IMG/VR virus record: IMGVR_UViG_3300013121_000049
Location: 16,253 to 80,252 of that record
Reading direction: 5' to 3' (one strand)
DNA length: 64,000 nt
From: a virus
Lineage: Duplodnaviria > Heunggongvirae > Uroviricota > Caudoviricetes
The translations under genes were made by a program, and so were the position numbers. The notes beneath the pieces were generated by a model. That model was not told the DNA's origin, did no database searches, and worked only from the letters and a program-made list of their open reading frames with translations. This document shows positions 1 to 64,000 of this stretch, piece by piece; the stretch's first letter is position 1; each line of letters starts with the position of its first letter.

Positions 1-1135
1 GGCTGCAGAATCCCGTCTGGACTTCCCGGGGCTGGCCGTTCACGTAGTTCTGGTCGAGGTAGGCCAGGTTGGCCACCGTCGGATTGGATATGTCGATCCG
101 GTTGCGATCAGTCGTATCGGCCTGACCCCCGTAGATGGATTCCTTGGGCGTGTAGGCGTTGTCCGCGCTGAACACGCTGGGCGTCAGGAAAACCACCGGG
201 GCCACGCCGGTCACGACGGCCATGCCATAGGACAGGTCGCAGGGGATCATGACGGTCTTTACCTTGAGGGCGGACCGGGCGTAAATGTCCACCATGCCGC
301 CCCGGTGGATGGAGAACGGTGCTCCCAGGGACTGCTGCACCACCAGGTAGTCCCGCATCATCTCGTAGTCCGTGTAGCCGGCAGAGTACTGGTAGGAAAT
401 GAAGTTGAACAGGTTGCGGATGACGTAGTCGATCGACGGGAGGTTCACCAGGTTGCGCGTGGAGACCGCACTGGGGGCGCGACCGATGAAGTGGGTGTTG
501 GACTCCGGGGACACCGATTCGTTGGTCAGGTAGAGCGCCGTGGCCCCGACGAAGTAATTGTTGACGATGGAGAAGTACAGGAATTCGCTGCCCGCCTTCA
601 GGTTGTATTCGTTGCCCTGCCCCGTGGACTGGCAATCGATATCCACGTAGTAGGACCCCGCCACGGAGTCGAACGTCATGGCTGACACCGGGATGGTCTG
701 CGCCTCGATCGGGCTGAACTCGTGGATGTTGTCCGTGCTGAAGGTCAGCGACGTACTGATATACACCGAGGAGATACCCACCAACGGCATGCTGGCCTGA
801 AAGCGCAGGCGCACCCGGACCCGGGAGTACTCCCCCTGATTGCGCTCCAGGAAGAAGTTGGAGAGCAAGCCGTCCACCACGGCCGTCGACGTGTCGTCAG
901 TGGCGTTCACCAGCATGCGGTCACTGTCGTACTGCTGGATGGCCTTCCGCAGCAGGGCCAGCTGGGCGCCCTTGGGGCGGATCAACAGGTCGCGCAGCGC
1001 CGCGCCGTCCCGGAGATCCAGCGTGGGATAGGCGGCGTTCAGCAGCTGGACTACCATCTGCTCGGCGGCGGTAACCTCGTCGGCGGTGACCTGCAGGCCG
1101 GGGAGGACATCGTAGAGATCATAGGGAGTCGTCAT
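1..1135 (-). CDS. Baseplate wedge protein, baseplate J/gp6-like (partial, runs off the window)
   Basis: Not in the ORF track. Manual translation from ATG 1135 gives MTTPYDLYDVLPGLQV...YPTLDLRDGAALRDLLIRP...VDGLLSNFFLERNQG, a typical baseplate-J N-terminus. It follows the gp25-like gene. Confidence 0.75.
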   Translation of the reverse strand, partial: MTTPYDLYDVLPGLQVTADEVTAAEQMVVQLLNAAYPTLDLRDGAALRDLLIRPKGAQLALLRKAIQQYDSDRMLVNATDDTSTAVVDGLLSNFFLERNQGEYSRVRVRLRFQASMPLVGISSVYISTSLTFSTDNIHEFSPIEAQTIPVSAMTFDSVAGSYYVDIDCQSTGQGNEYNLKAGSEFLYFSIVNNYFVGATALYLTNESVSPESNTHFIGRAPSAVSTRNLVNLPSIDYVIRNLFNFISYQYSAGYTDYEMMRDYLVVQQSLGAPFSIHRGGMVDIYARSALKVKTVMIPCDLSYGMAVVTGVAPVVFLTPSVFSADNAYTPKESIYGGQADTTDRNRIDISNPTVANLAYLDQNYVNGQPREVQTGFCS

Positions 1136-1143
1136 GGCCCCTC

Positions 1144-1863
1144 CTAGAGAATGTTGACGGTCATGTCGAGCAGGGGGAAGGGCGCGTAGAACGCCACCGT
1201 GGTCCCTGACTTGGCGGTCAGGCTCATGGCCACGTAAACGGAGTCATCCTGGACGAGGATGGTCAGGATGTCCACGGATTGCAGGCGCTCGTCGTCATTC
1301 TCGAAGTTGGTGGTCAACGATACGACCTGCGTGGCGGCGTCATTGATGTCGGCGCGCAAGGCCGCCGTCAGCTGCGAGGTGTCGCCGATGTTCCCCCGGG
1401 TGATGCCGGAAAACACGGAGGTTCCCCGGCCGGGATTCATGGGATCGCTGCCCTTGGTGGTGAACAGCACCTTCAGGAAGTACTGAACCAGCTTCTGGAT
1501 TCCCGCCGTGGCCCGGGAGAACCCGTTGGACGGGCCTGGCTGCAGGGATACCGTCGCCGCCGTGCCGCGCAGGCGGTAGGTCTCGATTTCTCGGGCGCTG
1601 TACGGTGTGTTGTCCAGCCGGAACGGGTAGGTGACGCCGTTCAGGGACACATAGCGGACCGTCTGAGTGCCCACTGTATCGAACCCGTCCACCGAGACCT
1701 TTTCGCCGCTCAGGTAGTAGGTGTCATTGGACAGGTCGATCAGGGAGAATCGGATAGGCGACGTGCCGTACCCGGCCGAGAAGTCCATGAACAGGATGTC
1801 GTAATACCCGCCCGCAGGCAGGTTCTGGTCGGTCAGCAGACGGGAAACGGATACCAGGGACAT
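1144..1863 (-). CDS. Baseplate wedge / gp25-like protein
   Basis: C-terminal KLVQYFLKVLFTTKGSDPMNPGRGT...DERLQSVDIL resembles the gp25/GPW fold; adjacent to the baseplate J-like gene. Confidence 0.65.
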   Translation of the reverse strand: MSLVSVSRLLTDQNLPAGGYYDILFMDFSAGYGTSPIRFSLIDLSNDTYYLSGEKVSVDGFDTVGTQTVRYVSLNGVTYPFRLDNTPYSAREIETYRLRGTAATVSLQPGPSNGFSRATAGIQKLVQYFLKVLFTTKGSDPMNPGRGTSVFSGITRGNIGDTSQLTAALRADINDAATQVVSLTTNFENDDERLQSVDILTILVQDDSVYVAMSLTAKSGTTVAFYAPFPLLDMTVNIL

Positions 1864-2273
1864 CAGCGGCCTCTCTGCTCGGCCGTGTTTGCGGTCAGGA
1901 CGAGCCCCAGGGTTGCGATCAAGTTGTCACAGTATAGTTTATCCTGCGCGATGTCCGCCTCGGCTTGCGCCAGATAGCTCTCATGCGTCAGGACCGCCAT
2001 GACGGATTCCCGGTACATGGCTTCCGCCAGCACCGCCTGTTCGGACAGCCTGCCCTCCAGCACGGAGGTCCTGCCCCGGGAAATGCGGGTGATCTCTGTC
2101 AGCAGATTCTCGGCGTTTTCCTGGAAATTCAGGCTAAAGAAAAACGTCCCCGCATGCGAGGACGGACCGGCGAGCCAGGACAGCGTATCCGCTGCCTGGT
2201 CGCTCAGGACGGTCTGGTTGCCAACCGCGTCATGACTCGCGGGGGAACTTGCGGGGTTGAGCGCTGGCGGCAT
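1863..2273 (-). CDS. Hypothetical protein (baseplate cluster)
   Basis: 136-aa ORF filling the gap in a tightly packed minus-strand operon. Confidence 0.6.
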   Translation of the reverse strand: MPPALNPASSPASHDAVGNQTVLSDQAADTLSWLAGPSSHAGTFFFSLNFQENAENLLTEITRISRGRTSVLEGRLSEQAVLAEAMYRESVMAVLTHESYLAQAEADIAQDKLYCDNLIATLGLVLTANTAEQRGR

Positions 2274-3027
2274 GGATGCTCTCCATCTCGGTCTTCAAGC
2301 CCTTCATTTTATCGACGAGCTTCTTCTGGAGATAGTTAAACCGGTTGAGGTTGACCCCCAGCATGGCAGCTTTTTCCGCGCCGGTCTTGTGGGCGTTTTC
2401 CGGCGCCGAAATCACCGTCACCAGCTTGCGCTCATCCTCGTTGAGGTTGTCAAACACGTAGCCATGCACCAGGTAGTTCGAATCGAAGGAGGATGCCGTC
2501 GGGCTGCCTTCCTCGCCGGACTCGTAGAGATCGCGCTGGATCTCGCGCTGCATCTTCTTCACCTGGCGGATAGACCAGTTCAGGTGACCGGCCAGCTCCT
2601 GATGCGTCGGCTCCCGGTTGAGCTGTGTCGACAACTCCTGCAGGCCGGTGTTGTAGTGGCGGAACTTCAGCTGCTGGCTCTCGGACAGCCGGGCGGCATT
2701 CTGGTTCTCCATGTTGATGCGGCTGACCTTGCGCACCCAGTGATTGACGTGGGTGTTCAGGCTGGCGCCGCGCGTCGGGTCGTAGGTCTTGATGGCGTGC
2801 ACCACCCAGGACCGGGCTTCCGCGTGCAGGGCGGACTTGGGAATGCTGCCGGCCTGCTCGTTGACCTTCTTGTTGATGACGCCGTTGAACCGGTTGACGA
2901 TGTTGGTCAGGTTGCGCGGCGTCGGGTTGTTCTTCCAGACCGAATACAGCATTTCGTCCTGCTGACGGTTGGACAGGCTCTCGGGTTCCGCCGCTTCGGC
3001 GCCAGGCTCAAATTGGTCGGTTGACAT
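2230..3027 (-). CDS. Phage sigma-70-family RNA polymerase sigma factor (alternative/group-3-like)
   Basis: Region 2 (AIKTYDPTRGASLNTHV), region 3 (QELSTQLNREPTHQELAGHL) and a degenerate region-4 HTH. Start moved to ATG 3027, which has a GAGGT RBS. Confidence 0.88.
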   Translation of the reverse strand: MSTDQFEPGAEAAEPESLSNRQQDEMLYSVWKNNPTPRNLTNIVNRFNGVINKKVNEQAGSIPKSALHAEARSWVVHAIKTYDPTRGASLNTHVNHWVRKVSRINMENQNAARLSESQQLKFRHYNTGLQELSTQLNREPTHQELAGHLNWSIRQVKKMQREIQRDLYESGEEGSPTASSFDSNYLVHGYVFDNLNEDERKLVTVISAPENAHKTGAEKAAMLGVNLNRFNYLQKKLVDKMKGLKTEMESIHAASAQPRKFPRES

Positions 3028-3304
3028 CTTGACGTACCTCATCGGAAAGTGGGACTCCGGACCGCACCTTGATCGCGTAATCGAGCAAGAATTTCTGCAG
3101 CAGTCCACTGAACTTATACCCGGTGTACACGGCGGCGTCGCCATCGCCCTGGCTGTCGAAGACATTGATCACCGGCGAGATGTACTTGGCCTGGTCCAGC
3201 TCCTGCGGGTAGCTGTAGCCGTAGACCGCCTTGAAGTCGCGGGTGCCTGACTTTGCCGGGGCCGTGGGTACGGGCCCCTTGGATGCACCAATGAGATCCG
3301 CCAT
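3008..3304 (-). CDS. Hypothetical protein
   Basis: MADLIGASKG... from ATG 3304, directly after the hub gene stop; AAGGAG RBS. Confidence 0.65.
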   Translation of the reverse strand: MADLIGASKGPVPTAPAKSGTRDFKAVYGYSYPQELDQAKYISPVINVFDSQGDGDAAVYTGYKFSGLLQKFLLDYAIKVRSGVPLSDEVRQDVNRPI

Positions 3305-3308
3305 GCCG

Positions 3309-6300
3309 TTACTCCTTCTTGGACGTGTCAAAGACTCGGTTGAAGTAGTCCACCATGGCCGGGTTGCGGGCGTAGAGGAATACGCCGGAACCCTCGCCCT
3401 GAATACCATCGACTGCGGACTTGCTGATCACCTTGTTCACATTGCCCTGCCCGATGTTATAGGCGACCACCGCATTGTTCCAGCAAGCTCTCGGCGTCTG
3501 GTTGGGATACTTTCTGCGGAAATACGTGTAGAACCACTCCAGCAAGTACGCCGCGTACTTGATGTTGTGAATCGGGTTGTAGCTCGAACCCTTTCCGACA
3601 TGCAAGCCTTGCTTCAACGCATCGGCATTGTTGAACGGCATGATCTGGCCGTATCCGTAGGCGCCCACCGGACTCTCCCGGTAAGGCCGGTAAGAGCTCT
3701 CCACGCGGATGATCTGCTTGAAGAGGTTTGCAGGATACTCAGGATACTTTTCAGAGAAATACGTATCCTGACCCGCTATCTCCATCGCATGTGCCGCGCG
3801 AGCCGAATCCCTCGCCATGGCAAAGAACGACCCGTCATTCCAGCTGGCATGCCCCGATCGTACAGGAGACGTATACGACGAATTCGGGTTAGGATCGTTT
3901 ACGGTTGCGTCAGGGTGGAAAATGTCAGGCGTAAAGAGGGGGGTAAACGCCGGCGGCGTCACCTGCTTCGACAACATCATCGACTGCTTCACGATGTAGT
4001 TGTAGTTCAGGTACAGGCTGTGCGTGGCCGGGATACCAGAAGGATCTAGCGCCCCGGGACCGGACTGGGTGTAGCCGTCCGGGTAGCCGTTCTCAAACGG
4101 GTATTCGCGCACGAACCGCGCCCGCTCGGGGATCATCTCGGCGGAGATCAGCGTGAAACCATGCACATTCTCCAGGTTTTCCCAGGTCTGGATGCTGCGG
4201 CGCACGGCTCCCATGGCACCCCGCCAGTCCTTCGCCCGAAGATCCTTCATGGACGCCTGCACCTGGACGTCCGGTTGCAGGTAAGAGTACTTGTACTCAG
4301 ACAGGTCGTCGATGAACGCCGCGCCGACGCCCAGCACCTCCTTGTAGTAGCGGTCGGCGGCGTCGCGCGCTTCCTTGGAGGCGTTGACCAGCGTGTGGTA
4401 CCGGTACACCCCGAGGCTGTCCTCCCCGGGCGTCTTGATCTTGCCGATCCCCAGCAGGTCGGCCAACCAGGGGAGGATCTGGCTGGATTCGGTGGAATAG
4501 AGCTTCTCGAAGGTCTGGGCTCCCTCGAAGCTGATGGACGTGGACACCGCGCCGCCGCTGTTGATCGAGTGAGTCACCGACGTGCAGTAGGCGTGGTAGC
4601 TGGGCCGACTCGGCGAGGCATCGATGATGTCCATCGGGTAGCCGGGGATGATATACGGGTTGAACACGCCCGACACGCCGCCCGCCTTGGACGCCAGCAC
4701 CTGCAAGCCGTACTGATAGTCCAGGTACTCGTACATGTGCTGCCAGACCGCTTGCTTGCGCGTCTCGTTCGCACTGATGTCCTCCGAGTTCAAATACAGG
4801 TTGAGCCAGGACGGCACCTGCGCATAGGCGGCGTTGATGCCGCGACCCATCTCATGGCTGGCCGGCGTATTGCACGGATGCAGGGCTCCGGCGGCCAGAG
4901 ATTCAGGGCTGACCGATCCCTGGTACTTGATGGCGACCGCCTCGCGCACCGCGAAGGGAGCGCGCAGGTGAAACATGGACGGCATGTCGGCGGCGCCGAA
5001 CGCCGGGTGATTCCAGTTGGATACCATCCGGGTCGGCGTGTCATAGACGGTGCGCACGCTGAGCGCGTTGTACATGGACGGAAACAGCACGTTGCAGCGC
5101 GGGGCGAAGTAGCCGGGCATCACCGGCTTGACCACGGTCTCGATCGGCGCGGCGGCGGATCCCGGCCCGGATTCGTCCCCCGTAAAATCGCCGGAGAAAC
5201 GCATGACCGGGCTGGTCAAGGTCACCATCTCGTAGCACAGGCTGGTGTAAAACGACGACAGGAACCCCATCAACGGGGTCGTGGACGGCGCGCTGTTGGC
5301 CAGCGAAGTGACCGCCATGAACGTCGCGTCATTGACCGTCGCCTGGATGACTTTCTTGGTTTCAGCATCCGCCTTGTCGTCGAGAATGGCCACCTGACGG
5401 GGATTCATGGTCGCCACCTTGTCCTCGGGCGACGCATCCTTGACCTGCTTGTAAATCTTGGGCGTGGCCTCGCTGGTCGCCACCTGGCGGCCGCTCTCCA
5501 CGGCCTCCTCAATGATCGGATGGCCGGTCAGCGACTCCAAGTACTTCATGTTGCGAATGAGCGGGTAGTAGATCTTGCTGATGGCGTCCTGCTGCCAAGA
5601 AAAGGCGTAACCGTCGTTCGCCATGCCGTTCAGCAGGCGGGCTACCGCGCCGGGCATGCCCTTGAGCTGGCTGCGATAGTCGTAGCCGGTCTTGCTGTAC
5701 ATAAAGATCGGCACGCCGCTGTCAATCGCCTGCAGGCTCTGGGTCGGGGTCTGCGTGGCCGCGTCCAGATCCCCCAGAACGGGCTTGAACAAAGTGCCCG
5801 ACGGGTCCTCCGCCGTGATGGACTTGGGGTTGATCCCCTGCAGCATCTTGAGGGCCACCAGGCCCGCGTTGAAGTCCTGCAGCCCGCCTTGCGAGAAGCT
5901 GCCCGTGCTGTCGCCTGCCGCGCCGCCCGCCAGATCATTGGCGAACTTGGCGAACCCGATGCCGATGCGCTGCATGACGTGGTTCTTGTGACGGCACTGG
6001 TAGGTGATGGTGGTCTCCGCATCGGCTTCGCCTTTCCGCTTGGAGAAGTCCGCCGCCCAGATCTCGCCGGTGAACAGCACCTTGTAGACGCGCTTCAGCT
6101 TGACGATCTCGCCGATCTTCAGGTCGGACTGGGAGAAGTAGTAAAGGTCCTGGAAGTAGTCCAGATACAGGATGTGGACCTTGGGGAAGTACCCTTCTCC
6201 GATGGTCTCCATGCCCGGCAGGTAGCCCAAGGTCAACGTCGCCGTCGGGTAGCGGTTGGCCATGGAAGAGACCGTGATGTTGGCGAACGGAACTTCGATG

Positions 6301-6422
6301 CCCTCGATGAACAGCTTGAAGTCCGGGGCGGAGACGCCGGACAACGGATCGTTCGACTGGAATTCGTCGACGGCCGCCGCCGGCAGGGTCTGGAACGCCG
6401 GTACCGGCTTAGGAATAGACAT
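3309..6422 (-). CDS. Baseplate hub-like protein with C-terminal soluble lytic transglycosylase (SLT) domain
   Basis: N-terminal hub-like beta region (DFKLFIEGIEVPF...). C-terminal SLT motifs IIRVESS, GAYGYGQIMP, NPIHNIKYAAYLL and VVAYNIGQGNV. Start ATG 6422. Confidence 0.75.
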   Translation of the reverse strand: MSIPKPVPAFQTLPAAAVDEFQSNDPLSGVSAPDFKLFIEGIEVPFANITVSSMANRYPTATLTLGYLPGMETIGEGYFPKVHILYLDYFQDLYYFSQSDLKIGEIVKLKRVYKVLFTGEIWAADFSKRKGEADAETTITYQCRHKNHVMQRIGIGFAKFANDLAGGAAGDSTGSFSQGGLQDFNAGLVALKMLQGINPKSITAEDPSGTLFKPVLGDLDAATQTPTQSLQAIDSGVPIFMYSKTGYDYRSQLKGMPGAVARLLNGMANDGYAFSWQQDAISKIYYPLIRNMKYLESLTGHPIIEEAVESGRQVATSEATPKIYKQVKDASPEDKVATMNPRQVAILDDKADAETKKVIQATVNDATFMAVTSLANSAPSTTPLMGFLSSFYTSLCYEMVTLTSPVMRFSGDFTGDESGPGSAAAPIETVVKPVMPGYFAPRCNVLFPSMYNALSVRTVYDTPTRMVSNWNHPAFGAADMPSMFHLRAPFAVREAVAIKYQGSVSPESLAAGALHPCNTPASHEMGRGINAAYAQVPSWLNLYLNSEDISANETRKQAVWQHMYEYLDYQYGLQVLASKAGGVSGVFNPYIIPGYPMDIIDASPSRPSYHAYCTSVTHSINSGGAVSTSISFEGAQTFEKLYSTESSQILPWLADLLGIGKIKTPGEDSLGVYRYHTLVNASKEARDAADRYYKEVLGVGAAFIDDLSEYKYSYLQPDVQVQASMKDLRAKDWRGAMGAVRRSIQTWENLENVHGFTLISAEMIPERARFVREYPFENGYPDGYTQSGPGALDPSGIPATHSLYLNYNYIVKQSMMLSKQVTPPAFTPLFTPDIFHPDATVNDPNPNSSYTSPVRSGHASWNDGSFFAMARDSARAAHAMEIAGQDTYFSEKYPEYPANLFKQIIRVESSYRPYRESPVGAYGYGQIMPFNNADALKQGLHVGKGSSYNPIHNIKYAAYLLEWFYTYFRRKYPNQTPRACWNNAVVAYNIGQGNVNKVISKSAVDGIQGEGSGVFLYARNPAMVDYFNRVFDTSKKE

Positions 6423-7221
6423 AGGGCTCGGCCTCCGCAAACACCTCGGGCGGGTTGTTGTCGGCGTCCCGGCCGAACATGCCGTACATCAGGATGCAGA
6501 ACAGGGCCTGCTCCAGAGGGTTGGTGATCCGCGTGAACAGGTCGGCGTAGTCTTCGGGAACCTGCGGGTTTTGCAAGGTCTCCTGCGTCACTTGGGCCAA
6601 AAGGTTGGCGGGGATCACTGAATGGTAGAGGGACTGCTTGACCGGCAGCGGCAGCTTCTCGATGGCGGACAGGCCGAGGAGGCCGCCCGTGTAGGTATCC
6701 GACAGCCAGGTCAGCAGGGCGTACTCGGACGGCGTGAAGAACTCGCGCACTTGCCCCAGGGAGCACCGCAGGGTGAACACGCCCGCCGCCAGGATGTGAT
6801 CGGTGATGACCTCGAAGTCCTCCGGCGGGTAGACGGTACCCGTGGACATCCGCAGGTTCGCCAGCGCGCATCGTGCGCAGATCCCGCCCTGGGATGCGCA
6901 GTATCCGGGGTGCCGAATGAAGTACTGGAAGGGCTTTGTAGCCTGGTAGGCATTGCCGGTTGCCGCGAGCACGTCCCCGGTTGTCGTCGGGTAGAGAATG
7001 CCGTAGCCCGGCGCACTGATCACCCACTTCCACATGTCGCCTTGCGTCAACACCCGCCGGTCCACGGGAAGCCCCAGGTAGGTGCCGCAGTCCCGTTCGA
7101 CGACGGGGACGGTCGGGTTGACCACGCGGTGCAGCAGGGTGTACGTGTTGCCTGCCGCCGGAGGAATCACGTACAGCAGGTTCTCCAGCATCAGGTTGGT
7201 GGTGTACTTGCGCGTGCTCAT
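6409..7221 (-). CDS. Stand-alone protein homologous to the second Zn-binding region of RNA polymerase beta-prime
   Basis: VVERDCGTYLG resembles VTEDDCGTHEG, and IRHPGYCASQGGICARC resembles VRSVVSCDTDFGVCAHC. All four Cys are present; no NADFDGD or trigger loop. Confidence 0.7.
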   Translation of the reverse strand: MSTRKYTTNLMLENLLYVIPPAAGNTYTLLHRVVNPTVPVVERDCGTYLGLPVDRRVLTQGDMWKWVISAPGYGILYPTTTGDVLAATGNAYQATKPFQYFIRHPGYCASQGGICARCALANLRMSTGTVYPPEDFEVITDHILAAGVFTLRCSLGQVREFFTPSEYALLTWLSDTYTGGLLGLSAIEKLPLPVKQSLYHSVIPANLLAQVTQETLQNPQVPEDYADLFTRITNPLEQALFCILMYGMFGRDADNNPPEVFAEAEPYVYS

Positions 7222-7231
7222 GGACGCCTCG

Positions 7232-8599
7232 TCACGAAGTCGGTAGCGGGGTCGACGACGGAGCCGGGGCCGCCGCCTTGAAATTGGAGATGAACTTCGA
7301 CGTATTCTGCAGGCCGTCCTGCGCGAAGGAAATAGCGGGCAGCACCGATACCTGGGTCTTCGCACCGACAATCGGCACCTGGTCTCCCAGATTGATGATG
7401 CGCTTGATATTGGCTATGGATGCGCCCCCCGTGATCGCGCCGATCTTGCCGCTACGCAGGATGGCCGCCTCCGACCGGATCAGTTTGTCCGCCGTGCGCG
7501 CAAACGAGGAGATATTGCCCCGCAGTTTCTTGGCCTCCGCGATGACCCGTTTGGTATCCTGCACGGTCTTGATGAGCGGGTCGGCGTAGTTGTGGACGCT
7601 CTGAACGACGCCGTGAATGGTGTCACCGATCGACTTGATGCCCTTTTTCTTGTTCTCCAGCGTATCTCCTGCGGACTTCAAGACATCGAGAATACTGGTC
7701 TTGGTACTGACAGCGGGCTGCGCTCCCATGTTCTGGAACAAAGGGGAGTACGCATTGCAATACTCTTCCTCCTCTTTGGCCTGAAGGGCCACGGGAGAAA
7801 ACACGCCTTTGGGGTCCGGGCCCTTCGTCGCCGTACTGAACAGATTGCTCACGAATGTGCCGTTGTTCAGGGAGGTGATGAGATTTCCGGCCTTTGATAT
7901 GGCAGTCGGCGCCTGCACAGTCAGCTTGCGGAAGTCCGTGTCGGAAGCCTTTGCCAGCAGCCCCAACATGTTGTTGAGGTCCGCTACCTCTTGCTCCTCG
8001 GAAGAAGATCGCGGTTGGTACGACTTGACCAGGAAGTCGATATTGAACGAAATTCCGACATCGTTCGCCGCGTTCTGGCCGTAGGAGATGCCGGTGATGA
8101 CGCCGATGATGCTGGCGTTGTGCAATTCGAACGCCACCAGCCGGAAATACCGGGCAAGCGCCGTGCCGCGCAGCAGCTTGTCATAGGCGTACATGAACTT
8201 GTAGAACCAGTTGTTGATGTGGTCGTCGATGAGCACGCCGGAAATCGTCATGCGGCGCGGCGCGCGGCCCATGAAATACACGGCAAAGTCGTCGCCGAAC
8301 GTCGGCAACACCATGGTCTTTTCGCCGTCCTGGTAGCTGACGCTTTGCAGCAGGAAGGACGTCATGCCCGCCAACCGGTTGAGATCGCTGCGCTTGACCG
8401 AAAGCTCCTGCAATACGGCGCGCAGGGTACGATCCTCCGTCTTGTTCACCTGAGCGCTGGTCAGGTTCAGCAGGTGCAGCGATGCGTAACTCCCTCGGCT
8501 TGCCTGAGCCGGGCCTCGCAGGTAGTACCGGGGCAGCGCCAGCGGCATACGCTGGTAGAAGCCATGGTTTTCCAGCGCCGGCTGGTCGAACATTGCCAT
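7232..8599 (-). CDS. Putative tail tube initiator/baseplate structural protein
   Basis: 455 aa; beta-rich tube-like segment (MTISGVLID...GISFNIDFLV); position downstream of the tape measure gene. Confidence 0.45.
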   Translation of the reverse strand: MAMFDQPALENHGFYQRMPLALPRYYLRGPAQASRGSYASLHLLNLTSAQVNKTEDRTLRAVLQELSVKRSDLNRLAGMTSFLLQSVSYQDGEKTMVLPTFGDDFAVYFMGRAPRRMTISGVLIDDHINNWFYKFMYAYDKLLRGTALARYFRLVAFELHNASIIGVITGISYGQNAANDVGISFNIDFLVKSYQPRSSSEEQEVADLNNMLGLLAKASDTDFRKLTVQAPTAISKAGNLITSLNNGTFVSNLFSTATKGPDPKGVFSPVALQAKEEEEYCNAYSPLFQNMGAQPAVSTKTSILDVLKSAGDTLENKKKGIKSIGDTIHGVVQSVHNYADPLIKTVQDTKRVIAEAKKLRGNISSFARTADKLIRSEAAILRSGKIGAITGGASIANIKRIINLGDQVPIVGAKTQVSVLPAISFAQDGLQNTSKFISNFKAAAPAPSSTPLPTS

Positions 8600-8600
8600 G

Positions 8601-8819
8601 TCAGTACTCCCGCGGGCGGAAGCCCGTCATGCTGACCACGCTCTTCTCGCGCAGCAGCTCACGTTGCCCGTAGAGACCGCCAAACTGGGACGGCAGGAAG
8701 TTGTCGCCGTCGCGCTGGGCGCGCATGTATTCGAAGATGTCGCCCAGCTGCAAACCGACCAGGGTGGCCTCCGTCAGGGGGACCGTGCGCAGGATGATGC
8801 GAGGGGATGTGTCTGCCAT
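8601..8819 (-). CDS. Small hypothetical protein
   Basis: 72-aa ORF exactly filling the gap; GAGG RBS. Confidence 0.6.
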   Translation of the reverse strand: MADTSPRIILRTVPLTEATLVGLQLGDIFEYMRAQRDGDNFLPSQFGGLYGQRELLREKSVVSMTGFRPREY

Positions 8820-8829
8820 GGGCGTGTCC

Positions 8830-11700
8830 TCAATGTACCTGATAGTCCGAGACCAACCACCGATTGGGGTTGACGGTCTCCGTCTTGGCGTTCAGGACGC
8901 CGCCCGGCGCAGCGGTTGTACCGCCATCTTCTCCCTTACCGGCTTTTCCATTGAAGCGATCGACTGCTTGGGCGAAAACTTGTGCGGCCAGGCTCATGAC
9001 TTCCTCCGGAGAATGGCCTGCGGGGTTGCCTGTGGCTTCCCGGAGGGCCTCTACCGTCGACACCGCAGCTTCGTCTCTCCGAGCCGCCATGATCTGGGCC
9101 TGTGCCCTCTGCCAGTCTTCCCGCAGTTGCTCCGGGGTTGCCCGCAGTGCGTGAGACCGGATATCCCCGATCGCCTGGGCGTCCCGGAAATTGGAATGAA
9201 TGTCCAAGCCCACATGAGTCGCGGTTCCTGCCGCTCCGGCCATGCCGAACGCTTTGAGGCCCCCAACGTAGTCTTTTACTAACGAAATGGTCGCCAAGAG
9301 CTCTTTACGATTGACCTCGCTGGGATTACGAGCGAGATTGTTGCGTGCTTGTACGAGCCGCCGCTTGGTTGCACTTCCCTCCGCCAAATCCCCTGACTGG
9401 TCTATCCGGTCCGCCACGATAAGCAGTGCCTTGTTCTCATCCGCCACGCGATACCCTTTTTGGCTGCGGATACCTTCCATGGTTAAGGCGCCTATAGACA
9501 CTGCATTCGATATCTGGGCGGCCAGCGTGTTTTGCTCTGCCGTCGCTCCGTAGCCCACGCCGAACAAATCCCCCGTCAGCTTTTTACGGTACTGTTCCTC
9601 TGTCGTGGCGTCCCGCAGGTTGGAGTGATACAGGGAACCTTTGCTGTACCACTCCTGGGCTTCGTGCCACTTATCGGCGATAAACGCTGCGGTTCCCTTG
9701 TCCTCCATATCATTAAGGATGCCGCGGTATACACCATACGCCGCCCCTACGCCGCGGCCTATGGAAGCCCCCCATGCAGCGCCGCCAACGATGGCGGTAG
9801 GTACAGCTGCGAACCCCAGTCCGCCCGTCCCCAAGCCAAACGCCCCGGCCGCCACTCCGCCAACCGTTGCACCAAGAGCAGCCCCTATTCCCGTGCCCAA
9901 GACACCATAATAGAGAGTGTTTGTAGCTATGCCTGCCGCACTCGACCCCGCCTGACCCCAACTGGACCGGGCCGCCGCATTTTTCATAATGCCTTCTACA
10001 CCAGTCCCGCCGTAACCTCTTTGCAGGGCGCGGGCGTTAGAGTCCTGCTCCTGCTGCTTGGCCATTGCACCCCGTGCAGACCCGGACTGGATAGCGCGTA
10101 TCTGCTGGAGCATGGAGAAGGTTTCGTCTTCGCCCATACCCTGAGAACGGGCTACGTTGATCAGCATGTCCTCAGAGACTTTGCCGGTAGGAGAAAGCAT
10201 TCTGGCCATGCCGATGACATTGGAGTATGCCCCCATCGTCCCCTGGTCCATCATCGCCGCCGACTGCATCATGCGGCCCTGCTGGAAAAGCTGGGCGCTG
10301 ACGTGCAGCGGGTCACGCCCTGCATTGATGGCAAAGGCATTGATCGTGCCCAAGGCCCCCGCCCCTTGCCCGCCACCCAGGTACTGGTTGTACAGCCCCA
10401 TCATTCCCAACGGGCTGCCGTAGAGCTTGCCGGCACCGGACACCGCTGAGTTGGCTATCCCGGAGACGCCGCCGTACATGGCCACCCAAGGCTCGGCGAT
10501 GCCTCCTTGGTTGTACAGTGACCCCACCCCAGCCATGGCACGGGCACCCGCCCGAATACCGGATGCGCCCAGCATACCCATGCCGGCTGCCGTCATCCCG
10601 AAGCGACCGGCGTTCTGCAGTACACTCATGCCGCTCATGCCTGTGGCCATGCTGGCGACGCCAATATCCGTGAAGATGCCTTCCTGCACGCCGCCGTACA
10701 TCGCCCCCTGGTCGGCGAACTGCTTCATGATGGCCTGGACTTCCTGCATGCTGTCTTCGGTCATCTTGAGGACGCGCATGGCGGTCTTGGTCGACCGCAG
10801 GATGCCCTTGAGGCGGCGGTCCATTGCCTCGGGGTTCAGGTTACCGATGCCCTCGAACAAGCCGTTGGCCATGCCCATGCCGGCGATCTGGGCCACCGTA
10901 TTGTTGGAGAACTCCGTCTCCTGCCAGCCACGTTGGACGACCATTTTGCCCAAACGGTATGCACCCTGCGCGGACAAGCCGACACCGGTGGTAGCCCCCA
11001 TGTCGCCTGCAACGTACATATCCGAGTAATTGGACAGCGCGGCTTCCTCCGCCCGCCTGCGATTCATGTAGGGTTCAAATACCGTTTTCTGGGCGCCCCA
11101 AGTCATCCCTTGCGCCAGAAGGACCTCCGGAGCCATGAAGAGAGACGCGCCCATCCCCAGGCCACCGCCCAGGAAACCACCAACGCGGGCGCCCATCAAC
11201 GCAGCTTCCCCTCCGCTGCTCAGGCCAAACAAACGCTTGGACATATAACCCGCCGGAGCCGCCATTGCGCCCCCGATGCCCTGACCCATCCGATAGCCCG
11301 CTTCTCCCAAGACGCCCCAAGTCGGAGCAGTCGCGCCAAACGTCCTCCAGGTGGCGCCCCACCCCGACTTCATTTCGAATTCGACAGTACGAAGACCGGA
11401 TAACGCTTTCTTGGCCAACATGAAGCTGGCGATCGGCGTCACCCACTGCTGCAAGAAACCCATACCGGCGTCAACCGGCGTATTGGCCGCCATGTAGGCG
11501 TTGTGCGCCATCCATGCCGAGGGGTCGTCTCCCCACCCCGGGGCTCCGTGGCCCCAAGGCAAGGTCATGCTGGTAGACGACCAGGGCGACCGTTCGCCAC
11601 CCGGCGTCCCGTACATCGGACGGCGGTTCGGCCCCCACCCCGAGTCAAACCAGTTCTGGTTGCTGGAGTCAGGGTCCATCTGATCATACGGGTTTGCCAT
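8830..11700 (-). CDS. Tape measure protein
   Basis: About 956 aa, Gly/Ala/Met-rich and helical with hydrophobic Gly-rich segments; immediately downstream of a G/GT frameshift chaperone pair. Confidence 0.75.
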   Translation of the reverse strand: MANPYDQMDPDSSNQNWFDSGWGPNRRPMYGTPGGERSPWSSTSMTLPWGHGAPGWGDDPSAWMAHNAYMAANTPVDAGMGFLQQWVTPIASFMLAKKALSGLRTVEFEMKSGWGATWRTFGATAPTWGVLGEAGYRMGQGIGGAMAAPAGYMSKRLFGLSSGGEAALMGARVGGFLGGGLGMGASLFMAPEVLLAQGMTWGAQKTVFEPYMNRRRAEEAALSNYSDMYVAGDMGATTGVGLSAQGAYRLGKMVVQRGWQETEFSNNTVAQIAGMGMANGLFEGIGNLNPEAMDRRLKGILRSTKTAMRVLKMTEDSMQEVQAIMKQFADQGAMYGGVQEGIFTDIGVASMATGMSGMSVLQNAGRFGMTAAGMGMLGASGIRAGARAMAGVGSLYNQGGIAEPWVAMYGGVSGIANSAVSGAGKLYGSPLGMMGLYNQYLGGGQGAGALGTINAFAINAGRDPLHVSAQLFQQGRMMQSAAMMDQGTMGAYSNVIGMARMLSPTGKVSEDMLINVARSQGMGEDETFSMLQQIRAIQSGSARGAMAKQQEQDSNARALQRGYGGTGVEGIMKNAAARSSWGQAGSSAAGIATNTLYYGVLGTGIGAALGATVGGVAAGAFGLGTGGLGFAAVPTAIVGGAAWGASIGRGVGAAYGVYRGILNDMEDKGTAAFIADKWHEAQEWYSKGSLYHSNLRDATTEEQYRKKLTGDLFGVGYGATAEQNTLAAQISNAVSIGALTMEGIRSQKGYRVADENKALLIVADRIDQSGDLAEGSATKRRLVQARNNLARNPSEVNRKELLATISLVKDYVGGLKAFGMAGAAGTATHVGLDIHSNFRDAQAIGDIRSHALRATPEQLREDWQRAQAQIMAARRDEAAVSTVEALREATGNPAGHSPEEVMSLAAQVFAQAVDRFNGKAGKGEDGGTTAAPGGVLNAKTETVNPNRWLVSDYQVH

Positions 11701-12067
11701 GCTTTTCACCTATCCGGAGCTTGGGTCTCGCGTTCGGCTGACGCGGGTCCCGGGTCAACGTCCACGTCATGGTCCTCATGCGGTTGAACTCGGCCAGCAT
11801 GGCCTCTTCCGCCTGGTCTTCCTTCTCTTCCTCTCCGTACACCGCAAAGGCGTAGCTGGATAAGAGAGATTTTAGACGATTCACGATCTTCTCTTCCGGC
11901 GTTCCACCGGCGAAGCCCTGCGCCAGCAACTCGCCGAGCAATTTGCGCTCCTTGCGCTCCATGGCGATGACCCTGCGCATGCAGATGTCCTCAAAGCTGA
12001 ACAGCGGGGCCAGCGTCACGCCCCGCGCCTTGAGGATCATGCGCTCACGCGCCCAGGGTTTCTTCAA
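11684..12067 (-). CDS. Tail assembly chaperone, C-terminal (GT/T) part reached by -1 frameshift
   Basis: Lies in the -1 frame of the upstream chaperone, overlapping its stop at a slippery heptamer. Confidence 0.7.
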   Translation of the reverse strand: MKKPWARERMILKARGVTLAPLFSFEDICMRRVIAMERKERKLLGELLAQGFAGGTPEEKIVNRLKSLLSSYAFAVYGEEEKEDQAEEAMLAEFNRMRTMTWTLTRDPRQPNARPKLRIGEKHGKPV

Positions 12068-12621
12068 AAATTTTCGGGGCCGACCATCCTGACGGCCTCG
12101 GCAACCTTGTTGTCGAACTGGGCGAGGCTCTGCTCCAGGAAGGTCACGAATTCCTGCGGCAGCTTGTCGAGGAACGCCCGGCGCTTGGGCAGTCCTTCGC
12201 GGTCCACGGGGGGAAGGTCGGTGCCGCGATAGTTGACCAGGGCAACGAGGATGCTGGCCTTGCGGTACGCCGAGCTGGCGGCCACCGGCGTGGAGAATCC
12301 CTGGTTGTCGACCATGCGCATGATGGCGTCGCTTTCGACGGACGTGCGCGTACGCCAGGTCACCTTGCCGCCGCGCTTGCCCAGCGCCACAGTCTCCTCG
12401 TACTTGCCAGTGGTCATCAGGCTGTCGAAGATCACCAGCATCTCCGGCGTGATGCCGTCGTCATCCTTCTTGGTCATCTGGTCTTCCACCGGCGCCGGTG
12501 CCGTAGACTCCAGGTCAGCCAGCAGGTCTGATACGCCGCTGGCAATGGCCAGGTCGTCGGCGGAAAGGTCGCCCACGGCGTCGAAGCCATCGGTCGGTTT
12601 TTTGGAGGCGGGTTTTGTCAT
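12064..12621 (-). CDS. Tail assembly chaperone (G-like)
   Basis: 185 aa from ATG 12621; ends GAA AAT TTT TGA; upstream of the tape measure gene. Confidence 0.7.
   Translation of the reverse strand: MTKPASKKPTDGFDAVGDLSADDLAIASGVSDLLADLESTAPAPVEDQMTKKDDDGITPEMLVIFDSLMTTGKYEETVALGKRGGKVTWRTRTSVESDAIMRMVDNQGFSTPVAASSAYRKASILVALVNYRGTDLPPVDREGLPKRRAFLDKLPQEFVTFLEQSLAQFDNKVAEAVRMVGPENF
12067..12073 (-). other. -1 programmed ribosomal frameshift site A_AAT_TTT
   Basis: In-frame X XXY YYZ heptamer directly before the stop codon; the -1 frame is open to 11684. Confidence 0.75.
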
Positions 12622-12631
12622 GGTTGTTCTC

Positions 12632-14257
12632 TCAGGTGGCAAATTGATAGCGTCCGGACAGGTACTCGAAGCCGACCAGCGCAAACACGAGGGAGTGCAG
12701 CCAGTCGTCCGGGGTATCCTCGTCCTTGGAGTATAGGCGGTTGTTCGTGCGCTCGTTGACCTCTTCGAACACCGCCAGGGCGTGCTCCCAGTAGCCTTGC
12801 GTCACTTCCCAGCAGGGAGTGGTGAACTGCGCGCCGCCGCGACGCATGCGGTGGACAATCAGGTCCATGCAGGTCGTGCGGTCGGCCGCCAGGAACATGC
12901 CGGCCTTATTGTGCGCCAACCGGCGGGCGGACGTCACGTACTGAACCATGTGGACCTTGTCGTAACCGAAGAAGTTCTGCAGCAGCTGGTCCTGGACGAC
13001 GCCGACGCCACGGTCCGCCGCGCAGATATCGCAGTTGAACTGCTGGATGATTTTCTTGATGCGGTCGACCTGGCTGAGGATGTGGATGCCCTGCATGATC
13101 TCGCTGTAGAGCAGGTGGACGACACCCATGACGTCAACACCGATCACCGAAGCCACGGTAAAGCTCTTTGTGGAGCCGGTAACCGACCAATCGACTCCAC
13201 AAATCACTTTCAAATAGCCATACTTGGCTTCGGCCTCTCGCCTGGTGGAGAACCACTGGGTCTGCGAGGGATCGCAGCAGGCCATGGCATCGTGAACGCT
13301 GATCGACTTGCCTGACAAGTCGGTCGCCAACCCGAAGTTTTCGTTGGCCAGCACGGTCGGCGAGTAGCTGATCCCCTCGTTGGCCAACCGCACTTTGGCG
13401 TTGAGGTCTGCCCAAGCCACGCCTTCCGTGTTGGCCGACATGATGAACTGCGGCAGATGGCAGCCCATGGCGTCCCGCCGCCCCTGCACCGTCTCCACCC
13501 ATTGCCCCACCCGGACATCGATGTAGCCATGGCAGTGGTAGCACGTCGGCCCCTTCGGGTCGATGCACATGGCCACGCAGCGCGGATAGGTGTTGGGGAT
13601 GCACCACTTCCGGCAGTGCGGGCACTTGATCGCCCACTCCATCTGGTTGCTGCGCAGCCACAGGCGCTCCAAGGAGTTCGCCGTGGACTTCGATGTACCC
13701 GAAAACACCTTGTAGCGGTACGGACTGGCGTCCGATATCGGGTTGATGACGTCGATGGCCTCCAGGAGGATGTCCTGGACCTCGTCGTAGAGGATCTGGT
13801 CGGCGGAGATACCGCGAATACGGTCGCCTTCGCTGGCGTTCTGTGCGTAGCGGATGTAGATCTTGCTGCCGTTGCTGAACTCCTTTTCAAAGACGTTGTC
13901 CACCGAGTCCTTGGCAATGAAGTATTTCCGGACGATCTTGCCGTGCCGGAAAGGCTTCAGGTACATGTTGGAGAATTGCTTGGCCTGCGTCGACAACGGG
14001 GCCACGTAGCACGTCTGAAAGTGTTTGTGCGTCACTGACTGGGTGATCGTCCGACCGCCTTGCGACACCGACTTGCCGATCTGGCGGCCTGCCTTCAGCA
14101 CCATGGTCTTTGGCTGGACGTCGTAGATGAACTTCCAGGGGACGTGCTTGCCGAAACGCAGGGGGTCACCGCGCAGCGTCAGCAGTCCGCTGGCCAAATC
14201 CGAAGGCTTCGTATTGGCCAGGCGTTCCCGAATGGCGTCTACCTGTGAGCTACCCAT
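12632..14257 (-). CDS. terL: Terminase large subunit
   Basis: Walker A KAGRQIGKS, Walker B ILYDEVQD, GDRIRGISAD, CPHC...CYHC Zn finger, nuclease GVDWS...PDDWLHS. Confidence 0.93.
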   Translation of the reverse strand: MGSSQVDAIRERLANTKPSDLASGLLTLRGDPLRFGKHVPWKFIYDVQPKTMVLKAGRQIGKSVSQGGRTITQSVTHKHFQTCYVAPLSTQAKQFSNMYLKPFRHGKIVRKYFIAKDSVDNVFEKEFSNGSKIYIRYAQNASEGDRIRGISADQILYDEVQDILLEAIDVINPISDASPYRYKVFSGTSKSTANSLERLWLRSNQMEWAIKCPHCRKWCIPNTYPRCVAMCIDPKGPTCYHCHGYIDVRVGQWVETVQGRRDAMGCHLPQFIMSANTEGVAWADLNAKVRLANEGISYSPTVLANENFGLATDLSGKSISVHDAMACCDPSQTQWFSTRREAEAKYGYLKVICGVDWSVTGSTKSFTVASVIGVDVMGVVHLLYSEIMQGIHILSQVDRIKKIIQQFNCDICAADRGVGVVQDQLLQNFFGYDKVHMVQYVTSARRLAHNKAGMFLAADRTTCMDLIVHRMRRGGAQFTTPCWEVTQGYWEHALAVFEEVNERTNNRLYSKDEDTPDDWLHSLVFALVGFEYLSGRYQFAT

Positions 14258-14273
14258 TTTCCCGTCAAACCCC

Positions 14274-14281
14274 GGTATAAG
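14274..14281 (+). promoter_or_regulatory. GGTATAAG early-type promoter -10 motif
   Basis: One of 13 plus-strand intergenic copies; upstream of the 14323 gene. Confidence 0.7.
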
Positions 14282-14322
14282 AACGTGGGCAGATGGACTG
14301 CCTAAATTTCTCCGAGGTTATC

Positions 14323-15030
14323 ATGAACACGAGCACATTCAAAAATAGCGGTAAAGGCTATAGAGCAGTGGTTCTCTGCACCGACCTGGCGGGCCACGTA
14401 GCCCTCTCGGCGGTGTTCAATCGTGATCGGGAATCGACGCACCAGATGTTCGATCCCCAAGTCCACACGGTCGTCGGCATCATCGACGGCCGCCTGCAAG
14501 TCGCCACGCCTGAGAAGGCCCGGCAAGTCACCTGGGCGGACCCCACGCTCCAGGCGGCGATCAAGCAGCTGCCCTGGCTGCGTGACTGGATCCTGAACCC
14601 CAAACCTCAGCGCGGGATTCCGGAATCAGTCGTCCCCGCCAAGGACTATGTGATTGCCGAAATTCGGCGCAGCATGGCCCTGGCGGAATGCAACAAGTGG
14701 CGGCTTCCGCGCGGCGTCACCGAAGTCATGGTGGCCAACGCGGATCACTTCCATGTCAGGACGACGACCGACGTGGCGGATTTCCGTCACAAGAAGTTGC
14801 CTGCCGGCACGCTGCTGTATGGCGTGGCGCCGGGGAAACCTGCTGAGCGCATCCCGGTGTTCGAGGGGTGGCGTCTGGCGTATGGCTATCCGACGCTGGT
14901 GGAAGTTTGCCCTGCGAAAGGTCTGTTGATCGTTCACAAGAATCCGAAGCGGCGTCAGACCGCGCAGGATTGGCGGAAACAATTCGAATACCAGTGGCTG
15001 AACCGGACGGTCAGCTACTGTCCCGATTAA
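14323..15030 (+). CDS. Hypothetical protein (lone plus-strand gene inside the late block)
   Basis: GAGG RBS, own promoter motif and own terminator. Confidence 0.75.
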   Translation: MNTSTFKNSGKGYRAVVLCTDLAGHVALSAVFNRDRESTHQMFDPQVHTVVGIIDGRLQVATPEKARQVTWADPTLQAAIKQLPWLRDWILNPKPQRGIPESVVPAKDYVIAEIRRSMALAECNKWRLPRGVTEVMVANADHFHVRTTTDVADFRHKKLPAGTLLYGVAPGKPAERIPVFEGWRLAYGYPTLVEVCPAKGLLIVHKNPKRRQTAQDWRKQFEYQWLNRTVSYCPD

Positions 15031-15041
15031 CGTGTGGGAGA

Positions 15042-15066
15042 GGGGGCAGGACGCCCCCATTTTTTT
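15042..15066 (+). terminator. Rho-independent terminator
   Basis: GGGGGC-AGGAC-GCCCCC followed by A and T7. Confidence 0.75.
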
Positions 15067-15086
15067 AGCGGAAATTGGTCGAAAAC

Positions 15087-15311
15087 CTATTTTCTGTCGG
15101 GCCCCAGGTCCAGATATCTCTGGTGAAGCTGTGCATGCTCCAGGTGGTATTGCGCTTCGCTCAGATCCCCTCGTGCCAAAGCCTCTGCCGCACGACTCGT
15201 GTGATGCTTGACTATCTCTTCCGGAGACCGTTTTCCGAGTCGAAATGTGGCGCCAAGTTCGTTGGTCACCGCATTCGCCACCTTCTCCATTTCGCTCAAG
15301 TACACGTTCAT
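15087..15311 (-). CDS. Small protein with N-terminal signature (putative head-packaged)
   Basis: Begins MNVYLSEMEKVA. Confidence 0.65.
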   Translation of the reverse strand: MNVYLSEMEKVANAVTNELGATFRLGKRSPEEIVKHHTSRAAEALARGDLSEAQYHLEHAQLHQRYLDLGPDRK

Positions 15312-15312
15312 G

Positions 15313-15729
15313 TCACGTCCTCTCTCGTTGCGTCAGCTGCACGGTATCCGTCATGGTGAAGGTCTGCAGCACCTGACCGTTCACCCGGTAAAGCGTCAGC
15401 ACGCCGGTCTGCTTGTTCCACGACCAGCTGCCGATCGCCGCGTCCTCGATGTTCTGCAGAAAGCTGAGGTCGCTGCGTTCCTTCACCCAGACCGACGCCG
15501 CGATGGCGTTGTCGATGAAGAACGTGTAGAGGCCGGAGTCCGTGAACACCAGGCTCAGCGTGTACAGGCCGTTGCCGATTTCCGCCCAGGTCAGCGGAGA
15601 CTGCAGACTGGTGTAGACCACGCCGTCCTTGAGGATGGTCAGCGTGAAGTTGGTGCGACCCGAGTCGTTGTTGCGGGCCACGAAAGGCACGCTGAACGGC
15701 TGGTTGATGACGGTTTCGAGGCTTAACAT
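15313..15729 (-). CDS. Putative virion protein, Ig-like beta-sandwich
   Basis: Beta-rich (WAEIGNGLYTLSLVFTDSGLYTFFI); late block. Confidence 0.5.
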   Translation of the reverse strand: MLSLETVINQPFSVPFVARNNDSGRTNFTLTILKDGVVYTSLQSPLTWAEIGNGLYTLSLVFTDSGLYTFFIDNAIAASVWVKERSDLSFLQNIEDAAIGSWSWNKQTGVLTLYRVNGQVLQTFTMTDTVQLTQRERT

Positions 15730-15758
15730 ATTGGTCTCCGGTACCTAGCGGGGCAGTA

Positions 15759-16061
15759 TCAGGTCAACCCACCTATCACAGTATTAGCCAGGGAATCCCC
15801 TGAATGATGGCCGACCGTAGTCAGCCTTGAAGCCTCTCGCAAAATAGGGCTTTTCCCCAGATCTCCCAGCTTGCCGACATGCGGAACGGTCTTGGTCGAC
15901 AGCTTTGCAGCTCCCATACCAACGGCGTGCGCCACCCCGCCTGCACCGGCCATTCGCATCCCCGCTCCCGGAGTCGCCAGTTGCCCTGCAAGGTGAACGC
16001 CATGAGTCAGCAGCTCCATCAGAGCCGCCTGTTTCTCCATGGCCTTCAGGTAGGGGTTCAT
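15759..16061 (-). CDS. Gly/Ala-rich protein with N-terminal signature
   Basis: Begins MNPYLKAMEKQAA. Confidence 0.65.
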   Translation of the reverse strand: MNPYLKAMEKQAALMELLTHGVHLAGQLATPGAGMRMAGAGGVAHAVGMGAAKLSTKTVPHVGKLGDLGKSPILREASRLTTVGHHSGDSLANTVIGGLT

Positions 16062-16633
16062 GTGGCCTCCATCTCCAGGATATACAAACCCATGGCTTCC
16101 TTCAGCGCGTTCTCCTGGGAAACCGCCTCCGGAGTACTGGCGTCAGGGAATTCCGTGTCGGCGACGAACGGGAAAATCGGCCGGCGGATGCCTTCGTGAT
16201 GCAGGACGGTTTCGGCCAGCATGGCGACGGCGGTGTCCGGGTGGAATCCGATGGGCAAGTGGTGGAGGACGTACAGCGTGTAGGCCAACTCCAGGACGGT
16301 CGGCAGCACCAGGACATCCGGCTCATCGGCCTGATTGTTGATGACGTCGCAGGCCGCCAGGAACAACACCTGGTCTTCCTGGATGCGCGGGACTTCGGCC
16401 AGATCCATGACGCCGTTCGAGCTGTCGTCGGCGATACGCTCTTCGACCGGCCGGGCATCGGATAGCAAGCCCTTCAGGAGACGGATCTTCGCCAGCATGA
16501 GTGGTGTGAAAGCCACGCCCAGGTCCAGGGACAGCGTCTCGTCCTCCAGACGCCACCACTGCGGGCCGTGCACCGTCGTCAGCAGCTGGTTGAGCAGGAC
16601 CAGCGAGGTGCGGTCAGAGAGCGGGGCTGGCAT
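16058..16633 (-). CDS. Hypothetical late protein
   Basis: MPAPLSDRT... from ATG 16633; coupled overlap with the next gene. Confidence 0.65.
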   Translation of the reverse strand: MPAPLSDRTSLVLLNQLLTTVHGPQWWRLEDETLSLDLGVAFTPLMLAKIRLLKGLLSDARPVEERIADDSSNGVMDLAEVPRIQEDQVLFLAACDVINNQADEPDVLVLPTVLELAYTLYVLHHLPIGFHPDTAVAMLAETVLHHEGIRRPIFPFVADTEFPDASTPEAVSQENALKEAMGLYILEMEAT

Positions 16634-16638
16634 CGAAC

Positions 16639-17052
16639 TTACTCTCCGTACGCACGACGACTTGACCTGTTGGCCAAGTACCCCATGCCGCCTACTACAG
16701 CCGCTCCCCCCAACATGGAAGCCGCCGTGCGGGGCAGGCTCACGGGCGTCCTGTTCAACAGCGCCGGCATAACACCTCCGGCAAGCCCGCCCAAAGAGGC
16801 CCCAAGCATTGCAGAAGAAGAAACAGGAACACGTTGCTCGGGTCGAGGCGCCCTTGCCTTGAGGACAGCTAAAGTGGCTGGAACAGCAGCTGCTGACGCC
16901 AACCACGCAGGATGCCTCTCCCCCCCCATGTACAACAAGCCTCCGCTCATCGTACCCGCCAAAGCGCCAAGACCCACCAACTCTCCGGCCGTCATAGGCT
17001 TGCGCTCTTGCTCAAAGGCGACCTTAATCATGCCGCTCAAGTACGGATTCAT
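16639..17052 (-). CDS. Gly-zipper-like protein with N-terminal signature
   Basis: Begins MNPYLSGMIKVAF; several GxxxG hydrophobic segments. Confidence 0.65.
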   Translation of the reverse strand: MNPYLSGMIKVAFEQERKPMTAGELVGLGALAGTMSGGLLYMGGERHPAWLASAAAVPATLAVLKARAPRPEQRVPVSSSAMLGASLGGLAGGVMPALLNRTPVSLPRTAASMLGGAAVVGGMGYLANRSSRRAYGE

Positions 17053-17061
17053 GCGACCTCC

Positions 17062-17925
17062 TCACACCCGGCTGGCCAGCAGTTGTTGTTGCTCCAGCGG
17101 CAGACTCTCCACCACCGCCTTGAACTCCTGCGGGCCGCCGGCGCAGGCTTGGGCGACGTCATCGCCCAGCAAACGGTCGATCGGCAGGCGCATCAGGCTT
17201 TCCACAGGGACATTCCGACCGGCTACCTTGACCTGCAGCGCGCTGGCGGCAGCAGCCTTGGTGATGAACGCCTCGCCGTAGATGTCGAAGCCGCGGCGAT
17301 TGAGACCGGAGACCTCGTCCATCTCGCGGATGGTCGAGCAGATCTGGCGCACCTCGTCCTGATCGAAAGATGCCTTCTTGGTCATGGCCAAGGCGATCTC
17401 ACCGTAGCCCAGGCCGGGGGTTTCCCGCTCACGGCAGGCAATGTGAGCGATGGCCAGCACCGGGTCAAACTCGTCGCCGCCGCCCAGACGCCGCACGGCG
17501 GCAGACTTCACCATGTCGCCGTAGTTGTCCACCAGATGCTCGGCCGCCTTGATGATGGCATCGTGGTTGGGCATGAACTGCGCCAGGGCGCTCTCGATGG
17601 CGCGCTCAGAGTCAACGATCTGATCCTGTACGCTGGCGACCTTGTGAAAGCCTTGCGCCGCATGGAGCATGGACTCCGCAGCCTGCTTGATCTGCTCGCT
17701 GAGGCCATACAGGGCGGCTGCCGTGGATACGCGGTCATAGACGTCGCGGTCGACCGGGACGTGCGCGACCTTGAGCATGTGCTCCAGGCGCAGGGCGGAC
17801 AGCACGGTGTCAGCCGGCGTATCGATCGGGAAAGCGCCCTCGACGAGACGGGCTTCCTTGACCAGGGGGAGCACCTCCGGGACCAAGCCCAGCAGGTGAC
17901 GGATATCGTGGATGGAATCGATCAT
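17062..17925 (-). CDS. Putative head morphogenesis/core protein with eight K-x-A motifs
   Basis: KEA, KVA, KQA, KVA, KAA, KSA, KKA and KAA motifs in a helical protein. Confidence 0.55.
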   Translation of the reverse strand: MIDSIHDIRHLLGLVPEVLPLVKEARLVEGAFPIDTPADTVLSALRLEHMLKVAHVPVDRDVYDRVSTAAALYGLSEQIKQAAESMLHAAQGFHKVASVQDQIVDSERAIESALAQFMPNHDAIIKAAEHLVDNYGDMVKSAAVRRLGGGDEFDPVLAIAHIACRERETPGLGYGEIALAMTKKASFDQDEVRQICSTIREMDEVSGLNRRGFDIYGEAFITKAAAASALQVKVAGRNVPVESLMRLPIDRLLGDDVAQACAGGPQEFKAVVESLPLEQQQLLASRV

Positions 17926-17934
17926 GGCAACCTC

Positions 17935-18984
17935 TTATCGAATGGCGGCGAGAGCCAGCGGGCCGTACTTGAGGGCGGCATCCATGTGGTTGATACCCAG
18001 ATGGTGGGTTTGCGAGCGCTGGGCCTGCAGGTCTTCCTTGCGGAACATCAGCGCCATGGCTTCAGCGTCGGGATCCGGACCGGTGCGGATACGGTGGAGC
18101 GCGGCGTTGGCGGCCTGACGGGTCTTCTCCTCTGACCGCTGGTTCATGTAGGCGGTGCCGGCGGAAGCCAGTCCCATGCCCAGAGCGAACATCTTGGTGG
18201 GACGGCGCAGGCGGCTGATGTACTTGCGCACCGGCTTCTCGTAGATTTCCGGCGGTATGTACCGGTCGTGCAGGGTTTTCTTGACCAGCACAGGGTCGAC
18301 GCCGAGGTCCGCTACCTGGGACAGGCGCTCCTTGGAAAGCATGGGGGCCCCGATGCCGTGTTGTTTCAAGATTTCGGCCGGAGGCGACGGCAACTCGGCT
18401 TGCAGGGCACGCATCCCCTTGCGGGCTTTCTGCTCCGGCGTCTTGGCGCGAAAGCGGTCCCACCGTTGCCGGAATCCCGGGCTGACTTCCCGGTGCATCC
18501 ACAGCGCGTCTTCCTCCGAGAGCGGTGCGTACTTCAACTGATCGCGGCCCGCTCGCAAGAGATCGGCGTTCAGCGGCATGTATTCGGCCTTCAGCGGGTG
18601 CAAGCGCTGCAGATGCGGCTTTCCGGCCTCCACTGTCTTGGCGATCTCCTCGTCATAGCGACGGGCAACCTCGGCGTTCATCTCCGCCAGGTAGTGGTTC
18701 TTGTAGGGGTTGTGCACAGCCAGCATGGACCCGACCAGGCCGCCCATGGCCGCCCCGCCGAGGCCAGCCTCCGCCACAGGCAACGCCTGGTCCGTGAAGG
18801 ACGGCTTGGGGATATCGGACCCCGGTCGACTGGCGTACATGCGCAGGAAGTCCACCTTGTGCTGCAGCGGCAGGCGGTCAAAGGTGTGACTGTTGACGAT
18901 GTCCAGCATGTCGGAGTTTCCGGTCTGCTGGGCAATGGCATGGCCGCGCATGACAAGGTCGGCGTTGTTCAGTGGGTGGGTCAC
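17935..18984 (-). CDS. Hypothetical late protein, two hydrophobic Gly-rich segments
   Basis: GTG start with GGAG RBS, 25 nt below the GCTAAACTAG motif. Confidence 0.65.
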   Translation of the reverse strand: MTHPLNNADLVMRGHAIAQQTGNSDMLDIVNSHTFDRLPLQHKVDFLRMYASRPGSDIPKPSFTDQALPVAEAGLGGAAMGGLVGSMLAVHNPYKNHYLAEMNAEVARRYDEEIAKTVEAGKPHLQRLHPLKAEYMPLNADLLRAGRDQLKYAPLSEEDALWMHREVSPGFRQRWDRFRAKTPEQKARKGMRALQAELPSPPAEILKQHGIGAPMLSKERLSQVADLGVDPVLVKKTLHDRYIPPEIYEKPVRKYISRLRRPTKMFALGMGLASAGTAYMNQRSEEKTRQAANAALHRIRTGPDPDAEAMALMFRKEDLQAQRSQTHHLGINHMDAALKYGPLALAAIR

Positions 18985-19009
18985 GACGGTGCTCCGGGAA
19001 ACCTGCCCC

Positions 19010-19019
19010 CTAGTTTAGC
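19010..19019 (-). promoter_or_regulatory. Putative late promoter GCTAAACTAG
   Basis: Identical 10-mer at 59523-59532; both lie 21-25 nt upstream of the first gene of a minus-strand late unit. Confidence 0.55.
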
Positions 19020-19036
19020 CCGAAGTCGGCAACGCG

Positions 19037-19044
19037 GGTATAAG
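19037..19044 (+). promoter_or_regulatory. GGTATAAG promoter motif (start of early island)
   Basis: Intergenic; followed by GGAGGTG RBS and ATG 19063. Confidence 0.72.
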
Positions 19045-19062
19045 GCTATGGAGGTGATAATC

Positions 19063-19332
19063 ATGTCTGCCCAAAAACTTTTGGTCGGTTTCCCCCGGCC
19101 TGCTGCAAACCTCACGGACGGAGACCCGGTCCCCGGGTGTCTGGCGTCGATCAAATGGCGTTGCCACGACAAGACCGTCGCCCACCTGACCGTCGATCAG
19201 AAACCCTACGGTCTTTTTTACTTCCTGCGCGTCTACGACAAGACCGGCGCCCTGATTCGCGGCACCCCCAAGGTCGTGCACGGCCGCCGCGATGAACTCT
19301 CCCTCCTTGCCACCCTGGAAAAATACCTATGA
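19063..19332 (+). CDS. Hypothetical protein
   Basis: MSAQKLLVG...; strong RBS; coupled to the next gene. Confidence 0.7.
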   Translation: MSAQKLLVGFPRPAANLTDGDPVPGCLASIKWRCHDKTVAHLTVDQKPYGLFYFLRVYDKTGALIRGTPKVVHGRRDELSLLATLEKYL

Positions 19333-19877
19333 CCGCGAAAACCCACCCCTTGCATGCCGATCTGGACGACCTGGTGTGCGCCGCCGAAGACCTGCGGGAC
19401 GCCATCCGGGAGACGCCGTGGAGCCTGATGTACGCGGAGAACCGTCTCGCTTTCGGCGGAAAACTCGTTCCCCGGCCGGCAGCCATCACCAAGCAGTTGA
19501 ACGACTTCAGGGAAGAAATCCAGGCAAAGTCCACAATGCACCTTCTGGAAAAAATCCAGACAAACACAGACTCCCCGAAGCCGACCCTTACCCAACTGTT
19601 CCACGCACTCTCCGGCATCAACGAAGGCGTCCCACTGACGATCCGCACGTTCTACCTGGCCATGTCGATGGATATCCCCTTGTCCACGGTAGTCGACGCC
19701 TATATGGCCCGCCATGGCCTGCCTTGGCGCTGCAGAAACGAAGAGTCCATCAGCGAGCATGGCTTGATGAGATTCCTCTTCGACCGATGGGGAGTTGCCT
19801 ATCCCACCGTCGAAATCACCGAGGAAATGCTGAACAGCATGATCTCTCACTTCAACTTGTACAAACAGGAGAACTGA
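19329..19877 (+). CDS. Hypothetical protein
   Basis: ATGA-coupled ORF, 182 aa. Confidence 0.7.
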   Translation: MTAKTHPLHADLDDLVCAAEDLRDAIRETPWSLMYAENRLAFGGKLVPRPAAITKQLNDFREEIQAKSTMHLLEKIQTNTDSPKPTLTQLFHALSGINEGVPLTIRTFYLAMSMDIPLSTVVDAYMARHGLPWRCRNEESISEHGLMRFLFDRWGVAYPTVEITEEMLNSMISHFNLYKQEN

Positions 19878-19878
19878 T

Positions 19879-20505
19879 GTGAGCCACGCCGATCCCTACC
19901 TCAATCAGGCCCTGGACGCCACAGAAGGCCTGCGTGTTGCCCTGTCCAAGCTGCACGAGCACAACGTCGACATCGGCAGCCTGGGCGATGACCTCCGCAA
20001 CATGCAGGCCAAGTTGACCGCCCTGAAAGCGGACACCGACTACGGCGACGGCCTGTCTGTGCTCGAAAACGCACTCGCCGAACTGGCCCGCATCGGCCCG
20101 CGGCGCGACGACCAGCATCTGGATTGGCGCATGGTGCTGCTCAAGCAGATGTTTCCTTTCAACCGGCCGCTGCCCGTACGCGCCCTGTGCTTTGGCTATG
20201 GCATGGGCATCCTCTGCGACGTCACCCTTTCCCGATTCATGGACGAGTACACCGGCGGCGCGCTGAGCTTGAACGGCAGGTTTCCCGGAAACATCTCCGC
20301 CGTACTGCAGCTGCTCAACGGCTCGGGAATCGGGGCCTCCGCCGGCACACTGGGGGTAGCCGATCTGGATATCCTCCGTCAAAAAGACTACGCGACGGCA
20401 ACCCATGCGTGGGGGGACATCCTCCTGCAAGCCGGCAAAACAGGGGGCTTCCGCCTGATGACTGCCGACGGCAAAGTGAATCGCGACGCCGGGAAAAGCT
20501 CATGA
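19879..20505 (+). CDS. Hypothetical protein
   Basis: AGGAG RBS; coupled ORF. Confidence 0.7.
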   Translation: MSHADPYLNQALDATEGLRVALSKLHEHNVDIGSLGDDLRNMQAKLTALKADTDYGDGLSVLENALAELARIGPRRDDQHLDWRMVLLKQMFPFNRPLPVRALCFGYGMGILCDVTLSRFMDEYTGGALSLNGRFPGNISAVLQLLNGSGIGASAGTLGVADLDILRQKDYATATHAWGDILLQAGKTGGFRLMTADGKVNRDAGKSS

Positions 20506-20894
20506 TTGTCGCCGCGAAAGACCTCTCCGGCGCCGCCCTGGATTGGGCTGTCGCCAAAGCGGAGGGATTGCCGCTGAAAAAAGACCCGATGGGGTTTGGG
20601 TCAGGGAGCGAGGCCGGATGGTGGGTGTGGTACGGAACGCCTGCTTCCGAAAAGGTAGGCTCCCAGCTCTCCCCCTCCAGAAACTGGGAACAAGGCGGCG
20701 TCATCCTGGAGCGTGAAAACATCGCCGTGGAGCTGATGACAGCCCCCGGCCAACTGCCGAAAGTCTGGATGTCCCATTCACCGTCCCACCTGTGTTTTAT
20801 CTCCTACGGGCCAACCGCCCTGATTGCCGCCATGCGCACCCACGTCGCCGCCAAGCTCGGCGGCGACATCGACATCCCCGAGGACCTGACATGA
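20502..20894 (+). CDS. NinX/DUF2591-family phage protein
   Basis: LSGAALDWAVAKAEG...SPSRNWEQGGVILERE...GPTALIAAMR...KLG motifs. Confidence 0.8.
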   Translation: MIVAAKDLSGAALDWAVAKAEGLPLKKDPMGFGSGSEAGWWVWYGTPASEKVGSQLSPSRNWEQGGVILERENIAVELMTAPGQLPKVWMSHSPSHLCFISYGPTALIAAMRTHVAAKLGGDIDIPEDLT

Positions 20895-21538
20895 AACTGA
20901 ACAAGACCATCAAGAAAGCCATGCGCGAAGCCGCCGTGAAAGTGCTGTTCGACGCACAGGCTCCGGTGCTGCGTGCGGAAGCCGTCCGACTGGCGGACGG
21001 CTTGTACGCGCACGAATACAATGACACCGACTTGAACGCGATTCTGGCTGCGCTCGCCGGCAAGGACAGACGTTGGCTGCACTGGGCGGACAGTGTCACC
21101 CTGCACGACGGGCTATACCTCTCCCATTTCATGAGCAAAGACAGCCACGAATGGAACAAACGCGATGATATCCGGAAGATATGGGGAACGTATGGCTGGG
21201 CGACCCTGCCGATGAGCGCGTCGCGTCCCTTCCCCCACGCTTACGCCGGACGACTGCCGAAGATATCCCAGAAAAGTCACCCCTTGCACGAGGGCTTCAA
21301 GAACGCCGTGATGTACCTTTACAGCAGAACCGAGCGGTTGATCCGCGATAGCGACGCCCTGACGGAGGAAGTCGACCAGCTGCTGGCGTCGATCCCCACG
21401 TTGAAGAAGCTGGAAGAAGTCTGGCCGGAGGGCACGCGCTTCCTGCCGCCCATCGAAGCCCCTGTGAAACCCATCGTCCCCGTCAACCTGACGGAATCCA
21501 TCAACGCCCGCATCTTCTCGGGAGCCAACGTCCAATGA
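20891..21538 (+). CDS. Nucleotide modification-associated domain 5 (Nmad5)-like protein
   Basis: MKLNKTIK N-terminus and C-terminal LASIPTLKKLEEVWPEGTRFLP motif. Confidence 0.65.
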   Translation: MKLNKTIKKAMREAAVKVLFDAQAPVLRAEAVRLADGLYAHEYNDTDLNAILAALAGKDRRWLHWADSVTLHDGLYLSHFMSKDSHEWNKRDDIRKIWGTYGWATLPMSASRPFPHAYAGRLPKISQKSHPLHEGFKNAVMYLYSRTERLIRDSDALTEEVDQLLASIPTLKKLEEVWPEGTRFLPPIEAPVKPIVPVNLTESINARIFSGANVQ

Positions 21539-22485
21539 AAGCTATCGCCAAGGAAACCCTGATCCGTGCGCTGAACCGCATGGGCTACGGCCAAACGCCG
21601 AACAGCCTGCAGATCCACCACGAACCCTTGGGGCCCGGCCTCCCCATCGGCTTCCGCGTCTATCGGGACGTCGACCTGTCCCTGGAAGACTGCGTGGATT
21701 TCCTGGTGTTTCACGGTAATCCGTCTACCCTGGTGGCCCGCTTCCAGTACACCACGGCACGCGGAAACCTGATTTCCGAGGAAATCACGACGGGCGCAGC
21801 GGAGTCCGGTCAAGTTGCCGAATTCCTCGGTGTGGTAGCTGAACGCATGGACTCGTACGGCTATTCGCGCGCACCGAACGAAGAGCAGCCCAAGGAGGAA
21901 GTGCTGCTCGGCCGCTACTTGGAAGTCCTCTCCTTGCGTTTCCCGCATGTTCCGGCGCCCGACCGCTACGACCGCAACATCGTCGACGGCATCGCCATGG
22001 CGGAGTGGATCCCCAAGCGCAGCCTGGATTCGTTCCTGCTGGAGGTCTCGGAAAACCGGTTGGCCTTCTTCCGGCAGAAACGGGAAGCCTACGGCGGTCC
22101 GGTCAACACCACGGAATATCTGATCCTGGACGGCGGGGAGTTGCTGGACGCGCACGGCGCGGCAGCGGCGACCATCATCGGCCAGGTGCTGGACGTCTAC
22201 TGGAATGGCGGCGGCGACCCGTTCCCTGACATGCCGCCGATTAAACCGGAGGGTAAGCCCGCTCCAGTGTACGTCCCTCCGGTTACCGGACAACCAAAGC
22301 CGAATGACCCCGACCGAGTGGTGATCCCCGGGGCGCTGAAGCGCGGCATGCCGGAGGTCGACTTCGGCCCGCTGGCCCCCAGCACGGAAGACAGGGTTAA
22401 CGCCATGCGTGCGCCGCGTGCGCCGGTGGACCCCAGCAAGCCCGGCGCCACGCCGGATAACGCCATCGACCTCGGCGACGACTGA
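21535..22485 (+). CDS. Hypothetical protein with Pro-rich C-terminus
   Basis: Coupled 316-aa ORF. Confidence 0.7.
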   Translation: MKAIAKETLIRALNRMGYGQTPNSLQIHHEPLGPGLPIGFRVYRDVDLSLEDCVDFLVFHGNPSTLVARFQYTTARGNLISEEITTGAAESGQVAEFLGVVAERMDSYGYSRAPNEEQPKEEVLLGRYLEVLSLRFPHVPAPDRYDRNIVDGIAMAEWIPKRSLDSFLLEVSENRLAFFRQKREAYGGPVNTTEYLILDGGELLDAHGAAAATIIGQVLDVYWNGGGDPFPDMPPIKPEGKPAPVYVPPVTGQPKPNDPDRVVIPGALKRGMPEVDFGPLAPSTEDRVNAMRAPRAPVDPSKPGATPDNAIDLGDD

Positions 22486-22493
22486 GGTATAAG
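22486..22493 (+). promoter_or_regulatory. GGTATAAG promoter motif
   Basis: Intergenic, upstream of 22539. Confidence 0.7.
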
Positions 22494-22538
22494 GACTCGG
22501 GGTGCTATGCCCCGAGCCTGCTTTTCTGGAGAGTCCCC

Positions 22539-23120
22539 ATGGTAACAGCGCTTCTTTTTTTCGCCGGATTAGGCGCCCTCATCCTATTTGCTTTCTTGTG
22601 CTTCGCTTTCCTGCAAGGAGCCGGGCCGCGCATCACCGCCGCCGCAAGCCGTCTTTTCCCTGATCCAGCGGCACTAAATGCTGCCCAGATCAACGACAAC
22701 CTTGCCAGCCAGGTATTTTTCACGTTGATGCAGGTCTACAAGCCTTGCGCCAAGGCCGGCTTCCGTCCGCTGACTGCGACGGAGATGAGCCTGCTGCAGA
22801 GAGCCTTCCAATACGACCTGAAGCGGCAGATGTTCCGCGAACGCTACACCCACCGCAAGGCAATGATGTCGAACTCCGAATTGCGGGAAGAAGCCGCGGC
22901 GTGCTTTGTCCGAGTAGTGTCTCCGCTTTTTCCGGATGCCGCCGTCACACGCCTGCTGGAGCATGCGAACGTCATCGTCCAGATGGAGAGCTACAGCGGC
23001 TCTACGCCGGAACTTCGTGAATGGACGATCGGCATGCCTATCGAGGCACCACAACCGTCCGCCGCTGACGGCGCGCCGCCCGCAGTATCGCTTTCAGGCC
23101 TTCCACTGAAATCTTCGTGA
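22539..23120 (+). CDS. N-terminally membrane-anchored hypothetical protein
   Basis: Hydrophobic N-terminus MVTALLFFAGLGALILFAFLCFAFL. Confidence 0.7.
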   Translation: MVTALLFFAGLGALILFAFLCFAFLQGAGPRITAAASRLFPDPAALNAAQINDNLASQVFFTLMQVYKPCAKAGFRPLTATEMSLLQRAFQYDLKRQMFRERYTHRKAMMSNSELREEAAACFVRVVSPLFPDAAVTRLLEHANVIVQMESYSGSTPELREWTIGMPIEAPQPSAADGAPPAVSLSGLPLKSS

Positions 23121-23553
23121 CCGGCCCCAGGAACCGCTTGTCGTCGTACTGCTTGAGGAACGCCCGGATGGCTTCGTCGCGCCGGCGGAAGCCCAGCATG
23201 ACCTTGTCTTCGTCCCACTTGCCCCAGTCGCCGGCCACCCGCTGGTGGACCACATAGGCAAACGGGGCTTTCTTGTCGGGACCGACGTAGACATCCAGGG
23301 CGTCGCCGTCGCGTCCCCGGGTCGCCTCGATGTAGCCATAGGGATGGTGCATCTTCACCTTCCAGCCCGGGCCTTCCCGCGTGCTGCCCTTGGGGTTCTC
23401 GATGGCGATCGGGATGCCCTGAAAGTCGACCCTCGGCTTGAAATAGTTCCCCGCGCGGATCTGGGCATCGGTCGGCTTCCGCCACACGCCGCGACCACCC
23501 AAGTCTTCGCGCAATTCCGCGAGCTTTCGCATCTCACACAGGAAATCGTTCAT
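23038..23553 (-). CDS. InPase (inorganic pyrophosphatase-like, polyvalent-protein family) domain protein
   Basis: AGNYFKPRVDFQGIPIAIENPKGSTR...MHHPYGYI...GRDGDALDVYVGP...DEDKVMLGF motifs. Start 23553 (MNDFLCEMRKLA). Confidence 0.82.
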   Translation of the reverse strand: MNDFLCEMRKLAELREDLGGRGVWRKPTDAQIRAGNYFKPRVDFQGIPIAIENPKGSTREGPGWKVKMHHPYGYIEATRGRDGDALDVYVGPDKKAPFAYVVHQRVAGDWGKWDEDKVMLGFRRRDEAIRAFLKQYDDKRFLGPVTKISVEGLKAILRAARRQRRTVVVPR

Positions 23554-24265
23554 GTCCAAAACCCCCAACCCGATCCCCGATGATACACCCGGCGCCATTG
23601 TCTTTGCATACGGCGACCCCCTGCCCAAGATGCAGTGGGGTGGAAACCCCGTGTTTATCCTTCCCGATCGCAGCGTGCTCGATCGATTGGGCCTTTGCCG
23701 ACTGCTCAAAGACCTCGACCTGAATCCTGACCAGCCTCGGATCATGACCTTGCACTTGATGCCGCTCCCACGCCCGGAGGGGCTCGGCAGTACCACCATC
23801 TGGTGGCGTAGCCGGGATGGTCGCACGGACCTGTCTCCCGCAGATCAACTGACCTGGCTGAGCCCGGAAGAGCTGAACCATGCCTCTGCAATAGGCCGCT
23901 ACGATTTTGAGCTTTGCGACGGAGACATCATCGACTGGTGCATGCCCTATCGCCTGCAAGGCGGCTGGTACGCGCTTCAGCCCGCTCCGAAAGGCCTGCC
24001 CCCTTTTCTTCGGAAAAACGAGTACGAGGATACCGGGACGTCTGTGGTGAAGGTTACCGTCGTAGAAGCGGATAACCGGGTCTTGCCGTATTTTCTGGAC
24101 CTGGCGGAGGTTGCCCTTATGAAGCCGGTGGATGTCGTTCTGTCCAAGAGTGCCCGGGTAGAAAAACGCACGGGGGTGTACCTGAGAAACCAGATGGCCT
24201 TGGTCGTCAAAGGTCACGACATCATCAACCGCTGGATCGCTTACAAGGCCCGGGTGCAAAAATGA
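23552..24265 (+). CDS. Hypothetical protein
   Basis: 237 aa; AGGA RBS; its ATG overlaps the divergent InPase ATG (CATG). Confidence 0.65.
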   Translation: MSKTPNPIPDDTPGAIVFAYGDPLPKMQWGGNPVFILPDRSVLDRLGLCRLLKDLDLNPDQPRIMTLHLMPLPRPEGLGSTTIWWRSRDGRTDLSPADQLTWLSPEELNHASAIGRYDFELCDGDIIDWCMPYRLQGGWYALQPAPKGLPPFLRKNEYEDTGTSVVKVTVVEADNRVLPYFLDLAEVALMKPVDVVLSKSARVEKRTGVYLRNQMALVVKGHDIINRWIAYKARVQK

Positions 24266-24342
24266 ACAAGGATGCTCCTCTGGAATGCCCCTGCGGAAAG
24301 GGGGAAAATCGGGCCTCCCACTGACACGATGTCGAGACCGCA

Positions 24343-24609
24343 ATGCGCCGAAGTTACACCCTGACTATCCGGTCGCCCCAAACGACGGTGTCTTCCGTGA
24401 TCCGGAAAGACACTCGCCTGGAAATCAAGGACGCCGCTCTGGAGATGGTCGCCGTGCTCTGCCCACCGCAGGTGCGCGGCGCCGCCCTGAGCAACCTGGC
24501 CCGGATGATGGCCTTTGAAATTCCGCCGTACTCCAAGAGCGTCTCCACAGTGAGCGCCTGCGGACAGTACGCGGTTCTCCTGCAAGAAACCCTGCCTCAA
24601 GAGAACTAG
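24343..24609 (+). CDS. Hypothetical protein
   Basis: 88-aa ORF in the plus-strand run. Confidence 0.55.
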   Translation: MRRSYTLTIRSPQTTVSSVIRKDTRLEIKDAALEMVAVLCPPQVRGAALSNLARMMAFEIPPYSKSVSTVSACGQYAVLLQETLPQEN

Positions 24610-24613
24610 ACCC

Positions 24614-25252
24614 ATGAGTAATCTCGAACCCCTCAACGTCATCATGCAGTTCCATTTCGCCGTGACGAATTACTCCGGAGACCCCTCTCTGGAAGACCAC
24701 CGCCGTCGGGCCCTGAAGGGCCTGCAGACCAGTTTGACCAAGAGCACCGGCGTCGACCTGTCGGCCTACGACAGCGTGCTGGAGACGGCGGCCCCCCTCC
24801 CCGAGACCGAAACCTACCCGGACGCCCCGGGCGATGAGGTGATCATCAGCCATGTGTTCGGCCGTGCTGTTGACGTCATGGCCCTGATGGCGCCCAATTT
24901 ACCCACGCTGGTGGCTTTTGCATCGGGCCGCACGGCGACTATCTTCCCCGCCGGCCTCTACGAAGTGCTCTGCGCTCTGGATGACGTCGACCTGGTGACC
25001 ATCTCCAATCACCCGGTTTCCCTGACGCGCTTCGTCCGGGTGCTGAGACGCCAGCCCTGGTACACCGAGTTCCTCTCGCGGCAGGAAAACGGCGTCGTGC
25101 TGAACATGGGCACCATCGAGTATCTTCGCGATGATTGCCCGCAGCCGGTCAAGATTTTCCTCAACCTGGCCCACGATGCGCTGGCCATGAAGGGGCAAAT
25201 CGGTCCGAACGGGCCCTACACGCTGGCGGAAGACCCTCCCGAGGGCACTTGA
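24614..25252 (+). CDS. Hypothetical protein
   Basis: 212-aa ORF followed by a terminator. Confidence 0.7.
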   Translation: MSNLEPLNVIMQFHFAVTNYSGDPSLEDHRRRALKGLQTSLTKSTGVDLSAYDSVLETAAPLPETETYPDAPGDEVIISHVFGRAVDVMALMAPNLPTLVAFASGRTATIFPAGLYEVLCALDDVDLVTISNHPVSLTRFVRVLRRQPWYTEFLSRQENGVVLNMGTIEYLRDDCPQPVKIFLNLAHDALAMKGQIGPNGPYTLAEDPPEGT

Positions 25253-25270
25253 TGCCCTCGACGCACTGCG

Positions 25271-25295
25271 AACCGCCTCCGGGCGGTTCTTTTTT
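25271..25295 (+). terminator. Rho-independent terminator
   Basis: AACCGCC-TCCG-GGCGGTT-CTTTTTT. Confidence 0.7.
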
Positions 25296-25309
25296 AGCCA
25301 GGATTCGGT

Positions 25310-25676
25310 TTCCGGCTACCTCTGGAAGACGTCAGGTAGCCGGAAAAAACCGCTCAGGTAGCCGGCGAAACCCTTGCGCCCCAAGGGATGCAGCCGTTGG
25401 GCTACCCGGACTACCTCGGCTACCTCGGAAATAAGCCTGAATATATATGCGCGTGCGCGTCATGCGCGTATACAGGAGTGACATGAGAAAGTAAAGACCG
25501 CTCGTACATAATCTTGTCTGACAATCGACCGCCCTATTTTTTCTTATATATATATATAGTTTTCAGAAAGTAGGTAGTATAGGTAGCCCAAATGACGTAA
25601 CCGTTGGGGCGCAAGGATTTCGCCGGCTACCAAAAGGTAAAAACGAAGTAGCAATTAGGTAGCCGAGGTAGCCGGA
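25310..25676. repeat. Origin-like region: GGTAGCC/GGCTACC iterons, long inverted repeat, AT-rich core
   Basis: Nine exact heptamers plus two variants; 28-bp IR (27/28) at 25357-25384 and 25604-25631; 12-bp perfect stem at 25310-25345; TATATA/T-rich core at about 25535-25570; non-coding. Confidence 0.7.
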
Positions 25677-25680
25677 CTCA

Positions 25681-25688
25681 GGTATAAG
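25681..25688 (+). promoter_or_regulatory. GGTATAAG promoter motif
   Basis: Right edge of the origin-like region. Confidence 0.7.
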
Positions 25689-25729
25689 AATTCAGGCAGG
25701 CAATCACGCCTGCAGTGAAGGAGAGACCT

Positions 25730-25894
25730 GTGTATTCCGTGCGATTTATAAAGTCGAAGGGGGGTTGGTGCATCGTCCATCAGCTCACGCCAGACCACCA
25801 CCGCCGCCACGTCGAGGGGCCGTTTCCGAGCAAGCCGCAAGCCGACGCCCGCTGCAAGGCGTACCAGGAAGGCCGCGCCAAGGAGGAAGACTGA
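25730..25894 (+). CDS. Small hypothetical protein (54 aa, not in the ORF track)
   Basis: AAGGAG RBS, GTG start; TGATG overlap with the next gene. Confidence 0.6.
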   Translation: MYSVRFIKSKGGWCIVHQLTPDHHRRHVEGPFPSKPQADARCKAYQEGRAKEED

Positions 25895-26301
25895 TGGCCG
25901 GCGTCGAAGACTTTGCGTACCTTCCTACCCAGCATTCCTGGCTGGCGACCGAGACGCCGCGCAACGCTATCCCGATGGGCAGCCTCCACCACTGGATCCG
26001 GGATGGCCAGACGTTTGAAAACTATTGCCGCAACCTGGCGGCGTACCTGGCGATCTACGACTCCATTTACGAAGAGGCCGACGCCGAGTTCAACAGCTGC
26101 AAGGAATTCCACCGACGCGCCGCCGGGGATAAGAAAGGCGGGGCGTTTCACCACTACGTTGTTTCCCGGTTGCGGACCATTCGCCTGCGCTATGACCCCG
26201 ATTTGGCCGGACTGGGGATTACCCGGTGCGTCTACTCGCGGGACTCCGTCAAGCGCGTGGCCGATCGTATTGTCGCCGACTGGGAGGAGAAGCCCGTATG
26301 A
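25894..26301 (+). CDS. Hypothetical protein
   Basis: MAGVEDFAY...; GGAGG RBS. Confidence 0.7.
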   Translation: MAGVEDFAYLPTQHSWLATETPRNAIPMGSLHHWIRDGQTFENYCRNLAAYLAIYDSIYEEADAEFNSCKEFHRRAAGDKKGGAFHHYVVSRLRTIRLRYDPDLAGLGITRCVYSRDSVKRVADRIVADWEEKPV

Positions 26302-26681
26302 AAGCCACGCAAACGCCGCGCGGCGAGCCCCTGTGGACCGACGTGATCACTCCGAAAGGCGTGCCTTTGTCTGATCTGTATTTCTACTCCGATCCGGAAG
26401 GGGTAGACGTGGAGGCCAGACTGGCCGGGTTCCTGGCCTTGGCTGACGAGATCGCCGAGGAGGTTGACTCGACCTATGCGACCCGACGCGAGGCGCATTG
26501 CCAGCCCCACCAATCGGCTGCAACCTGGCCCTACGCCTTGTATGACCAGGTCGGCGTGGCGGTGAGGAAGCGCATAAAGGGTTTGATGGCTACCGAAATT
26601 GCCGTCGCGTTCTCCATGCAGTACTCGCTCCAGAAGTGCATCGCCGTGTACTTGTTGGCGCGCCATGAGGAGGGTGCATGA
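26298..26681 (+). CDS. Hypothetical protein
   Basis: MKATQTP...; ATGA coupling. Confidence 0.65.
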   Translation: MKATQTPRGEPLWTDVITPKGVPLSDLYFYSDPEGVDVEARLAGFLALADEIAEEVDSTYATRREAHCQPHQSAATWPYALYDQVGVAVRKRIKGLMATEIAVAFSMQYSLQKCIAVYLLARHEEGA

Positions 26682-26866
26682 ACTGCAAGATGTGTCGGTT
26701 TGCCTACCGCCGCCGGGGGGATGGGGGGCCGCCAAGCTCCCCGACATCTTTCTGCCGCCAGGTGAATACGAAGTCGAAGTCACCGTCCTCATTCGCCCGT
26801 TGCCTGGAAAAAAGCGCCGACCGGTTTCGGGCGCTACTAAACCATAGGGGGAGGCTGTCGACCTAG
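26674..26866 (+). CDS. Small hypothetical protein, reading frame ambiguous (26674-26847 or 26678-26866)
   Basis: Two overlapping frames across two G6 runs. Confidence 0.35.
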
Positions 26867-26871
26867 CATAC

Positions 26872-26901
26872 TTGATTGAAAAAAGCTATTGCCGGTATAA
26901 G
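26872..26901 (+). promoter_or_regulatory. Promoter TTGATT-N18-TATAAG (contains GGTATAAG)
   Basis: Intergenic, upstream of the DUF4262 gene. Confidence 0.7.
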
Positions 26902-26948
26902 GAAATGTACTGGTACGTACATCCCATCATTCCCACCGGAGAATCTCC

Positions 26949-27500
26949 ATGAGCAATAACGAACACCCCGCGGACTGCGTGTGCTGCGGAACCGGCCCTG
27001 ATGCCGTCGAAGCCGCCCTGCGCGACATGATCGCCGAAAAGGGCTTTGCCATGATCGGCGTCATGGCGGAGTCCAAGGAAAAGCCCACCTTCGTGTACAC
27101 CGTGGGCATGACCGGCAAAGGTTTGCCCGAGATGTGCATGATCGGCGTCCCGCTCAACGTCGCCCAGCTCATCATCGGCGCCATGGCCAACAGCTTCATC
27201 GAAGGCAAGATGAACCTGGCCAACCTGGGTCACAAGCAGGAGGCCTACGCCAACGTACCCATGCTGCCCCAGCGGGTGTACCCGCGTACCCCGGAGCAGT
27301 TCAACTACTTCTCGTGGGTGCCCAAGTTCGTTGACAGCCCCGAGGACCTGGACAACATCGTTCTGGTCCAGGTGGTTGTCCCCGATCGGCACGGCCACTT
27401 CCCCGGCGAGGACGGCTACGATTTGCCTACGCAGATCCTGCTGCCCACCGAATTCCTCAACATCCCGGCCCAAGTCGCCGGGGAGCCGCGAGTGCATTGA
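26949..27500 (+). CDS. DUF4262-family protein
   Basis: IAEKGFAMIGV...PTFVYTVGM...GLPEMCMIGV motif. Confidence 0.75.
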   Translation: MSNNEHPADCVCCGTGPDAVEAALRDMIAEKGFAMIGVMAESKEKPTFVYTVGMTGKGLPEMCMIGVPLNVAQLIIGAMANSFIEGKMNLANLGHKQEAYANVPMLPQRVYPRTPEQFNYFSWVPKFVDSPEDLDNIVLVQVVVPDRHGHFPGEDGYDLPTQILLPTEFLNIPAQVAGEPRVH

Positions 27501-27502
27501 TC

Positions 27503-28141
27503 ATGGCCAACAACTACACCACCCTCTCGTACACCCTCCGCGACAAGGATGGCAAACCGCCTACGCTGGGCCCCGTGGGTCGGGCGTTGTTCCACGGGTT
27601 CAACGGTTGGTTTGACGAAACCGTCGGCCTCGGCGTAGTCGATCAGAGTGACAGCCTGGACAGTTTCTATGTCGCGGAGGTCATCCGCAAGGTGTTCCCC
27701 GACAGCGACCCCGAGCAGCCGGTGAGCAGCATCCTCATGGCCAAGGCAGGCTTCCCCGAGGAAATCGCCAAGGCATTTGACCTCCACCCGAGCGACGATT
27801 TCCTCTCCCTCGCCGACGTCTACGCCCTGGTGAAAAACGAAGCCGGATCCACGCTGGCCAGCCTGTTCTGGGAGGAGGGCTGGTGGTGCGACAAGATCCG
27901 TCACGGCAACTTCGGCGGCCACGGCGAGTACATGGGCCGACACGTCGGCCTCTTTGGCGGCAGCGGGTACGTCGAGCGGATTGGCGAAGTCATGGACAAG
28001 GCGCTGGACGCCGGTGATGCGCAACGGGCCGCCGATATCCTCCGCAAGGAATTCCTCGACCCCGTCTTCAACTCCATGGACGCCGAGACCCGCGAAAAGG
28101 TGCGCGTCGCTCTGGCCGCCGCCCTGGCCGCGCCGTCCTGA
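27503..28141 (+). CDS. Hypothetical protein
   Basis: MANNYTTLSY...; followed by a terminator. Confidence 0.7.
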   Translation: MANNYTTLSYTLRDKDGKPPTLGPVGRALFHGFNGWFDETVGLGVVDQSDSLDSFYVAEVIRKVFPDSDPEQPVSSILMAKAGFPEEIAKAFDLHPSDDFLSLADVYALVKNEAGSTLASLFWEEGWWCDKIRHGNFGGHGEYMGRHVGLFGGSGYVERIGEVMDKALDAGDAQRAADILRKEFLDPVFNSMDAETREKVRVALAAALAAPS

Positions 28142-28151
28142 CAGCAGCAAC

Positions 28152-28177
28152 AGGCCCCGCAACGGGGCCTTTTCTTT
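28152..28177 (+). terminator. Rho-independent terminator
   Basis: AGGCCCCG-CAA-CGGGGCCT-TTTCTTT; 26 bp identical to 29687-29712. Confidence 0.8.
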
Positions 28178-28189
28178 ACCCCGAATTAT

Positions 28190-28218
28190 TCAATTCAAAT
28201 ATCCCCGATTGGTATAAG
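28190..28218 (+). promoter_or_regulatory. Promoter TCAA-N13-GATTGGTATAAG
   Basis: Same architecture at 28673, 43037 and 47531. Confidence 0.8.
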
Positions 28219-28265
28219 GAAAATAGACCTGGGCAATATCGCCCGATTACCCGAAGGAGGGCATT

Positions 28266-28631
28266 ATGGTCACAACGCAACAACGCCGGGAAAGATCCCG
28301 GCAACTCCGTGCGGAGACCGCCGCGCGGAAGGCCGCCCTGGCGGCGCAGGTCGAGGCGGAGCGCCTCGCCATCCTCACGGATGAGGAACGGGAAATCCTG
28401 CGCCGGGCGGCGCAGGTCCAGGCCAAGATTGCGGCCTGGGAATTGCAGCGGCAAGGTGGGCCGCTGACCGTGCTGGGCCTGACGGTCCGCACGGCGAAGG
28501 CGCTGCAGGATGCAGGCGTCACCACCCGGGAAGGTCTGGCGGCAATGTCAGACCTGGACATTCTGAAAATTCCCAACCTGGGCAAGAAAGCCTTGGCGGA
28601 GATTCGGGATGCCTTGGCAGGGACGCCATGA
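28266..28631 (+). CDS. RNA polymerase alpha-CTD-like domain protein with N-terminal coiled coil
   Basis: LGLTVRTAKALQDAGV...ILKIPNLGKKALAEIRDAL resembles alpha-CTD LELTVRSANCLKAE...LLKTPNLGKKSLTEIKDVL. Confidence 0.88.
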   Translation: MVTTQQRRERSRQLRAETAARKAALAAQVEAERLAILTDEEREILRRAAQVQAKIAAWELQRQGGPLTVLGLTVRTAKALQDAGVTTREGLAAMSDLDILKIPNLGKKALAEIRDALAGTP

Positions 28632-28635
28632 GATT

Positions 28636-28660
28636 AACGGGCATCTGCCCGTTTTTCTTT
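28636..28660 (+). terminator. Rho-independent terminator
   Basis: AACGGGC-ATCT-GCCCGTT-TTTCTTT. Confidence 0.8.
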
Positions 28661-28672
28661 ACCCGGAAATAC

Positions 28673-28701
28673 TCAATTCCAATATCCCCGATTGGTATAA
28701 G
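28673..28701 (+). promoter_or_regulatory. Promoter TCAA-N13-GATTGGTATAAG
   Basis: Near-identical to 28190-28218. Confidence 0.8.
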
Positions 28702-28732
28702 TAAATCAGAAACCAGATTATCGGAGATTATT

Positions 28733-29680
28733 ATGGAATCTATTATTTCGAAAATCCTCGGCATTGACGCCGAGAAGTTCCAGGCCGGCAAGGAAGCCGG
28801 TCGCAAGCCGGTCAAGCTGGCTTGCGGGCTAGGCGCGTCCTACGACGCGGCCGAGATATTGGCTCCGTTGTCCGTCGCCCGGACGGCGGCGGAGATCACG
28901 GCGGCCTACGCCGCCCTGCCGCAGGGGAGCTGCATGGCCGGCAAGGACGTCGGCCCCTTCTACGCCCAGCTGGGCGTGGAATGCCTTTGGAGCCCGAACT
29001 TTCGGGCCCTGGTGCTGCCCCACCCGGATCGGGCCGGGGCCTGGGTGACGCCCAGGGCCTATGGCATCCACAGGGAACGTGTCTTGGCTTTGCTGGGCGA
29101 TACTCTGGTCGAATGGCCGGAAGCGTTCAGCCGGGCCATCCCCACAGAGGAGTATCTGTGGGAGCGCAGGGAGCGCGTGGTGGATCAGGAGGGCGTGTAC
29201 CGGTATGACTACCGGTATGAAGTCACCGGGATAGTGACCAACCATCTGCGGGATGAAGTGCGAGCCCAAGGCCCGTTCCCCTTCTGGCCGTGGGATCTCC
29301 CCGCTTTGTGGAGGAGAGAAGAAGACCGCATCAAGGCGGAGGCCGTGGCAGCGTTCCCCGGCGGGTACTATCTCTCTTCGGACGGGATGAGCATCCGCCC
29401 GGAGACGATGTACACCCGTGTAGGAGGTGTACTGGTCCAGCTGACCCCGGTGGTTACCCGCCGTACGGTGATACGCCCGACGCTGTACGCCGTCCGGGTA
29501 CAGCGGGTCGCTGCAACCCGTCACGTCCAGCCCGACGTGCGGTTCATCCCGTACCCGGACTATCCGGAGGTCTGCCACTTCCGCCCGGCGGAGTGGATAG
29601 ACTACGACGTGGCATCGCCCACGCCGTGGGAGCGGATTGCCCACGACGTGGAGTCCAGGTTCAACGGGTACGTCTACTGA
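28733..29680 (+). CDS. Hypothetical protein (monocistronic cassette)
   Basis: MESIISKILG... with GGAG RBS; own promoter and terminator. Confidence 0.7.
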   Translation: MESIISKILGIDAEKFQAGKEAGRKPVKLACGLGASYDAAEILAPLSVARTAAEITAAYAALPQGSCMAGKDVGPFYAQLGVECLWSPNFRALVLPHPDRAGAWVTPRAYGIHRERVLALLGDTLVEWPEAFSRAIPTEEYLWERRERVVDQEGVYRYDYRYEVTGIVTNHLRDEVRAQGPFPFWPWDLPALWRREEDRIKAEAVAAFPGGYYLSSDGMSIRPETMYTRVGGVLVQLTPVVTRRTVIRPTLYAVRVQRVAATRHVQPDVRFIPYPDYPEVCHFRPAEWIDYDVASPTPWERIAHDVESRFNGYVY

Positions 29681-29686
29681 CGCCTG

Positions 29687-29712
29687 GGCCCCGCAACGGG
29701 GCCTTTTCTTTA
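29687..29712 (+). terminator. Rho-independent terminator
   Basis: Identical to 28153-28178. Confidence 0.8.
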
Positions 29713-29732
29713 GCCGGAATTCCCTAACCCGG

Positions 29733-29740
29733 GGTATAAG
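29733..29740 (+). promoter_or_regulatory. GGTATAAG promoter motif
   Basis: Follows a terminator; heads a long coupled operon. Confidence 0.7.
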
Positions 29741-29777
29741 CCCAGTGGATCACAAGATCCTTACCGGAAACCCTGCG

Positions 29778-30110
29778 ATGTCATTTTTCCTGAAACTCTG
29801 GTGGCGTTGGCGGCTGCGCGGCACACCGCGCGACCACCTTGTTGAAATCTACGCGCTGACCGTGCTGGCCGCCCGGCGGTGCGCCTACGACCTGCGGCAC
29901 GCCAGCGAGGAGATCCCCGAAGACTCCCTGCTGGGGCGCGATTACTACCACGACCGCGCCAGCCACTGGTTGCAGATATTCCAGCCGGATGGCGGCAAGC
30001 GCTACCGCCACGAACTTCACCATGAAATAGACCGACTGGAGATGCGAATCAGCGACCTGCAGCGCCGCCTGCGGGAAGCCGGTCTTGACGACGGCGAAGA
30101 ACCTTTTTGA
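29778..30110 (+). CDS. Hypothetical protein
   Basis: MSFFLKLWW...; first gene after the promoter. Confidence 0.65.
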   Translation: MSFFLKLWWRWRLRGTPRDHLVEIYALTVLAARRCAYDLRHASEEIPEDSLLGRDYYHDRASHWLQIFQPDGGKRYRHELHHEIDRLEMRISDLQRRLREAGLDDGEEPF

Positions 30111-30121
30111 AGGAGACCTGC

Positions 30122-30535
30122 ATGACCCCGAACCCCCTTGACTCCTACGACGCCTCTAGCCTGGACGGCGAACTTTTTGCCGAGCGCGATCTCTGCGACC
30201 TCATCAACGACGAAGGCGTGGTAGCCGGCCAGACCGTCTACCTGGCTCACAAGAAAGCCGTGTCGACGGACGACCTGCTGACCCGCCACCACGTTTTCTG
30301 CCTGGGCGAGCAGATGATGGAAGCCGCCTACGATCTGGTCGGGGAAGCCTCCAACCTCTGGGACTTCCCCGTTGAGAACGCCGCCTTCGAGGAACTCCGC
30401 CAGGCCATGCTGCCCGTCGTCAGCAACTGGCTGGCTGAGCACGCGCCCATCAACTTCTGGCTGGCGGCCGACGTGATTGAGTACGTCGTGACGGCCGATG
30501 ACATCGCCCGGGCAAAGTCCGAGGAGGAGAACTGA
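30122..30535 (+). CDS. Acidic hypothetical protein
   Basis: AAGGAG RBS. Confidence 0.7.
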   Translation: MTPNPLDSYDASSLDGELFAERDLCDLINDEGVVAGQTVYLAHKKAVSTDDLLTRHHVFCLGEQMMEAAYDLVGEASNLWDFPVENAAFEELRQAMLPVVSNWLAEHAPINFWLAADVIEYVVTADDIARAKSEEEN

Positions 30536-30536
30536 C

Positions 30537-30773
30537 ATGCAATGGCACAACGTAGGCACGAATACCGCCGGCGGATCTTCGCCGGCTCCCCTGGAAACCT
30601 GCAACTGCGTGGGCCCGCAGAACGGCCAGCCGGTTTGCCCCTGCCAAATGCGGCACGTCGTTATCGAAAACGGCCGCTACGTCCTGAAAAAGGATCTGGG
30701 CCCGGCTCCCGCGGGGGCGATGGGCAGCCTGCTCAGGCTGGGCGCCGGCGTAGCAGGAGCCGGCAATGTGTGA
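30537..30773 (+). CDS. Small Cys-containing hypothetical protein
   Basis: GGAGG RBS; CNCVGP...CPC. Confidence 0.6.
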   Translation: MQWHNVGTNTAGGSSPAPLETCNCVGPQNGQPVCPCQMRHVVIENGRYVLKKDLGPAPAGAMGSLLRLGAGVAGAGNV

Positions 30774-31011
30774 TTGCATCCAGACTGTTAATAAAGCTCT
30801 GGCAACGCGGGGACTGACCCTCGACTGCCGGTTCTGCCTGAGCGACGTCAGTCCGGTGGCGATGGTGCAGGTCAAGACCAAGAGAATCGGCGCGGTCAAA
30901 GCCAGGAGATCGAAGGAGCAGCCGATCATCGGCGCCTTCTGCCCGTTCTGCGGAGAAAAACTTGTTAAGCAGGAGACCCCAGGTGAGCATGCACAAAATA
31001 CCCCTCAGTGA
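30766..31011 (+). CDS. Small Zn-ribbon-like protein
   Basis: MCDC...FCPFCG. Confidence 0.65.
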   Translation: MCDCIQTVNKALATRGLTLDCRFCLSDVSPVAMVQVKTKRIGAVKARRSKEQPIIGAFCPFCGEKLVKQETPGEHAQNTPQ

Positions 31012-31519
31012 ACTCGAAATCCAAGGCCTGAAAGCCTACGGGCTGCCCGTAGGCAAGTCCAGCGCAATGGCCGACTGCTTCCGCCTGGGCATGGCCTGGG
31101 CGCATAAGGCGGCAGCAATCAATCCTGCTCCGAAGTACCTGCTGGGCGGCACCCGCTTCAAGCTTCTGGTCAATCCGGGCGGCGGCTACCACGGCTTCAA
31201 CAACTACCCCGAGCTCAACGGCCGCTGGGTGGCGCTGGTCGCCGCCGAGGACAACCGCCACATGTTGCCGGAGAACTGCCGGGTGCGCCAACAATCGGAA
31301 GGGATCCACTTCTCCCGCATGTCGTGTGCGGTCTGCGGCCAGGGGGCTCCCCGCCACATTGACTGTGGAAACGCCCTGGCGGAGCAGGACGACTCCCTGC
31401 AAAACCTCCGCGAACTCGCTGCCGACACCGCCCGCGCTCTCCTCCTCCAGCTGACGGCCTTGCAGGAGCAGGGGGTCGATATCACCGAATTCCTTGACGG
31501 GATACAGCCTCGTGGGTAA
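30989..31519 (+). CDS. Hypothetical mosaic protein
   Basis: AGGAG upstream; coupled ORF. Confidence 0.6.
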   Translation: MHKIPLSELEIQGLKAYGLPVGKSSAMADCFRLGMAWAHKAAAINPAPKYLLGGTRFKLLVNPGGGYHGFNNYPELNGRWVALVAAEDNRHMLPENCRVRQQSEGIHFSRMSCAVCGQGAPRHIDCGNALAEQDDSLQNLRELAADTARALLLQLTALQEQGVDITEFLDGIQPRG

Positions 31520-32192
31520 TCCGTGCACAGACCAAGATGATACCGGCCGCGCCCTGGTCAGGCTGGTTGCCGCCGACCTTTCCCGGGAGGGCGATGCCAC
31601 GCCGCTCGGCACGGTCACCGCAGAGTGCATTCGCCAGGCAATTCCCCAAGTCATGGCAGGCGTCCGGGAGAACGCCGGTGACCTGATCGCCGGCATTCGC
31701 TGGCTCGTAGACCTCAACGCCGATATCGCCGATCTCCGCCTCAACGACGTCATCGCCGAACTGGTCGGGCTGCAGGAGCGCTACAACCTGCGGAAGGCTG
31801 CAGAGGACCGCCGGCGGGCGGCCGCAGCAGACCCCGCGGGCACCGATTCTCGGATATCGATGTTCGTCAACCTGGTTCGCGCCTGGAAGCGCACGGGCAA
31901 CCCCGCGGCGAACCGGCTGGCGGATGAAGCCCTGGCGGAGGGCCGCATCACGGCATGGGATCACGCCGTGTTCACCGCAGTCGGCGTATCCTCCGGCCGC
32001 AAGATCCTCGACCGCCGCGTCAAGATCGATGACCTGGAGGACGCCCTGCGCGTCTACGCCCGCCTGCTGGCCGACGCCTTCGGCTATCCCCAACCCACCG
32101 CGTTTTGCTACCGGGCTGCAGCCCGTATTTTCAACGGGTTCTCTCCCGGCTGGAGCCGGGCGGCGGACCGCATATTCAAGGAGTTCTCATGA
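31512..32192 (+). CDS. Hypothetical protein
   Basis: Coupled helical ORF. Confidence 0.6.
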   Translation: MGNPCTDQDDTGRALVRLVAADLSREGDATPLGTVTAECIRQAIPQVMAGVRENAGDLIAGIRWLVDLNADIADLRLNDVIAELVGLQERYNLRKAAEDRRRAAAADPAGTDSRISMFVNLVRAWKRTGNPAANRLADEALAEGRITAWDHAVFTAVGVSSGRKILDRRVKIDDLEDALRVYARLLADAFGYPQPTAFCYRAAARIFNGFSPGWSRAADRIFKEFS

Positions 32193-33886
32193 AACCCAGT
32201 CGCCAATCCCTGGCCATCCTCTCCTGCCTGGCGGAAGCCGGGCAAAACCTTTCCTTCACCAATGAACGCGGCTACGCCGTCGACATAACGCTTACCGCAG
32301 CCGACATCCTCTACGCCGTCTATGAACTGGAGGAGGCCCTGGCGGTTCTCCGCACCGGCGTGCCGTGGAGCGACCCCCTGGTCGTGCAGTCCGGCGGCGA
32401 TGAGTCTGCGGTCGACCGCTTTGCCGCCGCCATGAAGCGCAAACTGCTGGTCAAGGCAGTGGAGGGCCGCAGCGGCTGGGATAACCCCGTGGACTGCCCG
32501 CCGGGTCGTCTCCAGCGCATGTTGGTCGAGCACATCCCGAAGGGAGACCCCGTGGACGTCGGCAATTTCGCCATGATGCTGTACTGCCGAAAGGAGAGCA
32601 CGGCGGTCAGTGACGCCATAGACGTGGGTCCGGTAGAGGATCTCCACGGCCGCCTGACTGCCGGCGGCGATGAGCCTGATGACGCCTATGACTACGCCGT
32701 GTTCACGGCGGAAGACCGCGTTAGTCGGCTGATTGCTCTTGAGAGGCTGGTGCCCGGCATGTCCATGGCTTTCGACGCTACGGGGCCGTTCAGAGAAGTT
32801 ACTCAAGCCGATGTTAACCGCGCCGCCGCTTTCATTTTGCGTGCCCGCATGATGTCCGGCGACACCTCCGAGAATGCCTTGGATTTCCTGGACACTTTCG
32901 TGGGGGTATCTTGGCACGATGCGGTGGCCAGGTTGCGAGCCAAGCTGGAGGCAACGTCGCTTTGGGACGTGGTATCGGAGGGCATTCCCGACCCCTATTC
33001 TTGGGAGGTTACCTGGTCGGCTATCTACGGACCCGAAGCTGCCCGCCCCGGTTTTCCCGGCGTTTTGCGAAAGGAATGCGGAGCGACTCCGCCGGCAGGC
33101 TTCCTGACCGTAGCCGAGTGCGACTGCTACAGCCTCAATCTCGACAGCTTCGAGCGCGGCAGGTTGTATGACGCCATTTGCAAGCACGAACTGCATGCCG
33201 GCGACAAGATCTGGCTCAACGTCGCCCGTCCGGCCACGCTGGCCGGCACAATCAACACCGAGCTGCTGGAGATGCTGCTGGTGAACGCCACCGACCACGG
33301 CGTCGTCCTTCTGGAAGACGCCCGCCAAGTTGCCGCCAGTCGCCTGGATGCCGTCAAGGCCGCGTTGGCCGGCATTCCGTTGGCGGACGAATCGGGGTTC
33401 AGCATCGACGTCGATAAGACCATTGAGTACGTGATTACGCCGGCCGACGAGGAGGCGGCAACCGGCAAGGTTGGCGCAGTCGTCCCCCCGGTCCCCACAA
33501 CGCCGGCGACGGCCACCTGCTACAGCTGGGACGGACAGACGTGGCATCGAGGCTGCTACGCGGCCGTGGTGCAGGGGCAAGGAAAGGCGTCTGTCGGAAA
33601 AACCGTCTGGCTGGGGAGGGTGGGGTACCTCTTCGCCTCCGACCTCTTTGAAGGCGCGGACCTGATGGACGCCGTCCGCCTCAACCTGCGTCGCCTCATG
33701 GGCAGCGCCCGCTACGATGCCGATCCGATCCCCCCTCTGTCGGATGACGTCATGGGAACCCTCAACGACGCCGTCTTCGGCTGGCTGACCGACAACAACA
33801 TCCCCGGTAATCGCTTTGCCGTCTGCGGCGCCACGCCGGTCGTGGTGACCGAAGAGGACTGGCGGAGGTATGGTCGTGAACGCTGA
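32189..33886 (+). CDS. Mosaic early protein containing an Ead/Ea22-type module
   Basis: AVDRFAAAMKRKL...GRSGWD...KGDPVDVGNFAMML module common in mosaic phage early proteins; AAGGAG RBS. Confidence 0.55.
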   Translation: MKPSRQSLAILSCLAEAGQNLSFTNERGYAVDITLTAADILYAVYELEEALAVLRTGVPWSDPLVVQSGGDESAVDRFAAAMKRKLLVKAVEGRSGWDNPVDCPPGRLQRMLVEHIPKGDPVDVGNFAMMLYCRKESTAVSDAIDVGPVEDLHGRLTAGGDEPDDAYDYAVFTAEDRVSRLIALERLVPGMSMAFDATGPFREVTQADVNRAAAFILRARMMSGDTSENALDFLDTFVGVSWHDAVARLRAKLEATSLWDVVSEGIPDPYSWEVTWSAIYGPEAARPGFPGVLRKECGATPPAGFLTVAECDCYSLNLDSFERGRLYDAICKHELHAGDKIWLNVARPATLAGTINTELLEMLLVNATDHGVVLLEDARQVAASRLDAVKAALAGIPLADESGFSIDVDKTIEYVITPADEEAATGKVGAVVPPVPTTPATATCYSWDGQTWHRGCYAAVVQGQGKASVGKTVWLGRVGYLFASDLFEGADLMDAVRLNLRRLMGSARYDADPIPPLSDDVMGTLNDAVFGWLTDNNIPGNRFAVCGATPVVVTEEDWRRYGRER

Positions 33887-34301
33887 CCTCAAGAAAATCT
33901 TCGTCAAGGCGTTGAGGGACGTCCTTGACGCCACCGAGTTCACCAGCGCCGGCAATTCCTGCCCCACAACTGATGCGGTTTGCGCTGACGGAAAAACCCG
34001 CACGTTCGTTCCTGTTCACGGCATTTGCGCCGTCCTGGACATGTGCATGGGGTACCGGGATGCCGCTGCGGTAGCCGACGACCTGCGGCAGGTCATGGAT
34101 GACTGGCCCCGCCATAGCGGCAGGGCGGCATATCCGGTCCCTCACCCGGAGAAGGAGCCGGGCGACGCATTTGACGACGCCTCGTCCTGGGAAATGTGGT
34201 CACCCAATCACCCCTACGGAGCCGCGCGGCGACCACCACGTCTGGATGCAGAAGGCCGGCCGGGAACGCAGCGGCCGCACGCTCTTCGGCAAGACCTATG
34301 A
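33870..34301 (+). CDS. Hypothetical phage protein (GIC...WP..SG...YPVP family)
   Basis: Motif GICAVL...WPRHSGRAAYPVP...W...YG. Confidence 0.6.
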   Translation: MVVNADLKKIFVKALRDVLDATEFTSAGNSCPTTDAVCADGKTRTFVPVHGICAVLDMCMGYRDAAAVADDLRQVMDDWPRHSGRAAYPVPHPEKEPGDAFDDASSWEMWSPNHPYGAARRPPRLDAEGRPGTQRPHALRQDL

Positions 34302-34321
34302 AACCAACCCAGGAGACCTGT

Positions 34322-34948
34322 ATGTCCCTTTCTGACCAAGACAAGCAGGCCATCGCCGGCCTGCGTGAGCGCGGCTTTGCCGTGATCGTCTTCAGCCCGG
34401 ATGAACTCGGCGGCAACGCGCCGGAAGCCGTCGAAGCCGAACTGGTGATGGCCGCCAACAACCTCGACCTGGTGGGCGGCCCTCCCCGCGACAATCGCCA
34501 GTACGCCGTCATCACCCCGGCCACTTTCAAGGCCGGCCACCCGACGCATGACGTCTGGGACGCCTTCGTCCAGGAGTTTGCCGTGACGCCGGAAACCTTC
34601 AATGACGGCATTCCGCTGATCTGGCTGCTGGAGGGCATGCCGGTCGTCGACGTCTATTGGGCTCTGCGCGCCCTCACCGAAGTGCCGCCGGCTGTCGTTC
34701 GCCAGCGCCTGGCCTCCCTGCTGCTCTCCTTGTGGCGTGAACTGGACTTGCAGCCGGTAGGATCCATGCGCGCCGATGCCCTGGCCGGCGTCACTCGCAC
34801 CGCAGCCGGTCATATCGGCGACCACATTGCCGACTTCGTGCACATGCACCGGTTGGCCGTGGTCATGCAGGCTCACCGGGAGACACGGGCGATGGTGACC
34901 GATCGCCTGGCGTCCTTCATACACCAAGTCTTCAAGGAGACGCCCTGA
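34322..34948 (+). CDS. Paralog 1 of the DVYWALR family (with extra N-terminal domain)
   Basis: IPLIWLLEGMPVVDVYWALRAL; ends FKETP; AGGAG RBS. Confidence 0.7.
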   Translation: MSLSDQDKQAIAGLRERGFAVIVFSPDELGGNAPEAVEAELVMAANNLDLVGGPPRDNRQYAVITPATFKAGHPTHDVWDAFVQEFAVTPETFNDGIPLIWLLEGMPVVDVYWALRALTEVPPAVVRQRLASLLLSLWRELDLQPVGSMRADALAGVTRTAAGHIGDHIADFVHMHRLAVVMQAHRETRAMVTDRLASFIHQVFKETP

Positions 34949-35367
34949 TGGAACCCGTATACGCAACAATCAGCTGCAGCAGCGTCCGTTCTTGCCAACC
35001 CTGTTCCCCCGGTTATGAGATTTTCGAGGACATGTGTGAACACTATGGCTATGGGTTTTACGGTGAAGTCCCGCTACTGCGCGCTTTGGAGAGTAACCCG
35101 GTGGAAGACGTCTACTGGGCGCTGCGGTCTCTCCACCAGCAGAGTATCCCCATCGCTTTCTGGAAAGCGTTGGCCGGTGACGTTCTGGCTGTCATGGTAG
35201 GCAACCACATTTTAGAGGGGGAATACCCCTTGCTGGACGAGCTCTATAGCCAAGGTCGGGCGGCGCAAAGGTTGTCAGTAGCCGTTCACGACGCTCTGGG
35301 CTGCTTGCCGCGCCTGCGTACGGAGTTCGAAGCCGTGCTGCGCAAATATTTCAAGGAGACACCGTGA
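34948..35367 (+). CDS. Paralog 2 of the DVYWALR family
   Basis: VPLLRALESNPVEDVYWALRSL; ends FKETP. Confidence 0.75.
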   Translation: MEPVYATISCSSVRSCQPCSPGYEIFEDMCEHYGYGFYGEVPLLRALESNPVEDVYWALRSLHQQSIPIAFWKALAGDVLAVMVGNHILEGEYPLLDELYSQGRAAQRLSVAVHDALGCLPRLRTEFEAVLRKYFKETP

Positions 35368-35819
35368 TGACCCCTGTTTACGCGGCCGTGACCTGGCCGA
35401 AGCTGCAGAGATGGAACCCCTGCGATGACGGCGAGGAGGCATTCCTCGACGTGTTCATGGACCAGGCGGTGAAGGGAGAGGAAATCCCGTTGCTGCACTG
35501 TCTGCAATCCAACCCGGTGGACGACGTCTACTGGGCGCTGCGCGGCTTGACCGAGCCGTTACCGCACGGCACCATCGAATATCTGATGCGCGAAGTCAGA
35601 GATGCCATTGACCCCTACGCGCACAAGTTCATCGAGCCCGAACAGCAGGACTATTGGAATCGGCTGACTGACGTCAGGGACCCCGACTTCCGCGCGGGAC
35701 CCCGTTGGTTCTCCACGCTATTCAACTGCATCTGGATTGCCTGCTGGCCCCAGGCTCCGGAAGGCCTAAATGACCGCCTGGTCGACATATTGCGAGCCGC
35801 TTTCAAGGAGACGCCATGA
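35364..35819 (+). CDS. Paralog 3 of the DVYWALR family
   Basis: IPLLHCLQSNPVDDVYWALRGL; ends FKETP. Confidence 0.75.
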   Translation: MMTPVYAAVTWPKLQRWNPCDDGEEAFLDVFMDQAVKGEEIPLLHCLQSNPVDDVYWALRGLTEPLPHGTIEYLMREVRDAIDPYAHKFIEPEQQDYWNRLTDVRDPDFRAGPRWFSTLFNCIWIACWPQAPEGLNDRLVDILRAAFKETP

Positions 35820-36166
35820 CCGTGCTGAGCGCCGCCCGCATCCGCGAGTGCAGCAACAACCCCGAGATCTGGGCCAACCTGCCGCAGACCGGCGAGATCC
35901 GCGTGGCCGACCTGCTGACGACGCACAGTCCTCTGCTGGTGCTGTTGGCGCTCCGCGCGGCGGATGCCGACACCTACCTCCGCCTGCCGACCTTCACCGC
36001 GGACTTGTGGACAGCCGTGGGAGAACAGGGCGACCCCCCGGACTTCCCCGGCTTCGGCTTCCGCGAAGTCTGGTTGTTCGCCTTCAACCGCATCGGGCAG
36101 CGGCGGCTCACAGAGAGTGCTCTGCAGGACCTGATTGCCCGTCACTTTGCCGGAGAACCGACATGA
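35816..36166 (+). CDS. Hypothetical protein, possible distant paralog
   Basis: RIRECS...PLLVLLALRAA. Confidence 0.65.
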   Translation: MTVLSAARIRECSNNPEIWANLPQTGEIRVADLLTTHSPLLVLLALRAADADTYLRLPTFTADLWTAVGEQGDPPDFPGFGFREVWLFAFNRIGQRRLTESALQDLIARHFAGEPT

Positions 36167-36513
36167 CTGCGAAAACATTGGGAGAAATCATCGACGCCGT
36201 GCGAGACGGCGAGCGCCCAGATTATGAAGACCTGCGATACGCTGTTTGCGCCATGGACGCCTTGATGACTTTCGATCGGATGGCTCTATCCAGCCTTCAT
36301 CAAGCCGAGGCGGAGGGGCAGCGGAGGATCCTGACGCGCAGCGCTATCTGGCAGTCGGAAGAGAACTACAATCGGGTGAAACGCGCCTTGGAGAAGCCGC
36401 CCAAAGAGTATGTCGGCTGGAGCAATGACCCCGACAACCCCGAGTTTCTGGAGCGCCGACGAAAGTCGATTAGGGCCATGAAATCGCTCTTGGAAGGGCA
36501 GGGTAAAACATGA
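36163..36513 (+). CDS. Hypothetical protein
   Basis: MTAKTLGEII...; ATGA coupling. Confidence 0.7.
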   Translation: MTAKTLGEIIDAVRDGERPDYEDLRYAVCAMDALMTFDRMALSSLHQAEAEGQRRILTRSAIWQSEENYNRVKRALEKPPKEYVGWSNDPDNPEFLERRRKSIRAMKSLLEGQGKT

Positions 36514-37022
36514 CCGCATACCGCCTCTGCCCCAACTGCCGGGGCTACAACTTGGAACGCCAGTGGTGCCAGACCTGCAAGACGCTGGGCTACCTTGAAG
36601 ACAAGGACGCCGCGCCGCGCGACCCCGCCAACCGGGGGACGCGCATCGTTCGTCCGACCCACTACCTTTCCCCGGGCCAACCCTTGCACCGGGGGACCAT
36701 CCATGCGGCAATCACCGATTTGCACCTGACCGCCGGCGATGTCGTCTGGGTCGCTTGCCCGGAGCAAGGAGTCGATCTGCTCCCCTATCAGGTGGACCCG
36801 GCTGAAGTCGCCGTCGCCCGGGCGACGGAAACCTCCCTGGACCGCCAAGCGGAGTACGAAGCCCGGATAGGCGCGGAAACCCTGGCCGCGTCTACTTGCG
36901 ACCCGGCGTTCGAAGAGATGTCGCAGCGCGTTATCGATGCCTGCATGACCCAAGCCAGTCAGGATGCCGATCTGCAGTCCTCCCTGTCAGGCTGCATTGA
37001 TCTCTCTCCCTCATCTGATTGA
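36510..37022 (+). CDS. Hypothetical protein with N-terminal Zn finger
   Basis: CPNC...CQTC. Confidence 0.65.
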   Translation: MTAYRLCPNCRGYNLERQWCQTCKTLGYLEDKDAAPRDPANRGTRIVRPTHYLSPGQPLHRGTIHAAITDLHLTAGDVVWVACPEQGVDLLPYQVDPAEVAVARATETSLDRQAEYEARIGAETLAASTCDPAFEEMSQRVIDACMTQASQDADLQSSLSGCIDLSPSSD

Positions 37023-37032
37023 AGAATTCCCT

Positions 37033-37389
37033 ATGAACGACCACATCCTGGGCGCCATCGAGCGCCTGAAGAAATCCTACTTCGGCCGTCTCATGCGAGA
37101 CCGCAACCGTGCAGTTGGCTTTGCCATGGGCAACGTCCCTGTGCCGGACCTGGTGGAAGTTGTCAGTTACGCGGAAGAGGCCGTCGTCGGGCTCCCCCGT
37201 ATCGCAGGCGATGAGAAAGGCCATGCGACCTTTGAGTGGTGGTGTGGCGACCGCAAGATTACGGTCTGCCCGACACGCGGCGTCTTGCTCAAGGTGTACC
37301 TTTCCGGCGATTCCGCCGAGGTCGAGGACGTTCCGCTGACTGACTGGAAAGCCGTGCAACTGGCATTCAACTGGCTGCGGGAGGGCTGA
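37033..37389 (+). CDS. Hypothetical protein
   Basis: MNDHILGAIE... Confidence 0.65.
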   Translation: MNDHILGAIERLKKSYFGRLMRDRNRAVGFAMGNVPVPDLVEVVSYAEEAVVGLPRIAGDEKGHATFEWWCGDRKITVCPTRGVLLKVYLSGDSAEVEDVPLTDWKAVQLAFNWLREG

Positions 37390-37391
37390 CC

Positions 37392-37766
37392 GTGCTGCCC
37401 TGGGTCAACACGCTGTGGTCGCGTGCATGCCTTAACGCCATGCTGGTGCGCCACCCGGACTCCCCCCGGCTGTGGTCTGTCCGCCAGATCGAAGTCGACC
37501 GCTTCACGTATACGCCGGCCGTGACCTACGGAGAAGGCTGCCGGCAACAACGATTCTATCGACTGATCTGGTTCCTCAAACACTTGCCAGACCGTAAGCG
37601 CACCGACGGTCAGGCCATGGAGTTCCCCTTGGTTGACTACGCCGAACGGTTCTCTTACTTTCGCGGTGAAGAGCCCGTCCTGCTGAAGGGTCTGGTTGAC
37701 CAGATGCACGCAGACGGGTGGGACACCTCCGACCTCATCCCACAACAACAAGAGACTGTCTCATGA
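37392..37766 (+). CDS. Hypothetical protein
   Basis: GGAGG RBS; coupled. Confidence 0.65.
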   Translation: MLPWVNTLWSRACLNAMLVRHPDSPRLWSVRQIEVDRFTYTPAVTYGEGCRQQRFYRLIWFLKHLPDRKRTDGQAMEFPLVDYAERFSYFRGEEPVLLKGLVDQMHADGWDTSDLIPQQQETVS

Positions 37767-38005
37767 CCCCCCCTGCTTACGAAATCATCGACTCCGCCAT
37801 TCTCGACGCTGTTCTCGGCGCCCGGTCTCCGCTGACCGATACCCGCGTTTGCGCCCTGGCGGAAGCACTGGCCCGCGTGACCAAGCGCGAAGCCTTCCGC
37901 GTCATCGACGCCCGCCTGCAGTCCTTGCGCAAGGCCGGCAAGATCCACTACGTCCGCAACGCCCAGGTCAGCAAGGGCGAGTGGCGGTTGGGAGCCAAGA
38001 AGTAA
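37763..38005 (+). CDS. Small winged-HTH-like phage protein
   Basis: YEIIDSAILDAV...FRVIDARLQSLRKAGKI. Confidence 0.55.
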   Translation: MTPPAYEIIDSAILDAVLGARSPLTDTRVCALAEALARVTKREAFRVIDARLQSLRKAGKIHYVRNAQVSKGEWRLGAKK

Positions 38006-38259
38006 TGGACCGCCACCAGTGGTGCTACCGCAACCCGTACTCCCGGCGCTGCAAGACCTGCGGCAAACGGGAGGACATATACTCCAACAACGGCCACCTG
38101 GAATGGGAGACCGTGTATCCGTTGGTGGATAATCCCTGCGGGCCCCTGACGACGTGGGAGGTCGTCTGGCAGGTTCTCTCCCGGGCGCTTTTCCTGATCG
38201 CCTTTGTGGGCGTCATCGACTGGCTCGGTTTCCTGATTCTGGAGAAGATCACCGGGTGA
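38005..38259 (+). CDS. Small protein with Cys motif and C-terminal TM helix
   Basis: CYRNP...CKTCG; VLSRALFLIAFVGVIDWLGFLIL. Confidence 0.6.
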   Translation: MDRHQWCYRNPYSRRCKTCGKREDIYSNNGHLEWETVYPLVDNPCGPLTTWEVVWQVLSRALFLIAFVGVIDWLGFLILEKITG

Positions 38260-38264
38260 TGCCG

Positions 38265-38302
38265 GGTATAAGACAACAGGGCGCCATGCCCTGTTTCTTT
38301 TT
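38265..38302 (+). promoter_or_regulatory. GGTATAAG promoter overlapping a terminator hairpin
   Basis: GGTATAAG at 38265-38272, then ACAGGGC-GCCAT-GCCCTGT-TTCTTTTT at 38276-38302. Confidence 0.65.
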
Positions 38303-38312
38303 AGGGGAAAAC

Positions 38313-38594
38313 ATGACCCTGTACATCGAAGACGACCACCCGGGACGCTATGCCTGGATCGAGACCGCCTTGCAAGAGATCCAAGCCGTTAATATGTCCT
38401 TCTCGGTGATCACGCACCCCTGTCCGAACTGCAAGTGTCCCGTCCGGTATCCGCTGATCGTCCGCCAGACCGACCTGGACATGATGGAGAAATTGAAGGC
38501 ATCGATCGACCGGGTCTGCGACAAGCACGGCATCACCGTTCTCCTGCTCCAGGAAGTCCTGCGGGACATCCGCAACGCCAAGAGGAAGCCATGA
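38313..38594 (+). CDS. Hypothetical protein with CPNC motif
   Basis: AGGGG RBS. Confidence 0.65.
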   Translation: MTLYIEDDHPGRYAWIETALQEIQAVNMSFSVITHPCPNCKCPVRYPLIVRQTDLDMMEKLKASIDRVCDKHGITVLLLQEVLRDIRNAKRKP

Positions 38595-39136
38595 ATCTCT
38601 ACACCACGCTCCGTCAAGTCAGCCGATATGAGCCCTGCTTGGGCGGGCGGACTGCGTTACAGGAAAAGGTCGAGGGCGCCGATACCGAGTTGTCGGTCCG
38701 CCGCGCGCTGACCGAAGACCCGCCCCTGCTGGTCACCCACGTTATCTGGGGGCTGCGCGCCGCCCAGGTCGTCGGCGTCGACAATCGGGCGGACGCCCTC
38801 CCCGAATTCCGGGCAAAGGTGCACGCCCTGATTCGCGCCGCCCGGACCTGGGTCGTGCGCTACCTCTACCGGCAAGACCGCGATCACTGGAGCAACGTGC
38901 CGGTGAAGTGGGAGGAAAACTTCGCCTACGAGGCGCGGATGGCCGGTCTGGACAACTCCGTGGACGAGTGGGCCACCCTGGCGTCCCTGCTCTGGCGCGT
39001 CGCCTCCCAGGTCATCTTCGTTGCAGAGACCCTTTGGGGGAATGATCGCCCGTATTTCAGCGAAAAGCTGGACGCAGCCTACGACAAGTGGCTGGCCGCG
39101 CGCCTCCTCCGGGACTTCGGAGACGGCCATGCCTAG
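38591..39136 (+). CDS. Distant member of the DVYWALR-like family
   Basis: TTLRQV...EPC...LVTHVIWGLRAA. Confidence 0.6.
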   Translation: MNLYTTLRQVSRYEPCLGGRTALQEKVEGADTELSVRRALTEDPPLLVTHVIWGLRAAQVVGVDNRADALPEFRAKVHALIRAARTWVVRYLYRQDRDHWSNVPVKWEENFAYEARMAGLDNSVDEWATLASLLWRVASQVIFVAETLWGNDRPYFSEKLDAAYDKWLAARLLRDFGDGHA

Positions 39137-39344
39137 CTGGCACCAGATGCAGGCGGCGCGCACCCCGCTGTGGCACGCCGAGAAGTGGACGGTCGTTGAA
39201 GACCGGGACTTCCTGTCGGTGTCGCGCTGGGCTACCGCCGAGGAGGCTGCCGCCCACTTGCAGGGCTTGAAGAAAAACCACCCGGATATCCGTGCCTACG
39301 TCCTGCCTCCCAAAGGAGAGAGCCATGCCCAAGCAGTTCCCTGA
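39129..39344 (+). CDS. Small hypothetical protein
   Basis: Coupled ORF MPSWHQ... Confidence 0.55.
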   Translation: MPSWHQMQAARTPLWHAEKWTVVEDRDFLSVSRWATAEEAAAHLQGLKKNHPDIRAYVLPPKGESHAQAVP

Positions 39345-39786
39345 AGTCGACTGCAGCCGCGGCGCACCGTTCGGCCGCCGCCACGCGCCGACCCTGATGC
39401 CACCCGTCCGCTGCTTCCGTGTCAGGATGGTCGGCGGAGACTACGACGACGGCGGCGCCTACTGGGGAGGCGGCGGACTGCCCTTGTGGTGCATCCGCGA
39501 TGAAGACGGCAACGAGCAGTTCTACCGGGCGTCCTGCCGGCTTGGCGCGCTCAGCATCGGCGGCTACACCCGTGACGACGTTAGCCCGCGCGGGCGTGCC
39601 GGTGTGCCGCACTGCTTCGCCCAGGCAGAGTTCCGCCGCAAGGACGACTTTACCCGCGTCTTCCGTTACTTCGGCGGAGAGAACACCTTGGACGTGTACA
39701 ACGCGGTCAGCCATTACGTGAGCCAATACGGCAAGCACCTGACCCTGGTCGAGACGCGCTTCAACAAGGGCGTTCGAGAATATTAG
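39325..39786 (+). CDS. Conserved phage hypothetical protein (GAPxGR...YDxGGAYWG)
   Basis: SRGAPFGR...GDYDDGGAYWGGGGLPLW. Confidence 0.7.
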   Translation: MPKQFPEVDCSRGAPFGRRHAPTLMPPVRCFRVRMVGGDYDDGGAYWGGGGLPLWCIRDEDGNEQFYRASCRLGALSIGGYTRDDVSPRGRAGVPHCFAQAEFRRKDDFTRVFRYFGGENTLDVYNAVSHYVSQYGKHLTLVETRFNKGVREY

Positions 39787-39787
39787 G

Positions 39788-39795
39788 GGTATAAG
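39788..39795 (+). promoter_or_regulatory. GGTATAAG promoter motif
   Basis: Intergenic, upstream of 39834. Confidence 0.7.
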
Positions 39796-39833
39796 CATTT
39801 AGGTCAAACCGACCTTTTCCTGCCGAGGTAAAT

Positions 39834-40202
39834 ATGAGCTATGCCATTCTGACACGTACTCTTTCCGGCGCCGTTCTCGCCGAGTTTGTAGACCGTACCG
39901 AAGACTCCCTGTTGTTTACGAAGGAGGGCGAGAACATGCACGAGCGCGCCGCCCTCGCCCTGTTGGCTCGGCACGGTATTACGCCGCTCCCGACTCAAAA
40001 AACAACGGTTGCTTGGCCGCCCGTCCAGCGGCAGTACCAGTGGTCCGCGTACCTTTTTGTCAGCCTGTCCCCTGAAGTCGTCGACGCCCTGGAACAGGGA
40101 CAGAACTGCGTGCGGGTCATCGTCGACTCCCGTATGGGAGACGAAAGTGACACCGCCTTCATGGAAGCCGCCAATCGCGTCCTGGAGCCCCTTCATGGCT
40201 AA
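39834..40202 (+). CDS. Hypothetical protein
   Basis: GAGGT RBS. Confidence 0.7.
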   Translation: MSYAILTRTLSGAVLAEFVDRTEDSLLFTKEGENMHERAALALLARHGITPLPTQKTTVAWPPVQRQYQWSAYLFVSLSPEVVDALEQGQNCVRVIVDSRMGDESDTAFMEAANRVLEPLHG

Positions 40203-40494
40203 AAAGGTCTTCGTGCAGGTCCGGGTCGAGATCCTGGACGGTCGCCGGAGCCCGCTGGCCGTGTTTCCCGGCATTCGCGGCAGCCGGACGCTGCCAAGGT
40301 CATGCGAAGCCTACAGCAGCCGGGAAGGCCATGTTCCGGTCGATCCTGACTGGGTATTCTCCAGCACCCGGCACGCCACGGACGAAGAAACTCAGGAAAT
40401 GCTCAGGCGGTTGCGCAACCTGGGCTATGCCTGTCTGGCGCCGATCAAACGTATCTTTCCCCACCACTGGTGGTTTTCAGGAGACAAGTCATGA
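40195..40494 (+). CDS. Hypothetical protein
   Basis: MAKKVFVQ...; coupled. Confidence 0.6.
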   Translation: MAKKVFVQVRVEILDGRRSPLAVFPGIRGSRTLPRSCEAYSSREGHVPVDPDWVFSSTRHATDEETQEMLRRLRNLGYACLAPIKRIFPHHWWFSGDKS

Positions 40495-41549
40495 GTTCGC
40501 ATCGCTTCCACTTTGACATCTACCGCGACGGCGCGCGCGTCAATTCCGAGGACGAGCCCTACGTCATCACAGCGCCTTCCATTGACGAGGCCACCGTCAA
40601 GGCTGCGCAGCTCCCCCAGGCGCAGAACGGCGTGGTGGTCGTCCTGCCGTCCTCCCCCGGCCTGGCGCCGCCGCTGAGCGGCCGCTCCGCCAAGGACTGG
40701 GACGTCATCTACGACTACCTGCGCGCGCATGACTTCGACAGCGAAGCCGACTACCTCAAACGGTCAGTCGAGACTGCCGTGCACTACCAGCAGAGGTCGG
40801 AGGACCAGAGCAATCGCCTTCACACGATGGAAGGGCGGCTTCGCGAGCTTCTGGAGTTTCTCCGCGAGGTGTTCGGACGGGACTCCGAGTACGATGATGA
40901 CGGCGCGTTGAGCGGAGATCTCATCGAGACCTCCCGGCACTTCAGCATGCTCATGGACGCCCTGCGGGACGAAGCGCGTGCCGGCGCCTGCTGGAATTCC
41001 GTGTGGATGACCCATTTGTCTTCCCATGTGCGCGGCGTGACCCGCTTCCTCTCCCGGCTGTCGTGCACGCAGAGCTATGCCGGGGAAAGGCCGGGGGAGC
41101 TGTACGAGGCCATTCGGCGACTCAACTACGCCATGACGATCCAGAACGCCAAGCCAATCCAGATGCGCGTAGACGACTGGGTGCGCGACTGCTTTGGGCA
41201 CGACGTGGCCGAGCACCGCGGCGAGCGCGTCTCGCGGTTCATGGAGGAGGCGCTGGAGCTGGCGCAGGCCAGCGGCGAGTTCACCGCCGCACACGCCCAT
41301 CAGATGGTGGACTACGTGTTCAGCCGGCCCAAGGGAGAGGTTCCCCAGGAAATCGCCGGGGTCGCCATCACCCTGATGGCGCTGGCCAATGCCTGGCGGC
41401 AGGATGTCGGTCAGGTCTCCCAAGCCGAACTCATTCGCTGCGAAGCCTACACCAAAGACATCCGCGACAAGCAGTTCACCAAACCGGCCATCGGCCTGAC
41501 GCCGCGACGGTACCAAGAGTACCGCAAGCCCTGGGGAGACAAGCCATGA
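40491..41549 (+). CDS. Protein with C-terminal MazG-like (all-alpha NTP pyrophosphohydrolase) domain
   Basis: ERVSRFMEEALELAQA...VDYVFSRPKGEVPQEIAGVAITLMAL. Confidence 0.65.
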   Translation: MSSHRFHFDIYRDGARVNSEDEPYVITAPSIDEATVKAAQLPQAQNGVVVVLPSSPGLAPPLSGRSAKDWDVIYDYLRAHDFDSEADYLKRSVETAVHYQQRSEDQSNRLHTMEGRLRELLEFLREVFGRDSEYDDDGALSGDLIETSRHFSMLMDALRDEARAGACWNSVWMTHLSSHVRGVTRFLSRLSCTQSYAGERPGELYEAIRRLNYAMTIQNAKPIQMRVDDWVRDCFGHDVAEHRGERVSRFMEEALELAQASGEFTAAHAHQMVDYVFSRPKGEVPQEIAGVAITLMALANAWRQDVGQVSQAELIRCEAYTKDIRDKQFTKPAIGLTPRRYQEYRKPWGDKP

Positions 41550-41968
41550 CTGTGGACGCCAAGGCGCTGGTCAAATACCTGCGGGAGAAGACCAGCCCCA
41601 ACCAGAACACCGTGGCGCCCTGGGACAGCCAGTTGGCGCATGACCTCAACCTGACTGTCGAGGAGGGCGCGGCTATCCGCGCTCTCTGGCGGTCGTACAC
41701 GCTGGCCAAGGCCGTGGATCTGTTCCTGCCGAAGACAGCGGAATGGCTGCGCAGCCTTCACAATCCGCCGCTGCGTACGCATGTCCGCCTGATGGCCATC
41801 AACGAGCTCGCCGGGTTCAGCGGGGTCGAGAACAGTCGCCATACCTGGTGGCTCAACGCCGGCGACCTGTACACCCCCACTTTGGCGACCAAGGACGGCA
41901 TACGTCTGCGGGTCGTCACCGAGGCCGATCTCCGGGAGATGGGTTGGCTGAAAGGAGATGCGCCGTGA
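41546..41968 (+). CDS. Conserved phage hypothetical protein
   Basis: MAINELAGFSGVE...WLNAGDLYTPT motif. Confidence 0.7.
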   Translation: MTVDAKALVKYLREKTSPNQNTVAPWDSQLAHDLNLTVEEGAAIRALWRSYTLAKAVDLFLPKTAEWLRSLHNPPLRTHVRLMAINELAGFSGVENSRHTWWLNAGDLYTPTLATKDGIRLRVVTEADLREMGWLKGDAP

Positions 41969-42336
41969 CCAAGCCCGAACCGTTTCAAATCGAGGAGCCT
42001 CTTTCCTGGGAGCAGTTCGTCGTCCTGCTGGGCATCCTCTGGATGACCGATGACGACGACGTGAGCTTCGCGGGTTTCACGAACTACCTGACGGCGGCCT
42101 ACATCTACGATTTCGAGCATAGCCGCGACAGTCGCTTCGACCACATCGAGCGCCTGATTTGCGGGTGGGAGGCCATCGATGGTGACGAGCGTGTCGACAA
42201 CGTGCCGATCCGCTTGCACTCCCGGGTTCAGGACTGGCTCGAAGGCAACCGTCCGGTCCAGGACGTCAACGATTTCCTGGCCTGGGCCTGGGACAACTTC
42301 ATCCTCTGGGAGAAAGAAAATGCCAACGCCGCGTAG
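41965..42336 (+). CDS. Acidic hypothetical protein
   Basis: AAGGAG RBS, GTG start. Confidence 0.65.
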   Translation: MTKPEPFQIEEPLSWEQFVVLLGILWMTDDDDVSFAGFTNYLTAAYIYDFEHSRDSRFDHIERLICGWEAIDGDERVDNVPIRLHSRVQDWLEGNRPVQDVNDFLAWAWDNFILWEKENANAA

Positions 42337-42712
42337 GCTTTACGAGGGCATCCACGCCCTGACTTGCCGGCTGTACCGCCGCCTGCGGTATATCCGCGAC
42401 ACGAACGCCGGCGATGCGGAGAACGCCGATGACGCCGAGGATGTCGAGGCTTTGATGGATCGCCTGGACGCCTTTAAGGACGAGGTCGAGGCCAGGCTGG
42501 ATGTGGATGACTGCTACGAGGAGGTTACTCTGGCAGTTCGCTGCGAAGTATCGTGGGAAGTGGATAGCCTTGACTACCCGACTATCGCCACCACGGTCAT
42601 GGACGCCGAAGACATCGCCGACGCCTGTCAGAAGGTATGGGCGGAGTTCCCCAAGGCGCGCATCCGTACGGTAAAGTTTGACTTGGTCACCACTGTCGGA
42701 GAACCGGTGTGA
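42320..42712 (+). CDS. Acidic hypothetical protein
   Basis: MPTPRRL...; coupled. Confidence 0.6.
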   Translation: MPTPRRLYEGIHALTCRLYRRLRYIRDTNAGDAENADDAEDVEALMDRLDAFKDEVEARLDVDDCYEEVTLAVRCEVSWEVDSLDYPTIATTVMDAEDIADACQKVWAEFPKARIRTVKFDLVTTVGEPV

Positions 42713-43032
42713 TTACCAGTTACCACCTGTACGCAGCCGTTGCCCTGGCGGGGGCGCTGTACTCCGGGTTTCATCAGGGAGTAGACGCCATGTGGCTGTT
42801 GGTCGGCTGCGCCGGTGTCCTGAACTACGTGGGGGACCGGCAGATGAGGTCCAGGGCCAACCGGCAGGCTATGCTGACGGCCGCCTACACGCTGGCGTAC
42901 GAGAAGATCCACGCCGGGGAGTACGATTCGGCAGACGTCGATATCCCCGCCGACAATCTCTCCACCACGGTGAAGTTCGTCGCTCCGAAACCCGACTGCC
43001 GCAAGCTGACCTTTACGATCAAGGGGGGCTGA
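42709..43032 (+). CDS. Small membrane protein
   Basis: Two N-terminal hydrophobic segments. Confidence 0.6.
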   Translation: MITSYHLYAAVALAGALYSGFHQGVDAMWLLVGCAGVLNYVGDRQMRSRANRQAMLTAAYTLAYEKIHAGEYDSADVDIPADNLSTTVKFVAPKPDCRKLTFTIKGG

Positions 43033-43036
43033 CTTT

Positions 43037-43065
43037 TCAACTCCGGACGGCCGGATTGGTATAAG
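43037..43065 (+). promoter_or_regulatory. Promoter TCAA-N13-GATTGGTATAAG
   Basis: Same spacing as the other three copies. Confidence 0.8.
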
Positions 43066-43112
43066 GATTTCAGACAGGGGCAATTTCGCCCGTACCCAAT
43101 AGGAGAACTGTC

Positions 43113-43532
43113 ATGAAAAGCCAACAATTCCTGGCCGCCCGTGCCACTACCGCCGCCGCCATCAGCGCTGCGTTCCTGCAGCTGTGGGAGCAGGGCAAGC
43201 CCTTCCCGGAGGGGGTCGAGCTGATGCCGAATGGCACCGGGTATTTCGACAAGACGGTGGACGCTTTCAAAGGTGTGGCGCCGGATCGCAACGTGGTGTA
43301 CGCCACGAAAGACCAGTATGGTCGCAAAGTGCTGGCCGTTCCGGTCCGCAACTTCGGGGCGCTCCGGAATTCGGGGCAATTTCAAGAAGGCCAAGCTCTG
43401 GTCTTCTTCGAGCGTAACCGCGGGGGCGCGGACATCGTGATTGAACAACTCACGATGTACAACAACGTGGACCAAACCCAGACCTTTAAGATGGCGGCGT
43501 TGATCGCCGACGTCGGCGACTGGCTGATCTAA
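43113..43532 (+). CDS. Hypothetical protein (monocistronic cassette)
   Basis: AGGAG RBS; own promoter and terminator. Confidence 0.75.
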   Translation: MKSQQFLAARATTAAAISAAFLQLWEQGKPFPEGVELMPNGTGYFDKTVDAFKGVAPDRNVVYATKDQYGRKVLAVPVRNFGALRNSGQFQEGQALVFFERNRGGADIVIEQLTMYNNVDQTQTFKMAALIADVGDWLI

Positions 43533-43536
43533 CCCC

Positions 43537-43563
43537 AAACCCCCGGCAACGGGGGTTTCTTTT
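43537..43563 (+). terminator. Rho-independent terminator
   Basis: AAACCCCCG-GCAA-CGGGGGTTT-CTTTT. Confidence 0.85.
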
Positions 43564-43577
43564 ACACAGGAGTGAAA

Positions 43578-44648
43578 ATGCGTCCCAACACCCACCCCGA
43601 GGTCGACGCCCTGCTGGCGGCAGGCGCTGCAGTTGCCGTGGGCGTCAGCGGCGGCAAGGACAGCCATGCCTGTGCGCTGGCCGTCGCCCGCCACCTGGAC
43701 CGCATCGGCCACGACGGCCCGCGCATCCTCATCCACGCCGATCTCGGCATGGTCGAGTGGAAGGATAGCCTGCCGTCCTGCGAGCGCCTGGCCGACCACA
43801 TCGGCTGGGAGCTTGTGGTCGTCCGTCGCCCGGCCGGCGGCATGATGGAGCGCTGGGAGAAGCGCTGGGCCAACAACGTCGACCGCTACCGGGCGCTGGA
43901 GTGCGTCAAGCTCATCCTGCCATGGTCGACGCCTGCCATGCGCTTCTGCACCAGCGAGCTCAAGGTCCAGGTCATATCCCCCTACCTGAGAAGGCGCTTT
44001 GCCGGCCGCGACGTCGTCAACGTCACCGGCATCCGCCGCCAGGAAAGCAGCAACCGGGCGAAGGCGCCGGTCGCCGTCGACAACCCGGCTGTCGTCAAGG
44101 CCGGCGGGCGAGGCATGACGTGGAACGCCATCATCGAGCACGACGTCGATCGTGTGTTCGAGTTCATCCGGGCCTGCGGCATGGACCTGCACGAAGGCTA
44201 CACCAAGTACGGCATGAGCCGGATATCCTGCGCGTTCTGCATCATGTCGAATGCCAAGGACCTCCTGCAGTCGACGACGTGCGCCGACAACCTGCCGGTC
44301 TACCAGCGCATGGTTGACCTGGAGGCAGCCAGCACCTTCGCCTTCCAGGGCAGTCAGTGGCTGGGCGATGTGGCGCCCTACCTGCTGGGCGCCGACCGCT
44401 GGAAGCGCTTGCAGGCCGCCAAGGAAGCCGCGGCGATCCGCACGATGTGGGAGAACCGGATCCCCCGGCATCTGCTGTACACCGCCGGCTGGCCGACGTG
44501 CATGCCTACGACCGCCGAAGCCGCGCTGATTGCCGACGTTCGCACCCGGGTTGCCCGGGTGGTTGGTCTGGACGGCGTTGGCTTCCTGACGGCAACCGAA
44601 GTCAGCCGGCGCTACGCCGAGCTGCTGGAGATGAAAAGTGAACGGTAG
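43578..44648 (+). CDS. PAPS reductase (phosphoadenosine phosphosulfate reductase)-family protein
   Basis: PP-loop VSGGKDS, IHADLG, RFCTSELK, GIRRQES, YGMSRISCAFCI. Confidence 0.85.
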   Translation: MRPNTHPEVDALLAAGAAVAVGVSGGKDSHACALAVARHLDRIGHDGPRILIHADLGMVEWKDSLPSCERLADHIGWELVVVRRPAGGMMERWEKRWANNVDRYRALECVKLILPWSTPAMRFCTSELKVQVISPYLRRRFAGRDVVNVTGIRRQESSNRAKAPVAVDNPAVVKAGGRGMTWNAIIEHDVDRVFEFIRACGMDLHEGYTKYGMSRISCAFCIMSNAKDLLQSTTCADNLPVYQRMVDLEAASTFAFQGSQWLGDVAPYLLGADRWKRLQAAKEAAAIRTMWENRIPRHLLYTAGWPTCMPTTAEAALIADVRTRVARVVGLDGVGFLTATEVSRRYAELLEMKSER

Positions 44649-44865
44649 AGTCGCCAAACGTATTCGCCGAATGCTGCGGGCGGAAGGCCGATTATCCCTT
44701 CCCTCTGAGTACCGCCGGGAGAAGAGGGGGTATGCAAAGAACCCCTATCATCGCCGGTATGACCGCCCTACCTATCGCCAGGCGTTGGCCTGGTGGTGGG
44801 AGTGCCAACCTTACCGGGCCAGCCTGTACTTCAGAAACCGGGGGAAGTATGTCGAGGGATTTTGA
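44638..44865 (+). CDS. Small basic hypothetical protein
   Basis: Coupled GTGA overlap. Confidence 0.5.
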   Translation: MNGRVAKRIRRMLRAEGRLSLPSEYRREKRGYAKNPYHRRYDRPTYRQALAWWWECQPYRASLYFRNRGKYVEGF

Positions 44866-45043
44866 GTACGTCCGCCGTGTCTACGGCGTCCCCGCGGAGA
44901 TGGGCCTCCGTGTCACCGTGGACAGCCATCCCGGAGTCATCGCAGCCGATCGCGGTCACTATATCGGCGTGCGGTTCGACCGAGATCCGCAGGTCGTCGT
45001 GAATTGTCATCCAACATGGGAGGTGGTCTATGGAACACGCTGA
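44849..45043 (+). CDS. Small phage protein (YxVPAxxGxRV family)
   Basis: MSRDFEYVRRVYGVPAEMGLRV...HPTWEVVY. Confidence 0.65.
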   Translation: MSRDFEYVRRVYGVPAEMGLRVTVDSHPGVIAADRGHYIGVRFDRDPQVVVNCHPTWEVVYGTR

Positions 45044-45338
45044 CTCAAGAGTGCCTTCCACCTCTTGGCTCATCGGCGGCGATGAACCCGTCACCCTGAC
45101 CGTCATCCGCTTGCCGGAGAACCGCATGCAGGTCGTCATGGTGACGTGGACCGATTGCTGGGCGCTCAACGGCCTCTACGAGGACGTCCACGTCTTGTTC
45201 CAGCGCAGCGCCACGGCGTATATCGCCAACCTGTTCTGCTGCCGCCTGCGGGTGAAGCCTTCCCCATCCCACCTGCGTCGACTGCACAAGGCAGTCAACG
45301 CCGTCAAAGAATGGAGTCAACAACATGAAACCAGCTGA
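45030..45338 (+). CDS. Hypothetical protein
   Basis: GGAGG RBS. Confidence 0.6.
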   Translation: MEHADSRVPSTSWLIGGDEPVTLTVIRLPENRMQVVMVTWTDCWALNGLYEDVHVLFQRSATAYIANLFCCRLRVKPSPSHLRRLHKAVNAVKEWSQQHETS

Positions 45339-45795
45339 TTTCGTCGACGCCGTCGTCGTCAAGCTCAAGGCTTTGGGCAAGCTCATCCTCAACGGGCTGG
45401 AATTCATCGGCACCGACTTCACTGTCCGCATCCGCCGGGAGTCCATCACCATGATCAAGGATGGCCAGGAGACCTACCGCATCGCCGCCGACAACTCGAT
45501 CAACGGTGTCCCCTTCCCCGCGCTGACTATCGTCGTTCACGGCGACGTCAAGACGATGCGCTCCCTGGCGGGGTCCGTCTCTGTGAATGGATCGGTGGGG
45601 TCCGTTGAATCGGCCGGCGGCGACGTCTACTGCCACGCGGTCACCGGGAACGTCGAGTCCACGCAGGGGGGTATTACCTGCGGCGACGTAGCCGGCGACG
45701 TCACGACAATGCAGGGGGATGTCTCCTGCGTGTCTGTGAAGGGATCGGTATCCACTCAAATGGGCGACATCACTATCGGAGGTCGAAAGACATGA
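45325..45795 (+). CDS. Beta-solenoid (DUF4097/adhesin-like repeat) protein
   Basis: Repeats G[SD]V..V.S..G[DS]V (GSVSVNGSVGSVESAGGDVYCHAVTGNVESTQGG). Confidence 0.65.
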   Translation: MKPADFVDAVVVKLKALGKLILNGLEFIGTDFTVRIRRESITMIKDGQETYRIAADNSINGVPFPALTIVVHGDVKTMRSLAGSVSVNGSVGSVESAGGDVYCHAVTGNVESTQGGITCGDVAGDVTTMQGDVSCVSVKGSVSTQMGDITIGGRKT

Positions 45796-45971
45796 GATTC
45801 CTGTTCTTTTTCACCCTGTGGTGCACATTTCTCTGGGGGCTTGCCTGGTATGTCCACGAGGGCTTCCAGATGATCTGGGCGTACAACGGCGCCCTGGCGG
45901 TGCTGGCCGCACCCGTTCTCATCTGCTACGGAAGCTGGGTTTCCCGGCAAAAATGGGGAGGCGACTCATGA
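45792..45971 (+). CDS. Small two-TM membrane protein (59 aa, not in the ORF track)
   Basis: MRFLFFFTLWCTFLWGLAW...; ATGA coupling at both ends. Confidence 0.65.
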   Translation: MRFLFFFTLWCTFLWGLAWYVHEGFQMIWAYNGALAVLAAPVLICYGSWVSRQKWGGDS

Positions 45972-46291
45972 TCTGCCAAGACTGCCGCCAGCACATCGCC
46001 ATGCTGGAGACCGCCGAGATCACCGCGGAAGGCGTCCGCCACATCTACCGCTGCAAGTCCTGCCAGTCGGATTGGCGGGTGGACAACCCGGATGTCGTCG
46101 CCCAGGTCGAACCTATCGAGCCCGGCCTGATGTTCGCCAGCCTGCTGGTGGACCACTACGATGGCCTGCTTACCCCGATCATGGCCAGCGAAGCCATGAC
46201 CCTCTCCCGGACCTACGTGAGGGCCACCCGCGATGCGCACACTGCCGTTCGACGTCTGCCGCTGCTCCGCGGTGAATTGCCCCGTACGTGA
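45968..46291 (+). CDS. Zn-finger hypothetical protein
   Basis: CQDC...CKSC. Confidence 0.6.
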   Translation: MICQDCRQHIAMLETAEITAEGVRHIYRCKSCQSDWRVDNPDVVAQVEPIEPGLMFASLLVDHYDGLLTPIMASEAMTLSRTYVRATRDAHTAVRRLPLLRGELPRT

Positions 46292-46433
46292 CCACTGCCT
46301 GCGCTACGTCCAGCGCGACGTGCGCGGCCCGCGTACTCCCATCAACGACTTCTCCGGGCTGCCCGGCCTGGAGATCATTCAGCCGGCTGACTGCAACCAA
46401 TTCGAGGATATCCATGGACAATCTCATCGATGA
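46233..46433 (+). CDS. Small Cys-rich phage protein
   Basis: DVCRC...CPVRDHCLRY. Confidence 0.55.
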   Translation: MRTLPFDVCRCSAVNCPVRDHCLRYVQRDVRGPRTPINDFSGLPGLEIIQPADCNQFEDIHGQSHR

Positions 46434-46731
46434 CCTCCGCGCCTACGCTGACCGCCTCGATGCGGAAGCCCAGACCATGGACGGCGTGGGTTTGGACGCC
46501 CCGTTGCGTGCGGAGGCCGACCTCGTGCGCCGCGCCATTCAGGCCATCGAGACCCTCAGCAACTCCCATTTTGAACGGGGCTTCGTGCGCGCCCCCAATC
46601 ACGTCGATGTCTTGAAGTCCAATCACTTCAGGCAGGCCATGGCTGACCTTACGTCACGCCGGGCCTACACCAAGGGGGAGTGCGCCATGTTGATCGCGGA
46701 GGCCCGGTATGCCCTGCACAATGAAGGATGA
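46414..46731 (+). CDS. Hypothetical protein
   Basis: GAGG RBS; MDNLIDDLRAY. Confidence 0.65.
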   Translation: MDNLIDDLRAYADRLDAEAQTMDGVGLDAPLRAEADLVRRAIQAIETLSNSHFERGFVRAPNHVDVLKSNHFRQAMADLTSRRAYTKGECAMLIAEARYALHNEG

Positions 46732-47329
46732 CGCTGTCCGCCGGGGACGATTCGCCGCCTATGCCAAGAAGAAGGGCCGGGACCCGGAGCAGCTCTTCCG
46801 GGAGATGGCGCAAACCATGACGGACGAGCAGATCGGCGACGCGGCGTGCATCTCCTCCTCCTGGGCGCAAAAGCTGCGCTGGAAGCTGGGAATTCGCCGC
46901 GCCGATACTGCGCTGTCCCGCAACGCGCTGATATCCGAAGCGGCGCAGCGTCAGATTCCCCTGCGGAAGTTCCTGGTCGACCTGGCCAAGAAGCACGGCA
47001 GCGGCCGGGATATTTGCAAGGTCAAGCACATCGACGTCTCCGTGCTGCTCTACGCCCAGCGCAAGGCCAACGTCTGCCTGGATCCGCGCTGGTACATTCA
47101 GGGAGAAGACGGCTTCTGGCTGGAGCCGCGCCACGTCTTGCCCGGCCTGCGCGCCGCCGGCCTGAAGCTCCCCACCCACGCGGCCATCGCCGGTCGCGCC
47201 CACTGGCGGAAGATTTCCCTGGCCCAAATGGTGGCGGTCCTCGCCGCCGAGCAGGGGGTGGAGCTGACAGTCGCCCCGGGGATAGGCCTCGATCTGGACA
47301 AGGTCGGTCACCGCCGATCCTTGGTATAA
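46721..47329 (+). CDS. Putative HTH DNA-binding protein
   Basis: MTDEQIGDAACISSSWAQKLRWKLGI HTH-like motif. Confidence 0.55.
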   Translation: MKDDAVRRGRFAAYAKKKGRDPEQLFREMAQTMTDEQIGDAACISSSWAQKLRWKLGIRRADTALSRNALISEAAQRQIPLRKFLVDLAKKHGSGRDICKVKHIDVSVLLYAQRKANVCLDPRWYIQGEDGFWLEPRHVLPGLRAAGLKLPTHAAIAGRAHWRKISLAQMVAVLAAEQGVELTVAPGIGLDLDKVGHRRSLV

Positions 47330-47330
47330 G
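47323..47330 (+). promoter_or_regulatory. GGTATAAG promoter motif (extended -10, TG-G-TATAAG)
   Basis: Overlaps the upstream stop codon. Confidence 0.7.
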
Positions 47331-47378
47331 CACTATGCCGGCGCCATGCCCGGTCACAACACATCAGGGGAAATACCC

Positions 47379-47471
47379 ATGGATAGAATCCATATCGGTC
47401 ACTTCATCGCCGCCATGAAAATCGTGGCGGTCTTCTTCGTCCGCTGGCTGACGCCGAAGCTCTGGAGCTGA
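47379..47471 (+). CDS. 30-aa hydrophobic peptide (not in the ORF track)
   Basis: MDRIHIGHFIAAMKIVAVFFVRWLTPKLWS; AGGGG RBS; bracketed by a promoter and a terminator. Confidence 0.6.
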   Translation: MDRIHIGHFIAAMKIVAVFFVRWLTPKLWS

Positions 47472-47486
47472 CCGACCCCTCGTTTC

Positions 47487-47506
47487 GGCCCGTTCGCGGG
47501 CCTTTT
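47487..47506 (+). terminator. Rho-independent terminator
   Basis: GGCCCG-TTCG-CGGGCC-TTTT. Confidence 0.75.
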
Positions 47507-47530
47507 CAGCAGGATAAGCACCCCGGAGTT

Positions 47531-47559
47531 TCAACAAAATCCGGGCCGATTGGTATAAG
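47531..47559 (+). promoter_or_regulatory. Promoter TCAA-N13-GATTGGTATAAG
   Basis: Fourth copy of the extended architecture. Confidence 0.8.
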
Positions 47560-47621
47560 GAACGTACAGGAGACGAGATAACTCGTATTCCTATTTCCCA
47601 CCAGAAAAGGTATTGAACACC

Positions 47622-48308
47622 ATGAACACTCAATCCAATGCTGTGCCGGCCACCGTCGACAACGTCATCGCCTTCCCGGGCGAGAAGAAACCCACCTTCC
47701 TGGGTGTCGAGCAAGACACCTGGTACGGCGCCGGCAAGTTGGCCGGGGCGGCGGCCGTGGGGGCGGGCGCCCTCTACGGCTACCAATGGCTGACCTCGCC
47801 CAGCGAGGACGATGAGGCCGCTGCGGCCGCGGCCGCCAAGGCGGAATTCGACCGCCTCCATGCGGCGATCAAGGAGAGCGGTGACTCGCTCTCCACGCAG
47901 ATCGGTGGCTTGGCGAGCCGCCTCGACGCCATGGACGGCCGGGTGGCCAAGGTGGAGGGGGCCGTTGGCAACCTCCACCACCGCATCCAGGCGCTGGAGG
48001 CGGCCAAGCCGGCCGCCCCGGCGTTTGACGTCGGGCAGCTGATGGAGGCGCTGGAGGCGGCCAAGCCGGCCGCCCCGGCGTTTGACGTCGGGCAGCTGAT
48101 GGAGGCGCTGCCGGCCACCGTCGCCGGCATCGCGGCGGCGGTGCAGAACGCGGTCCAGCCGCTGGCCGCCGCGCCGGTGGCTGAAGCGCCCACCGCCGCG
48201 CCGGTGGCTGAGACCCCGACCCCGGCCGCTCCGGTCGCCGCTGCCCCGGCGGTGGAAACCCTCCACCGTCCGCAACCCGCGGCTGTCAAGCCGCAGGGCA
48301 AGCGCTGA
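47622..48308 (+). CDS. Membrane-anchored coiled-coil protein with 19-aa duplication and Ala/Pro tail
   Basis: Hydrophobic GAAAVGAGALYGYQWL; repeat EAAKPAAPAFDVGQLMEAL twice. Confidence 0.75.
   Translation: MNTQSNAVPATVDNVIAFPGEKKPTFLGVEQDTWYGAGKLAGAAAVGAGALYGYQWLTSPSEDDEAAAAAAAKAEFDRLHAAIKESGDSLSTQIGGLASRLDAMDGRVAKVEGAVGNLHHRIQALEAAKPAAPAFDVGQLMEALEAAKPAAPAFDVGQLMEALPATVAGIAAAVQNAVQPLAAAPVAEAPTAAPVAETPTPAAPVAAAPAVETLHRPQPAAVKPQGKR
47989..48110 (+). repeat. Exact 57-bp tandem duplication
   Basis: Units start at 47990 and 48047. Confidence 0.9.
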
Positions 48309-48345
48309 CTCCAACGCCGCCCGCTGCCGGGCGGCACAACCCCAC

Positions 48346-48369
48346 AAGCCCGGCAACGGGCTTTTCTTT
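48346..48369 (+). terminator. Terminator at the convergence of the early and late blocks
   Basis: AAGCCCG-GCAA-CGGGCTT-TTCTTT. Confidence 0.8.
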
Positions 48370-48377
48370 AGCCGGAA

Positions 48378-49439
48378 TTAGGCAGGGCCGCTGGTGTTGC
48401 TGCCGCCCGGGGTGACGCCGCCGTGGACGTGGGTGAGCAGGTGGACGGTCTGGGCGATGATGTCCACCGGAGCATTGGCGTTGGCCGCCGTCAGGCTGTT
48501 AGCCGTGAAGACGAAGGTCGTTTCGCCGATGGTCAGCGTGGCCTTGTCGGCCTCCAGCTTCCAGGACAGGGTAGGTGCGTTGTCCGGGCCGATGGTCAGC
48601 GTGGCCTTGTCGGCCTCCAGCTTCCAGGACAGGGTAGGTGCGTTGTCCGGGCCGATCGCGACTTCATAGTGGTCAGTCGTCGTAGTGACCTTCACGGCGC
48701 CCGTCGTCTCGATCTCGGTGCCGTTGGCGTTGAGCGTCCGCGAATAGGGGCCGACGTCCTGCCGGTAGCGGATGCCGTCGTCATCTCCAGCCGGAACGAC
48801 GCCGTGCTGCCAGTCGAACTTGTTGGCCAGCGCCGACCGGACATCCCCGGACGCCTCGGAGTAGGACGGCAGGTTGCCGCGCATATCCGCTGCCGACTTA
48901 TATGTCTCGACGTACCGGTAGGCTTGCGTGCCGCAGCCCGCCTGCACCTCCCGGCCGGCATCCGAATACTGCTCCCAGCGGCGGCTCACCATCCGGATAT
49001 AGGCTCCCAGGCGGGAGAAGACGGCCGTGCTCAGCGCACCGGCCCGGACAATCACGCTGCCGCCCAGCAGGGTCGCCACGAGGCCGCGCATGCCGCCGCC
49101 CAGGACTTCATCGCCCGGCAGGGAGTCCGCCGGGGTCTGCACGGTGCTCCGGGCATTCCCGGATTGGTCTGATGCGGCCCCGTACCGATCGACGGACTCC
49201 ACGACGCCGGTGCCCAGGGTGTTCGACGGGAAGACCGGTGAGGATGCCGCGTAGTCGATGCGGTTGATGATGTACCAGGTGCCGTCGATCTGGACGGCCA
49301 GGCAGCGGTCGCGCGGCGCGGGGATGCCGACCTCGACAGTCCACCGGACGTTGGTCAGCGGGCTGCGATCGAACTCCCGCATGCACTTGGCGGTGCGGGA
49401 GTCCAGATTCACGGAAGAGACGACCAGGATGGCCTGCAT
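48378..49439 (-). CDS. Baseplate central spike (gpV/gp5-like)
   Basis: N-terminal OB-like segment, beta-helix repeats and C-terminal metal-binding tip HLLTHVHGGVTPGGSNTSGPA. Confidence 0.8.
   Translation of the reverse strand: MQAILVVSSVNLDSRTAKCMREFDRSPLTNVRWTVEVGIPAPRDRCLAVQIDGTWYIINRIDYAASSPVFPSNTLGTGVVESVDRYGAASDQSGNARSTVQTPADSLPGDEVLGGGMRGLVATLLGGSVIVRAGALSTAVFSRLGAYIRMVSRRWEQYSDAGREVQAGCGTQAYRYVETYKSAADMRGNLPSYSEASGDVRSALANKFDWQHGVVPAGDDDGIRYRQDVGPYSRTLNANGTEIETTGAVKVTTTTDHYEVAIGPDNAPTLSWKLEADKATLTIGPDNAPTLSWKLEADKATLTIGETTFVFTANSLTAANANAPVDIIAQTVHLLTHVHGGVTPGGSNTSGPA
48525..48656 (-). repeat. Exact 63-bp tandem duplication in the spike beta-helix
   Basis: IGPDNAPTLSWKLEADKATLT twice; units start at 48525 and 48588. 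Confidence 0.9.
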
Positions 49440-49444
49440 GAGGG

Positions 49445-50164
49445 TTACAGGTCGACGGGGATCACGCGGTCGAACGCGCAGGACAGGCTCTCGACCATGG
49501 TCGGCTGGGTGGCGCCCCAGGCCAGGTCGAGGCTGGAGAACATGACGTACTCCAGGTAGACCGCGCACAGCACACGACCGTTGATGGCATCGCCGTCACC
49601 GTTGCCGCGACTCTTGAACAGCACCATCAAGCCGAAGGGCACGTTGGTCAGCTCGCTGTCCAGGCTCAGCCAGATGTTGCCGTTGGTGCTGCGCGACGCC
49701 GCCGGTGAGGAGATGTTGCCCTCGTTGGAGTTGTCGCCGCCGTACACGTAGATACCGGCTTCGGTCATCTTGGCGCGGGCCTGCTGCGACAGGACGTTCA
49801 TCAGGCTGGGCGTATCGGCGATCAGCTTCTGGAGGCCCAGGCTGCAGGCCGTCTTGCCGCGCGTGAAGAACGACCGGTTGCTGCCGATTTCGTAGAGCTG
49901 CGCCAGCTGGGCGTTCTGGCCGAAGCTGACGCTCTGCGTGAGCCCGATCGGCGTCAGGGACGCCTCGGTGGCCGCGCCCTGGAAGCGGGGCGGGCCGGCG
50001 AACAGCGCCGTGCTGTCGGGCGTCGCCGACAGCAGGCCGAACCGTTCGAGGCCAAACTCCGTTCCGTCCTTGCCCAGGCCCTGGGTATAGGAGTTCTTCC
50101 ACTCCCATCCCGGATCGTAGGAGTTGGAGCCGGTGCCCAGGCCGCTCGTGTCGTTATTGGCCAT
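49445..50164 (-). CDS. Tail tube protein
   Basis: Directly after the sheath gene; PIGLTQSVSFGQNAQLAQLYEIGS motif. Confidence 0.75.
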   Translation of the reverse strand: MANNDTSGLGTGSNSYDPGWEWKNSYTQGLGKDGTEFGLERFGLLSATPDSTALFAGPPRFQGAATEASLTPIGLTQSVSFGQNAQLAQLYEIGSNRSFFTRGKTACSLGLQKLIADTPSLMNVLSQQARAKMTEAGIYVYGGDNSNEGNISSPAASRSTNGNIWLSLDSELTNVPFGLMVLFKSRGNGDGDAINGRVLCAVYLEYVMFSSLDLAWGATQPTMVESLSCAFDRVIPVDL

Positions 50165-50166
50165 GA

Positions 50167-53100
50167 TCAGACCTCCAGGATGATGTCGATGTAGTTAGCG
50201 GGATCCACGATCGCCACACGCAGGTGACAGGTCACCCGATCAGCGTTCAGGGTGCTCTGCGCCAGCGTGACGATCTTCAGGTCAAGCAGCGGCGCTCCAA
50301 TCTGGTCCACGCTCTGCGCCTTGAGCTGCGCGGCCTTGCCCATGATGAGCGTGCGCGCCGCCGTGAACAGACCCGGCGTGATGTTCCATTTGCCGACGAA
50401 CGGATCCAGCAAACGCAGGAACGTGTACGACAGGAAGTCCAGGTTGCGGGTCTTCATCTGCTCCTGGTAGAACAGCGCGGTCACGTCCGTGGTCAGGGCG
50501 TGCGAGATGAACGGGATGCCCTGCGGAACCTTCTGCACGGCGAACATGATGCCGGCCGACGCCATGTCGCGCATCTGGGCACGCGAGAAGTACAGGTTGC
50601 TGTGACGCAGGTCGGTGATCGCCGCCGTCGCCATCCGCGTGAAGTTCTGCTGCGGACGGCTGCCCGCCAGGATACCGGCGTGCTCGGCGGCGAAGTACGT
50701 GCCGTCGACCAGCGTCGGCGTACCGGCCACCTGGATCTCGATGACGTCCGGCTGGGCGTGCACGATGCGGCGGGTTTTCAGCGTCGTGCTGATCGACTTC
50801 AGGTACTGCACCACGTAGTCCTTGGTGGCTTCCCGGAAGCAGTAGTACGGGATGAAGCTCGACGAGCTCTGCGGCACGACGTTGGTCGGCCGGTTGTTGG
50901 TGTCCTGGTAGTAGGCCTTCGGATACGTGCCGCCGATCGGCTTCAGCACCAAAGTATGCGAGTCCACCAGAGAGTCGACCTGCCAGGAGCCGATGAAGCT
51001 CGACGCATGCGTGCCGCTCGGCAAGGTCTGGGCGCCGTCCACCCGGAAGTTCGGGATGACCACGAGGTCGCCGGCCTTCACGCCCGCCGCCAGGAAGTCC
51101 TTGGTGGTGTCGATCAGGTGGGTGACGTAGCTGGTCGAATTGTACTGGGGCACGCCGACGCCGTTCGGAGTAGCGATCTGGTAGAGGCTGGCCGCCGCCA
51201 GGGTGTCCACGCGGTCGCCGCCCGACAGGAACTGCTTGGTCGGATGGGCGATGTTGAACACGCCGGTGCGCCAGGCGTTTTCCAGATTGGTCGACATCAC
51301 GGCAATGTGGGTACCGTAGGATGTGATGGTGGCAATGTCCCGGGTCAGCGGCGCCATGCAGTGGATATCGTCGCGGCGCTCCAGGTACTCCATGGCGCCC
51401 ATGTGCGCTTTCAGGGTGTTACCGACGGTGGCGTACGCCTTGATCGGCACGCCGCCGGAGGCGGCCAGCGCCATCATCAGGCCCAGACCGAGCGGATTGT
51501 CCGGGGTCTGCTCACCGATGGTGGACGCCACTTCCGCCAGCGAGCCCACGCTCAGCAGCTGATCGGCCAAGTCCGTCCGCAGGGCGCGATAGCCCAGGAA
51601 GATGGCTTCGGCAAAGCGGACCACCGACAGGTTCCAGTCAGACGGCAGCGGCAGCTGGTTGATCTCGCCGTACAGCACGGTGACGCCGTTCGACCCGCTG
51701 CGCGGCGCGCTCTTGAAGTTGGCCGGCAGGGTGACGTAGCCCAGGTCCTGGGCGTGCACGGTGTCCAGGAAGTTGGAAGACAACGTCAGCTTGTTCTGAC
51801 CGTCCGCCGGGTTGGTGTAGACGTCGGCTTCACGCTGAATCACACCATGCTCGTCCTGGAAGTAAATCCACGGCATGTTTTCGTCGGACGGCGTCTGGTC
51901 GAGCGGGATGCTCAACGTCGGGTGCACCCGGTAGATGTCGAAGTCCACCATGCGGTTTTCCACCGCTGCCGGGTTGAAGTGCGCCGGCAGGGCGTTGTAC
52001 ACCGTATAGCCGTTGGTCAACACGTAGGAGTGGGCGCCCTGGGTGTAATCCAGGCTGGCCGGAGTCCCCGGGGTCGTCAACACCTGGTAAGCATCCGGCA
52101 GCAGGCGACCGGACGTCTGCAGGGTCCAGATGCCGGACTCGGACTTCTGGGCGTCGCGCAGGGCCGTGGTGTACGTGCGGGGGGCGGCGTCAATCGTGAA
52201 GCTGCCGTCCAGAGCAACCGCCGTAACTTCGATGCCCGTAATGGTCTCCGCAGCGACAGCCCAACCCGCAGATCCCGTCGGCGGAGAAGCCAATGCGATC
52301 AGGCCGGTCACGTTTTCCAGGGGGGACCCCGGTTCGGCATTGATGACGTGGTAGTAGTCCCCCGCCTGTACCGCACCGCCCACACCGGAGCCGCCCGTAT
52401 GCGGGTAGTCGGAATTGATGGCAAGGCCTGCGTCAAAGCTGCCTCGCGCGCTGACGGCAATCGTCAACAGGATCCACTTGGACGCGGTCTGGCCGGGGGC
52501 ATTGACCTTGGCGATGGCGACGGTGGCGCCGTGCAGGGGATGGGCGGAGTGAGACGGACCGTCGTTCACCACGGTAAACCAGTCGCCAGCCACGATGGCG
52601 CCGCCTACTCCGGAACCTTGGCCGGCGGCGGGGAAACCCGTATTGCCGGGCGCGTTCAGGTCGTAAGCATGGGGGCCGTTGATCAGGCCGATGGATGTCG
52701 TCGCCCACTGATCCGGCTGGCTGGCGCCGTTGACCAGAGCATACACACCGCCCTTGCCGTAGAGGGGGGACAGGGAAGTCGCGTTGATCACGTTGAAGAA
52801 GTCACCGGCCACGATGGCGCCGCCCAAGCCTGATCCGCCGGACGTCGGGTAGCCGTCCTGAGCGCCGGCGTCGAAGTTACCGCGATCGTTGACCGTTCCG
52901 GAGAAGCCTTCAGCGGTCGGCGTGGTGCTGACCTTGAGGGTGACGTTGACCTTGGCCTTGGCGTACAGGGCCGAGTACTTCACGATGTCGCCGACCAGCG
53001 TGCTGGGGGCGCCGTCGTACCCGTTGGCATCCAGGGCGTAAGCGTATTTCAGGGACGGGTCCCAGGTGGTGGCTTCCCAGTTGGCCGCAGTGGACCCCGG

Positions 53101-54084
53101 GTTGTCGACCAGGGCAATCAGGCCCTTGGCGGTATCGAAGGGCGCAACCGTGCCTTGCGGATGGATCTTCCAGCAGTCACCGGCGCGGATGCTGATGTTG
53201 CCACCGTAGTCGATGCCGGAGCCGGATCCCGCCAGGGGATAAGTGTTGGCGGTCGCGTCGAACACGCCGCGATAGTCACTGCCTTTGGCGACGACCGTGA
53301 TGGTCTCCCAGTTGGCGTCGGTGGACCCCGGGTTGTCGACCAGGGCAATCAAGGAGACCGCCACGGTGAACGGAGCCACGGTGCCCTGCACGGTCACTCG
53401 CCAGTAGTCGCCGGTCTTGATGGCGCCGGCCAAGCCGGAGCCGCCGGTAGTCGGGTAAGCGTTGCCGCTGGCGTTATAAGTGCCACGATCGGACAGGCCG
53501 AGCTGGGTCACGGAACCGCTGTTGCGCGTGAACACCGGATCCACTTGGGTAGCCGGGTTGGCTTCGATCCAGCTGGACGTCATGGGGATCGGCTGGCCCT
53601 GCACGGTCAGCGGAAGGAAGCCTGCCAGGGGATTGTTCAGCAGGCCGCTCTGGTCGACGACGTTGCCCGGGATGGTGCTGAGGACGTCGGGATCCACGCC
53701 GGTCGCCACGACGACATTCTGGCGGACCTGGGCGTTGACCATGGTCAGCTCGAACTCGCCGTTCTGGTACTCCTGGCCGGCAAACGTCGCCGGGATCACG
53801 AACTGGAAGTGGCCGGGCTCGGGATCGGTTTCGCCCTGCGCGGTCGTGCTCTGCGGGATGTGGTCCTCGAACGTGAAGCCGCCTGCGGAGGAGCGGTACT
53901 CCACGGGGGCGTTCGGATCGGTGATGGCGGCGATCTGCTCGACCAGGCTACGCGCGGTGCCCGCATGGACCACGTTGAACGCCGGGCCAATGATCACGGA
54001 ATTGAGGTCGGCGTCCGTGCTGGACGCGCCGCCCGCGGTCGTCACGACCTGGGTTACATTGGCGGAAGGTTCGATGTAAGACAT
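50167..54084 (-). CDS. Tail sheath protein with inserted repeat domains
   Basis: N-terminal YIEPSANVTQV..IIGP; C-terminal NLDFLS...GKWNIT...PANYIDIILEV; 1305 aa. Confidence 0.85.
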   Translation of the reverse strand: MSYIEPSANVTQVVTTAGGASSTDADLNSVIIGPAFNVVHAGTARSLVEQIAAITDPNAPVEYRSSAGGFTFEDHIPQSTTAQGETDPEPGHFQFVIPATFAGQEYQNGEFELTMVNAQVRQNVVVATGVDPDVLSTIPGNVVDQSGLLNNPLAGFLPLTVQGQPIPMTSSWIEANPATQVDPVFTRNSGSVTQLGLSDRGTYNASGNAYPTTGGSGLAGAIKTGDYWRVTVQGTVAPFTVAVSLIALVDNPGSTDANWETITVVAKGSDYRGVFDATANTYPLAGSGSGIDYGGNISIRAGDCWKIHPQGTVAPFDTAKGLIALVDNPGSTAANWEATTWDPSLKYAYALDANGYDGAPSTLVGDIVKYSALYAKAKVNVTLKVSTTPTAEGFSGTVNDRGNFDAGAQDGYPTSGGSGLGGAIVAGDFFNVINATSLSPLYGKGGVYALVNGASQPDQWATTSIGLINGPHAYDLNAPGNTGFPAAGQGSGVGGAIVAGDWFTVVNDGPSHSAHPLHGATVAIAKVNAPGQTASKWILLTIAVSARGSFDAGLAINSDYPHTGGSGVGGAVQAGDYYHVINAEPGSPLENVTGLIALASPPTGSAGWAVAAETITGIEVTAVALDGSFTIDAAPRTYTTALRDAQKSESGIWTLQTSGRLLPDAYQVLTTPGTPASLDYTQGAHSYVLTNGYTVYNALPAHFNPAAVENRMVDFDIYRVHPTLSIPLDQTPSDENMPWIYFQDEHGVIQREADVYTNPADGQNKLTLSSNFLDTVHAQDLGYVTLPANFKSAPRSGSNGVTVLYGEINQLPLPSDWNLSVVRFAEAIFLGYRALRTDLADQLLSVGSLAEVASTIGEQTPDNPLGLGLMMALAASGGVPIKAYATVGNTLKAHMGAMEYLERRDDIHCMAPLTRDIATITSYGTHIAVMSTNLENAWRTGVFNIAHPTKQFLSGGDRVDTLAAASLYQIATPNGVGVPQYNSTSYVTHLIDTTKDFLAAGVKAGDLVVIPNFRVDGAQTLPSGTHASSFIGSWQVDSLVDSHTLVLKPIGGTYPKAYYQDTNNRPTNVVPQSSSSFIPYYCFREATKDYVVQYLKSISTTLKTRRIVHAQPDVIEIQVAGTPTLVDGTYFAAEHAGILAGSRPQQNFTRMATAAITDLRHSNLYFSRAQMRDMASAGIMFAVQKVPQGIPFISHALTTDVTALFYQEQMKTRNLDFLSYTFLRLLDPFVGKWNITPGLFTAARTLIMGKAAQLKAQSVDQIGAPLLDLKIVTLAQSTLNADRVTCHLRVAIVDPANYIDIILEV
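52255..53490 (-). repeat. Five ~65-aa repeats (RG.[FY]DA...YP..G.GSG..GAI.AGD.[WF].V...W) inside the sheath
   Basis: Visible in translation; a 31-bp DNA repeat at 53090-53120 and 53321-53351. Confidence 0.8.
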
Positions 54085-54096
54085 GGGTCTTCCTCG

Positions 54097-54771
54097 CTAT
54101 TGGGTATCAACGGTCATCAGGAACTCCCTGACGACTGGTCCAAGGTTCTTGGCCTGCCATTTCATTTCCAGTGAATACGGCATTTGCATGTCGATGATCC
54201 ACTTGGTGCGGTCGTCCTTGTCCCGGATGGGACGAGAGACTTGCAGGCCGCCCAGTTGCTGAAACCCCTGGGAATTGCAGAGGTAGGGCCTCGTGCAAAA
54301 CAGGAAATGGGCAACCAGTCTGCCGAGAAGCTCCGCGGTGCCGAAGTTCCAGGTAATGATCCTGAAGTTCGCCATGCCGTTGGCCATCGCCATGTGCATC
54401 GTCGCCGCTATCTGGTGACTGGGGCTCATGGCGTAGTCCGCCGCTGAGTTGTCCATTCCCATGGGCTGGACCCCGTAGTCCCCGCGATCCACCAGGATGA
54501 TCGGCCGTGCGCCAGGCGGCATGTCGGGTTCCTGATCGTCGCGGACACGAATGTCCAGCCGGGTCTGCTCCGGGTCTTCGCTGTATTTTACGTGATCCGG
54601 TGCGGCGGTACGAAACAAATATCGGAGGACGTCCACGAACAGCGGGGCGATGGACGACGGGTTGAAGGACGTGAAGAACTTCAGTTCGGACGCCACGGGG
54701 TCCGGTGTCGCCAGCATGGGGCCGCGCCCGCCGTCCTCCAGGGTAACCGGAGTCAAGTGCTCGGTCGTCAT
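54097..54771 (-). CDS. Putative tail terminator/completion protein
   Basis: Position between the neck genes and the sheath; beta-rich. Confidence 0.5.
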   Translation of the reverse strand: MTTEHLTPVTLEDGGRGPMLATPDPVASELKFFTSFNPSSIAPLFVDVLRYLFRTAAPDHVKYSEDPEQTRLDIRVRDDQEPDMPPGARPIILVDRGDYGVQPMGMDNSAADYAMSPSHQIAATMHMAMANGMANFRIITWNFGTAELLGRLVAHFLFCTRPYLCNSQGFQQLGGLQVSRPIRDKDDRTKWIIDMQMPYSLEMKWQAKNLGPVVREFLMTVDTQ

Positions 54772-55676
54772 CAGACGCCCTCCCGGTTGAGGAGCAGGTA
54801 TTCCACCGCAGTCGGCGGCAGTTGGATGATCTGCAGGTTCTGCTTGACGGGCACCGTGCGCATCAGGGTGGAGCTGAGGTTGTCTACCCGGTACACCCGG
54901 CGCTCGGGAATATGCACCAGCAGATCATTGGGGTCGATCTTCGGATAGGCGATCGTCCAGGCCATGCGCGCGGCGTTTTCCCACCGGCCTTCCTCCATGG
55001 GGTAGTCCGTGGACTGGAAGTCGGAGTAGTTCACGTACGTCCGGATACCGTTGTAGTACCCCATTTCATAGGACGTGCCAAAACACACCGGGCAGTGATC
55101 GTCCGTAACCATGCGTCGCGTGGGGTCCCAGCAGCGCGAGCAGCGGTACCCGTACTTACCGGGCTGCACCCGTTTCAGGATCATGCTGGGCACGCCGTTG
55201 AACCGGCTGAGGATGATCCACTCCCGGCGGTTGATCTCCTGCTTGCGGCGGAAGTGCCAGGGGCTGAGCTCGTTCTCGTGGGTGATCGGCGCGGAGAAGC
55301 CGATGGAGACGTCCCCCAGCCAGACCTGGACCAGGTACCAGTCCGAGTAGTACTTGCTGGCCAGCTTGAAGGACGGATCGGTGTACTGGTTCCCCGCAAC
55401 CGGCTGTTGGGTCAGCTTGATGAACGGGCCCTCGGGAGACTCTCCCCGCCAGATATCGTAGACAGGACTTACCCAGGAAGGGTCCGGTTCCCAGACGAGA
55501 TGCGCGGAGTCGAACCACTGGGGGTGCAGGACGCCCGTGAACTTCGGGATGGTCATCCGGTTGACGGGCAGGCGGACCTTGTTGCCGACGTGCGGCTGGA
55601 TGATCTCGACCGGAAGATTCTGGTACTTCCCGGGGAGGTAGCTGAAGTGCAGCGTATCGAGGGTGCCGCCGAACAT
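54771..55676 (-). CDS. Putative neck/head-closure protein (FN3-like N-terminus, Zn ribbon)
   Basis: HLVWEP...YDIWRGESPEGPF; CSRC...CPVCFGT. Confidence 0.55.
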   Translation of the reverse strand: MFGGTLDTLHFSYLPGKYQNLPVEIIQPHVGNKVRLPVNRMTIPKFTGVLHPQWFDSAHLVWEPDPSWVSPVYDIWRGESPEGPFIKLTQQPVAGNQYTDPSFKLASKYYSDWYLVQVWLGDVSIGFSAPITHENELSPWHFRRKQEINRREWIILSRFNGVPSMILKRVQPGKYGYRCSRCWDPTRRMVTDDHCPVCFGTSYEMGYYNGIRTYVNYSDFQSTDYPMEEGRWENAARMAWTIAYPKIDPNDLLVHIPERRVYRVDNLSSTLMRTVPVKQNLQIIQLPPTAVEYLLLNREGV

Positions 55677-55685
55677 GGCGCCTCC

Positions 55686-56126
55686 TTACCAGACCGGGAA
55701 ATTCCGGTAATCTGACCCGATATCCCCCCATCCGCTCTGAATGTTCAGCTGGACCTTGATCTGGCGAGCCAGGTCGGATCCCATGGATCCGAACTGACGG
55801 GCAATTGCAGTGAACATCTCGAAGCGCTCCTCGATGGGGATCGTGGTGCCGCCATCAGAGTAGCTCATCTGGTTGCGCGCCGCCATGGCCGCCTGCCCTT
55901 CATAGAGCGACTGGGCGACCAGGTAGAGCATGGCCTTGGAGTACGCGGTCGGAAAGCTCTCGACGGTGTAGGTGGTGATCGGCTGGATGGAGTTCAGGGA
56001 AGACACCGCCAGGGTCATGGCCAGATAGATGCGTTCGTCAGAGAACTCCACGCCGTCCAGCAGCATGTTGTTTTCCGGGCTGTCGTTGAGGAACAGCCTG
56101 ACCATTTCAGGCGTGAGCTGTGCCAT
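55686..56126 (-). CDS. Putative head-tail adaptor (gp15/gp6-like)
   Basis: VRLFLND...SDE.I..A...SYSDGG helical pattern; neck position. Confidence 0.6.
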   Translation of the reverse strand: MAQLTPEMVRLFLNDSPENNMLLDGVEFSDERIYLAMTLAVSSLNSIQPITTYTVESFPTAYSKAMLYLVAQSLYEGQAAMAARNQMSYSDGGTTIPIEERFEMFTAIARQFGSMGSDLARQIKVQLNIQSGWGDIGSDYRNFPVW

Positions 56127-56514
56127 ACACCACCCCTGTATGAGATGCGTTGCTTGCCTTGAGTTCCATCAGCTTGGGCAGCAGTGATTTGCGAATGGTA
56201 ACGTCTTTCTCCACCCCGATGACGCCGACGACATGCCTATCTTCGTCGAGGACCGGCGTGCAGCACAGGCGCACCCACCGGCCGTCCACACACAGGTCCA
56301 TGGGGAACGCCGAGGTCATGTCAACGTGCCGCCAGCTCTCCAGGCTCTTCTCGACGAATTCCCAGTCGCTGTCCACGGTCAACTGCGCCCTCCAGTCTTC
56401 CAGAGTCAGGCCCTTGTTGTGCCAGAAGGTGCCGTCTCGAAGGTCGTACACCCACAGGTCTTCGTCGACCAGGGCTGCCGCTGCCTTCAGAGTGTCGAGG
56501 TTGATAATGCACAT
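56107..56514 (-). CDS. Stand-alone PAS/PAC domain protein
   Basis: LWVYDLRDG start; PAC motif WVRLCCTPVLDEDRHVVGVIGVEKDVTIRK; GAGGT RBS. Confidence 0.75.
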   Translation of the reverse strand: MCIINLDTLKAAAALVDEDLWVYDLRDGTFWHNKGLTLEDWRAQLTVDSDWEFVEKSLESWRHVDMTSAFPMDLCVDGRWVRLCCTPVLDEDRHVVGVIGVEKDVTIRKSLLPKLMELKASNASHTGVVYGTAHA

Positions 56515-56524
56515 GGAGAGGACC

Positions 56525-57727
56525 TCACTGGTTTCCCTGCGGGTGACCGGCAAGAGCATGATGGGCCATAGCGAGGCCTCCGACAACCAAGGCTCCCTTG
56601 GCCGCAAGGCCTGCCCCGGTGGTCCAGCGGTACAGTTTCTGCATTTTTGCCGAGTCCTCAACCGCAGCAGTCGACATGCCCTTTCCTTTCATGTACTCGA
56701 TCTTTTTGTCTGTCGACATGTTTTTCATGGCGTCAAGATGTGCCTTAGCAGCGGCCTCATCCCCTTCGGAGTGCCTCCACACCGTATGCTCGATCGTCCC
56801 CTTCAGATGATCTCCTGTCAAAGGCGAGAAGGGGTTGCTGCTCAGTATTTCGCTGGGGTGCCGAGGAGGTTCCCCTGCAGCCTTGCACATGCTATGCAGA
56901 TACGGATTCACCGCCGCCTGCTTCTGCTGGCTGCCGCCACTGCCCAGGAACGCCGCGCCGGCAACAGTGCCGCCGCCAGCACCGACCGCTGTGGCGATGC
57001 GGGCAGTCTTCTGCGCCCGGACTGCATTTTCATAGCCGGAGGTGTCATGCACGCCCAAGGTCTCCTTGAGATACTTGACCTTGCCCTCGTGGTCATCAAT
57101 CTTCCCGAGTTCCTTGATGTGCCGGTCGACGTCTTCCGGACCATTAACCCGAGGAGCCGACGCAACGGTCTTCTTCAGCGTTGCCTCAGTGTGTTGACCG
57201 GACAGGTGCCCCCAGTAGCCATCAGTGTCCTTGGGCTTGTTCTCTTTTGGTGCCTCCGTCTTCGGCGTTTCCGCAGCAGGGGCCTCCGTCTTCGGCGCTT
57301 CCGCAGCAGGGGCCTCCGTCTTCGGCGCTTCCGCAGCAGGGGCCTCCGTCTTCGGCGCTTCCGCAGCAGGGGCCTCCGTCTTCGGAGCTTCCGCAGCAGG
57401 GGCCTCCGTCTTCGGAGCTTCCGCAGCAGGGGCCTCCGTCTTCGGAGCTTCCGCAGCGGGTGCCGCAGGCTTCTGGTAGTGCTTTGTCATTTCGGCATGC
57501 ACGTCTCCCAAATGCTCATCCCGTATACCCTGGCCTTTCAACGTCTTGACCAAAGAGTCGGGGCTCCCAGTCTTGGCATGGTACCTGGCCATCGACTTTA
57601 CTTGGATTTTTGCACTCTCGCTCAAACCGGATTTTGCGGCGGCGTGGCCGGCCTTTTCCACAATAGCTTCAACGGCCTCTGACGGTAATCCAGCCAGTTT
57701 TTCCATGTAAAGAATAAACGGATTCAT
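56525..57727 (-). CDS. Ala-rich putative internal head protein; two signature-headed modules plus a PAEK repeat linker
   Basis: MNPFILYMEKLAG; internal VNPYLHSMCKAAG; (AAEAPKTEAP)x7. Confidence 0.7.
   Translation of the reverse strand: MNPFILYMEKLAGLPSEAVEAIVEKAGHAAAKSGLSESAKIQVKSMARYHAKTGSPDSLVKTLKGQGIRDEHLGDVHAEMTKHYQKPAAPAAEAPKTEAPAAEAPKTEAPAAEAPKTEAPAAEAPKTEAPAAEAPKTEAPAAEAPKTEAPAAETPKTEAPKENKPKDTDGYWGHLSGQHTEATLKKTVASAPRVNGPEDVDRHIKELGKIDDHEGKVKYLKETLGVHDTSGYENAVRAQKTARIATAVGAGGGTVAGAAFLGSGGSQQKQAAVNPYLHSMCKAAGEPPRHPSEILSSNPFSPLTGDHLKGTIEHTVWRHSEGDEAAAKAHLDAMKNMSTDKKIEYMKGKGMSTAAVEDSAKMQKLYRWTTGAGLAAKGALVVGGLAMAHHALAGHPQGNQ
57251..57460 (-). repeat. 30-bp VNTR, seven units
   Basis: Units at 57252, 57282, 57312, 57342, 57372, 57402 and 57432. 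Confidence 0.92.
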
Positions 57728-57740
57728 ACAGACCTCGTTG

Positions 57741-58298
57741 TTAGTACTGACCTTGGTTACGCTGCCCGGATACGTGAGACATGACTGCTGCTCCTGCCGC
57801 CGCGCCCGTCACGGCCCGCGTCGCAGCCCGACTTCCCATGGCATTCTTGATGGACTTCACGGCTTCGGGGCCAAGGTTATCCTGCGTGAACTTCAGCTTC
57901 TTCTCGTCAGAGAGTCCGCTGAGCTGTTGCTCGAAGGCAAACCGTTGGGCCGGCGTAGAGAACTTGCCCGCCATCTCGGCATGCCGCATGATTTCCCGAT
58001 TGACGTTGGAGCCGAACAAAGCCTGAGCGTAGTTCACCGGAGCCCGGACCAACCCGCGCGCGGTGTTGTACCCTGCGTTGACCACGGAACCGACGATGCC
58101 GGGGCCTTCTTTCTTTGCAGCGCCCGCCACAGCCTCGGCCGCCTCTGCCGCTGCAGCCGACTGCTTGTACATAGGCAACGTCGCCGCTTCCCGAGGAGCA
58201 CCGATCTTGGCGCGCTCCAGAAGGTCTTGAACCAGGAGGCGAGGCTTTGGCAGGAGGCCAGCCTCCTTCATCATGGCTTCCAGGTACGGATTGCTCAT
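57741..58298 (-). CDS. Ala-rich putative internal head protein with N-terminal signature
   Basis: MSNPYLEAMMKEAG; C-terminal half resembles the modules of the 56525 protein. Confidence 0.7.
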   Translation of the reverse strand: MSNPYLEAMMKEAGLLPKPRLLVQDLLERAKIGAPREAATLPMYKQSAAAAEAAEAVAGAAKKEGPGIVGSVVNAGYNTARGLVRAPVNYAQALFGSNVNREIMRHAEMAGKFSTPAQRFAFEQQLSGLSDEKKLKFTQDNLGPEAVKSIKNAMGSRAATRAVTGAAAGAAVMSHVSGQRNQGQY

Positions 58299-58304
58299 GG
58301 CCTG

Positions 58305-59501
58305 TTACCCCGGGTAAGAGTTCATGGCCGTCAGTGCGCCGGCAGCCGCCAAGGCGGCGGGAACCCCGTATCGGCCCAACCTGCCCATCGCTTTTGGAAC
58401 AGGGAGAGGCGCATGCCGTGCTTCCCCTTCGATCAGTGCGAGGCGGGTTTTATGAATGGCATCCTGGGCCTTGGCTTCGGATTCCTCGATAGCCGCTGCA
58501 TGAGCCTCCTCCAGCTGATGGAGGGTGGCCGAAGGATACTTTTTCTGGGCAGCTTGATAGTCCCGATCAAGATGAATCTGGGCAATCTCTCTCCGAGAAA
58601 CAGCTCGATGCTGACGAAGGTTTGCCGCAGCTTGATCCCGAAGCATCTGCAAGTGACGTGCCGCCTGAGCGTTGTGCTCTCCTACGGTCACCGCATCCAG
58701 CTGACGATTGTGGTTGATCCAGCGCACGGCGCCTTCTCCAAGCAGTCCCCCGGCCGCAGCCCCCGCGCCAACATAGGGGAGCACAGACGGGCGGTCATCT
58801 TCGAAGCGAGGTTGTGACTCCGCCATGTAACCGGCTACCTTCTGCAGGATTGCAGTCTTCAATTCTTCGGCTGTCTTGGGAAAGGTGTGCATGGTTGACG
58901 TAACTCCGTGCGACTGATCCGGGAAAGTATGCTCCCGCGACTTGAAGTGATCGTAGAGCGCCATGGCTGCCAGGTCAGCAGCAGCAATATACCCGCCATG
59001 GTAGGCAGCGTAGCGCCAGGGGTGCGCAGGAAGCCCCTCGCTGGACGACTTGGTGAAGTGGTGCAGTGCAGCAGTGCCTGCGACACCCGCCGCTACGGTC
59101 CCCGTGTAGGCAGTTGTTGCCGGGTAGGTATGCAGAAAGTTTCCGACGCCATGTAAAAGCGTCCCCTTCTCTCTGTCCTTCATCAGGGAGGATCCCCACG
59201 ATTGTACTTTGCCGGGCAATCCCTTCAATGCACCCTCCGCGGCTGCGACAACCTCGTTGGACTGCTTGCTCAACATATGATGTGCCCCAACCGTCAGGCC
59301 ATAGGCAGCAGCGCCGTGGGCTACGCCTTCGGCTACGCGAAATGCGCCAGGATAGGATTGCATGAGATTACCAACCCCTCCGACGATGGCCTTGGGGATA
59401 GCGCTCATGTCCTGGGCGTGATGGGATGCGATGACGCCTTTGCGGACAATCTCTGCGTCTTCATTACGCAGCGCGCCCTCTACGAGACTGGCAATGGTCA
59501 T
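58305..59501 (-). CDS. Gly/Ala-rich multi-segment putative head/ejection protein
   Basis: Repeated hydrophobic GAAAGG segments separated by KQS, KSS, KTA and KVA. Confidence 0.6.
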   Translation of the reverse strand: MTIASLVEGALRNEDAEIVRKGVIASHHAQDMSAIPKAIVGGVGNLMQSYPGAFRVAEGVAHGAAAYGLTVGAHHMLSKQSNEVVAAAEGALKGLPGKVQSWGSSLMKDREKGTLLHGVGNFLHTYPATTAYTGTVAAGVAGTAALHHFTKSSSEGLPAHPWRYAAYHGGYIAAADLAAMALYDHFKSREHTFPDQSHGVTSTMHTFPKTAEELKTAILQKVAGYMAESQPRFEDDRPSVLPYVGAGAAAGGLLGEGAVRWINHNRQLDAVTVGEHNAQAARHLQMLRDQAAANLRQHRAVSRREIAQIHLDRDYQAAQKKYPSATLHQLEEAHAAAIEESEAKAQDAIHKTRLALIEGEARHAPLPVPKAMGRLGRYGVPAALAAAGALTAMNSYPG

Positions 59502-59522
59502 GGAGCCTCTCCTAAACTGTTT

Positions 59523-59532
59523 CTAGTTTAGC
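59523..59532 (-). promoter_or_regulatory. Putative late promoter GCTAAACTAG
   Basis: Just after a terminator, 21 nt upstream of ATG 59501; identical to 19010-19019. Confidence 0.55.
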
Positions 59533-59563
59533 ACTCGCCCTCGGAGCGTAAACTGCAGAAACG

Positions 59564-59589
59564 AAAAAAGCGGATTTCTCCGCTTTTTT
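59564..59589. terminator. Bidirectional Rho-independent terminator
   Basis: AAAAAAGCGGA-TTTC-TCCGCTTTTTT. Confidence 0.85.
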
Positions 59590-59608
59590 CACCGGGTCGA
59601 TGCGTCGG

Positions 59609-60343
59609 TCAGAGACCGCGCAGCTCCAGGGCACGCGCCAGAACAGCAGCTTGGCGCTCATCCGGAGTGGATGCCTGCTTGAAGTGCTGGTAGCCATGGT
59701 AGCCGGCAGCACCGATGCCCCCCGCGGCAGCCAAACCGCCGGCGGCAGCCAAGCCCAAAGCAGTCTTGGGATGAGACTCGATGAACTGACCCAAGTGGGT
59801 GCCCATCGTACGACCGTAGCCGGACAGGTGACGGTCCACCTTGTGCCAGAACTTTTCGGCTTCTTCCGCAGTGGCTTCGCCTGCTTCAGCTGCCTGCTTA
59901 TAGTGCTCGTACGCCTTGTAGCCGCCATAGCCAACGCCGCCCACTACGCCCAAGCCTCCCAGCACGGCAGTTGCCACCGCGCTCTTCGGGTACTTCTTGA
60001 TGAAGTTGCCCAGAGACTCCATGGCCTTACCGACGTGGTGGGAAATGGGCACGCCGGCTTTGCTTTCGGCATGGTGGGCAACGTGAGCCGCCACCGCCCC
60101 CGGAACCCCGCCTTGCCCGGCCAGAGCAGCGGCTGCTTCGGCCACCCGCTCTGCGCCACCGCTCACCGCAACACGCACGGGATGCTGCATGCCAATACCC
60201 TTACGAACAAAGTAATCGCCCATGCTGTGGCCGTAGCCTTCCACCGCGCCTACGCCACGGCTCCACAGCGAAGCCTTGGCGGCTTCATCGCCTTCAGCGG
60301 CCATCTTCATCAGGACGGCATCGAGAGAGGGAGAGATAGTCAT
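59609..60343 (-). CDS. Gly/Ala-rich protein with internal repeat (GGxGYGGYxxY.H[YF]KQA twice)
   Basis: Two similar modules, each ending KQA. Confidence 0.65.
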   Translation of the reverse strand: MTISPSLDAVLMKMAAEGDEAAKASLWSRGVGAVEGYGHSMGDYFVRKGIGMQHPVRVAVSGGAERVAEAAAALAGQGGVPGAVAAHVAHHAESKAGVPISHHVGKAMESLGNFIKKYPKSAVATAVLGGLGVVGGVGYGGYKAYEHYKQAAEAGEATAEEAEKFWHKVDRHLSGYGRTMGTHLGQFIESHPKTALGLAAAGGLAAAGGIGAAGYHGYQHFKQASTPDERQAAVLARALELRGL

Positions 60344-60370
60344 GATAAATGTTCTCCAGAAACTTGAGGA

Positions 60371-60390
60371 GGGACGCCCTTAGGCGTCCC
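60371..60390 (-). terminator. Hairpin with the capsid stop codon in its loop (attenuator/stabiliser?)
   Basis: GGGACGCC-TAAG-GGCGTCCC; weak U tract. Confidence 0.4.
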
Positions 60391-61414
60391 CATCTTTCGA
60401 AAGGTCGAACGCGGCCAGGCGGAAGCCCTGCACGTTACCATAACCGATCCCCACTGCTTCGTACACATAGAACTCGACCATGTCGGCCTCGTTCTTCAGG
60501 TACACCGTCGGCTCCTGCAGGCTGTAGAACTGGCCCAGGTAGCCTTCCGGTGCGAAAATGGCAATCAGGTCGCCGGGGCCGTTGACGGCATGCTGGGTCA
60601 GACCGGAGGTCATGATGTCCAGCTTGATCGTCGGGATGAACTCGTAGCCGTAGGCTTGGCGCATCTCTTCGCCACGGAAGTGGGCGTCGAACACCAGCGA
60701 ACCGACCACTGAGCTCGGACGGCTCAGCAGGATGTTGTACAGGGTAAAGCCCAGGAGGATCTTCGCCGGCTTTTGGCGGGCGCCGATCAGCTGGTTGACC
60801 GCACGGATCAGGGTCTTCACGCCGAAGCCCGGACCGGTGGTGTGCGCACCGGCGTCATAGCCAGGGGCATAGATGCCGTACTGCTCGCCGCTGGCGTTCG
60901 TCACGCTGGTGTAGCCGGCGCCGGTGTGATTGGCAGCAGCGATAGCCTTCAGGCCCAGCATGTGGTTGATGTCTTCCTGCTCGTGGATGTCCTTCACGCT
61001 GTTGCCTTGCAGCACCTGGCGGATGTCCACGGTGTAGGTGGCCAGTTCCCACTTGGACTTCTTGAAGACCTTGGACACGATCTTCTCGAAGACCACTTCG
61101 TAGCGCTTGCCGCGGAAGTAGCGCAGTTCACCGGAACCATTCAGGGAAATGGTGGCGGCGGTGCTGTCCGGTTCCTTCTCGACGATCTTGCGCGGCTGGT
61201 CGGTGTCCACGTCCTTGTCCAGGTCGGCGGAGGTCAGCAGCTGCGGGGTATAGATCTGGCGAGTGGTGCCGTCTTCACGGAGCTTCTGGCGGACGAAGGC
61301 GGTCATCGAAGTTTCCGCTTGCTTCGTCATGGTGGGGTCGCCGCTGTTCAACTTGTCCACGAAGGCCGTGTTGAACAGGCGGGTGTTGGTGGTTTCGATT
61401 GCGTAATCAGCCAT
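60380..61414 (-). CDS. Major capsid protein
   Basis: 344 aa; FVRQKLREDG..RQI.TP, DTDQPRKIVEKEPDS, YEAVGIGYGN pattern of large-myovirus MCPs; follows scaffold/decoration genes and has a hairpin at its end. Confidence 0.75.
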   Translation of the reverse strand: MADYAIETTNTRLFNTAFVDKLNSGDPTMTKQAETSMTAFVRQKLREDGTTRQIYTPQLLTSADLDKDVDTDQPRKIVEKEPDSTAATISLNGSGELRYFRGKRYEVVFEKIVSKVFKKSKWELATYTVDIRQVLQGNSVKDIHEQEDINHMLGLKAIAAANHTGAGYTSVTNASGEQYGIYAPGYDAGAHTTGPGFGVKTLIRAVNQLIGARQKPAKILLGFTLYNILLSRPSSVVGSLVFDAHFRGEEMRQAYGYEFIPTIKLDIMTSGLTQHAVNGPGDLIAIFAPEGYLGQFYSLQEPTVYLKNEADMVEFYVYEAVGIGYGNVQGFRLAAFDLSKDGDA

Positions 61415-61427
61415 GTCAGCTCTCCTG

Positions 61428-61892
61428 TTACTTCACGTCGATGACGTAGCTGGTTTCGGCGGAGCCAACGATGACCTGCAGAACGACACCGATGAACGGG
61501 TCGCCCGGGTTGGCCACTTTCTTGAAGACGCCGTAAGTACGGCCGCCTACGGTCACCGGCGCTGCCGACACTTCGTCACCGACCGCCAGGGGTCCGGTGG
61601 TCTTGATGGTGCGCACCTGGTAGTTGCCGGGAAGCAGGATCGGCTTACGGCAGCCGTTGACTGACTTGTCATCCAGGGTTCCGCGAACCACGATGAAGAC
61701 GCCGGAGGCCACTTGGGCGCCGGGGGCAACCACGTTCGAGCTGGCGTCCAGGACAACCAGATCACCGATTTCACATTCAACGCCGGAAGCCATGGAGAAC
61801 CGGTTGGTTTCACGGCTACCCGAGTCCGGAGCGGTGGGCCACCCACGGAGGAATTCCGCGGCGTAGTCCATCGGAGAAAGATCAAAGGACAT
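61428..61892 (-). CDS. Putative capsid decoration/cement protein
   Basis: 154 aa, beta-rich (IGDLVVLD...LAVGDEVS), immediately upstream of the MCP. Confidence 0.55.
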   Translation of the reverse strand: MSFDLSPMDYAAEFLRGWPTAPDSGSRETNRFSMASGVECEIGDLVVLDASSNVVAPGAQVASGVFIVVRGTLDDKSVNGCRKPILLPGNYQVRTIKTTGPLAVGDEVSAAPVTVGGRTYGVFKKVANPGDPFIGVVLQVIVGSAETSYVIDVK

Positions 61893-61915
61893 GTCAATGT
61901 CTCCCGATAGTCGTG

Positions 61916-62278
61916 TTACGACAACACGAAGGCTTCTAATGGATCAACCGCTTGGGCAGCGCCAGCCGGATCCGCCGGTCCGCCAAGCCCCCAATCGGGG
62001 CTGGCCTTGGGCATCGCAGCTGCGACCTTGTGCAGAAGTTCCCCTGACAGCGACTGCGCCACTTTCGCGGCGTCCTCCGGAGCGAGGCCTCGGGACTGGA
62101 GGTCCCGGACGACTTCGTTCGCAGAGGCCAGTTTGATCTGGTCATGCTGCCCTTCCAGTACACTGATTTTAGCGGCCTGCTCGCTGATCATGCGATCTTT
62201 TTCATCAAGCAGTTCCGCCGCTTTCACCAGGATTTCCGCAACGCGGAGGTTCGTCAAAGCGGCAAGCTGAGTGTTCAT
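61916..62278 (-). CDS. Scaffold-like helical protein with K-x-A motifs
   Basis: KAA, KLA, KVA; coiled-coil character. Confidence 0.55.
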   Translation of the reverse strand: MNTQLAALTNLRVAEILVKAAELLDEKDRMISEQAAKISVLEGQHDQIKLASANEVVRDLQSRGLAPEDAAKVAQSLSGELLHKVAAAMPKASPDWGLGGPADPAGAAQAVDPLEAFVLS

Positions 62279-62757
62279 GCAGCACCTCGATGGGCCCGCA
62301 GGCCTGCCAATGCTGCCTGCGCACGCTCCCGGTCAATCTCCCCGGCAAGCAGGCGACGGCACACGTCTTCCTCGGCGGCCTTGAGGAGTTCTTCGTCCGC
62401 CCCGCCGGCCTGTACAGCTACCACCGGCGCTGCCGCCGGAGCAGCAACCGCCGGAGCGGCTTCTGCAACCTTGGCCAAGGGAACGGGCGCAGTCGTCAAG
62501 TCGTCCAGCGAACGGCAGATCTCCTCGATCTCTTCCCCGTAGGGAACCGACCGATTGACACCTGCCGCTTTCATCAGGAACTGACGACCGGCTTGAAGAA
62601 GGCCGGTGTCCGCGCCCGCCGACTTGTGCAGGGCGGACAGCGTACGACGGCCTTCGTCGAGGACGCTCTTGAGCTCGACTTCCGCCTGCTTCACCAGCAC
62701 CGATGCCTGATAACGCAGGAGATCGGCGGCAGTGATGTCTTGATTAGGCGTATTCAT
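62275..62757 (-). CDS. Scaffold-like helical protein with five K-x-A motifs
   Basis: KQA, KSA, KAA, KVA, KAA; start ATG 62757. Confidence 0.55.
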   Translation of the reverse strand: MNTPNQDITAADLLRYQASVLVKQAEVELKSVLDEGRRTLSALHKSAGADTGLLQAGRQFLMKAAGVNRSVPYGEEIEEICRSLDDLTTAPVPLAKVAEAAPAVAAPAAAPVVAVQAGGADEELLKAAEEDVCRRLLAGEIDRERAQAALAGLRAHRGAA

Positions 62758-62779
62758 CGGGACTCTCCCGCAGAGTGGA

Positions 62780-63433
62780 TTACCAGCCGGAGGCCAGGAC
62801 CTGGTCGGTGCTGTGCTGCACATAGGCGGCGGCTTCCACCGGATCCACGCCGCGCGCCACCAGCTCGTGAATGGCGCCGGCCTGAGCCTGCTTCACGATC
62901 TGATCGGCTTCCACGGCTTCGGCGGCCTTGATCGCCCAGGTGGCTTCGTCGAGGGTCGCCCCTTCGGCCATCAGCTGGTTGATCTGGGCAGCCTTCTGCA
63001 TGTTGTCCTGTTCGATCGCCATATTGCTCTCGGCGGCCTTCAGGAAACCGTAGGCTTCGTCCACGCTGTAACCGCGCTGCACGAAGTCAGCGATGGCGGC
63101 AGCTTTCTGGACTTCCGGGTGCTCGCCGACAGAGCCCATCGCAGCGCCATTCGGGGCGGCTGGGATCTGGAAGGAACCGCCTTCACCCAGCTGGTCGATC
63201 TGGGCATTGACGGCGCCGCTGGCGATGCCTTGCAGGATAAGGTCCTTCAAGGTACCGGTGATGGTTTCGCCCGTACGCGGAGTAGCGGGCTGGCTGACCA
63301 TTTGATCAGCGATCATCTGGTCGGATTGGGTGATCGTGGCATTCGCTTGCTTGCCCAGACCAGTGGCTTCGCCACCCAGGCCGGCCAGCAATTGGGAAGT
63401 GAGTTCCCGAGCACGGGCGTGAACGTCGTTCAT
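62780..63433 (-). CDS. Scaffold-like protein with three internal helical repeats and six K-x-A motifs
   Basis: QKAAAIADFVQRGYSVDEA / QKAAQINQLMAEGATLDEA / KQAQAGAIHELVARGVDPVEA. Confidence 0.6.
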   Translation of the reverse strand: MNDVHARARELTSQLLAGLGGEATGLGKQANATITQSDQMIADQMVSQPATPRTGETITGTLKDLILQGIASGAVNAQIDQLGEGGSFQIPAAPNGAAMGSVGEHPEVQKAAAIADFVQRGYSVDEAYGFLKAAESNMAIEQDNMQKAAQINQLMAEGATLDEATWAIKAAEAVEADQIVKQAQAGAIHELVARGVDPVEAAAYVQHSTDQVLASGW

Positions 63434-63450
63434 CTTGAGATCCTCGTAGA

Positions 63451-64000
63451 CTACTGTTTCAACCTGGACAGGTCGGCCAGAGCCACGCCATCCAGAAGGG
63501 ATTCGACAACAGGATACGTGTGGGCATACTTGACCTGACCCGCATCATAGCCTGATTTTAGCCCAGATTTCGCAGCCACCAAGGAGTGTAGCAAAAAACG
63601 GGCAACCAAAGCTCCACCCGCAAGCGCCAGAATGTGATCCAGGATGCTTGCCGACGGCGGAGGTGCTGCTGGACGGATCGGAGGAATCGACCCGTATTGC
63701 ACACCGGGAGACGGGACATACCCGAAGGGGATGTCTTCCGTAAAATAGGCGCGCTTCTCCACGGCGGACGGGTGGATAGACCCCTCCGCCAGATACTTGG
63801 AGAGTTCTCGCAAAAGATCCCGGTTGGCAGGCTCTTCCCGAACTTCGGGGACCAGAGTCACGGCGCTCTGCGGAATGTCTTGCAGGGAGATGCTGGAGAT
63901 GGCCGCCCCGACTTGCTTGCCCACTTCCTCCTTGGGCGACACCCCGTGCTCCTGTGCGATGAGTTCCGCCAGGAATTCCAGAGAAGGGACCAAGTGCAGT
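63451..64000 (-). CDS. Head-cluster protein, C-terminal part (partial)
   Basis: Frame is open beyond the window edge; KRA and KYA motifs. Confidence 0.55.
   Translation of the reverse strand, partial: LHLVPSLEFLAELIAQEHGVSPKEEVGKQVGAAISSISLQDIPQSAVTLVPEVREEPANRDLLRELSKYLAEGSIHPSAVEKRAYFTEDIPFGYVPSPGVQYGSIPPIRPAAPPPSASILDHILALAGGALVARFLLHSLVAAKSGLKSGYDAGQVKYAHTYPVVESLLDGVALADLSRLKQ

Follow-up and report, generated by a model that had tools for sequence, protein, structure and literature searches.

The protein P0001, 270 residues long and encoded on the minus strand of the 64,000-nt stretch of phage DNA analysed here (the window), carries in its N-terminal ~100 residues a true homologue of a segment of the beta-prime subunit of RNA polymerase (RNAP), the segment that holds the Zn-II site. 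Unlike beta-prime, P0001 presents this module free-standing, without the bridge-helix body, trigger loop, jaw and catalytic domain, continues it with a helical domain specific to its own family, and is encoded among baseplate genes. The protein is most likely a polymerase part reused in the virus particle rather than a missing polymerase subunit, and we consider it probable, though well short of certain, that it is a late, non-catalytic tail-tip or baseplate-hub protein in which a beta-prime module of the phage's own lineage came to serve as a virion building block.

The gene begins with an ATG at 7221-7219 and ends with a TAA at 6411-6409, and the TGA of the gene upstream lies at 7232-7234. 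The start was placed at the Met at 7221 because homologues begin at the same Met in the alignment; their starts also rule out, as the P0001 gene, a longer TTG-initiated frame that extends to 7371. The gene and its protein display the following features:

6409..7221, minus strand: gene of the 270-residue protein P0001, orthologue of gp7 of Salmonella phage Arash (open reading frame and translation)
7227..7230, minus strand: GAGG ribosome-binding site, 6 nt before the P0001 ATG (read from the sequence)
7162..7215, minus strand: family-specific N-terminal motif, residues 3-20, with a helix predicted at 7-17 (column counts in the 79-sequence alignment; model of the N-terminal domain)
6847..7152, minus strand: beta-prime-derived module, residues ~24-125 (profile, hhalign and model superposition)
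7087..7089, minus strand: codon of C45, within DCGT, aligned to C814 of E. coli beta-prime
6928..7044, minus strand: variable loop between the first and second cysteines, residues 60-98 (spacing counts and pLDDT profile)
6868..6900, minus strand: C108-x6-C115-x2-C118 knuckle, aligned to E. coli C888/C895/C898
6427..6744, minus strand: conserved helical C-terminal domain, residues ~160-265 (family alignment and full model)

The N-terminal motif follows the consensus R-S-Y-S-x-x-L-L-F-E-D-x-L-D-x-I-P in the 79-sequence alignment, with R4 and E13 nearly invariant. P0001 bears no resemblance to MNDFLCEMRKL, the N-terminal label of 11 residues described for the pyrophosphatase gene, and a six-frame search of the genome turned up no further stretch agreeing with it at 6 or more of 10 positions. 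The module behind the family motif takes in the bridge helix's C-terminal end, then the Zn-II module and lastly the stretch that leads up to the base of the trigger loop. Its first cysteine lies in DCGT (residues 44-47) and the other three form the knuckle (codons of C108, C115 and C118 at 6898-6900, 6877-6879 and 6868-6870, respectively). An earlier note on this DNA had described DCGT followed about 60 residues later by C-x6-C-x2-C, and this was borne out, C108 coming 62 residues after C45. The loop between these two cysteines is longer in P0001 (C-x62-C) than in the norm of the family (C-x49-C), and the confidence of the P0001 model (pLDDT) is low at residues 74-89.

The homology is co-linear over ~90-110 residues with the bacterial Zn-II module (E. 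coli RpoC ~789-905, within PF04998, RNA_pol_Rpb1_5). BLASTP aligned residues 25-118 of P0001 to residues 792-898 of E. coli RpoC (pairwise E 0.005), in agreement with the similarity to beta-prime positions around 795-900 reported in the earlier note, and all four cysteines were co-linear with C814, C888, C895 and C898, the Zn-II ligands of E. coli beta-prime. The PDB chains matched by a family profile built from 79 sequences were beta-prime chains in 60 of the 60 matches listed; the best (E 1.8e-12, 50 bits) placed profile positions 35-124 on residues 882-998 of M. smegmatis beta-prime, with E. coli at E 1.4e-3. Comparison of the N-terminal family alignment with a small alignment of the beta-prime module by hhalign gave a probability of 98.2% (E 4.4e-14). 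Within the family, C45, C108 and C115 occur in all 79 sequences and C118 in 78 of them. Positions other than cysteine are also common to P0001 and the bacterial module, including V-V-x-x-D-C-G-T, E-x-G-T, V-R (in V-R-x-x-x-x-C), G-x-C-x-x-C-Y and P-x-V-G. The beta-prime signal emerged only once the family profile had been built. Searches with the single P0001 sequence found nothing significant in Pfam, PHROGs, NCBIfam or PDB sequences, hhalign with a first alignment of 5 sequences reached a probability of only 24%, and Pfam PF04998 matched neither P0001 (at E up to 1) nor any of the 79 N-terminal family segments.

In the structural models, the predicted secondary structure of the P0001 module and its register are those of the bacterial Zn-II module. 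The model of the N-terminal domain (residues 20-126) superposes on E. coli beta-prime 789-903 with Z of 3.5-4.0 over ~95 residues (rmsd ~5.4 A), in a register that agrees with the sequence alignment. When this model was compared to the PDB with Foldseek, the best 50 matches were all beta-prime (TMq 0.28-0.41, E 0.1 or worse), and in the Atlas shape search 10 of 10 rows were PF04998 clusters (TM 0.37-0.43, 154-174 residues aligned). The whole-model search against PDB representatives gave no Z >= 5 and the BFVD search with the P0001 model gave no match at E <= 0.001. Since the Z values are modest (3-4) and PF04998 remains below threshold on all family members, the claim of homology rests on the profile searches. 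The Atlas's own low-confidence model of P0001 returned unrelated rows, and the feature search returned no usable match.

As the earlier note had stated, the catalytic and trigger-loop signatures are missing: neither an NADFDGD-like nor a GEPGTQ-like motif occurs in the 270 residues, and none of the functional hallmarks of beta-prime (catalytic NADFDGD loop, bridge helix body, trigger loop) was found in P0001. The C-terminal domain, modelled with pLDDT >90 in the full P0001 model, carries the consensus TYSGSLLG...LP...LP.R...LEKAL....LY in the C-terminal family alignment. It has no sequence relative beyond the P0001 family, and comparison of its alignment to PDB sequences gave no significant match (best E 0.09; BrxA at 0.3). 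A resemblance of TYSGSLLG to E. coli beta-prime 1299-1311 (13 residues) was taken as chance because it scores -2.5 bits and the phage beta-prime-C protein shows nothing like it. The further claim that the C-terminal half is unrelated to beta-prime holds at the level of sequence but may not at that of shape, since searches by shape place 150-175 residues of the full P0001 model on beta-prime domain 5.

The 144-kb genome of the phage encodes one full RNAP of its own, with genes outside the window. A beta::beta-prime-N fusion of 1592 residues carries the catalytic GADFDGD, and a beta-prime-C protein of 607 residues (genome positions 85696-87519) has its own intact NCGT...C-x6-C-x2-C Zn-II site and trigger loop, aligning to E. 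coli beta-prime 724-941 with the four cysteines included. The search of the genome for beta and beta-prime pieces proposed in the earlier note recovered this one set: PF04998 found only the beta-prime-C gene in six-frame translation, PF00623 was found only in the fusion gene, and no second set of beta or beta-prime genes was detectable in the genome. Since beta-prime-C already has the Zn-II segment, P0001 is not a subunit but a paralogue whose copy is redundant. The suggestion that P0001 is one piece of a highly split polymerase was correct in placing the other RNAP genes outside the window, but the enzyme is complete without P0001. The phages phiKZ (virion and non-virion RNAPs) and AR9 likewise encode bacterial-type RNAPs in unusual pieces, and in those split enzymes each beta or beta-prime piece contributes a segment missing from the rest. 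The segment in P0001, in contrast, is already present in beta-prime-C.

The beta-prime-C proteins of this phage, of Arash (Gp216) and of Vibrio phage D181 are the highest or equal-highest scoring relatives of the module, with almost gapless alignments to the family profile (57 bits for D181, 49 for this phage and 41 for Arash); profile positions 24-133 align to residues 211-319 of this phage's protein. They are no more than 18-33% identical to the free-standing module, and in a BLASTP comparison of P0001 with its own phage's beta-prime-C the Cys knuckle alone aligned (E 0.017). In contrast with P0001, beta-prime-C goes on into the trigger loop and conserved C-terminal regions and pairs with beta::beta-prime-N as a working enzyme. 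The first two cysteines are 49 residues apart in 59 of the 79 family sequences; the three phage beta-prime-C proteins all have 51 at this place, compared to 73 in E. coli. At 49-62 residues, the loop between these cysteines is shorter in the free-standing module than in the bacterial one. This compact spacing, common to the family and the phage beta-prime-C proteins, suggests duplication within the lineage. Judged from the sequences, the module would most likely have arisen by duplication of the lineage's own beta-prime-C gene, a direction that we infer. The donor is not proven, since mycobacterial beta-prime, at 50 bits, does as well against the profile as the beta-prime-C proteins of the phages.

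The P0001 family comprises ~129 representative clusters in which the four cysteines are conserved. One protein from the representative search, P0131 (1293 aa), proved a false match, an EGF-repeat protein. A search of viral contigs with an alignment of four sequences yielded no confirmed relative. Arash gp7 (WGL32458.1) has 24% identity to P0001 (E 4e-6) and lies in the same gene order, and the orthologues in Arash and Vibrio phages D181, D148 and D69 (E 4e-6 to 4e-11) carry the same four cysteines at the same gene place. These proteins are shorter than P0001 (222-226 aa) because their loop and middle region are shorter. They are unannotated in D181, D148 and D69, and Arash gp7 is labelled 'structural protein' (PMC10585845); for none of these orthologues has a function or a link to beta-prime been reported. 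P0001 and the Arash gp7-like family have in common full-length homology and a fixed place between a ~455-aa protein and a protein of lysin size.

Domains of the Laminin_G_3 type (ConA-like lectin) are inserted in or fused to several relatives: P0097 (E 2e-9), P0082 (E 3.3e-6), P0027 (E 1.3e-16), P0099 (E 5e-5) and P0071 (E 4e-3). Such inserts are typical of exposed virion proteins, and because the relatives tolerate them at two surface sites, P0001 would probably lie on an exposed face of the baseplate hub. The 'evolved' Dit and Tal proteins of siphophages carry inserted carbohydrate-binding modules; there, too, surface loops of a conserved tail-tip scaffold have in some lineages accommodated domains of the lectin type. 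These proteins have no sequence or fold relationship with the P0001 family, and the analogy is one of function only.

The gene of P0001 belongs to a conserved block, whose members in the window are:

12632..14257, minus strand: large terminase, first gene of the block (phrog_675, E 6e-53)
8830..11709, minus strand: 959-residue protein, equivalent of Arash gp4 (no family match in Pfam, PHROGs or NCBIfam)
7232..8599, minus strand: upstream neighbour of 455 residues, tail-tube-initiator or DNA_circ_N-like, equivalent of Arash gp6 (Atlas look-alikes)
6409..6422, minus strand: 14-nt overlap between the last codons of P0001 and the SLT gene, whose ATG is at 6422-6420 (sequence)
3309..6422, minus strand: downstream neighbour of ~1037 residues with a C-terminal lytic transglycosylase, equivalent of Arash gp8 'cell wall hydrolase'
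2230..3165, minus strand: sigma-70-family factor of 311 residues, equivalent of Arash gp10 (PF04539, E 2.4e-6; phrog_351, E 6.8e-5)
2..1135, minus strand: baseplate wedge gene, 599 residues, T4 gp6 or P2 gpJ-like (phrog_6, E 1.1e-11; PF04865 Baseplate_J, E 1.3e-3)

The order of the block (TerL, ~950 aa, ~70 aa, ~455 aa, P0001, a lysin-size protein, ~75 aa, sigma and, further on, the wedge) is also that of Arash, Vibrio phage D181 and metagenome contigs, and it holds even where identity is ~25%. The placement of P0001 in a baseplate operon, already proposed in the earlier note, is upheld by the wedge gene four genes downstream, which has its start codon inside the window and its end past the left edge, and by the tube-initiator-like upstream neighbour. 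For the latter, Atlas look-alikes (PF07157, PF23980, Dit_like and GpU at 0.88-0.91) provide a lead only, and there is a weak match to the baseplate hub PHROG 184 (E 0.006). The downstream neighbour matches PF01464 (SLT; E 4e-18 at residues 900-1008) and PHROG lysin families. The overlap of its gene with that of P0001 implies translational coupling of the two; overlaps at the same junction in Arash, in Vibrio phage D181 and in two metagenome contigs span 4-20 nt, while contig L013 has a 2-nt gap. The sigma gene, whose PF04539 match is to Sigma70_r3, lies 3.2 kb downstream on the same strand; the earlier note had put it 3.4 kb away in the same operon. It occupies the same position in seven of seven neighbourhoods examined (the D181 open reading frame there is unannotated and the L013 copy is cut by the contig end). 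A complex prediction for the sigma factor (311 aa) with P0001 gave no answer (score 0.00), which counts neither for nor against binding. The 959-residue protein is a possible tape measure, given that its length would suit a tail of ~140 nm, the figure for Arash (PMC10585845).

Proteomic data from Arash bear on the location of the protein. Gp007 was detected in purified particles by LC-MS/MS with 77% coverage, 7 unique peptides and 202 spectra (PMC10585845). We computed from these data ~0.9 spectra per residue, within the range of its baseplate neighbours Gp006, Gp008, Gp013 and Gp014 (0.6-1.0). However, the preparation held 116 proteins, ribonucleotide reductase and kinases included (PMC10585845), and detection in it is therefore weak proof of a structural role. 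Sigma, beta and beta-prime were abundant in the same preparations (PMC10585845), and the RNAP of P0001's phage is probably particle-associated. P0001 itself matches no known baseplate family in Pfam, PHROGs, NCBIfam or BFVD. It is the conserved gene block, the Arash orthologue in virions and the lectin inserts that argue for a structural role in the baseplate or virion. In the mechanism that we propose, a duplicated copy of beta-prime-C would have lost its trigger loop, jaw and C-terminal parts, and the remaining module would have been joined to, or remodelled into, the family-specific helical C-terminal domain. A single structural Zn ion, most likely bound by the four cysteines, would staple the small module together in the way known from beta-prime, and P0001 would serve as a rigid virion building block whose synthesis keeps pace with that of the SLT tail lysin by way of the overlapping genes.

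Other explanations are weighed against this one. The failure of PF04998 to match any family member and a structural Z of only 3-4 would suit a zinc knuckle that arose by chance or convergence and is unrelated to beta-prime by descent, a coincidence that the earlier note had itself raised, but this is scarcely credible in view of the profile E of 1.8e-12 with beta-prime chains only among the matches listed, the hhalign probability, the shared non-Cys positions and a shape search that returns only PF04998 clusters. It is also very improbable that P0001 supplies the Zn-II segment as a subunit of a highly split phage RNAP: beta-prime-C already holds that segment with all four cysteines followed by the trigger loop, no second set of pieces is detectable, P0001 lacks the bridge-helix body, trigger loop and catalytic motif, and its relatives carry lectin inserts. 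These points outweigh the reality of the homology to that very segment, the split nature of an RNAP encoded elsewhere in the genome, and the finding of RNAP subunits and sigma in Arash particles (PMC10585845). If P0001 helped to assemble the baseplate hub or tail tip, in the way of T4 gp51, without staying as a stable part of the finished particle, this would fit a gene set between hub-type genes and translationally coupled to the lysin gene, and the mass-spectrometry detection could be carry-over in a preparation that was not clean (PMC10585845). We hold this unlikely, since Gp007 reaches its 77% coverage with spectra per residue equal to those of neighbouring baseplate proteins, and a transient chaperone would have little use for lectin-domain inserts.

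About as unlikely, in our judgement, is a non-catalytic beta-prime mimic with an effect on transcription, present in the virion or produced along with it. Its copy of the Zn-II surface would bind a partner (the co-encoded sigma, an assembly intermediate, or some portion of the RNAP of phage or host) and thereby tether, deliver, inhibit or help to assemble polymerase. The similarity of the module is kept over its whole length, beyond the cysteines, and the seven neighbourhoods all have the sigma gene at a distance of two to three genes. Markov et al. reportedly found in 1999 that the E. coli Zn-II site is needed for assembly of beta-prime into the core enzyme, which we count in favour of mimicry, as we do the abundance of sigma, beta and beta-prime in the Arash preparations. 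Against it, ConA-like inserts would be less expected in an RNAP ligand than in a virion protein with an exposed surface, and a gene order frozen within one phage lineage may be all that lies behind the linkage to sigma. Since all genomes that carry the P0001 family also encode the phage RNAP, and have a sigma gene two to three genes off, co-occurrence cannot separate out a transcription-linked role. The earlier note had offered mimicry and structural reuse together; the homology and the lack of catalytic parts stand, and the evidence favours reuse over mimicry. A more particular version, to which we give slightly less credence still, would make P0001 a virion-borne decoy of the beta-prime Zn-II surface at the tail hub; only tentatively would we suppose that such a decoy holds or hands over the co-encoded sigma or the packaged phage RNAP, or disturbs assembly of the host core. 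If true, mimicry would tie injection to early transcription by a new route, and with a decoy, the phage would have copied a piece of its own polymerase as an in-particle docking site for the transcription machinery, physically coupling DNA injection to the first round of transcription.

If P0001 is instead the tail-tip or baseplate-hub protein that we favour, it would be a rare documented case of a module from the core of a transcription enzyme being copied and reused in a virion-associated protein. To our knowledge, the beta-prime Zn-II module has been described so far only inside RNA polymerase; here it occurs as a free-standing, clearly homologous copy in a widespread, unnamed phage protein family. 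The assignment is the first annotation for a family whose members have until now borne no label beyond 'hypothetical' or 'structural protein'. Little has been described of the large-phage lineage in question (Arash, the Vibrio D181-like phages and many metagenomic relatives), and the present findings add to what is known of it: a fused-then-split RNAP is found there together with a sigma gene kept inside the baseplate operon.

The protein P0001 (270 aa, the orthologue of gp7 of Salmonella phage Arash) is encoded by a gene of a 144,252-bp viral record that has direct terminal repeats and is rated 100% complete:

6409-7221, minus strand: P0001 gene; ATG at 7221-7219, TAA at 6411-6409, GAGG 6 nt upstream of the ATG

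The earlier note had described DCGT followed about 60 aa later by C-x6-C-x2-C, similarity in the flanks to residues around 795-900 of the RNA polymerase (RNAP) beta-prime subunit, and the absence of the catalytic NADFDGD and of the trigger-loop motif. All three observations held. DCGT occupies residues 44-47, C108-x6-C115-x2-C118 comes 62 residues past C45, and neither a NADFDGD-like nor a GEPGTQ-like motif was found in the 270 aa. As a single query, P0001 had no significant match in Pfam, PHROGs, NCBIfam or PDB sequences. In a single BLASTP comparison, residues 25-118 aligned with E. coli K-12 RpoC 792-898 (E 0.005), and the four cysteines landed on C814, C888, C895 and C898 of the Zn-II module. 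An exhaustive profile search (E <= 0.001), with a profile built from the four closest sequences, defined a family of 129 representative clusters, mostly proteins of about 280 aa. C45, C108 and C115 are present in 79/79 sequences of the family alignment and C118 in 78/79. Its consensus, V-x-V-V-E-x-D-C-G-T-x-L-G ... R-x-x-x-x-C-x-S-x-G-G-x-C-x-x-C-Y, resembles beta-prime more closely than P0001 itself does. When the 79-sequence profile was compared with all PDB chain sequences, the 60 matches listed were solely RNAP beta-prime, the best being M. smegmatis 882-998 on profile positions 35-124 (E 1.8e-12; E. coli, E 1.4e-3), and comparing the family's N-terminal alignment with a small beta-prime module alignment in hhalign gave a probability of 98.2% (E 4.4e-14). 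The BLASTP, profile and hhalign statistics therefore establish, at the level of sequence, that the N-terminal module is homologous to the beta-prime Zn-II segment; with such profile and hhalign values, convergence is an extremely improbable source of the resemblance.

Structure models are consistent with this homology and would be insufficient by themselves. The AlphaFold2 model of full-length P0001 was confident (pLDDT 84, pTM 0.83), and the N-terminal 135 residues modelled separately reached pLDDT 73. The structural comparison with RpoC that the earlier note had proposed came out divided: for both models the top Foldseek ranks were almost exclusively bacterial beta-prime chains, but scores were weak (E 0.07-0.5, TMq <= 0.41). 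In VIA-align, residues 20-126 of the N-domain fell on 789-903 of E. coli beta-prime, or on 865-983 of its M. smegmatis counterpart, in the register of the sequence alignment (about 95 residues, rmsd about 5.4 A, Z 3.5-4.0). The C-terminal half, previously called unrelated, indeed carries no sequence signal for beta-prime kinship; in the full model, however, residues 20 to about 242 can be superposed on E. coli beta-prime 789-1315 (about 145 residues, Z about 3.3), and with the full model as query in an ESM Atlas shape search all 10 rows returned were PF04998 clusters (154-174 residues aligned; TM by query 0.37-0.43). These models hint that the beta-prime-like part may exceed the Zn module and possibly comprise the whole protein.

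The gene lies in a structural block, listed here in block order:

12632-14257, minus strand: TerL (phrog_675, E 6e-53), first in the block
between TerL and the 959-aa gene, minus strand: two small ORFs
8830-11709, minus strand: 959-aa protein, no family match
between the 959-aa and 455-aa genes, minus strand: 72-aa ORF
7232-8599, minus strand: 455-aa protein, directly upstream of the P0001 gene, no Pfam match
next downstream of the P0001 gene, minus strand: protein of about 1037 aa with a C-terminal SLT lytic transglycosylase (E 4e-18)
between the SLT gene and sigma, minus strand: 133-aa ORF
2230-3165, minus strand: sigma-70-family factor, between lysin and wedge genes
between sigma and wedge, minus strand: two small ORFs
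downstream end of the listed block, minus strand: 599-aa baseplate wedge protein (phrog_6, E 1.1e-11)

The ATG of the SLT gene falls within the last 14 nt of the P0001 gene (14-nt overlap). Atlas look-alikes of the 455-aa protein are DNA_circ_N, tail-tube-initiator, Dit-like and GpU clusters (scores 0.88-0.91); its resemblance to the tail-tube-initiator or Mu gp43 (DNA_circ_N) type, with a long helical C-terminal part, is a lead only. The block runs parallel to the Mu/P2-type arrangement of tape measure, tube initiator, hub, spike and wedge, to which the P0001 and sigma genes appear to be lineage-specific additions. The gene order of the block, sigma included, is seen again in Arash, in Vibrio phage D181 and in four metagenome contigs, where the P0001 relative is sometimes only about 25% identical. 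A gene in the sigma position was present in 7/7 neighbourhoods examined, in D181 by position only (the ORF is unannotated) and on contig L013 as an incomplete copy. The 959-aa protein has a length that would fit the tape measure of a tail about 140 nm long. The block is closed by a 958-aa SNF2/DEAD-type helicase (L012:7846-10719, minus strand), whose gene lies immediately to the left of the window and occupies the corresponding place in L014 and L015, both metagenome relatives. With MNDFLCEMRKL taken as the start of the pyrophosphatase encoded at 23038-23553 (minus strand), no second stretch in the six-frame translation of the genome agreed at 6 or more of 10 positions.

Gp007 was identified in purified Arash particles (77% coverage, 202 spectra, 7 unique peptides; PMC10585845), at about 0.9 spectra per residue, and the same calculation gave 0.6-1.0 for the baseplate-block neighbours Gp006, Gp008, Gp013 and Gp014. 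This detection is supportive only, because the preparation also held 116 proteins, metabolic enzymes among them (PMC10585845). The sigma orthologue Gp010 was recovered with 100% coverage and 467 spectra, and Gp004, the orthologue of the 959-aa protein, had the second-highest spectral count (PMC10585845); Gp010 reaches about 2 spectra per residue, roughly at least twice Gp006-Gp008, Gp013 and Gp014, with Gp004 similar (about 1.8). Longer members of the P0001 family carry ConA-like lectin (Laminin_G_3) domains at two insertion hot spots, just past the Cys knuckle (metagenomic members P0071 and P0097) or in the linker preceding the C-terminal domain (P0082 and P0099), or as a C-terminal fusion (P0027, L013:3061-5232). 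Inserts of the lectin type are a usual mark of virion proteins that are exposed to solvent and face the host. One of the hot spots is the point where beta-prime runs on into the trigger loop, a region known as an insertion site in beta-prime.

It is fairly probable that P0001 is a late, Zn-stapled structural protein used in the baseplate hub region, whose N-terminal module is itself a paralogue, exapted, of the Zn-II module in the phage's own beta-prime. Expression would be late and coordinated with that of the tail lysin, and the zinc stapling the module is predicted. The proposal that P0001 is instead one piece of a highly split phage RNAP fared poorly. A search of the whole genome for beta and beta-prime pieces (tblastn with E. 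coli RpoB and RpoC; six-frame Pfam searches) recovered a single RNAP, encoded about 5.4-30.9 kb past the right end of the window by two genes (genome coordinates):

106388-111166, minus strand: beta::beta-prime-N fusion, 1592 aa; all of beta and the N-terminal half of beta-prime, with GADFDGD
85696-87519, minus strand: beta-prime-C, 607 aa; aligns to E. coli 724-941 and 1188-1285

Arash and D181 have the same two-gene layout. An NCGT...C-x6-C-x2-C site is already part of this beta-prime-C, ahead of its (divergent) trigger loop, and a polymerase subunit is hard to square with lectin inserts in P0001 relatives; true subunit status is accordingly very improbable. P0001 could also be a mimic with a role linked to transcription, binding some partner of the Zn-II surface, which we regard as unlikely, and we give the same low weight to an assembly factor of the hub that is not part of the virion. 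No Pfam, PHROG or NCBIfam model exists for the family, and its sole annotation in the examined records (Arash, D181, metagenome contigs) is 'structural protein', in Arash. To our knowledge, a homologue of beta-prime Zn-II that stands alone has not been described; the novelty of the structural reading lies in a known RNAP module in a non-enzymatic, virion-associated setting.

As to origin, the family profile scored 57 bits on beta-prime-C of D181, 49 on that of this phage and 41 on that of Arash, in nearly gapless alignments, against 19.5 bits for E. coli beta-prime; bacterial beta-prime chains in PDB needed 22-27 extra loop residues to fit. The first two cysteines are 49 residues apart in 59/79 family members, 51 in 3/3 phage beta-prime-C and 73 in E. 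coli, and identity between the free-standing module and phage beta-prime-C is 18-33%. Judged from these alignments, the module would be a duplicate of the lineage's own beta-prime-C, later trimmed; the donor is not proven, because mycobacterial beta-prime also reaches 50 bits. Identity between the gp7-type and beta-prime-C modules is 33% within Arash and 31% within D181, compared with 18-31% between phages, a likeness that may hint at co-evolution or gene conversion in two of three genomes, this phage being without it. Arash has an unusual DCHT in place of DCGT in both gp7 (L001:7425-8102) and beta-prime-C (L007).

What the first reader, a model, noticed from the sequence alone, without database searches (positions are those of the whole stretch)
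15087..58298. A shared 11-residue N-terminal 'address label' on six dissimilar proteins: candidate capsid-targeting/cleavage signal
Seen: N-x-[YF]-[LI]-x-x-M-x-K-x-A starts the proteins at 15311 (MNVYLSEMEKVA), 16061 (MNPYLKAMEKQA), 17052 (MNPYLSGMIKVA), 23553 (MNDFLCEMRKLA), 57727 (MNPFILYMEKLA) and 58298 (MSNPYLEAMMKEA). It recurs internally in the 56525-57727 protein (VNPYLHSMCKAA). Spacing is identical in all seven, while most downstream sequences are unrelated. Known: T4 internal proteins carry a 10-aa N-terminal capsid targeting sequence that the prohead protease removes. Inference: this is an analogous but different signal that routes cargo into the prohead and is cut at K-x-A. It would form a modular protein-packaging and injection system, potentially usable to load foreign proteins.
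Basis: partly seen in the sequence, partly recalled or inferred. Interest (0 to 1): 0.88.

Follow-up and report, generated by a model that had tools for sequence, protein, structure and literature searches.

The report
Lysine-type capsid-loading leader on phage proteins
Nine otherwise different proteins of this uncultured 144-kb phage start with the same 11-residue peptide, whose second half matches the likely cutting site of the phage's head-maturation protease, so it most probably works like phage T4's "load into the head, then cut off" signal but with a new sequence.

Summary
N-x-[YF]-[LI]-x-x-M-x-K-x-A occurs 8 times in six-frame translation of the genome (0.0006 expected), and a ninth variant heads an SNF2 helicase. 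Seven copies directly follow a start codon. The two internal ones (in E, and a relic in H) sit at junctions of genes that are separate and tagged in a relative.

The tag has two parts. M-x-K-x-A is one case of a general site, hydrophobic-x-K-x-A. That site is 5-14 times enriched in head-module proteins here and in an IMG/VR relative, Salmonella phage Arash and Vibrio phage D69. It is fixed near the capsid protein's N-terminus and brackets the catalytic domain of the prohead protease I identified (63451-64938; Z 11 to T4 gp21). A docking model puts Lys at P3. N-x-[YF]-L is specific to N-terminal sites.

A shorter relative, M-(S/T)-N-x-Y-L-E-K-I-A, heads 80 ORFs in 21 of 80 other head modules with this protease. 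Arash's homologue of the tagged helicase is abundant in virions.

Cleavage at K-x-A is well supported comparatively. Capsid targeting and injection remain inference, since there is no virion data for this phage. The scan met the same lysine-type leader on other DNA (e1-5358273, e1-5435130). I rate it a new variant of the T4 CTS principle.

The parts
15087..15311 (-). Tagged protein A, 74 aa; the tag is residues 2-12 (nt 15308-15276)
   Evidence: ATG with an upstream GAGAGAGG ribosome-binding site, and a motif score of 23.8. It lies between homologues of the Arash virion proteins gp245/gp243.
15759..16061 (-). Tagged protein B, 100 aa, Gly/Ala-rich; the tag is nt 16058-16026
   Evidence: B resembles H residues 486-532 and the N-terminus of the tagged G001 ORF 68633-70018.
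16639..17052 (-). Tagged protein C, 137 aa, with four Gly/Ala-rich hydrophobic segments; the tag is nt 17049-17017
   Evidence: In relative G001 the ORF at the same position starts MNPFFDEMTKLAS.
23038..23553 (-). Tagged protein D, 171 aa: tag plus linker (residues 1-23), then an InPase domain
   Evidence: Pfam PF18823 InPase, E 2.8e-39, residues 29-157. PHROG matches fall inside minor head, virion and DarB-like proteins. The G001 orthologue is 66% identical and lacks the tag.
56525..57727 (-). Tagged protein E, 400 aa: N-terminal tag (nt 57724-57692) and a second tag at residue 274 (nt 56908-56876, preceded by GTG)
   Evidence: E residues 274-388 align to a separate tagged gene in the relative (L008 17437-17859), and the front part aligns to L008 16241-17428. 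E is therefore a fusion of two tagged genes.
57741..58298 (-). Tagged protein F, 185 aa; the tag is nt 58292-58260
   Evidence: The orthologue in the relative (41% identity) keeps a diverged tag, MNRYHDEMTKLA.
63451..64000 (-). Prohead protease fused to a scaffold-like tail, 495 aa. The gene runs on to 64938, beyond the window end. Predicted catalytic residues are H100, E125 and S151.
   Evidence: 3444 relatives. phrog_18299 'head maturation protease' is hit by 39 of 41 family members. AF2 model pLDDT is 79.6. VIA Z is 11.0 to T4 gp21 (rmsd 2.9 A, 130 aa) and 10.2-10.9 to herpesvirus assemblins, with unrelated rows at 6 or below. An invariant L-x-K-x-A lies before the core and V-L-x-K-V-A-S after it.
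60380..61414 (-). Major capsid protein, 344 aa, with one site MTKQA|E at residues 29-33 (nt 61330-61316)
   Evidence: 46% identical to the Arash MCP gp226. The site is conserved in position in L008 (MTKAA|E), Arash (LVKEA|G) and D69 (LTKEA|G).
62275..63433 (-). Two scaffold-like proteins (62780-63433 and 62275-62823), each with 5 h-x-K-x-A sites
   Evidence: 5 sites against 0.26-0.36 expected from shuffles. The homologues in L008, Arash gp223/gp225 and D69 are equally site-dense.
17062..17925 (-). Site-dense head protein, 287 aa, 7 sites; homologue of the Arash virion protein gp242
   Evidence: 7 sites against 0.52 expected. Arash gp242 has 8 against 1.1 and was detected in virions (PMC10585845 Table 2).
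59609..60343 (-). Untagged Gly/Ala-rich neighbour with an N-proximal generic site (LMKMA|A, residues 11-15)
   Evidence: It lies directly downstream of the MCP with 58305-59501, F and E, in the slot where Arash encodes the virion proteins gp227-gp232.

Best explanation
The 11-residue peptide is an N-terminal propeptide with two parts. The first part (N-x-[YF]-[LI]-x-x) is an N-capped amphipathic-helix element found only at protein N-termini. I infer that it brings the protein into the assembling prohead core. The second part (M-x-K-x-A) is a site for the phage's own prohead protease (63451-64938), which has the T4 gp21 / herpes assemblin fold and is fused to a scaffold-like tail. The protease is predicted to cut after the Ala, with Lys at P3 and a hydrophobic residue at P5.

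The same site occurs many times in the scaffold-like head proteins, once near the capsid protein's N-terminus, and on both sides of the protease domain. Maturation would therefore dismantle the core, trim the capsid protein, free the protease, and cut the leader off the cargo. The cargo comprises small Gly/Ala-rich proteins that are probably membrane-active, an InPase enzyme and an SNF2 helicase.

What is shown: the motif statistics, the protease fold and the conservation of the sites. What is inferred: actual cleavage, capsid loading and ejection into the host.
For: 1. There are 9 copies against 0.0006 expected, and 7 follow a start codon directly. The two internal ones are fusion junctions of genes that are separate and tagged in relative G001.

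2. The relative G001 has 8 tagged ORFs, all N-terminal.

3. [LIVMF]-x-K-x-A is 5-14 times over shuffle expectation in head-module proteins here. The same holds for their homologues in L008, Arash (gp220: 9 vs 0.8; gp223: 8 vs 0.8; gp242: 8 vs 1.1) and D69. The MCP site is conserved in position in all four phages.

4. The protease is identified by PHROG and by fold. 87 of 94 representatives have a site just before the catalytic core, and 86 of 94 have one just after it.

5. Docking of protease residues 25-235 with the first 40 aa of tagged protein G gave a score of 0.69 against 0.00 for the best of 3 controls. That mark was reached by 58 of 80 solved complexes and 2 of 110 mismatched pairs; these counts hold only roughly because my own alignments were used. 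The runs agree in at least 5% of contacts, and partner pLDDT is at least 36. A Lys sits in a pocket of invariant N74/D76/D159/N196, and the residue three positions later sits beside invariant S151/H100/E125. This gives K = P3.

6. Internal sites lack the N-x-Y-L half. In 80 other head modules, N-x-[YF] at P8-P6 accompanies 23% of N-terminal sites against 1.1% of internal ones.

7. A short form, N-x-[YF]-[LIVM]-x-K-x-A, occurs 98 times in those loci (controls 3-8), and 80 copies follow a start codon directly. One heads an SNF2 helicase.

8. Arash Gp217, the homologue of tagged helicase H, gave 38 peptides and 1148 spectra in virions. Gp242/243/244 and Gp220-225 are also virion proteins (PMC10585845).

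9. InPase domains of this type are held to be virion-packaged (PMC5512222).

10. In the T4 CTS the N-terminal residues target and residues 8 and 10 direct processing (PMC9026906).
Against: There are no virion proteomics or N-terminal data for this phage or any phage carrying the long tag, so cleavage and packaging are both unobserved.

The docking model bound a Lys in an extended stretch of the partner (residues 28-39, PLKVQGG), not the tag itself. One of three runs scored only 0.20. Solved herpes protease-peptide complexes may have helped the model.

Arash packages its helicase without such a tag. G001's InPase orthologue has none. The tag is therefore not required for those proteins everywhere.

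G lies behind a GGTATAAG promoter of the plus-strand (early/middle) class, and D is a lone antisense gene in the early island. Only 7 of 9 tags are in structural operons.

The distant mycobacteriophage branch of the protease family lacks the K-x-A bracket.

The Arash 'virion' list is generous, at 116 of 252 proteins.
Confidence: 0.6

Rival explanations
1. Processing-only propeptide. The whole 11-mer is just an extended recognition element for the protease, or a pro-sequence that keeps membrane-active or enzymatic proteins inert until maturation. The proteins reach the prohead by other means.
For: The K-x-A half is the best supported part. Arash and D69 virion proteins carry only minimal M-x-K-x-A starts (MPKSAS on the RNAP beta subunit, MEKQAS, MDKVAK) without an N-x-Y-L half. 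Arash's helicase is packaged untagged.
Against: N-x-[YF] is conserved upstream of N-terminal sites but almost never upstream of internal ones (23% against 1.1%). This would be odd if it only served the protease's subsites. The protease acts inside the prohead, so its substrates must be there anyway.
Confidence: 0.2
2. Docking motif that is not cut. Hydrophobic-x-K-x-A is a short binding motif for the inner capsid surface, portal or scaffold. It is repeated for multivalent attachment, and the tag stays on the mature protein.
For: The repeat density in scaffold-like proteins and the N-terminal position fit a binding motif as well as a cut site. The site-dense proteins Gp220-225 and Gp242 are still detected in Arash virions.
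Against: The sites bracket the protease domain in about 90% of family members, as self-release sites do in herpes assemblin and T4 gp21. Sites also sit at the fusion junctions in E and H. The docked Lys lies in the active-site cleft next to the invariant Ser/His/Glu. Fragments of cut core proteins remaining in heads are normal in T4 and phiKZ-like phages (PMC10052503).
Confidence: 0.1
3. Family leftover or another function. The peptide is an inherited N-terminus of one expanding family of small Gly/Ala-rich proteins, or a signal for membrane insertion, turnover or a host factor, with no relation to the capsid.
For: Many tagged and untagged neighbours share Gly/Ala-rich hydrophobic segments. 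E1/E2 and B/H-middle are paralogous. G and D are outside the late operons. Internal NPY[LF]-D-x-M-x-K-x-A also occurs in unrelated phage families.
Against: The tag also heads an InPase and an SNF2 helicase that share nothing else with each other. It is gained or lost on orthologues. It is co-oriented with, and adjacent to, the protease and capsid genes in 91 of 96 cases in other phages. Its second half equals the head-protein site.
Confidence: 0.07

Closest known systems
Phage T4 capsid targeting sequence (CTS) of IPI/IPII/IPIII and Alt, removed by prohead protease gp21 (PMC9026906; Mullaney and Black 1996 as cited there)
   Same: Both are roughly 10-residue N-terminal leaders on unrelated proteins. 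Both have a two-part logic, with an N-terminal part for targeting and a C-terminal part that is the protease site. The protease has the same fold (Z 11.0 to gp21). The same site recurs in core or scaffold proteins, in the capsid protein and in the protease itself.
   Different: There is no sequence similarity (T4: MKTYQEFIAE, cut after L/I-x-E). Here the site is hydrophobic-x-K-x-A, with Lys in place of Glu and a predicted cut after Ala. The lineage is Arash-like with a virion RNA polymerase, not T4-like. Nothing has been shown experimentally.
Propeptides of phiKZ-like and SPN3US head and ejection proteins, cut by gp175/gp245 after A-x-E (PMC10052503)
   Same: A morphogenetic protease trims many head-internal proteins at a short consensus. 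Propeptides carry multiple sites.
   Different: The motif is different. In those phages the propeptides are mostly long (111-254 aa) and are not a shared short leader.
Herpesvirus assemblin (pUL26-type protease-scaffold fusion) with release and maturation sites cut between Ala and Ser (my own knowledge; fold matches)
   Same: The protease sits at the N-terminus of a scaffold-like polypeptide. A conserved site lies immediately after the catalytic domain (…V-L-x-K-V-A|S). Ala is at P1 and Ser, Ala or Glu at P1'.
   Different: The register differs: K is at P3 and the hydrophobic residue at P5, against V/L at P3 in herpesviruses. This protease also has an invariant Cys3-His insert. It is a phage protein.
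MuF- or portal-fused polyvalent proteins carrying InPase domains (PMC5512222)
   Same: Protein D has the same InPase clade (PF18823). Those authors consider it virion-packaged and injected.
   Different: D is a stand-alone InPase. Its only appendage is the 23-residue leader region, with no MuF or portal domain.
Encapsulin cargo-loading peptides (my own knowledge)
   Same: A short terminal peptide directs unrelated cargo into an HK97-fold shell.
   Different: Those peptides are usually C-terminal, are not cleaved and have a different sequence. Membership was not tested.
Earlier finding of this scan on other DNA: e1-5358273, 'Lysine-type capsid-loading leader'
   Same: An N-terminal leader ending in hydrophobic-x-Lys-x-Ala on unrelated proteins of an uncultured phage of about 180 kb with this kind of protease.
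   Different: It is in another genome and describes a leader of about 20 residues. It is an AI note, not a publication.

Membership tests
T4-type capsid targeting / propeptide system | One short N-terminal peptide shared by proteins that are otherwise unrelated | tested here: met
   There are 9 copies. A, C, D (InPase), F, G and H (SNF2 helicase) are unrelated beyond the tag, while E1/E2 and B/H-middle are related.
T4-type capsid targeting / propeptide system | The peptide ends in the consensus site of the phage's prohead protease, and that site also occurs in core, capsid and protease proteins | tested here: met
   The site consensus is inferred rather than measured. The evidence is its enrichment in four phages, the conserved MCP site, and its bracketing of the protease domain in 87 and 86 of 94 representatives.
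T4-type capsid targeting / propeptide system | Sequence likeness to the T4 CTS and an L/I-x-E site | tested here: not met
   The tag is N-x-[YF]-[LI]-x-x-M-x-K-x-A, with no Glu at the site. It works like a CTS but is not a homologue of it.
T4-type capsid targeting / propeptide system | Tagged proteins are inside the capsid, the leader is removed, and the leader suffices to load a foreign protein | not testable with these tools
   There is only indirect support: the Arash homologue of H and neighbouring head proteins are in virions (PMC10585845).
Prohead protease of the gp21 / assemblin / HK97 fold | Fold match to solved proteases over the catalytic domain | tested here: met
   Z is 11.0 to 5jbl_A (rmsd 2.9 A, 130 aa) and 10.9 to 1vzv (rmsd 2.6 A, 114 aa). 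Unrelated rows score 6 or below.
Prohead protease of the gp21 / assemblin / HK97 fold | Invariant Ser and His in the cleft | tested here: met
   H100, E125 and S151 are invariant in 41 sequences. All three contact the docked peptide.
Prohead protease of the gp21 / assemblin / HK97 fold | Match to curated family models | tested here: inconclusive
   PF03420 and PF04586 find nothing in the genome. One of 41 relatives hits PF04586 at E 9e-4. phrog_18299 'head maturation protease' is hit by 39 of 41, best E 8e-15.
Herpes-type protease-scaffold fusion with a release site | A scaffold-like helical tail after the protease, and a conserved Ala-Ser type site right after the domain | tested here: met
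   The model is helical over residues 276-495. T-S-S-V-L-x-K-V-A-S lies within 25 aa after the core in 86 of 94 representatives. Cleavage itself is not shown.
Polyvalent / MuF-linked packaged InPase proteins | An InPase domain of the phage clade | tested here: met
   PF18823, E 2.8e-39.
Polyvalent / MuF-linked packaged InPase proteins | Fusion to MuF, portal or other effector domains | tested here: not met
   D is 171 aa, consisting of the leader plus InPase only.

The most novel reading that the evidence does not exclude
The N-x-[YF]-L…K-x-A leader is a sufficient, portable capsid-loading signal. It is read by a receptor in the prohead core that is distinct from the protease's subsites. It is shared, in short and long forms, by a very large group of mostly uncultured phages that carry this protease subfamily. 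If so, a simple leader scan would read out each phage's injected protein arsenal (SNF2 helicase, InPase and many orphan proteins). The leader and protease pair would also be a second loading system, orthogonal to T4's.
Probability: 0.4. Interest if true: 0.78.

Novelty: new variant of a known kind. Interest (0 to 1): 0.64.

Why it matters
It gives a concrete, testable cleavage rule: hydrophobic-x-K-x-A, cut after Ala. The rule applies to a prohead protease subfamily of the gp21/assemblin fold. The whole family has thousands of members (3444 representatives), is annotated 'hypothetical' or 'structural protein' even in cultured phages, and has no described specificity.

It also gives a leader that flags which proteins these phages probably carry in the head and deliver to the host. 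That is the class of proteins in which anti-defence and host-takeover functions are usually found.

Two cultured relatives (Arash and Vibrio phage D69) make the rule checkable with existing methods.

Tried and rejected
**Protease candidates and model searches**
- My first protease candidate, 66744-67478, was rejected. It has language-model features of HTH or small-terminase type and only two homologues.
- Pfam and PHROG searches on most head-module proteins found nothing.
- PDB sequence searches with the protease and with its profile found nothing.
- Foldseek alone gave only weak E-values. The VIA re-scoring was needed.

**Searches for relatives**
- The search for related loci with the MCP in metagenome contigs found no relatives.
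- The same tool with 17062-17925 and with H in viral contigs found none, because the exact 8-mer patterns were too strict.

**Motif scans elsewhere**
- A strict back-translated tag with ATG gave 1 IMG/VR hit, probably chance.
- Without ATG it gave 42 hits, about my rough estimate for chance. They fall in unrelated families with internal copies: P27-type small terminases and phrog_4287 'DNA ejection protein'. Those loci show no protease of this family. No conclusion was drawn.
- The long tag is absent from Arash and from the 80 other head-module loci.
- The K-x-A bracket is absent in the mycobacteriophage branch, so the rule is not universal for the superfamily.

**Other checks**
- The Arash paper's supplement holds only the feature table and no peptide-level data.
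- Literature searches found no description of a K-x-A specificity or of this leader.
- A DNA- or RNA-level explanation for the shared start was rejected, because synonymous positions vary.

Full report
**Observation.** The window belongs to a complete 144,252-bp IMG/VR virus record with terminal repeats and about 62% GC.

A six-frame scan of the whole genome with N-x-[YF]-[LI]-x-x-M-x-K-x-A finds 8 matches. Residue frequencies predict 0.0006, and 200 shuffles gave a mean of 0.005. A small profile finds 9 clear copies (20-27 bits), after which the score falls to 5.

The two extra copies lie outside the window. G is a 70-aa ORF at window 72012(+). H is a 958-aa protein at window -5533(-) that starts VVNPFTLAMEKVA and continues straight into an SNF2 helicase. 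The copies have ribosome-binding sites and differ at synonymous positions, so the peptide is what is conserved.

**The internal copies are former N-termini.** An IMG/VR relative (G001, 95.5 kb, 66% complete, MCP 77% identical) carries the signature on eight ORFs, always at the N-terminus.
- E residues 274-388 align to a separate tagged gene of the relative, and the front of E aligns to the tagged gene before it. E's internal copy is preceded by GTG.
- The C-terminal half of H corresponds to a separate G001 gene that starts MNPYLENMRQMQKSAS. The junction in H keeps two sites (…GMMKQA MDKRA…).

Every copy is therefore N-terminal or sits at a fusion seam.

**What the tagged proteins are.**
- D is an InPase (PF18823, E 2.8e-39). 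Its PHROG matches fall inside minor head, virion and DarB-like proteins. This clade of InPase domains has been argued to be virion-packaged (PMC5512222).
- H is an SNF2 helicase with a Gly/Ala-rich C-terminus.
- A, B, C, E, F and G have no family. Most of them, and their untagged neighbours, have Gly/Ala-rich hydrophobic segments.
- Beyond the tag, only E1/E2 and B/H-middle are related.

The nearest cultured phage is Salmonella phage Arash (TerL 48% identical). Synteny places E and F directly downstream of the major capsid protein, where Arash encodes the virion proteins gp227-232. It places A, B and C among homologues of the virion proteins gp242/243/245.

In the Arash virion proteome, Gp217 (the homologue of H's helicase part) gave 38 unique peptides and 1148 spectra. 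That is similar to the RNA polymerase beta-prime subunit (PMC10585845).

**The second half of the tag is a general head-protein site.** [LIVMF]-x-K-x-A is 5-14 times more frequent than in shuffles in a handful of proteins:
- 17062-17925 has 7 sites
- 62275-62823 has 5
- 62780-63433 has 5
- 65523-66707 has 7
- 67475-69472 has 4
- 63451-64938 has 4

There is also one site at residues 29-33 of the capsid protein.

The homologous proteins of the relative, of Arash (53% GC) and of Vibrio phage D69 show the same enrichment. The capsid-protein site is fixed in position in all four phages. Residues after the Ala are mostly Ser, Ala, Glu or Gly. The internal sites share nothing upstream of P5 except a preference for Gly at P6.

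**The protease.** The 495-aa protein at 63451-64938 (Arash gp222) has 3444 relatives among 1.84 billion cluster representatives.
- 39 of 41 aligned members hit phrog_18299 'head maturation protease'.
- The AlphaFold model (pLDDT 79.6) has a beta-rich domain at residues 50-225 and a helical tail.
- It matches T4 gp21 with Z 11.0 (rmsd 2.9 A, 130 residues) and herpesvirus assemblins with Z 10.2-10.9. Unrelated proteins stay at 6 or below.
- H100, E125 and S151 are invariant, as is a Cys3-His insert.

Most telling, an L-x-K-x-A lies just before the catalytic core in 87 of 94 representatives, and T-S-S-V-L-x-K-V-A-S lies just after it in 86 of 94. The exceptions keep K-x-A-[S/N/T]. This is the arrangement of self-release sites in herpes assemblin and of the propeptides of T4 gp21.

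Known phage specificities differ: L/I-x-E in T4 and A-x-E in SPN3US (PMC9026906, PMC10052503). The distant mycobacteriophage branch, where the domain heads a 1369-aa protein, lacks the bracket. The rule therefore belongs to the Arash-like subfamily.

**Docking.** I docked protease residues 25-235 with the first 40 residues of tagged protein G, each supplied as an alignment. The score was 0.69, and the best of 3 controls scored 0.00. That mark was reached by 58 of 80 solved complexes and 2 of 110 mismatched pairs; these counts hold only roughly because my own alignments were used. The runs agree in at least 5% of contacts, partner pLDDT is at least 36, and one of three runs scored 0.20.

The model did not place the tag in the cleft. 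It placed a later extended stretch (P-L-K-V-Q-G-G). Its Lys lies in a pocket of invariant N74, D76, D159 and N196, and the residue three positions later lies beside S151, H100 and E125. This supports a Lys-binding S3 pocket and the register K-x-A|, but it does not show that the tag is cut. Solved herpes protease-peptide complexes may have guided the model.

**The first half is specific to N-termini and is widespread.** I fetched 80 head-module loci around protease relatives from IMG/VR (33-51% identity).
- 12.5% of 1,983 ORFs there have a site starting in their first 10 residues, against roughly 0.9-2.7% for permuted or substituted motifs.
- Many of these ORFs begin M-(S/T)-N-x-Y-L-E-K-I-A.
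- This short form, N-x-[YF]-[LIVM]-x-K-x-A, occurs 98 times, against 3-8 for controls. 80 copies directly follow a start codon, in 21 loci with up to 7 per locus. 91 of 96 are co-oriented with the protease.
- In the short form the Leu of Y-L is itself P5. The focal clade's long form has one extra helical turn, and it occurs in none of the 80 loci.
- Without requiring N or Y in the search, N-x-[YF] at P8-P6 accompanies 23% of N-terminal sites but only 1.1% of internal ones. The odds ratio is 28, though the ORFs are not phylogenetically independent.
- One short-tag protein is again an SNF2 helicase, whose start aligns with H.

Arash and D69 show only minimal starts: MPK[S/K]AS on the virion RNA polymerase beta subunit, and MEKQAS and MDKVAK on small Gly/Ala-rich proteins.

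**Caveats.**
- No virion or N-terminal data exist for any carrier of the long or short tag.
- Arash packages its helicase untagged, and G001's InPase orthologue has no tag. The tag is modular and dispensable for some proteins in some phages.
- G sits 39 nt behind a GGTATAAG promoter. That element is almost exclusive to plus-strand, non-structural units (25 of 26 copies). D is a lone antisense gene in that island.
- The exact long pattern also occurs internally in unrelated phage families: P27-type small terminases and phrog_4287 'DNA ejection proteins'. The total number of hits is about what I estimate for chance. I draw no conclusion from it.

**Verdict.** The best explanation is a two-part N-terminal propeptide. 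It has a leader element restricted to N-termini, followed by a cut site for a gp21/assemblin-fold protease with a new, lysine-centred specificity.

The cut-site reading is well supported by comparative evidence. Capsid loading is plausible but indirect, and injection is untested. In kind this is the T4 CTS principle in a different lineage with a different sequence. The scan has met the same lysine-type leader and bracketed protease on other genomes (e1-5358273, e1-5435130). I found no publication describing it.

Noticed in passing
outside the window: window coordinates -4712..-3453 and -5539..-4709, minus strand (genome 11541-12799 and 10713-11543): Two paralogous genes lie just upstream of helicase H (419 and 276 aa). 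They start with minimal sites (MNEMTKQA, MIKYA) and contain HTHPF / HIHP motifs. Both end in tag-like peptides (ENPYADAMAKAEA, ENPYAKAMETEA). This could be a C-terminal version of the leader without an intact cut site.
   Followed up: partly
window about 57230-57470, minus strand (inside protein E): There are about seven tandem copies of a 10-residue unit (APKTEAPAAE) between E's N-terminal leader and its second half.
   Followed up: no
IMG/VR loci L022, L023, L025, L035, L044, L055 and others: Members of phrog_4287 ('DNA ejection protein') in unrelated phages all conserve an internal NPY[LF]-D-x-M-x-K-x-A. P27-type small terminases (phrog_83) conserve NPYLxxMNKQA. It is unclear whether this is chance or a shared role.
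   Followed up: partly
window 71973 (+), and genome-wide: GGTATAAG occurs 25 times on the plus strand and once on the minus strand. Tagged gene G sits 39 nt behind one copy, with a TTGACG 17 nt upstream of the motif. TAAAAT[AG]G precedes three minus-strand structural operons (window 78619, 87539, 97104) and may be a late promoter.
   Followed up: partly
window 63451-64938, minus strand (protease residues 161-177): C161, C164, C175 and H177 are invariant and form a zinc-ribbon-like insert right after the catalytic Ser. This is unusual for prohead proteases.
   Followed up: no
window 12064-12684, minus strand: The ORF overlapping the end of the large terminase gene probably starts at its Met22. 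That would give a protein beginning MTKPAS, a minimal K-x-A start like those of Arash and D69.
   Followed up: no
Arash OQ632216.1 172528-172995, minus strand: An unannotated 155-aa ORF starts MMEKVAS.
   Followed up: no
L062 (Mycobacterium phage ScottMcG gp94, record 44239-48348): This 1369-aa protein carries a 'tape measure' note, but it has the prohead protease domain at its N-terminus, directly upstream of the major head protein. It looks like a giant protease-scaffold fusion and has no K-x-A bracket.
   Followed up: partly
window 66744-67478, minus strand (L010 4997-5731): This head-module gene has language-model features of HTH or small-terminase type, and its Arash counterpart (gp219) is not in the virion list. 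It may be the small terminase or a DNA-binding assembly factor.
   Followed up: partly

Follow-up and report, generated by a model that had tools for sequence, protein, structure and literature searches.

What does a single minus-strand gene do inside a 29-kb island of plus-strand genes, and why does its product begin with a short peptide that recurs on unrelated proteins of the same phage? The window analysed here is the whole 64,000-nt stretch of DNA, corresponding to bases 16253-80252 of a phage genome of 144,252 bp with direct terminal repeats. An earlier note on this DNA had described the gene as an antisense, stand-alone InPase-domain gene carrying a putative packaging signal. We asked whether the gene is real, what it encodes, what the N-terminal peptide may be for, and how the gene is likely to be expressed. 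Coordinates of the features discussed are collected in Table 1.

Table 1. Features of the InPase locus and the other tagged genes; positions are those of the window unless marked as genome positions.
Feature	Position	Strand	Basis or remark
InPase gene (P0001)	23038..23553	-	171 aa plus TAG stop; Pfam PF18823, E 2.8e-39
InPase domain	23083..23469	-	Pfam residues 29-157; confident beta-barrel core 40-150
N-terminal tag MNDFLCEMRKLA	23518..23553	-	residues 1-12; exact match to N.[YFW][LIVTM]..M.K.A
Variable linker	23470..23517	-	residues 13-28; predicted end of tag helix, then disordered stretch
Basic C-terminal helix and tail	23041..23103	-	residues 151-171; 7 K+R, 1 D+E
Convergent 193-aa gene, hydrophobic N-terminus	22539..23120	+	83-nt overlap with InPase 3' end
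Divergent 237-aa gene, function unassigned	23552..24265	+	ATG shares 2 nt with InPase ATG; AGGAAA 9 nt before its ATG
GGTATAAG promoter-like motif	22486..22493	+	would start the plus-strand unit antisense through InPase
Tagged 74-aa protein MNVYLSEMEKVA	15087..15311	-	regex
Tagged 100-aa Gly/Ala-rich protein MNPYLKAMEKQA	15759..16061	-	regex
Tagged 137-aa Gly/Ala-rich protein MNPYLSGMIKVA	16639..17052	-	regex
Tagged 400-aa protein MNPFILYMEKLA; second, internal tag VNPYLHSMCKAA from 56908	56525..57727	-	regex
Tagged 185-aa protein MSNPYLEAMMKEA	57741..58298	-	regex
Tagged 958-aa SNF2 helicase g16	outside window		regex
Tagged 70-aa protein	genome 88264-88476	+	31 nt behind a GGTATAAG site

The reading frame runs from an ATG at 23553 to a TAG at 23038-23040, with the stop lying inside the plus-strand 193-aa ORF. 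Close strains carrying the gene (L007-L010) were found in several metagenome assemblies; a megablast search of 21000-26000 against cultured phages gave no match. Between this phage and strain L007, all 13 substitutions in 23041-23464 (424 nt, covering domain plus C-terminal tail) are silent and sit at third codon positions of the InPase frame (binomial p = 6e-7). The 171-aa ORF is a real gene under strong purifying selection. A whole-genome gene call based on codon usage gave it a score of 75, while the just two other minus-strand ORFs in 19063-48308 scored 9 (59 aa) and 14 (40 aa), so that its earlier description as the only convincing minus-strand gene of the island was fair. The geometry described for its two ends was equally accurate: the 3' end overlaps the upstream plus-strand gene by 83 nt (23038-23120), and the CATG at 23551-23554 contains both its own ATG and that of the divergent gene.

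Neither of the two flanking genes, the convergent 193-aa gene and the divergent 237-aa gene, matched a Pfam or PHROG family. Compared with L007, the 193-aa ORF has 29, 20 and 6 substitutions at codon positions 3, 1 and 2, respectively, amounting to 11% per nucleotide or about four times the rate in the InPase gene. Because these substitutions favour third positions, the ORF appears to be coding, and it is probably a real, fast-evolving membrane-protein gene. The 83 nt shared by the two genes differ from L007 at four positions. None of these changes alters InPase and each alters the product of the 193-aa ORF; the InPase frame is therefore the constrained one there.

Judged by its sequence, the product is securely assigned as an InPase-family enzyme. 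The earlier note had proposed a search against PF18823 as its check, and this returned 134.5 bits against a cut-off of 26.8, with the match spanning profile positions 1-134 of 135. Ten residues (E52, R59, Y72, D82, D87, D114, E115, D116, K117 and Y136) are invariant across a 50-sequence alignment. They include the metal-binding acidic residues E52, D82, D87, D114, E115 and D116, all intact, in agreement with the clear InPase motifs first read from the sequence; such acidic metal ligands define the InPase active site (Iyer et al., 2017, J Bacteriol 199:e00245-17; PMC5512222). The DGDALD motif aligns with the pyrophosphatase signature in PDB entries 3i4q and 4ecp. The profile of the cellular pyrophosphatases themselves (PF00719) reached 19.8 bits, below its cut-off of 23.5, and aligned with residues 67-114 only; on this sequence comparison InPase is a distant relative of that family, not a member. 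In PHROG, the matches are to InPase segments of giant polyvalent and DarB-like proteins and of proteins annotated as "minor head" or "virion structural". An AlphaFold2 model of the protein has a mean pLDDT of 85.6, rising above 90 in the core (residues 40-150). Its top 50 Foldseek matches in the PDB are all inorganic (family I) pyrophosphatases, at modest similarity (best E 2.2e-4, TM 0.40-0.45), and the model thus suggests that the core has the family I pyrophosphatase fold, an OB-like barrel. With a pI of 9.99 the protein is strongly basic, a property that it shares with its closest relatives.

Its substrate need not be pyrophosphate. The enzyme may instead act on a nucleotide-derived molecule that the host makes during infection (an alarmone or defence signal, for example), rather than on free PPi, which would make it a counter-defence enzyme. 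Hosts are already rich in pyrophosphatase, the position that we take to match E. coli K142 seems to hold Asp (Y136-D137), and the PF00719 match stays below its cut-off, all of which speak for another substrate. One was proposed for this family from NUDIX, GNAT and TmrB contexts, and the phage family is described as being without the beta-hairpin (strands 1-2) of the cellular enzymes (Iyer et al., 2017; PMC5512222). Against this, the protein has every metal-binding acidic residue as well as the conserved Arg, Lys and Tyr residues, and no linked defence or signal partner gene was found in the three lineages compared here. We consider a substrate other than PPi unlikely.

InPase was already known as a domain class of phage polyvalent proteins, and delivery with the virion has likewise been inferred for InPase-type proteins (Iyer et al., 2017; PMC5512222). 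The protein described here resembles the polyvalent InPase in family, in metal-binding residues and in the inference of delivery. It differs in being a free single domain, for which delivery would need an N-terminal label of its own and not fusion to a carrier. At 171 aa it has one domain, where polyvalent proteins have 2 to 15, so its description as a stand-alone protein holds; in effect it is a polyvalent-protein domain occurring by itself. The SNF2 helicase, a companion domain in polyvalent proteins, is here a separate tagged protein.

Elsewhere, InPase is found physically within virion proteins. The sole match among solved structures was the portal protein gp19 of Pseudomonas phage Pa193, in which residues 636-730 are InPase (PDB 9b41, E 2.7e-17); residues 529-765 of this portal lack density, and the domain was not annotated by the authors (PMC11456595). 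The portals of Pbunavirus (Pa193 gp19 and E217 gp19; PMC11456595) are comparable in that they place InPase in a virion protein facing the capsid interior. However, theirs is covalently fused and present in 12 copies, whereas here it is a free protein. A further portal with InPase, BcepF1.124, is cited by Iyer et al. (PMC5512222).

The best homologue in a cultured phage is gp028 of Bordetella phage vB_BbrM_PHB04 (YP_009792694.1; 170 aa, 55% identity over residues 23-151), encoded between portal genes and genes for DarB-like, Ulx-like and helicase proteins. Like gp043 of Vibrio phage 1.244.A, it is a stand-alone InPase of about 170 aa. Unlike the gene studied here, that of PHB04 is co-oriented with its module, is not antisense, and carries no NxYLxxMxKxA tag. 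In Vibrio phage 1.031.O, a 356-aa InPase protein (gp184) is encoded two genes after the capsid gene. The head region of that phage has a recurrent peptide of its own, [IL]L-x-[IL]-C-E-[SA], distinct from the tag described below; six copies lie near the N-termini of small proteins and one lies inside the InPase protein, just past the domain. We take this peptide to resemble the T4 capsid-targeting sequence with its I/L-x-E cleavage motif. By analogy, 1.031.O may be an independent parallel, in which InPase is handled together with small head proteins.

The InPase protein had been said to begin with a "late-protein signature". Written as N-x-[YF]-[LI]-x-x-M-x-K-x-A and searched as the regular expression N.[YFW][LIVTM]..M.K.A in six frames of the 144,252-bp genome, this signature gave nine matches, against 0.003 expected per dinucleotide-shuffled genome and 0.001 per residue-shuffled proteome. 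Eight of the nine directly follow a start codon; the remaining one is internal, in a protein that is also tagged N-terminally. As a motif the signature is thus well founded, but the strictly late label was too narrow: the 70-aa tagged gene lies behind a GGTATAAG site, and the tag is therefore not strictly a late mark. Among the copies, the tag codons differ synonymously, indicating that selection acts on the tag as a peptide, not as DNA or RNA sequence.

Six more tags, all N-terminal and all on one strand, occur in a sister phage (G001, a 95.5-kb IMG/VR contig that shares the MCP lineage), bringing the N-terminal matches in the two genomes to 14 of 15. The tag is absent from Salmonella phage Arash, Vibrio phages D69 and 1.031.O, and PHB04. 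Across IMG/VR, an exact ATG-NPYL-type pattern had no match, and a looser DNA pattern yielded genuine tags in G001, in one identical contig and nowhere else; as a control, its matches in unrelated contigs were never N-terminal. The tag is statistically solid, conserved in a small clade, and found mostly on virion-operon proteins.

The copy on InPase, MNDFLCEMRKLA, is the most divergent of all, yet it still fits the signature exactly. Strains L007-L010 keep the tag, in frame, as MNDFLCEMRKIA, despite a deletion of 10 codons from the linker that follows. In L007 this deletion is an in-frame loss of 30 nt at 23484-23513, and the linker carries nine further substitutions, spread over all codon positions. 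In the AlphaFold2 model, residues 2-17 form a low-confidence helix and pLDDT drops below 50 at residues 17-23. Read from these comparisons, the architecture appears to be a conserved label, a freely varying linker and a constrained enzyme.

Could the tag on InPase be an artefact of the start codon chosen? Translation might begin at Met8, in which case only M-R-K-L-A of the tag would be made and the tag would be non-functional on this protein. The recorded protein of L007-L010 (P0002) does begin at the Met8-equivalent codon, and the Shine-Dalgarno-like site before ATG1 is weak (GGGGG, 8-nt spacer); the ribosome-binding site before Met8 is no better, however (GTGTGAG). Moreover, N2, F4 and L5 stand exactly where the motif requires them, a full match being as rare by chance as stated above, and ATG1 and the seven codons upstream of Met8 are unchanged in L007, in contrast to the indel and nine substitutions in the linker. 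A start at Met8 is, in our view, very improbable.

If the tag is real, the other proteins that carry it offer the best clue to its function. Seven of the nine tags lie within virion operons. At 15087-17052 the tagged genes are interspersed with g38, g37 and g36, whose orthologues in Arash are gp242, gp243 and gp245; Gp242 and Gp243 are present in the Arash virion proteome (PMC10585845). Arash (Arashvirus) belongs to the same lineage as the present phage, as do Vibrio phages D69, D181 and D148 (MCP 45-46% and terminase 48% identity), and these four have neither InPase nor NxYLxxMxKxA tags. Starting at its residue 14, just past the tag, the tagged SNF2 helicase g16 aligns over the full length of Arash Gp217 (41% identity), which was detected in virions with 38 unique peptides and 1148 spectra (PMC10585845). 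This pair is the best indirect sign that the label marks virion cargo. Both the RNA polymerase and the SNF2 helicase were found in Arash virions (PMC10585845), and an RNA polymerase piece of the present phage, g118, is 52% identical to Arash gp216. The Arash virion list comprises 116 proteins and includes obvious metabolic enzymes, which are possible contaminants (PMC10585845), and it is therefore no clean standard. The small tagged proteins matched no Pfam or PHROG family. A candidate prohead protease, g113, has a weak PHROG match (E 4e-5).

Short peptides that send unrelated proteins into the prohead are known from T4, with its capsid-targeting sequence (PMC3012670), and from P1, in the N-terminal 30 residues of DarB (PMC9024508); in both cases the cargo is injected. 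The InPase protein shares with these systems the order of tag, flexible linker and enzyme, read here from sequence alone. It departs from T4 in that the tag sequence is unrelated and the cargo gene lies outside the head module. Delivery in the virion is the best-supported reading, and we give it roughly an even chance.

The InPase protein may instead be cytoplasmic and never packaged, with the tag serving for docking on a phage hub (the RNA polymerase or a replication complex), for proteolysis or for localisation. Recruited to such a hub, the enzyme would remove pyrophosphate where it is made. The closest orthologues, in G001 (66% identity) and in L011-L013 (63%), bear on this point. They are untagged, starting at the domain itself (MPQWKQ and MPHWKQ, respectively) with a stop codon just upstream, and they lie between homologues of g169 and g167, by the split DNA polymerase A genes, a setting that suggests replication. 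The single tagged gene behind a plus-strand GGTATAAG and the lack of a late promoter motif upstream of InPase (see below) also favour a cytoplasmic role. Several observations pull the other way: the concentration of tags in virion operons, the abundance in virions of the Arash orthologue of the tagged helicase, the InPase domains physically contained in Pbunavirus portals, and the fact that short N-terminal labels on unrelated proteins are a hallmark of T4 head internal proteins (PMC3012670). Taken together, a cytoplasmic role seems to us distinctly less probable than delivery in the virion.

Since the nearest orthologues are untagged, packaging is neither ancestral nor obligatory for InPase, and the label and linker (about 22 residues) were acquired in the immediate lineage of this phage. 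Here the gene also sits at another site, in the plus-strand island. We tentatively suggest, at somewhat less than an even chance, that a portable 11-residue capsid label, unlike the T4 capsid-targeting sequence, was recently grafted with its linker onto an enzyme that remains untagged among the replication genes of sister phages, turning a cytoplasmic helper into injected cargo.

How would such a gene be expressed? The promoter-like motif GGTATAAG occurs in exact form 27 times across the genome; 26 of these occurrences lie on the plus strand, and almost all precede plus-strand genes. A copy at 22486 appears to start a plus-strand unit, and the next one downstream comes only at 25681. The simplest reading is therefore a single transcript covering the 193-aa gene, a 431-nt stretch without plus-strand coding sequence, and the genes at 23552-25252. 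This transcript would be antisense to the entire InPase gene, and we infer that InPase is silent while the plus-strand unit is active. The antisense unit thus probably keeps InPase off until it shuts down.

This layout is not peculiar to the present phage. In three lineages, InPase is a single gene with opposite-strand genes on both flanks; the distance from its start to that of the divergent gene is -2, 21 and 11 nt, and its 3' overlap with the convergent gene is 83, 17 and 42 nt. We considered a conserved cassette of InPase and its convergent partner and rejected it, as the 193-aa ORF is unlike the convergent genes of L011 and G001. In both the present phage and G001, InPase is on the strand of the tagged genes, despite lying at different sites among opposite-strand genes; it is outside every virion operon, yet on the late-gene strand in both.

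Any promoter of the InPase gene itself must fall inside the divergent 237-aa gene. We built a 12-nt late-promoter matrix from nine sites upstream of minus-strand operons (STAAAMTAG type, e.g. GCTAAACTAG and GTAAAATAG). Its best 11 matches in the genome are all on the minus strand, and a similar motif recurs in G001 ahead of a gene on the tagged strand. Within 500 nt upstream of InPase no late-promoter-like motif was found, the best match reaching 5.6 bits against at least 11.4 for the matrix sites. Scanned with this matrix, the region ahead of the G001 InPase had no site, and that in L011 had just a weak one (10.8 bits at -163). A sigma-70 scan of 22300-24400 found none. No public RNA run containing 22400-24400 was listed in a search. 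Two other candidates were discarded: GGATAAACACGG, at -107, has a 9-mer in common with the site upstream of g23, but as many matches of this length are expected by chance; a match at 25299 on the minus strand is the T-run of a plus-strand terminator.

Putting these elements together, we propose that a small, basic and probably catalytically competent InPase enzyme gained a 12-residue amphipathic N-terminal label and a flexible linker. The same label heads seven or eight other unrelated proteins, including the SNF2 helicase and the small Gly/Ala-rich proteins of the virion operons. As with the T4 capsid-targeting sequence or the P1 DarB signal, the label would take InPase into the assembling prohead, and the enzyme would then be ejected along with the DNA, the helicase and the multisubunit RNA polymerase carried in the head. 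Once in the cell it would split pyrophosphate and so drive early transcription, as well as other nucleotidyl-transfer reactions, or alternatively hydrolyse a related nucleotide-derived compound. Its gene stands alone on the late-gene strand, within a noncoding gap of a plus-strand operon, and would probably be held off by antisense transcription from GGTATAAG at 22486 until that unit stops. By analogy with the systems above, a tagged InPase that is targeted to the capsid, made late, injected with the DNA and active on pyrophosphate or a related compound strikes us as an evenly balanced proposition.

The enzyme family, its stand-alone copies and N-terminal capsid signals were already known. What is new is the specific label, its recent addition to InPase, and the conserved nested antisense layout. 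InPase is among the commonest modules of proteins supposedly injected by phages, and here a free InPase comes with a defined, clade-specific label and with untagged controls. If the proposal is correct, the tagged and untagged orthologues would serve as a natural experiment on cargo recruitment by phages, with the label as a ready tool for loading proteins into the capsids of this lineage. The nested antisense layout, kept at two distinct places in the genomes, points to a simple means of timing such a gene. Should the label prove to be a capsid-targeting signal, it would show how phages bringing their own RNA polymerase put together a set of cargo proteins.

Minus-strand operons in this phage are often preceded by a late-promoter-like motif with a consensus of about [GC]TAAA[AC]T[AC]G; in many cases it lies 20-75 nt upstream of the operon, and GCTAAACTAG and GTAAAATAG are two such sites. 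All 11 top matches of the corresponding matrix in the genome fall on the minus strand, the matrix having been made from the same sites that it scored. One example, TGCTAAACTAGG, is found again in G001, a sister phage, where it stands 13 nt upstream of a ribosome-binding site. We also observed a second lone antisense gene, encoding 103 aa and located within the plus-strand replication block. A late-like motif (GGGTAAAATCAT) lies about 75 nt upstream of this gene, and its homologue in the related contig L011 is likewise antisense.

The plus strand carries a promoter-like motif of its own. The sequence GGTATAAG occurs in 27 exact copies in the genome, 26 of them on the plus strand, often with a GC-rich hairpin 5-30 nt downstream. 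The copy at window position 22486 begins one base past the upstream gene's stop codon. The 193-aa ORF that overlaps the InPase gene has a hydrophobic N-terminus and is fast-evolving: 11% of its positions differ from the counterpart in the related strain L007, compared with 3% for the adjacent InPase.

Two further observations concern the N-terminal tag shared by InPase and other proteins of this phage. A 400-aa tagged protein contains a second copy of the tag, with a valine before it, suggesting either that two tagged proteins have been fused or that this is a processing site. Separately, an ORF located upstream of the region of the tagged SNF2 helicase carries a degenerate tag-like peptide (NPYADAMAKAEAE) at its C-terminal end.

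Vibrio phage 1.031.O has a recurrent peptide of a different kind. Its head region (MG592415.1, 131826-144311) contains seven copies of [ILV][LIV]x[ILV]CE[SA], six of which are in small proteins, 7-12 residues past the start (e.g. MKTAQDILTICES), while the remaining copy is inside the 356-aa InPase protein, directly after the InPase domain. To us, this peptide looks like a capsid-targeting and cleavage motif of the T4 type.

Positions of the features discussed in the phage genome, the window and other loci
Feature	Genome	Window	Other loci	Strand	Remarks
Late-promoter-like motif sites		19010-19019, 59523-59532, other minus-strand operon starts	G001: L025, L041		
GGTATAAG sites	25 further sites	22486-22516		+	
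193-aa ORF, part before the InPase overlap		22539-23037		+	
400-aa tagged protein		56525-57727		-	second tag from 56908
Lone antisense 103-aa gene	139317-139628	outside		-	
Degenerate tag-like peptide	11543-11596	outside	L014	-	
495-aa protein	79703-81190	63451 onward	L047:703-2190	-	upstream of scaffold-like genes and capsid gene

In our phage, a 495-aa protein weakly matches phrog_18299, a family of head maturation proteases (E 4e-5). It is also orthologous to gp222 of Arash, a Salmonella phage of the same lineage, and we therefore regard this protein as a candidate prohead protease.
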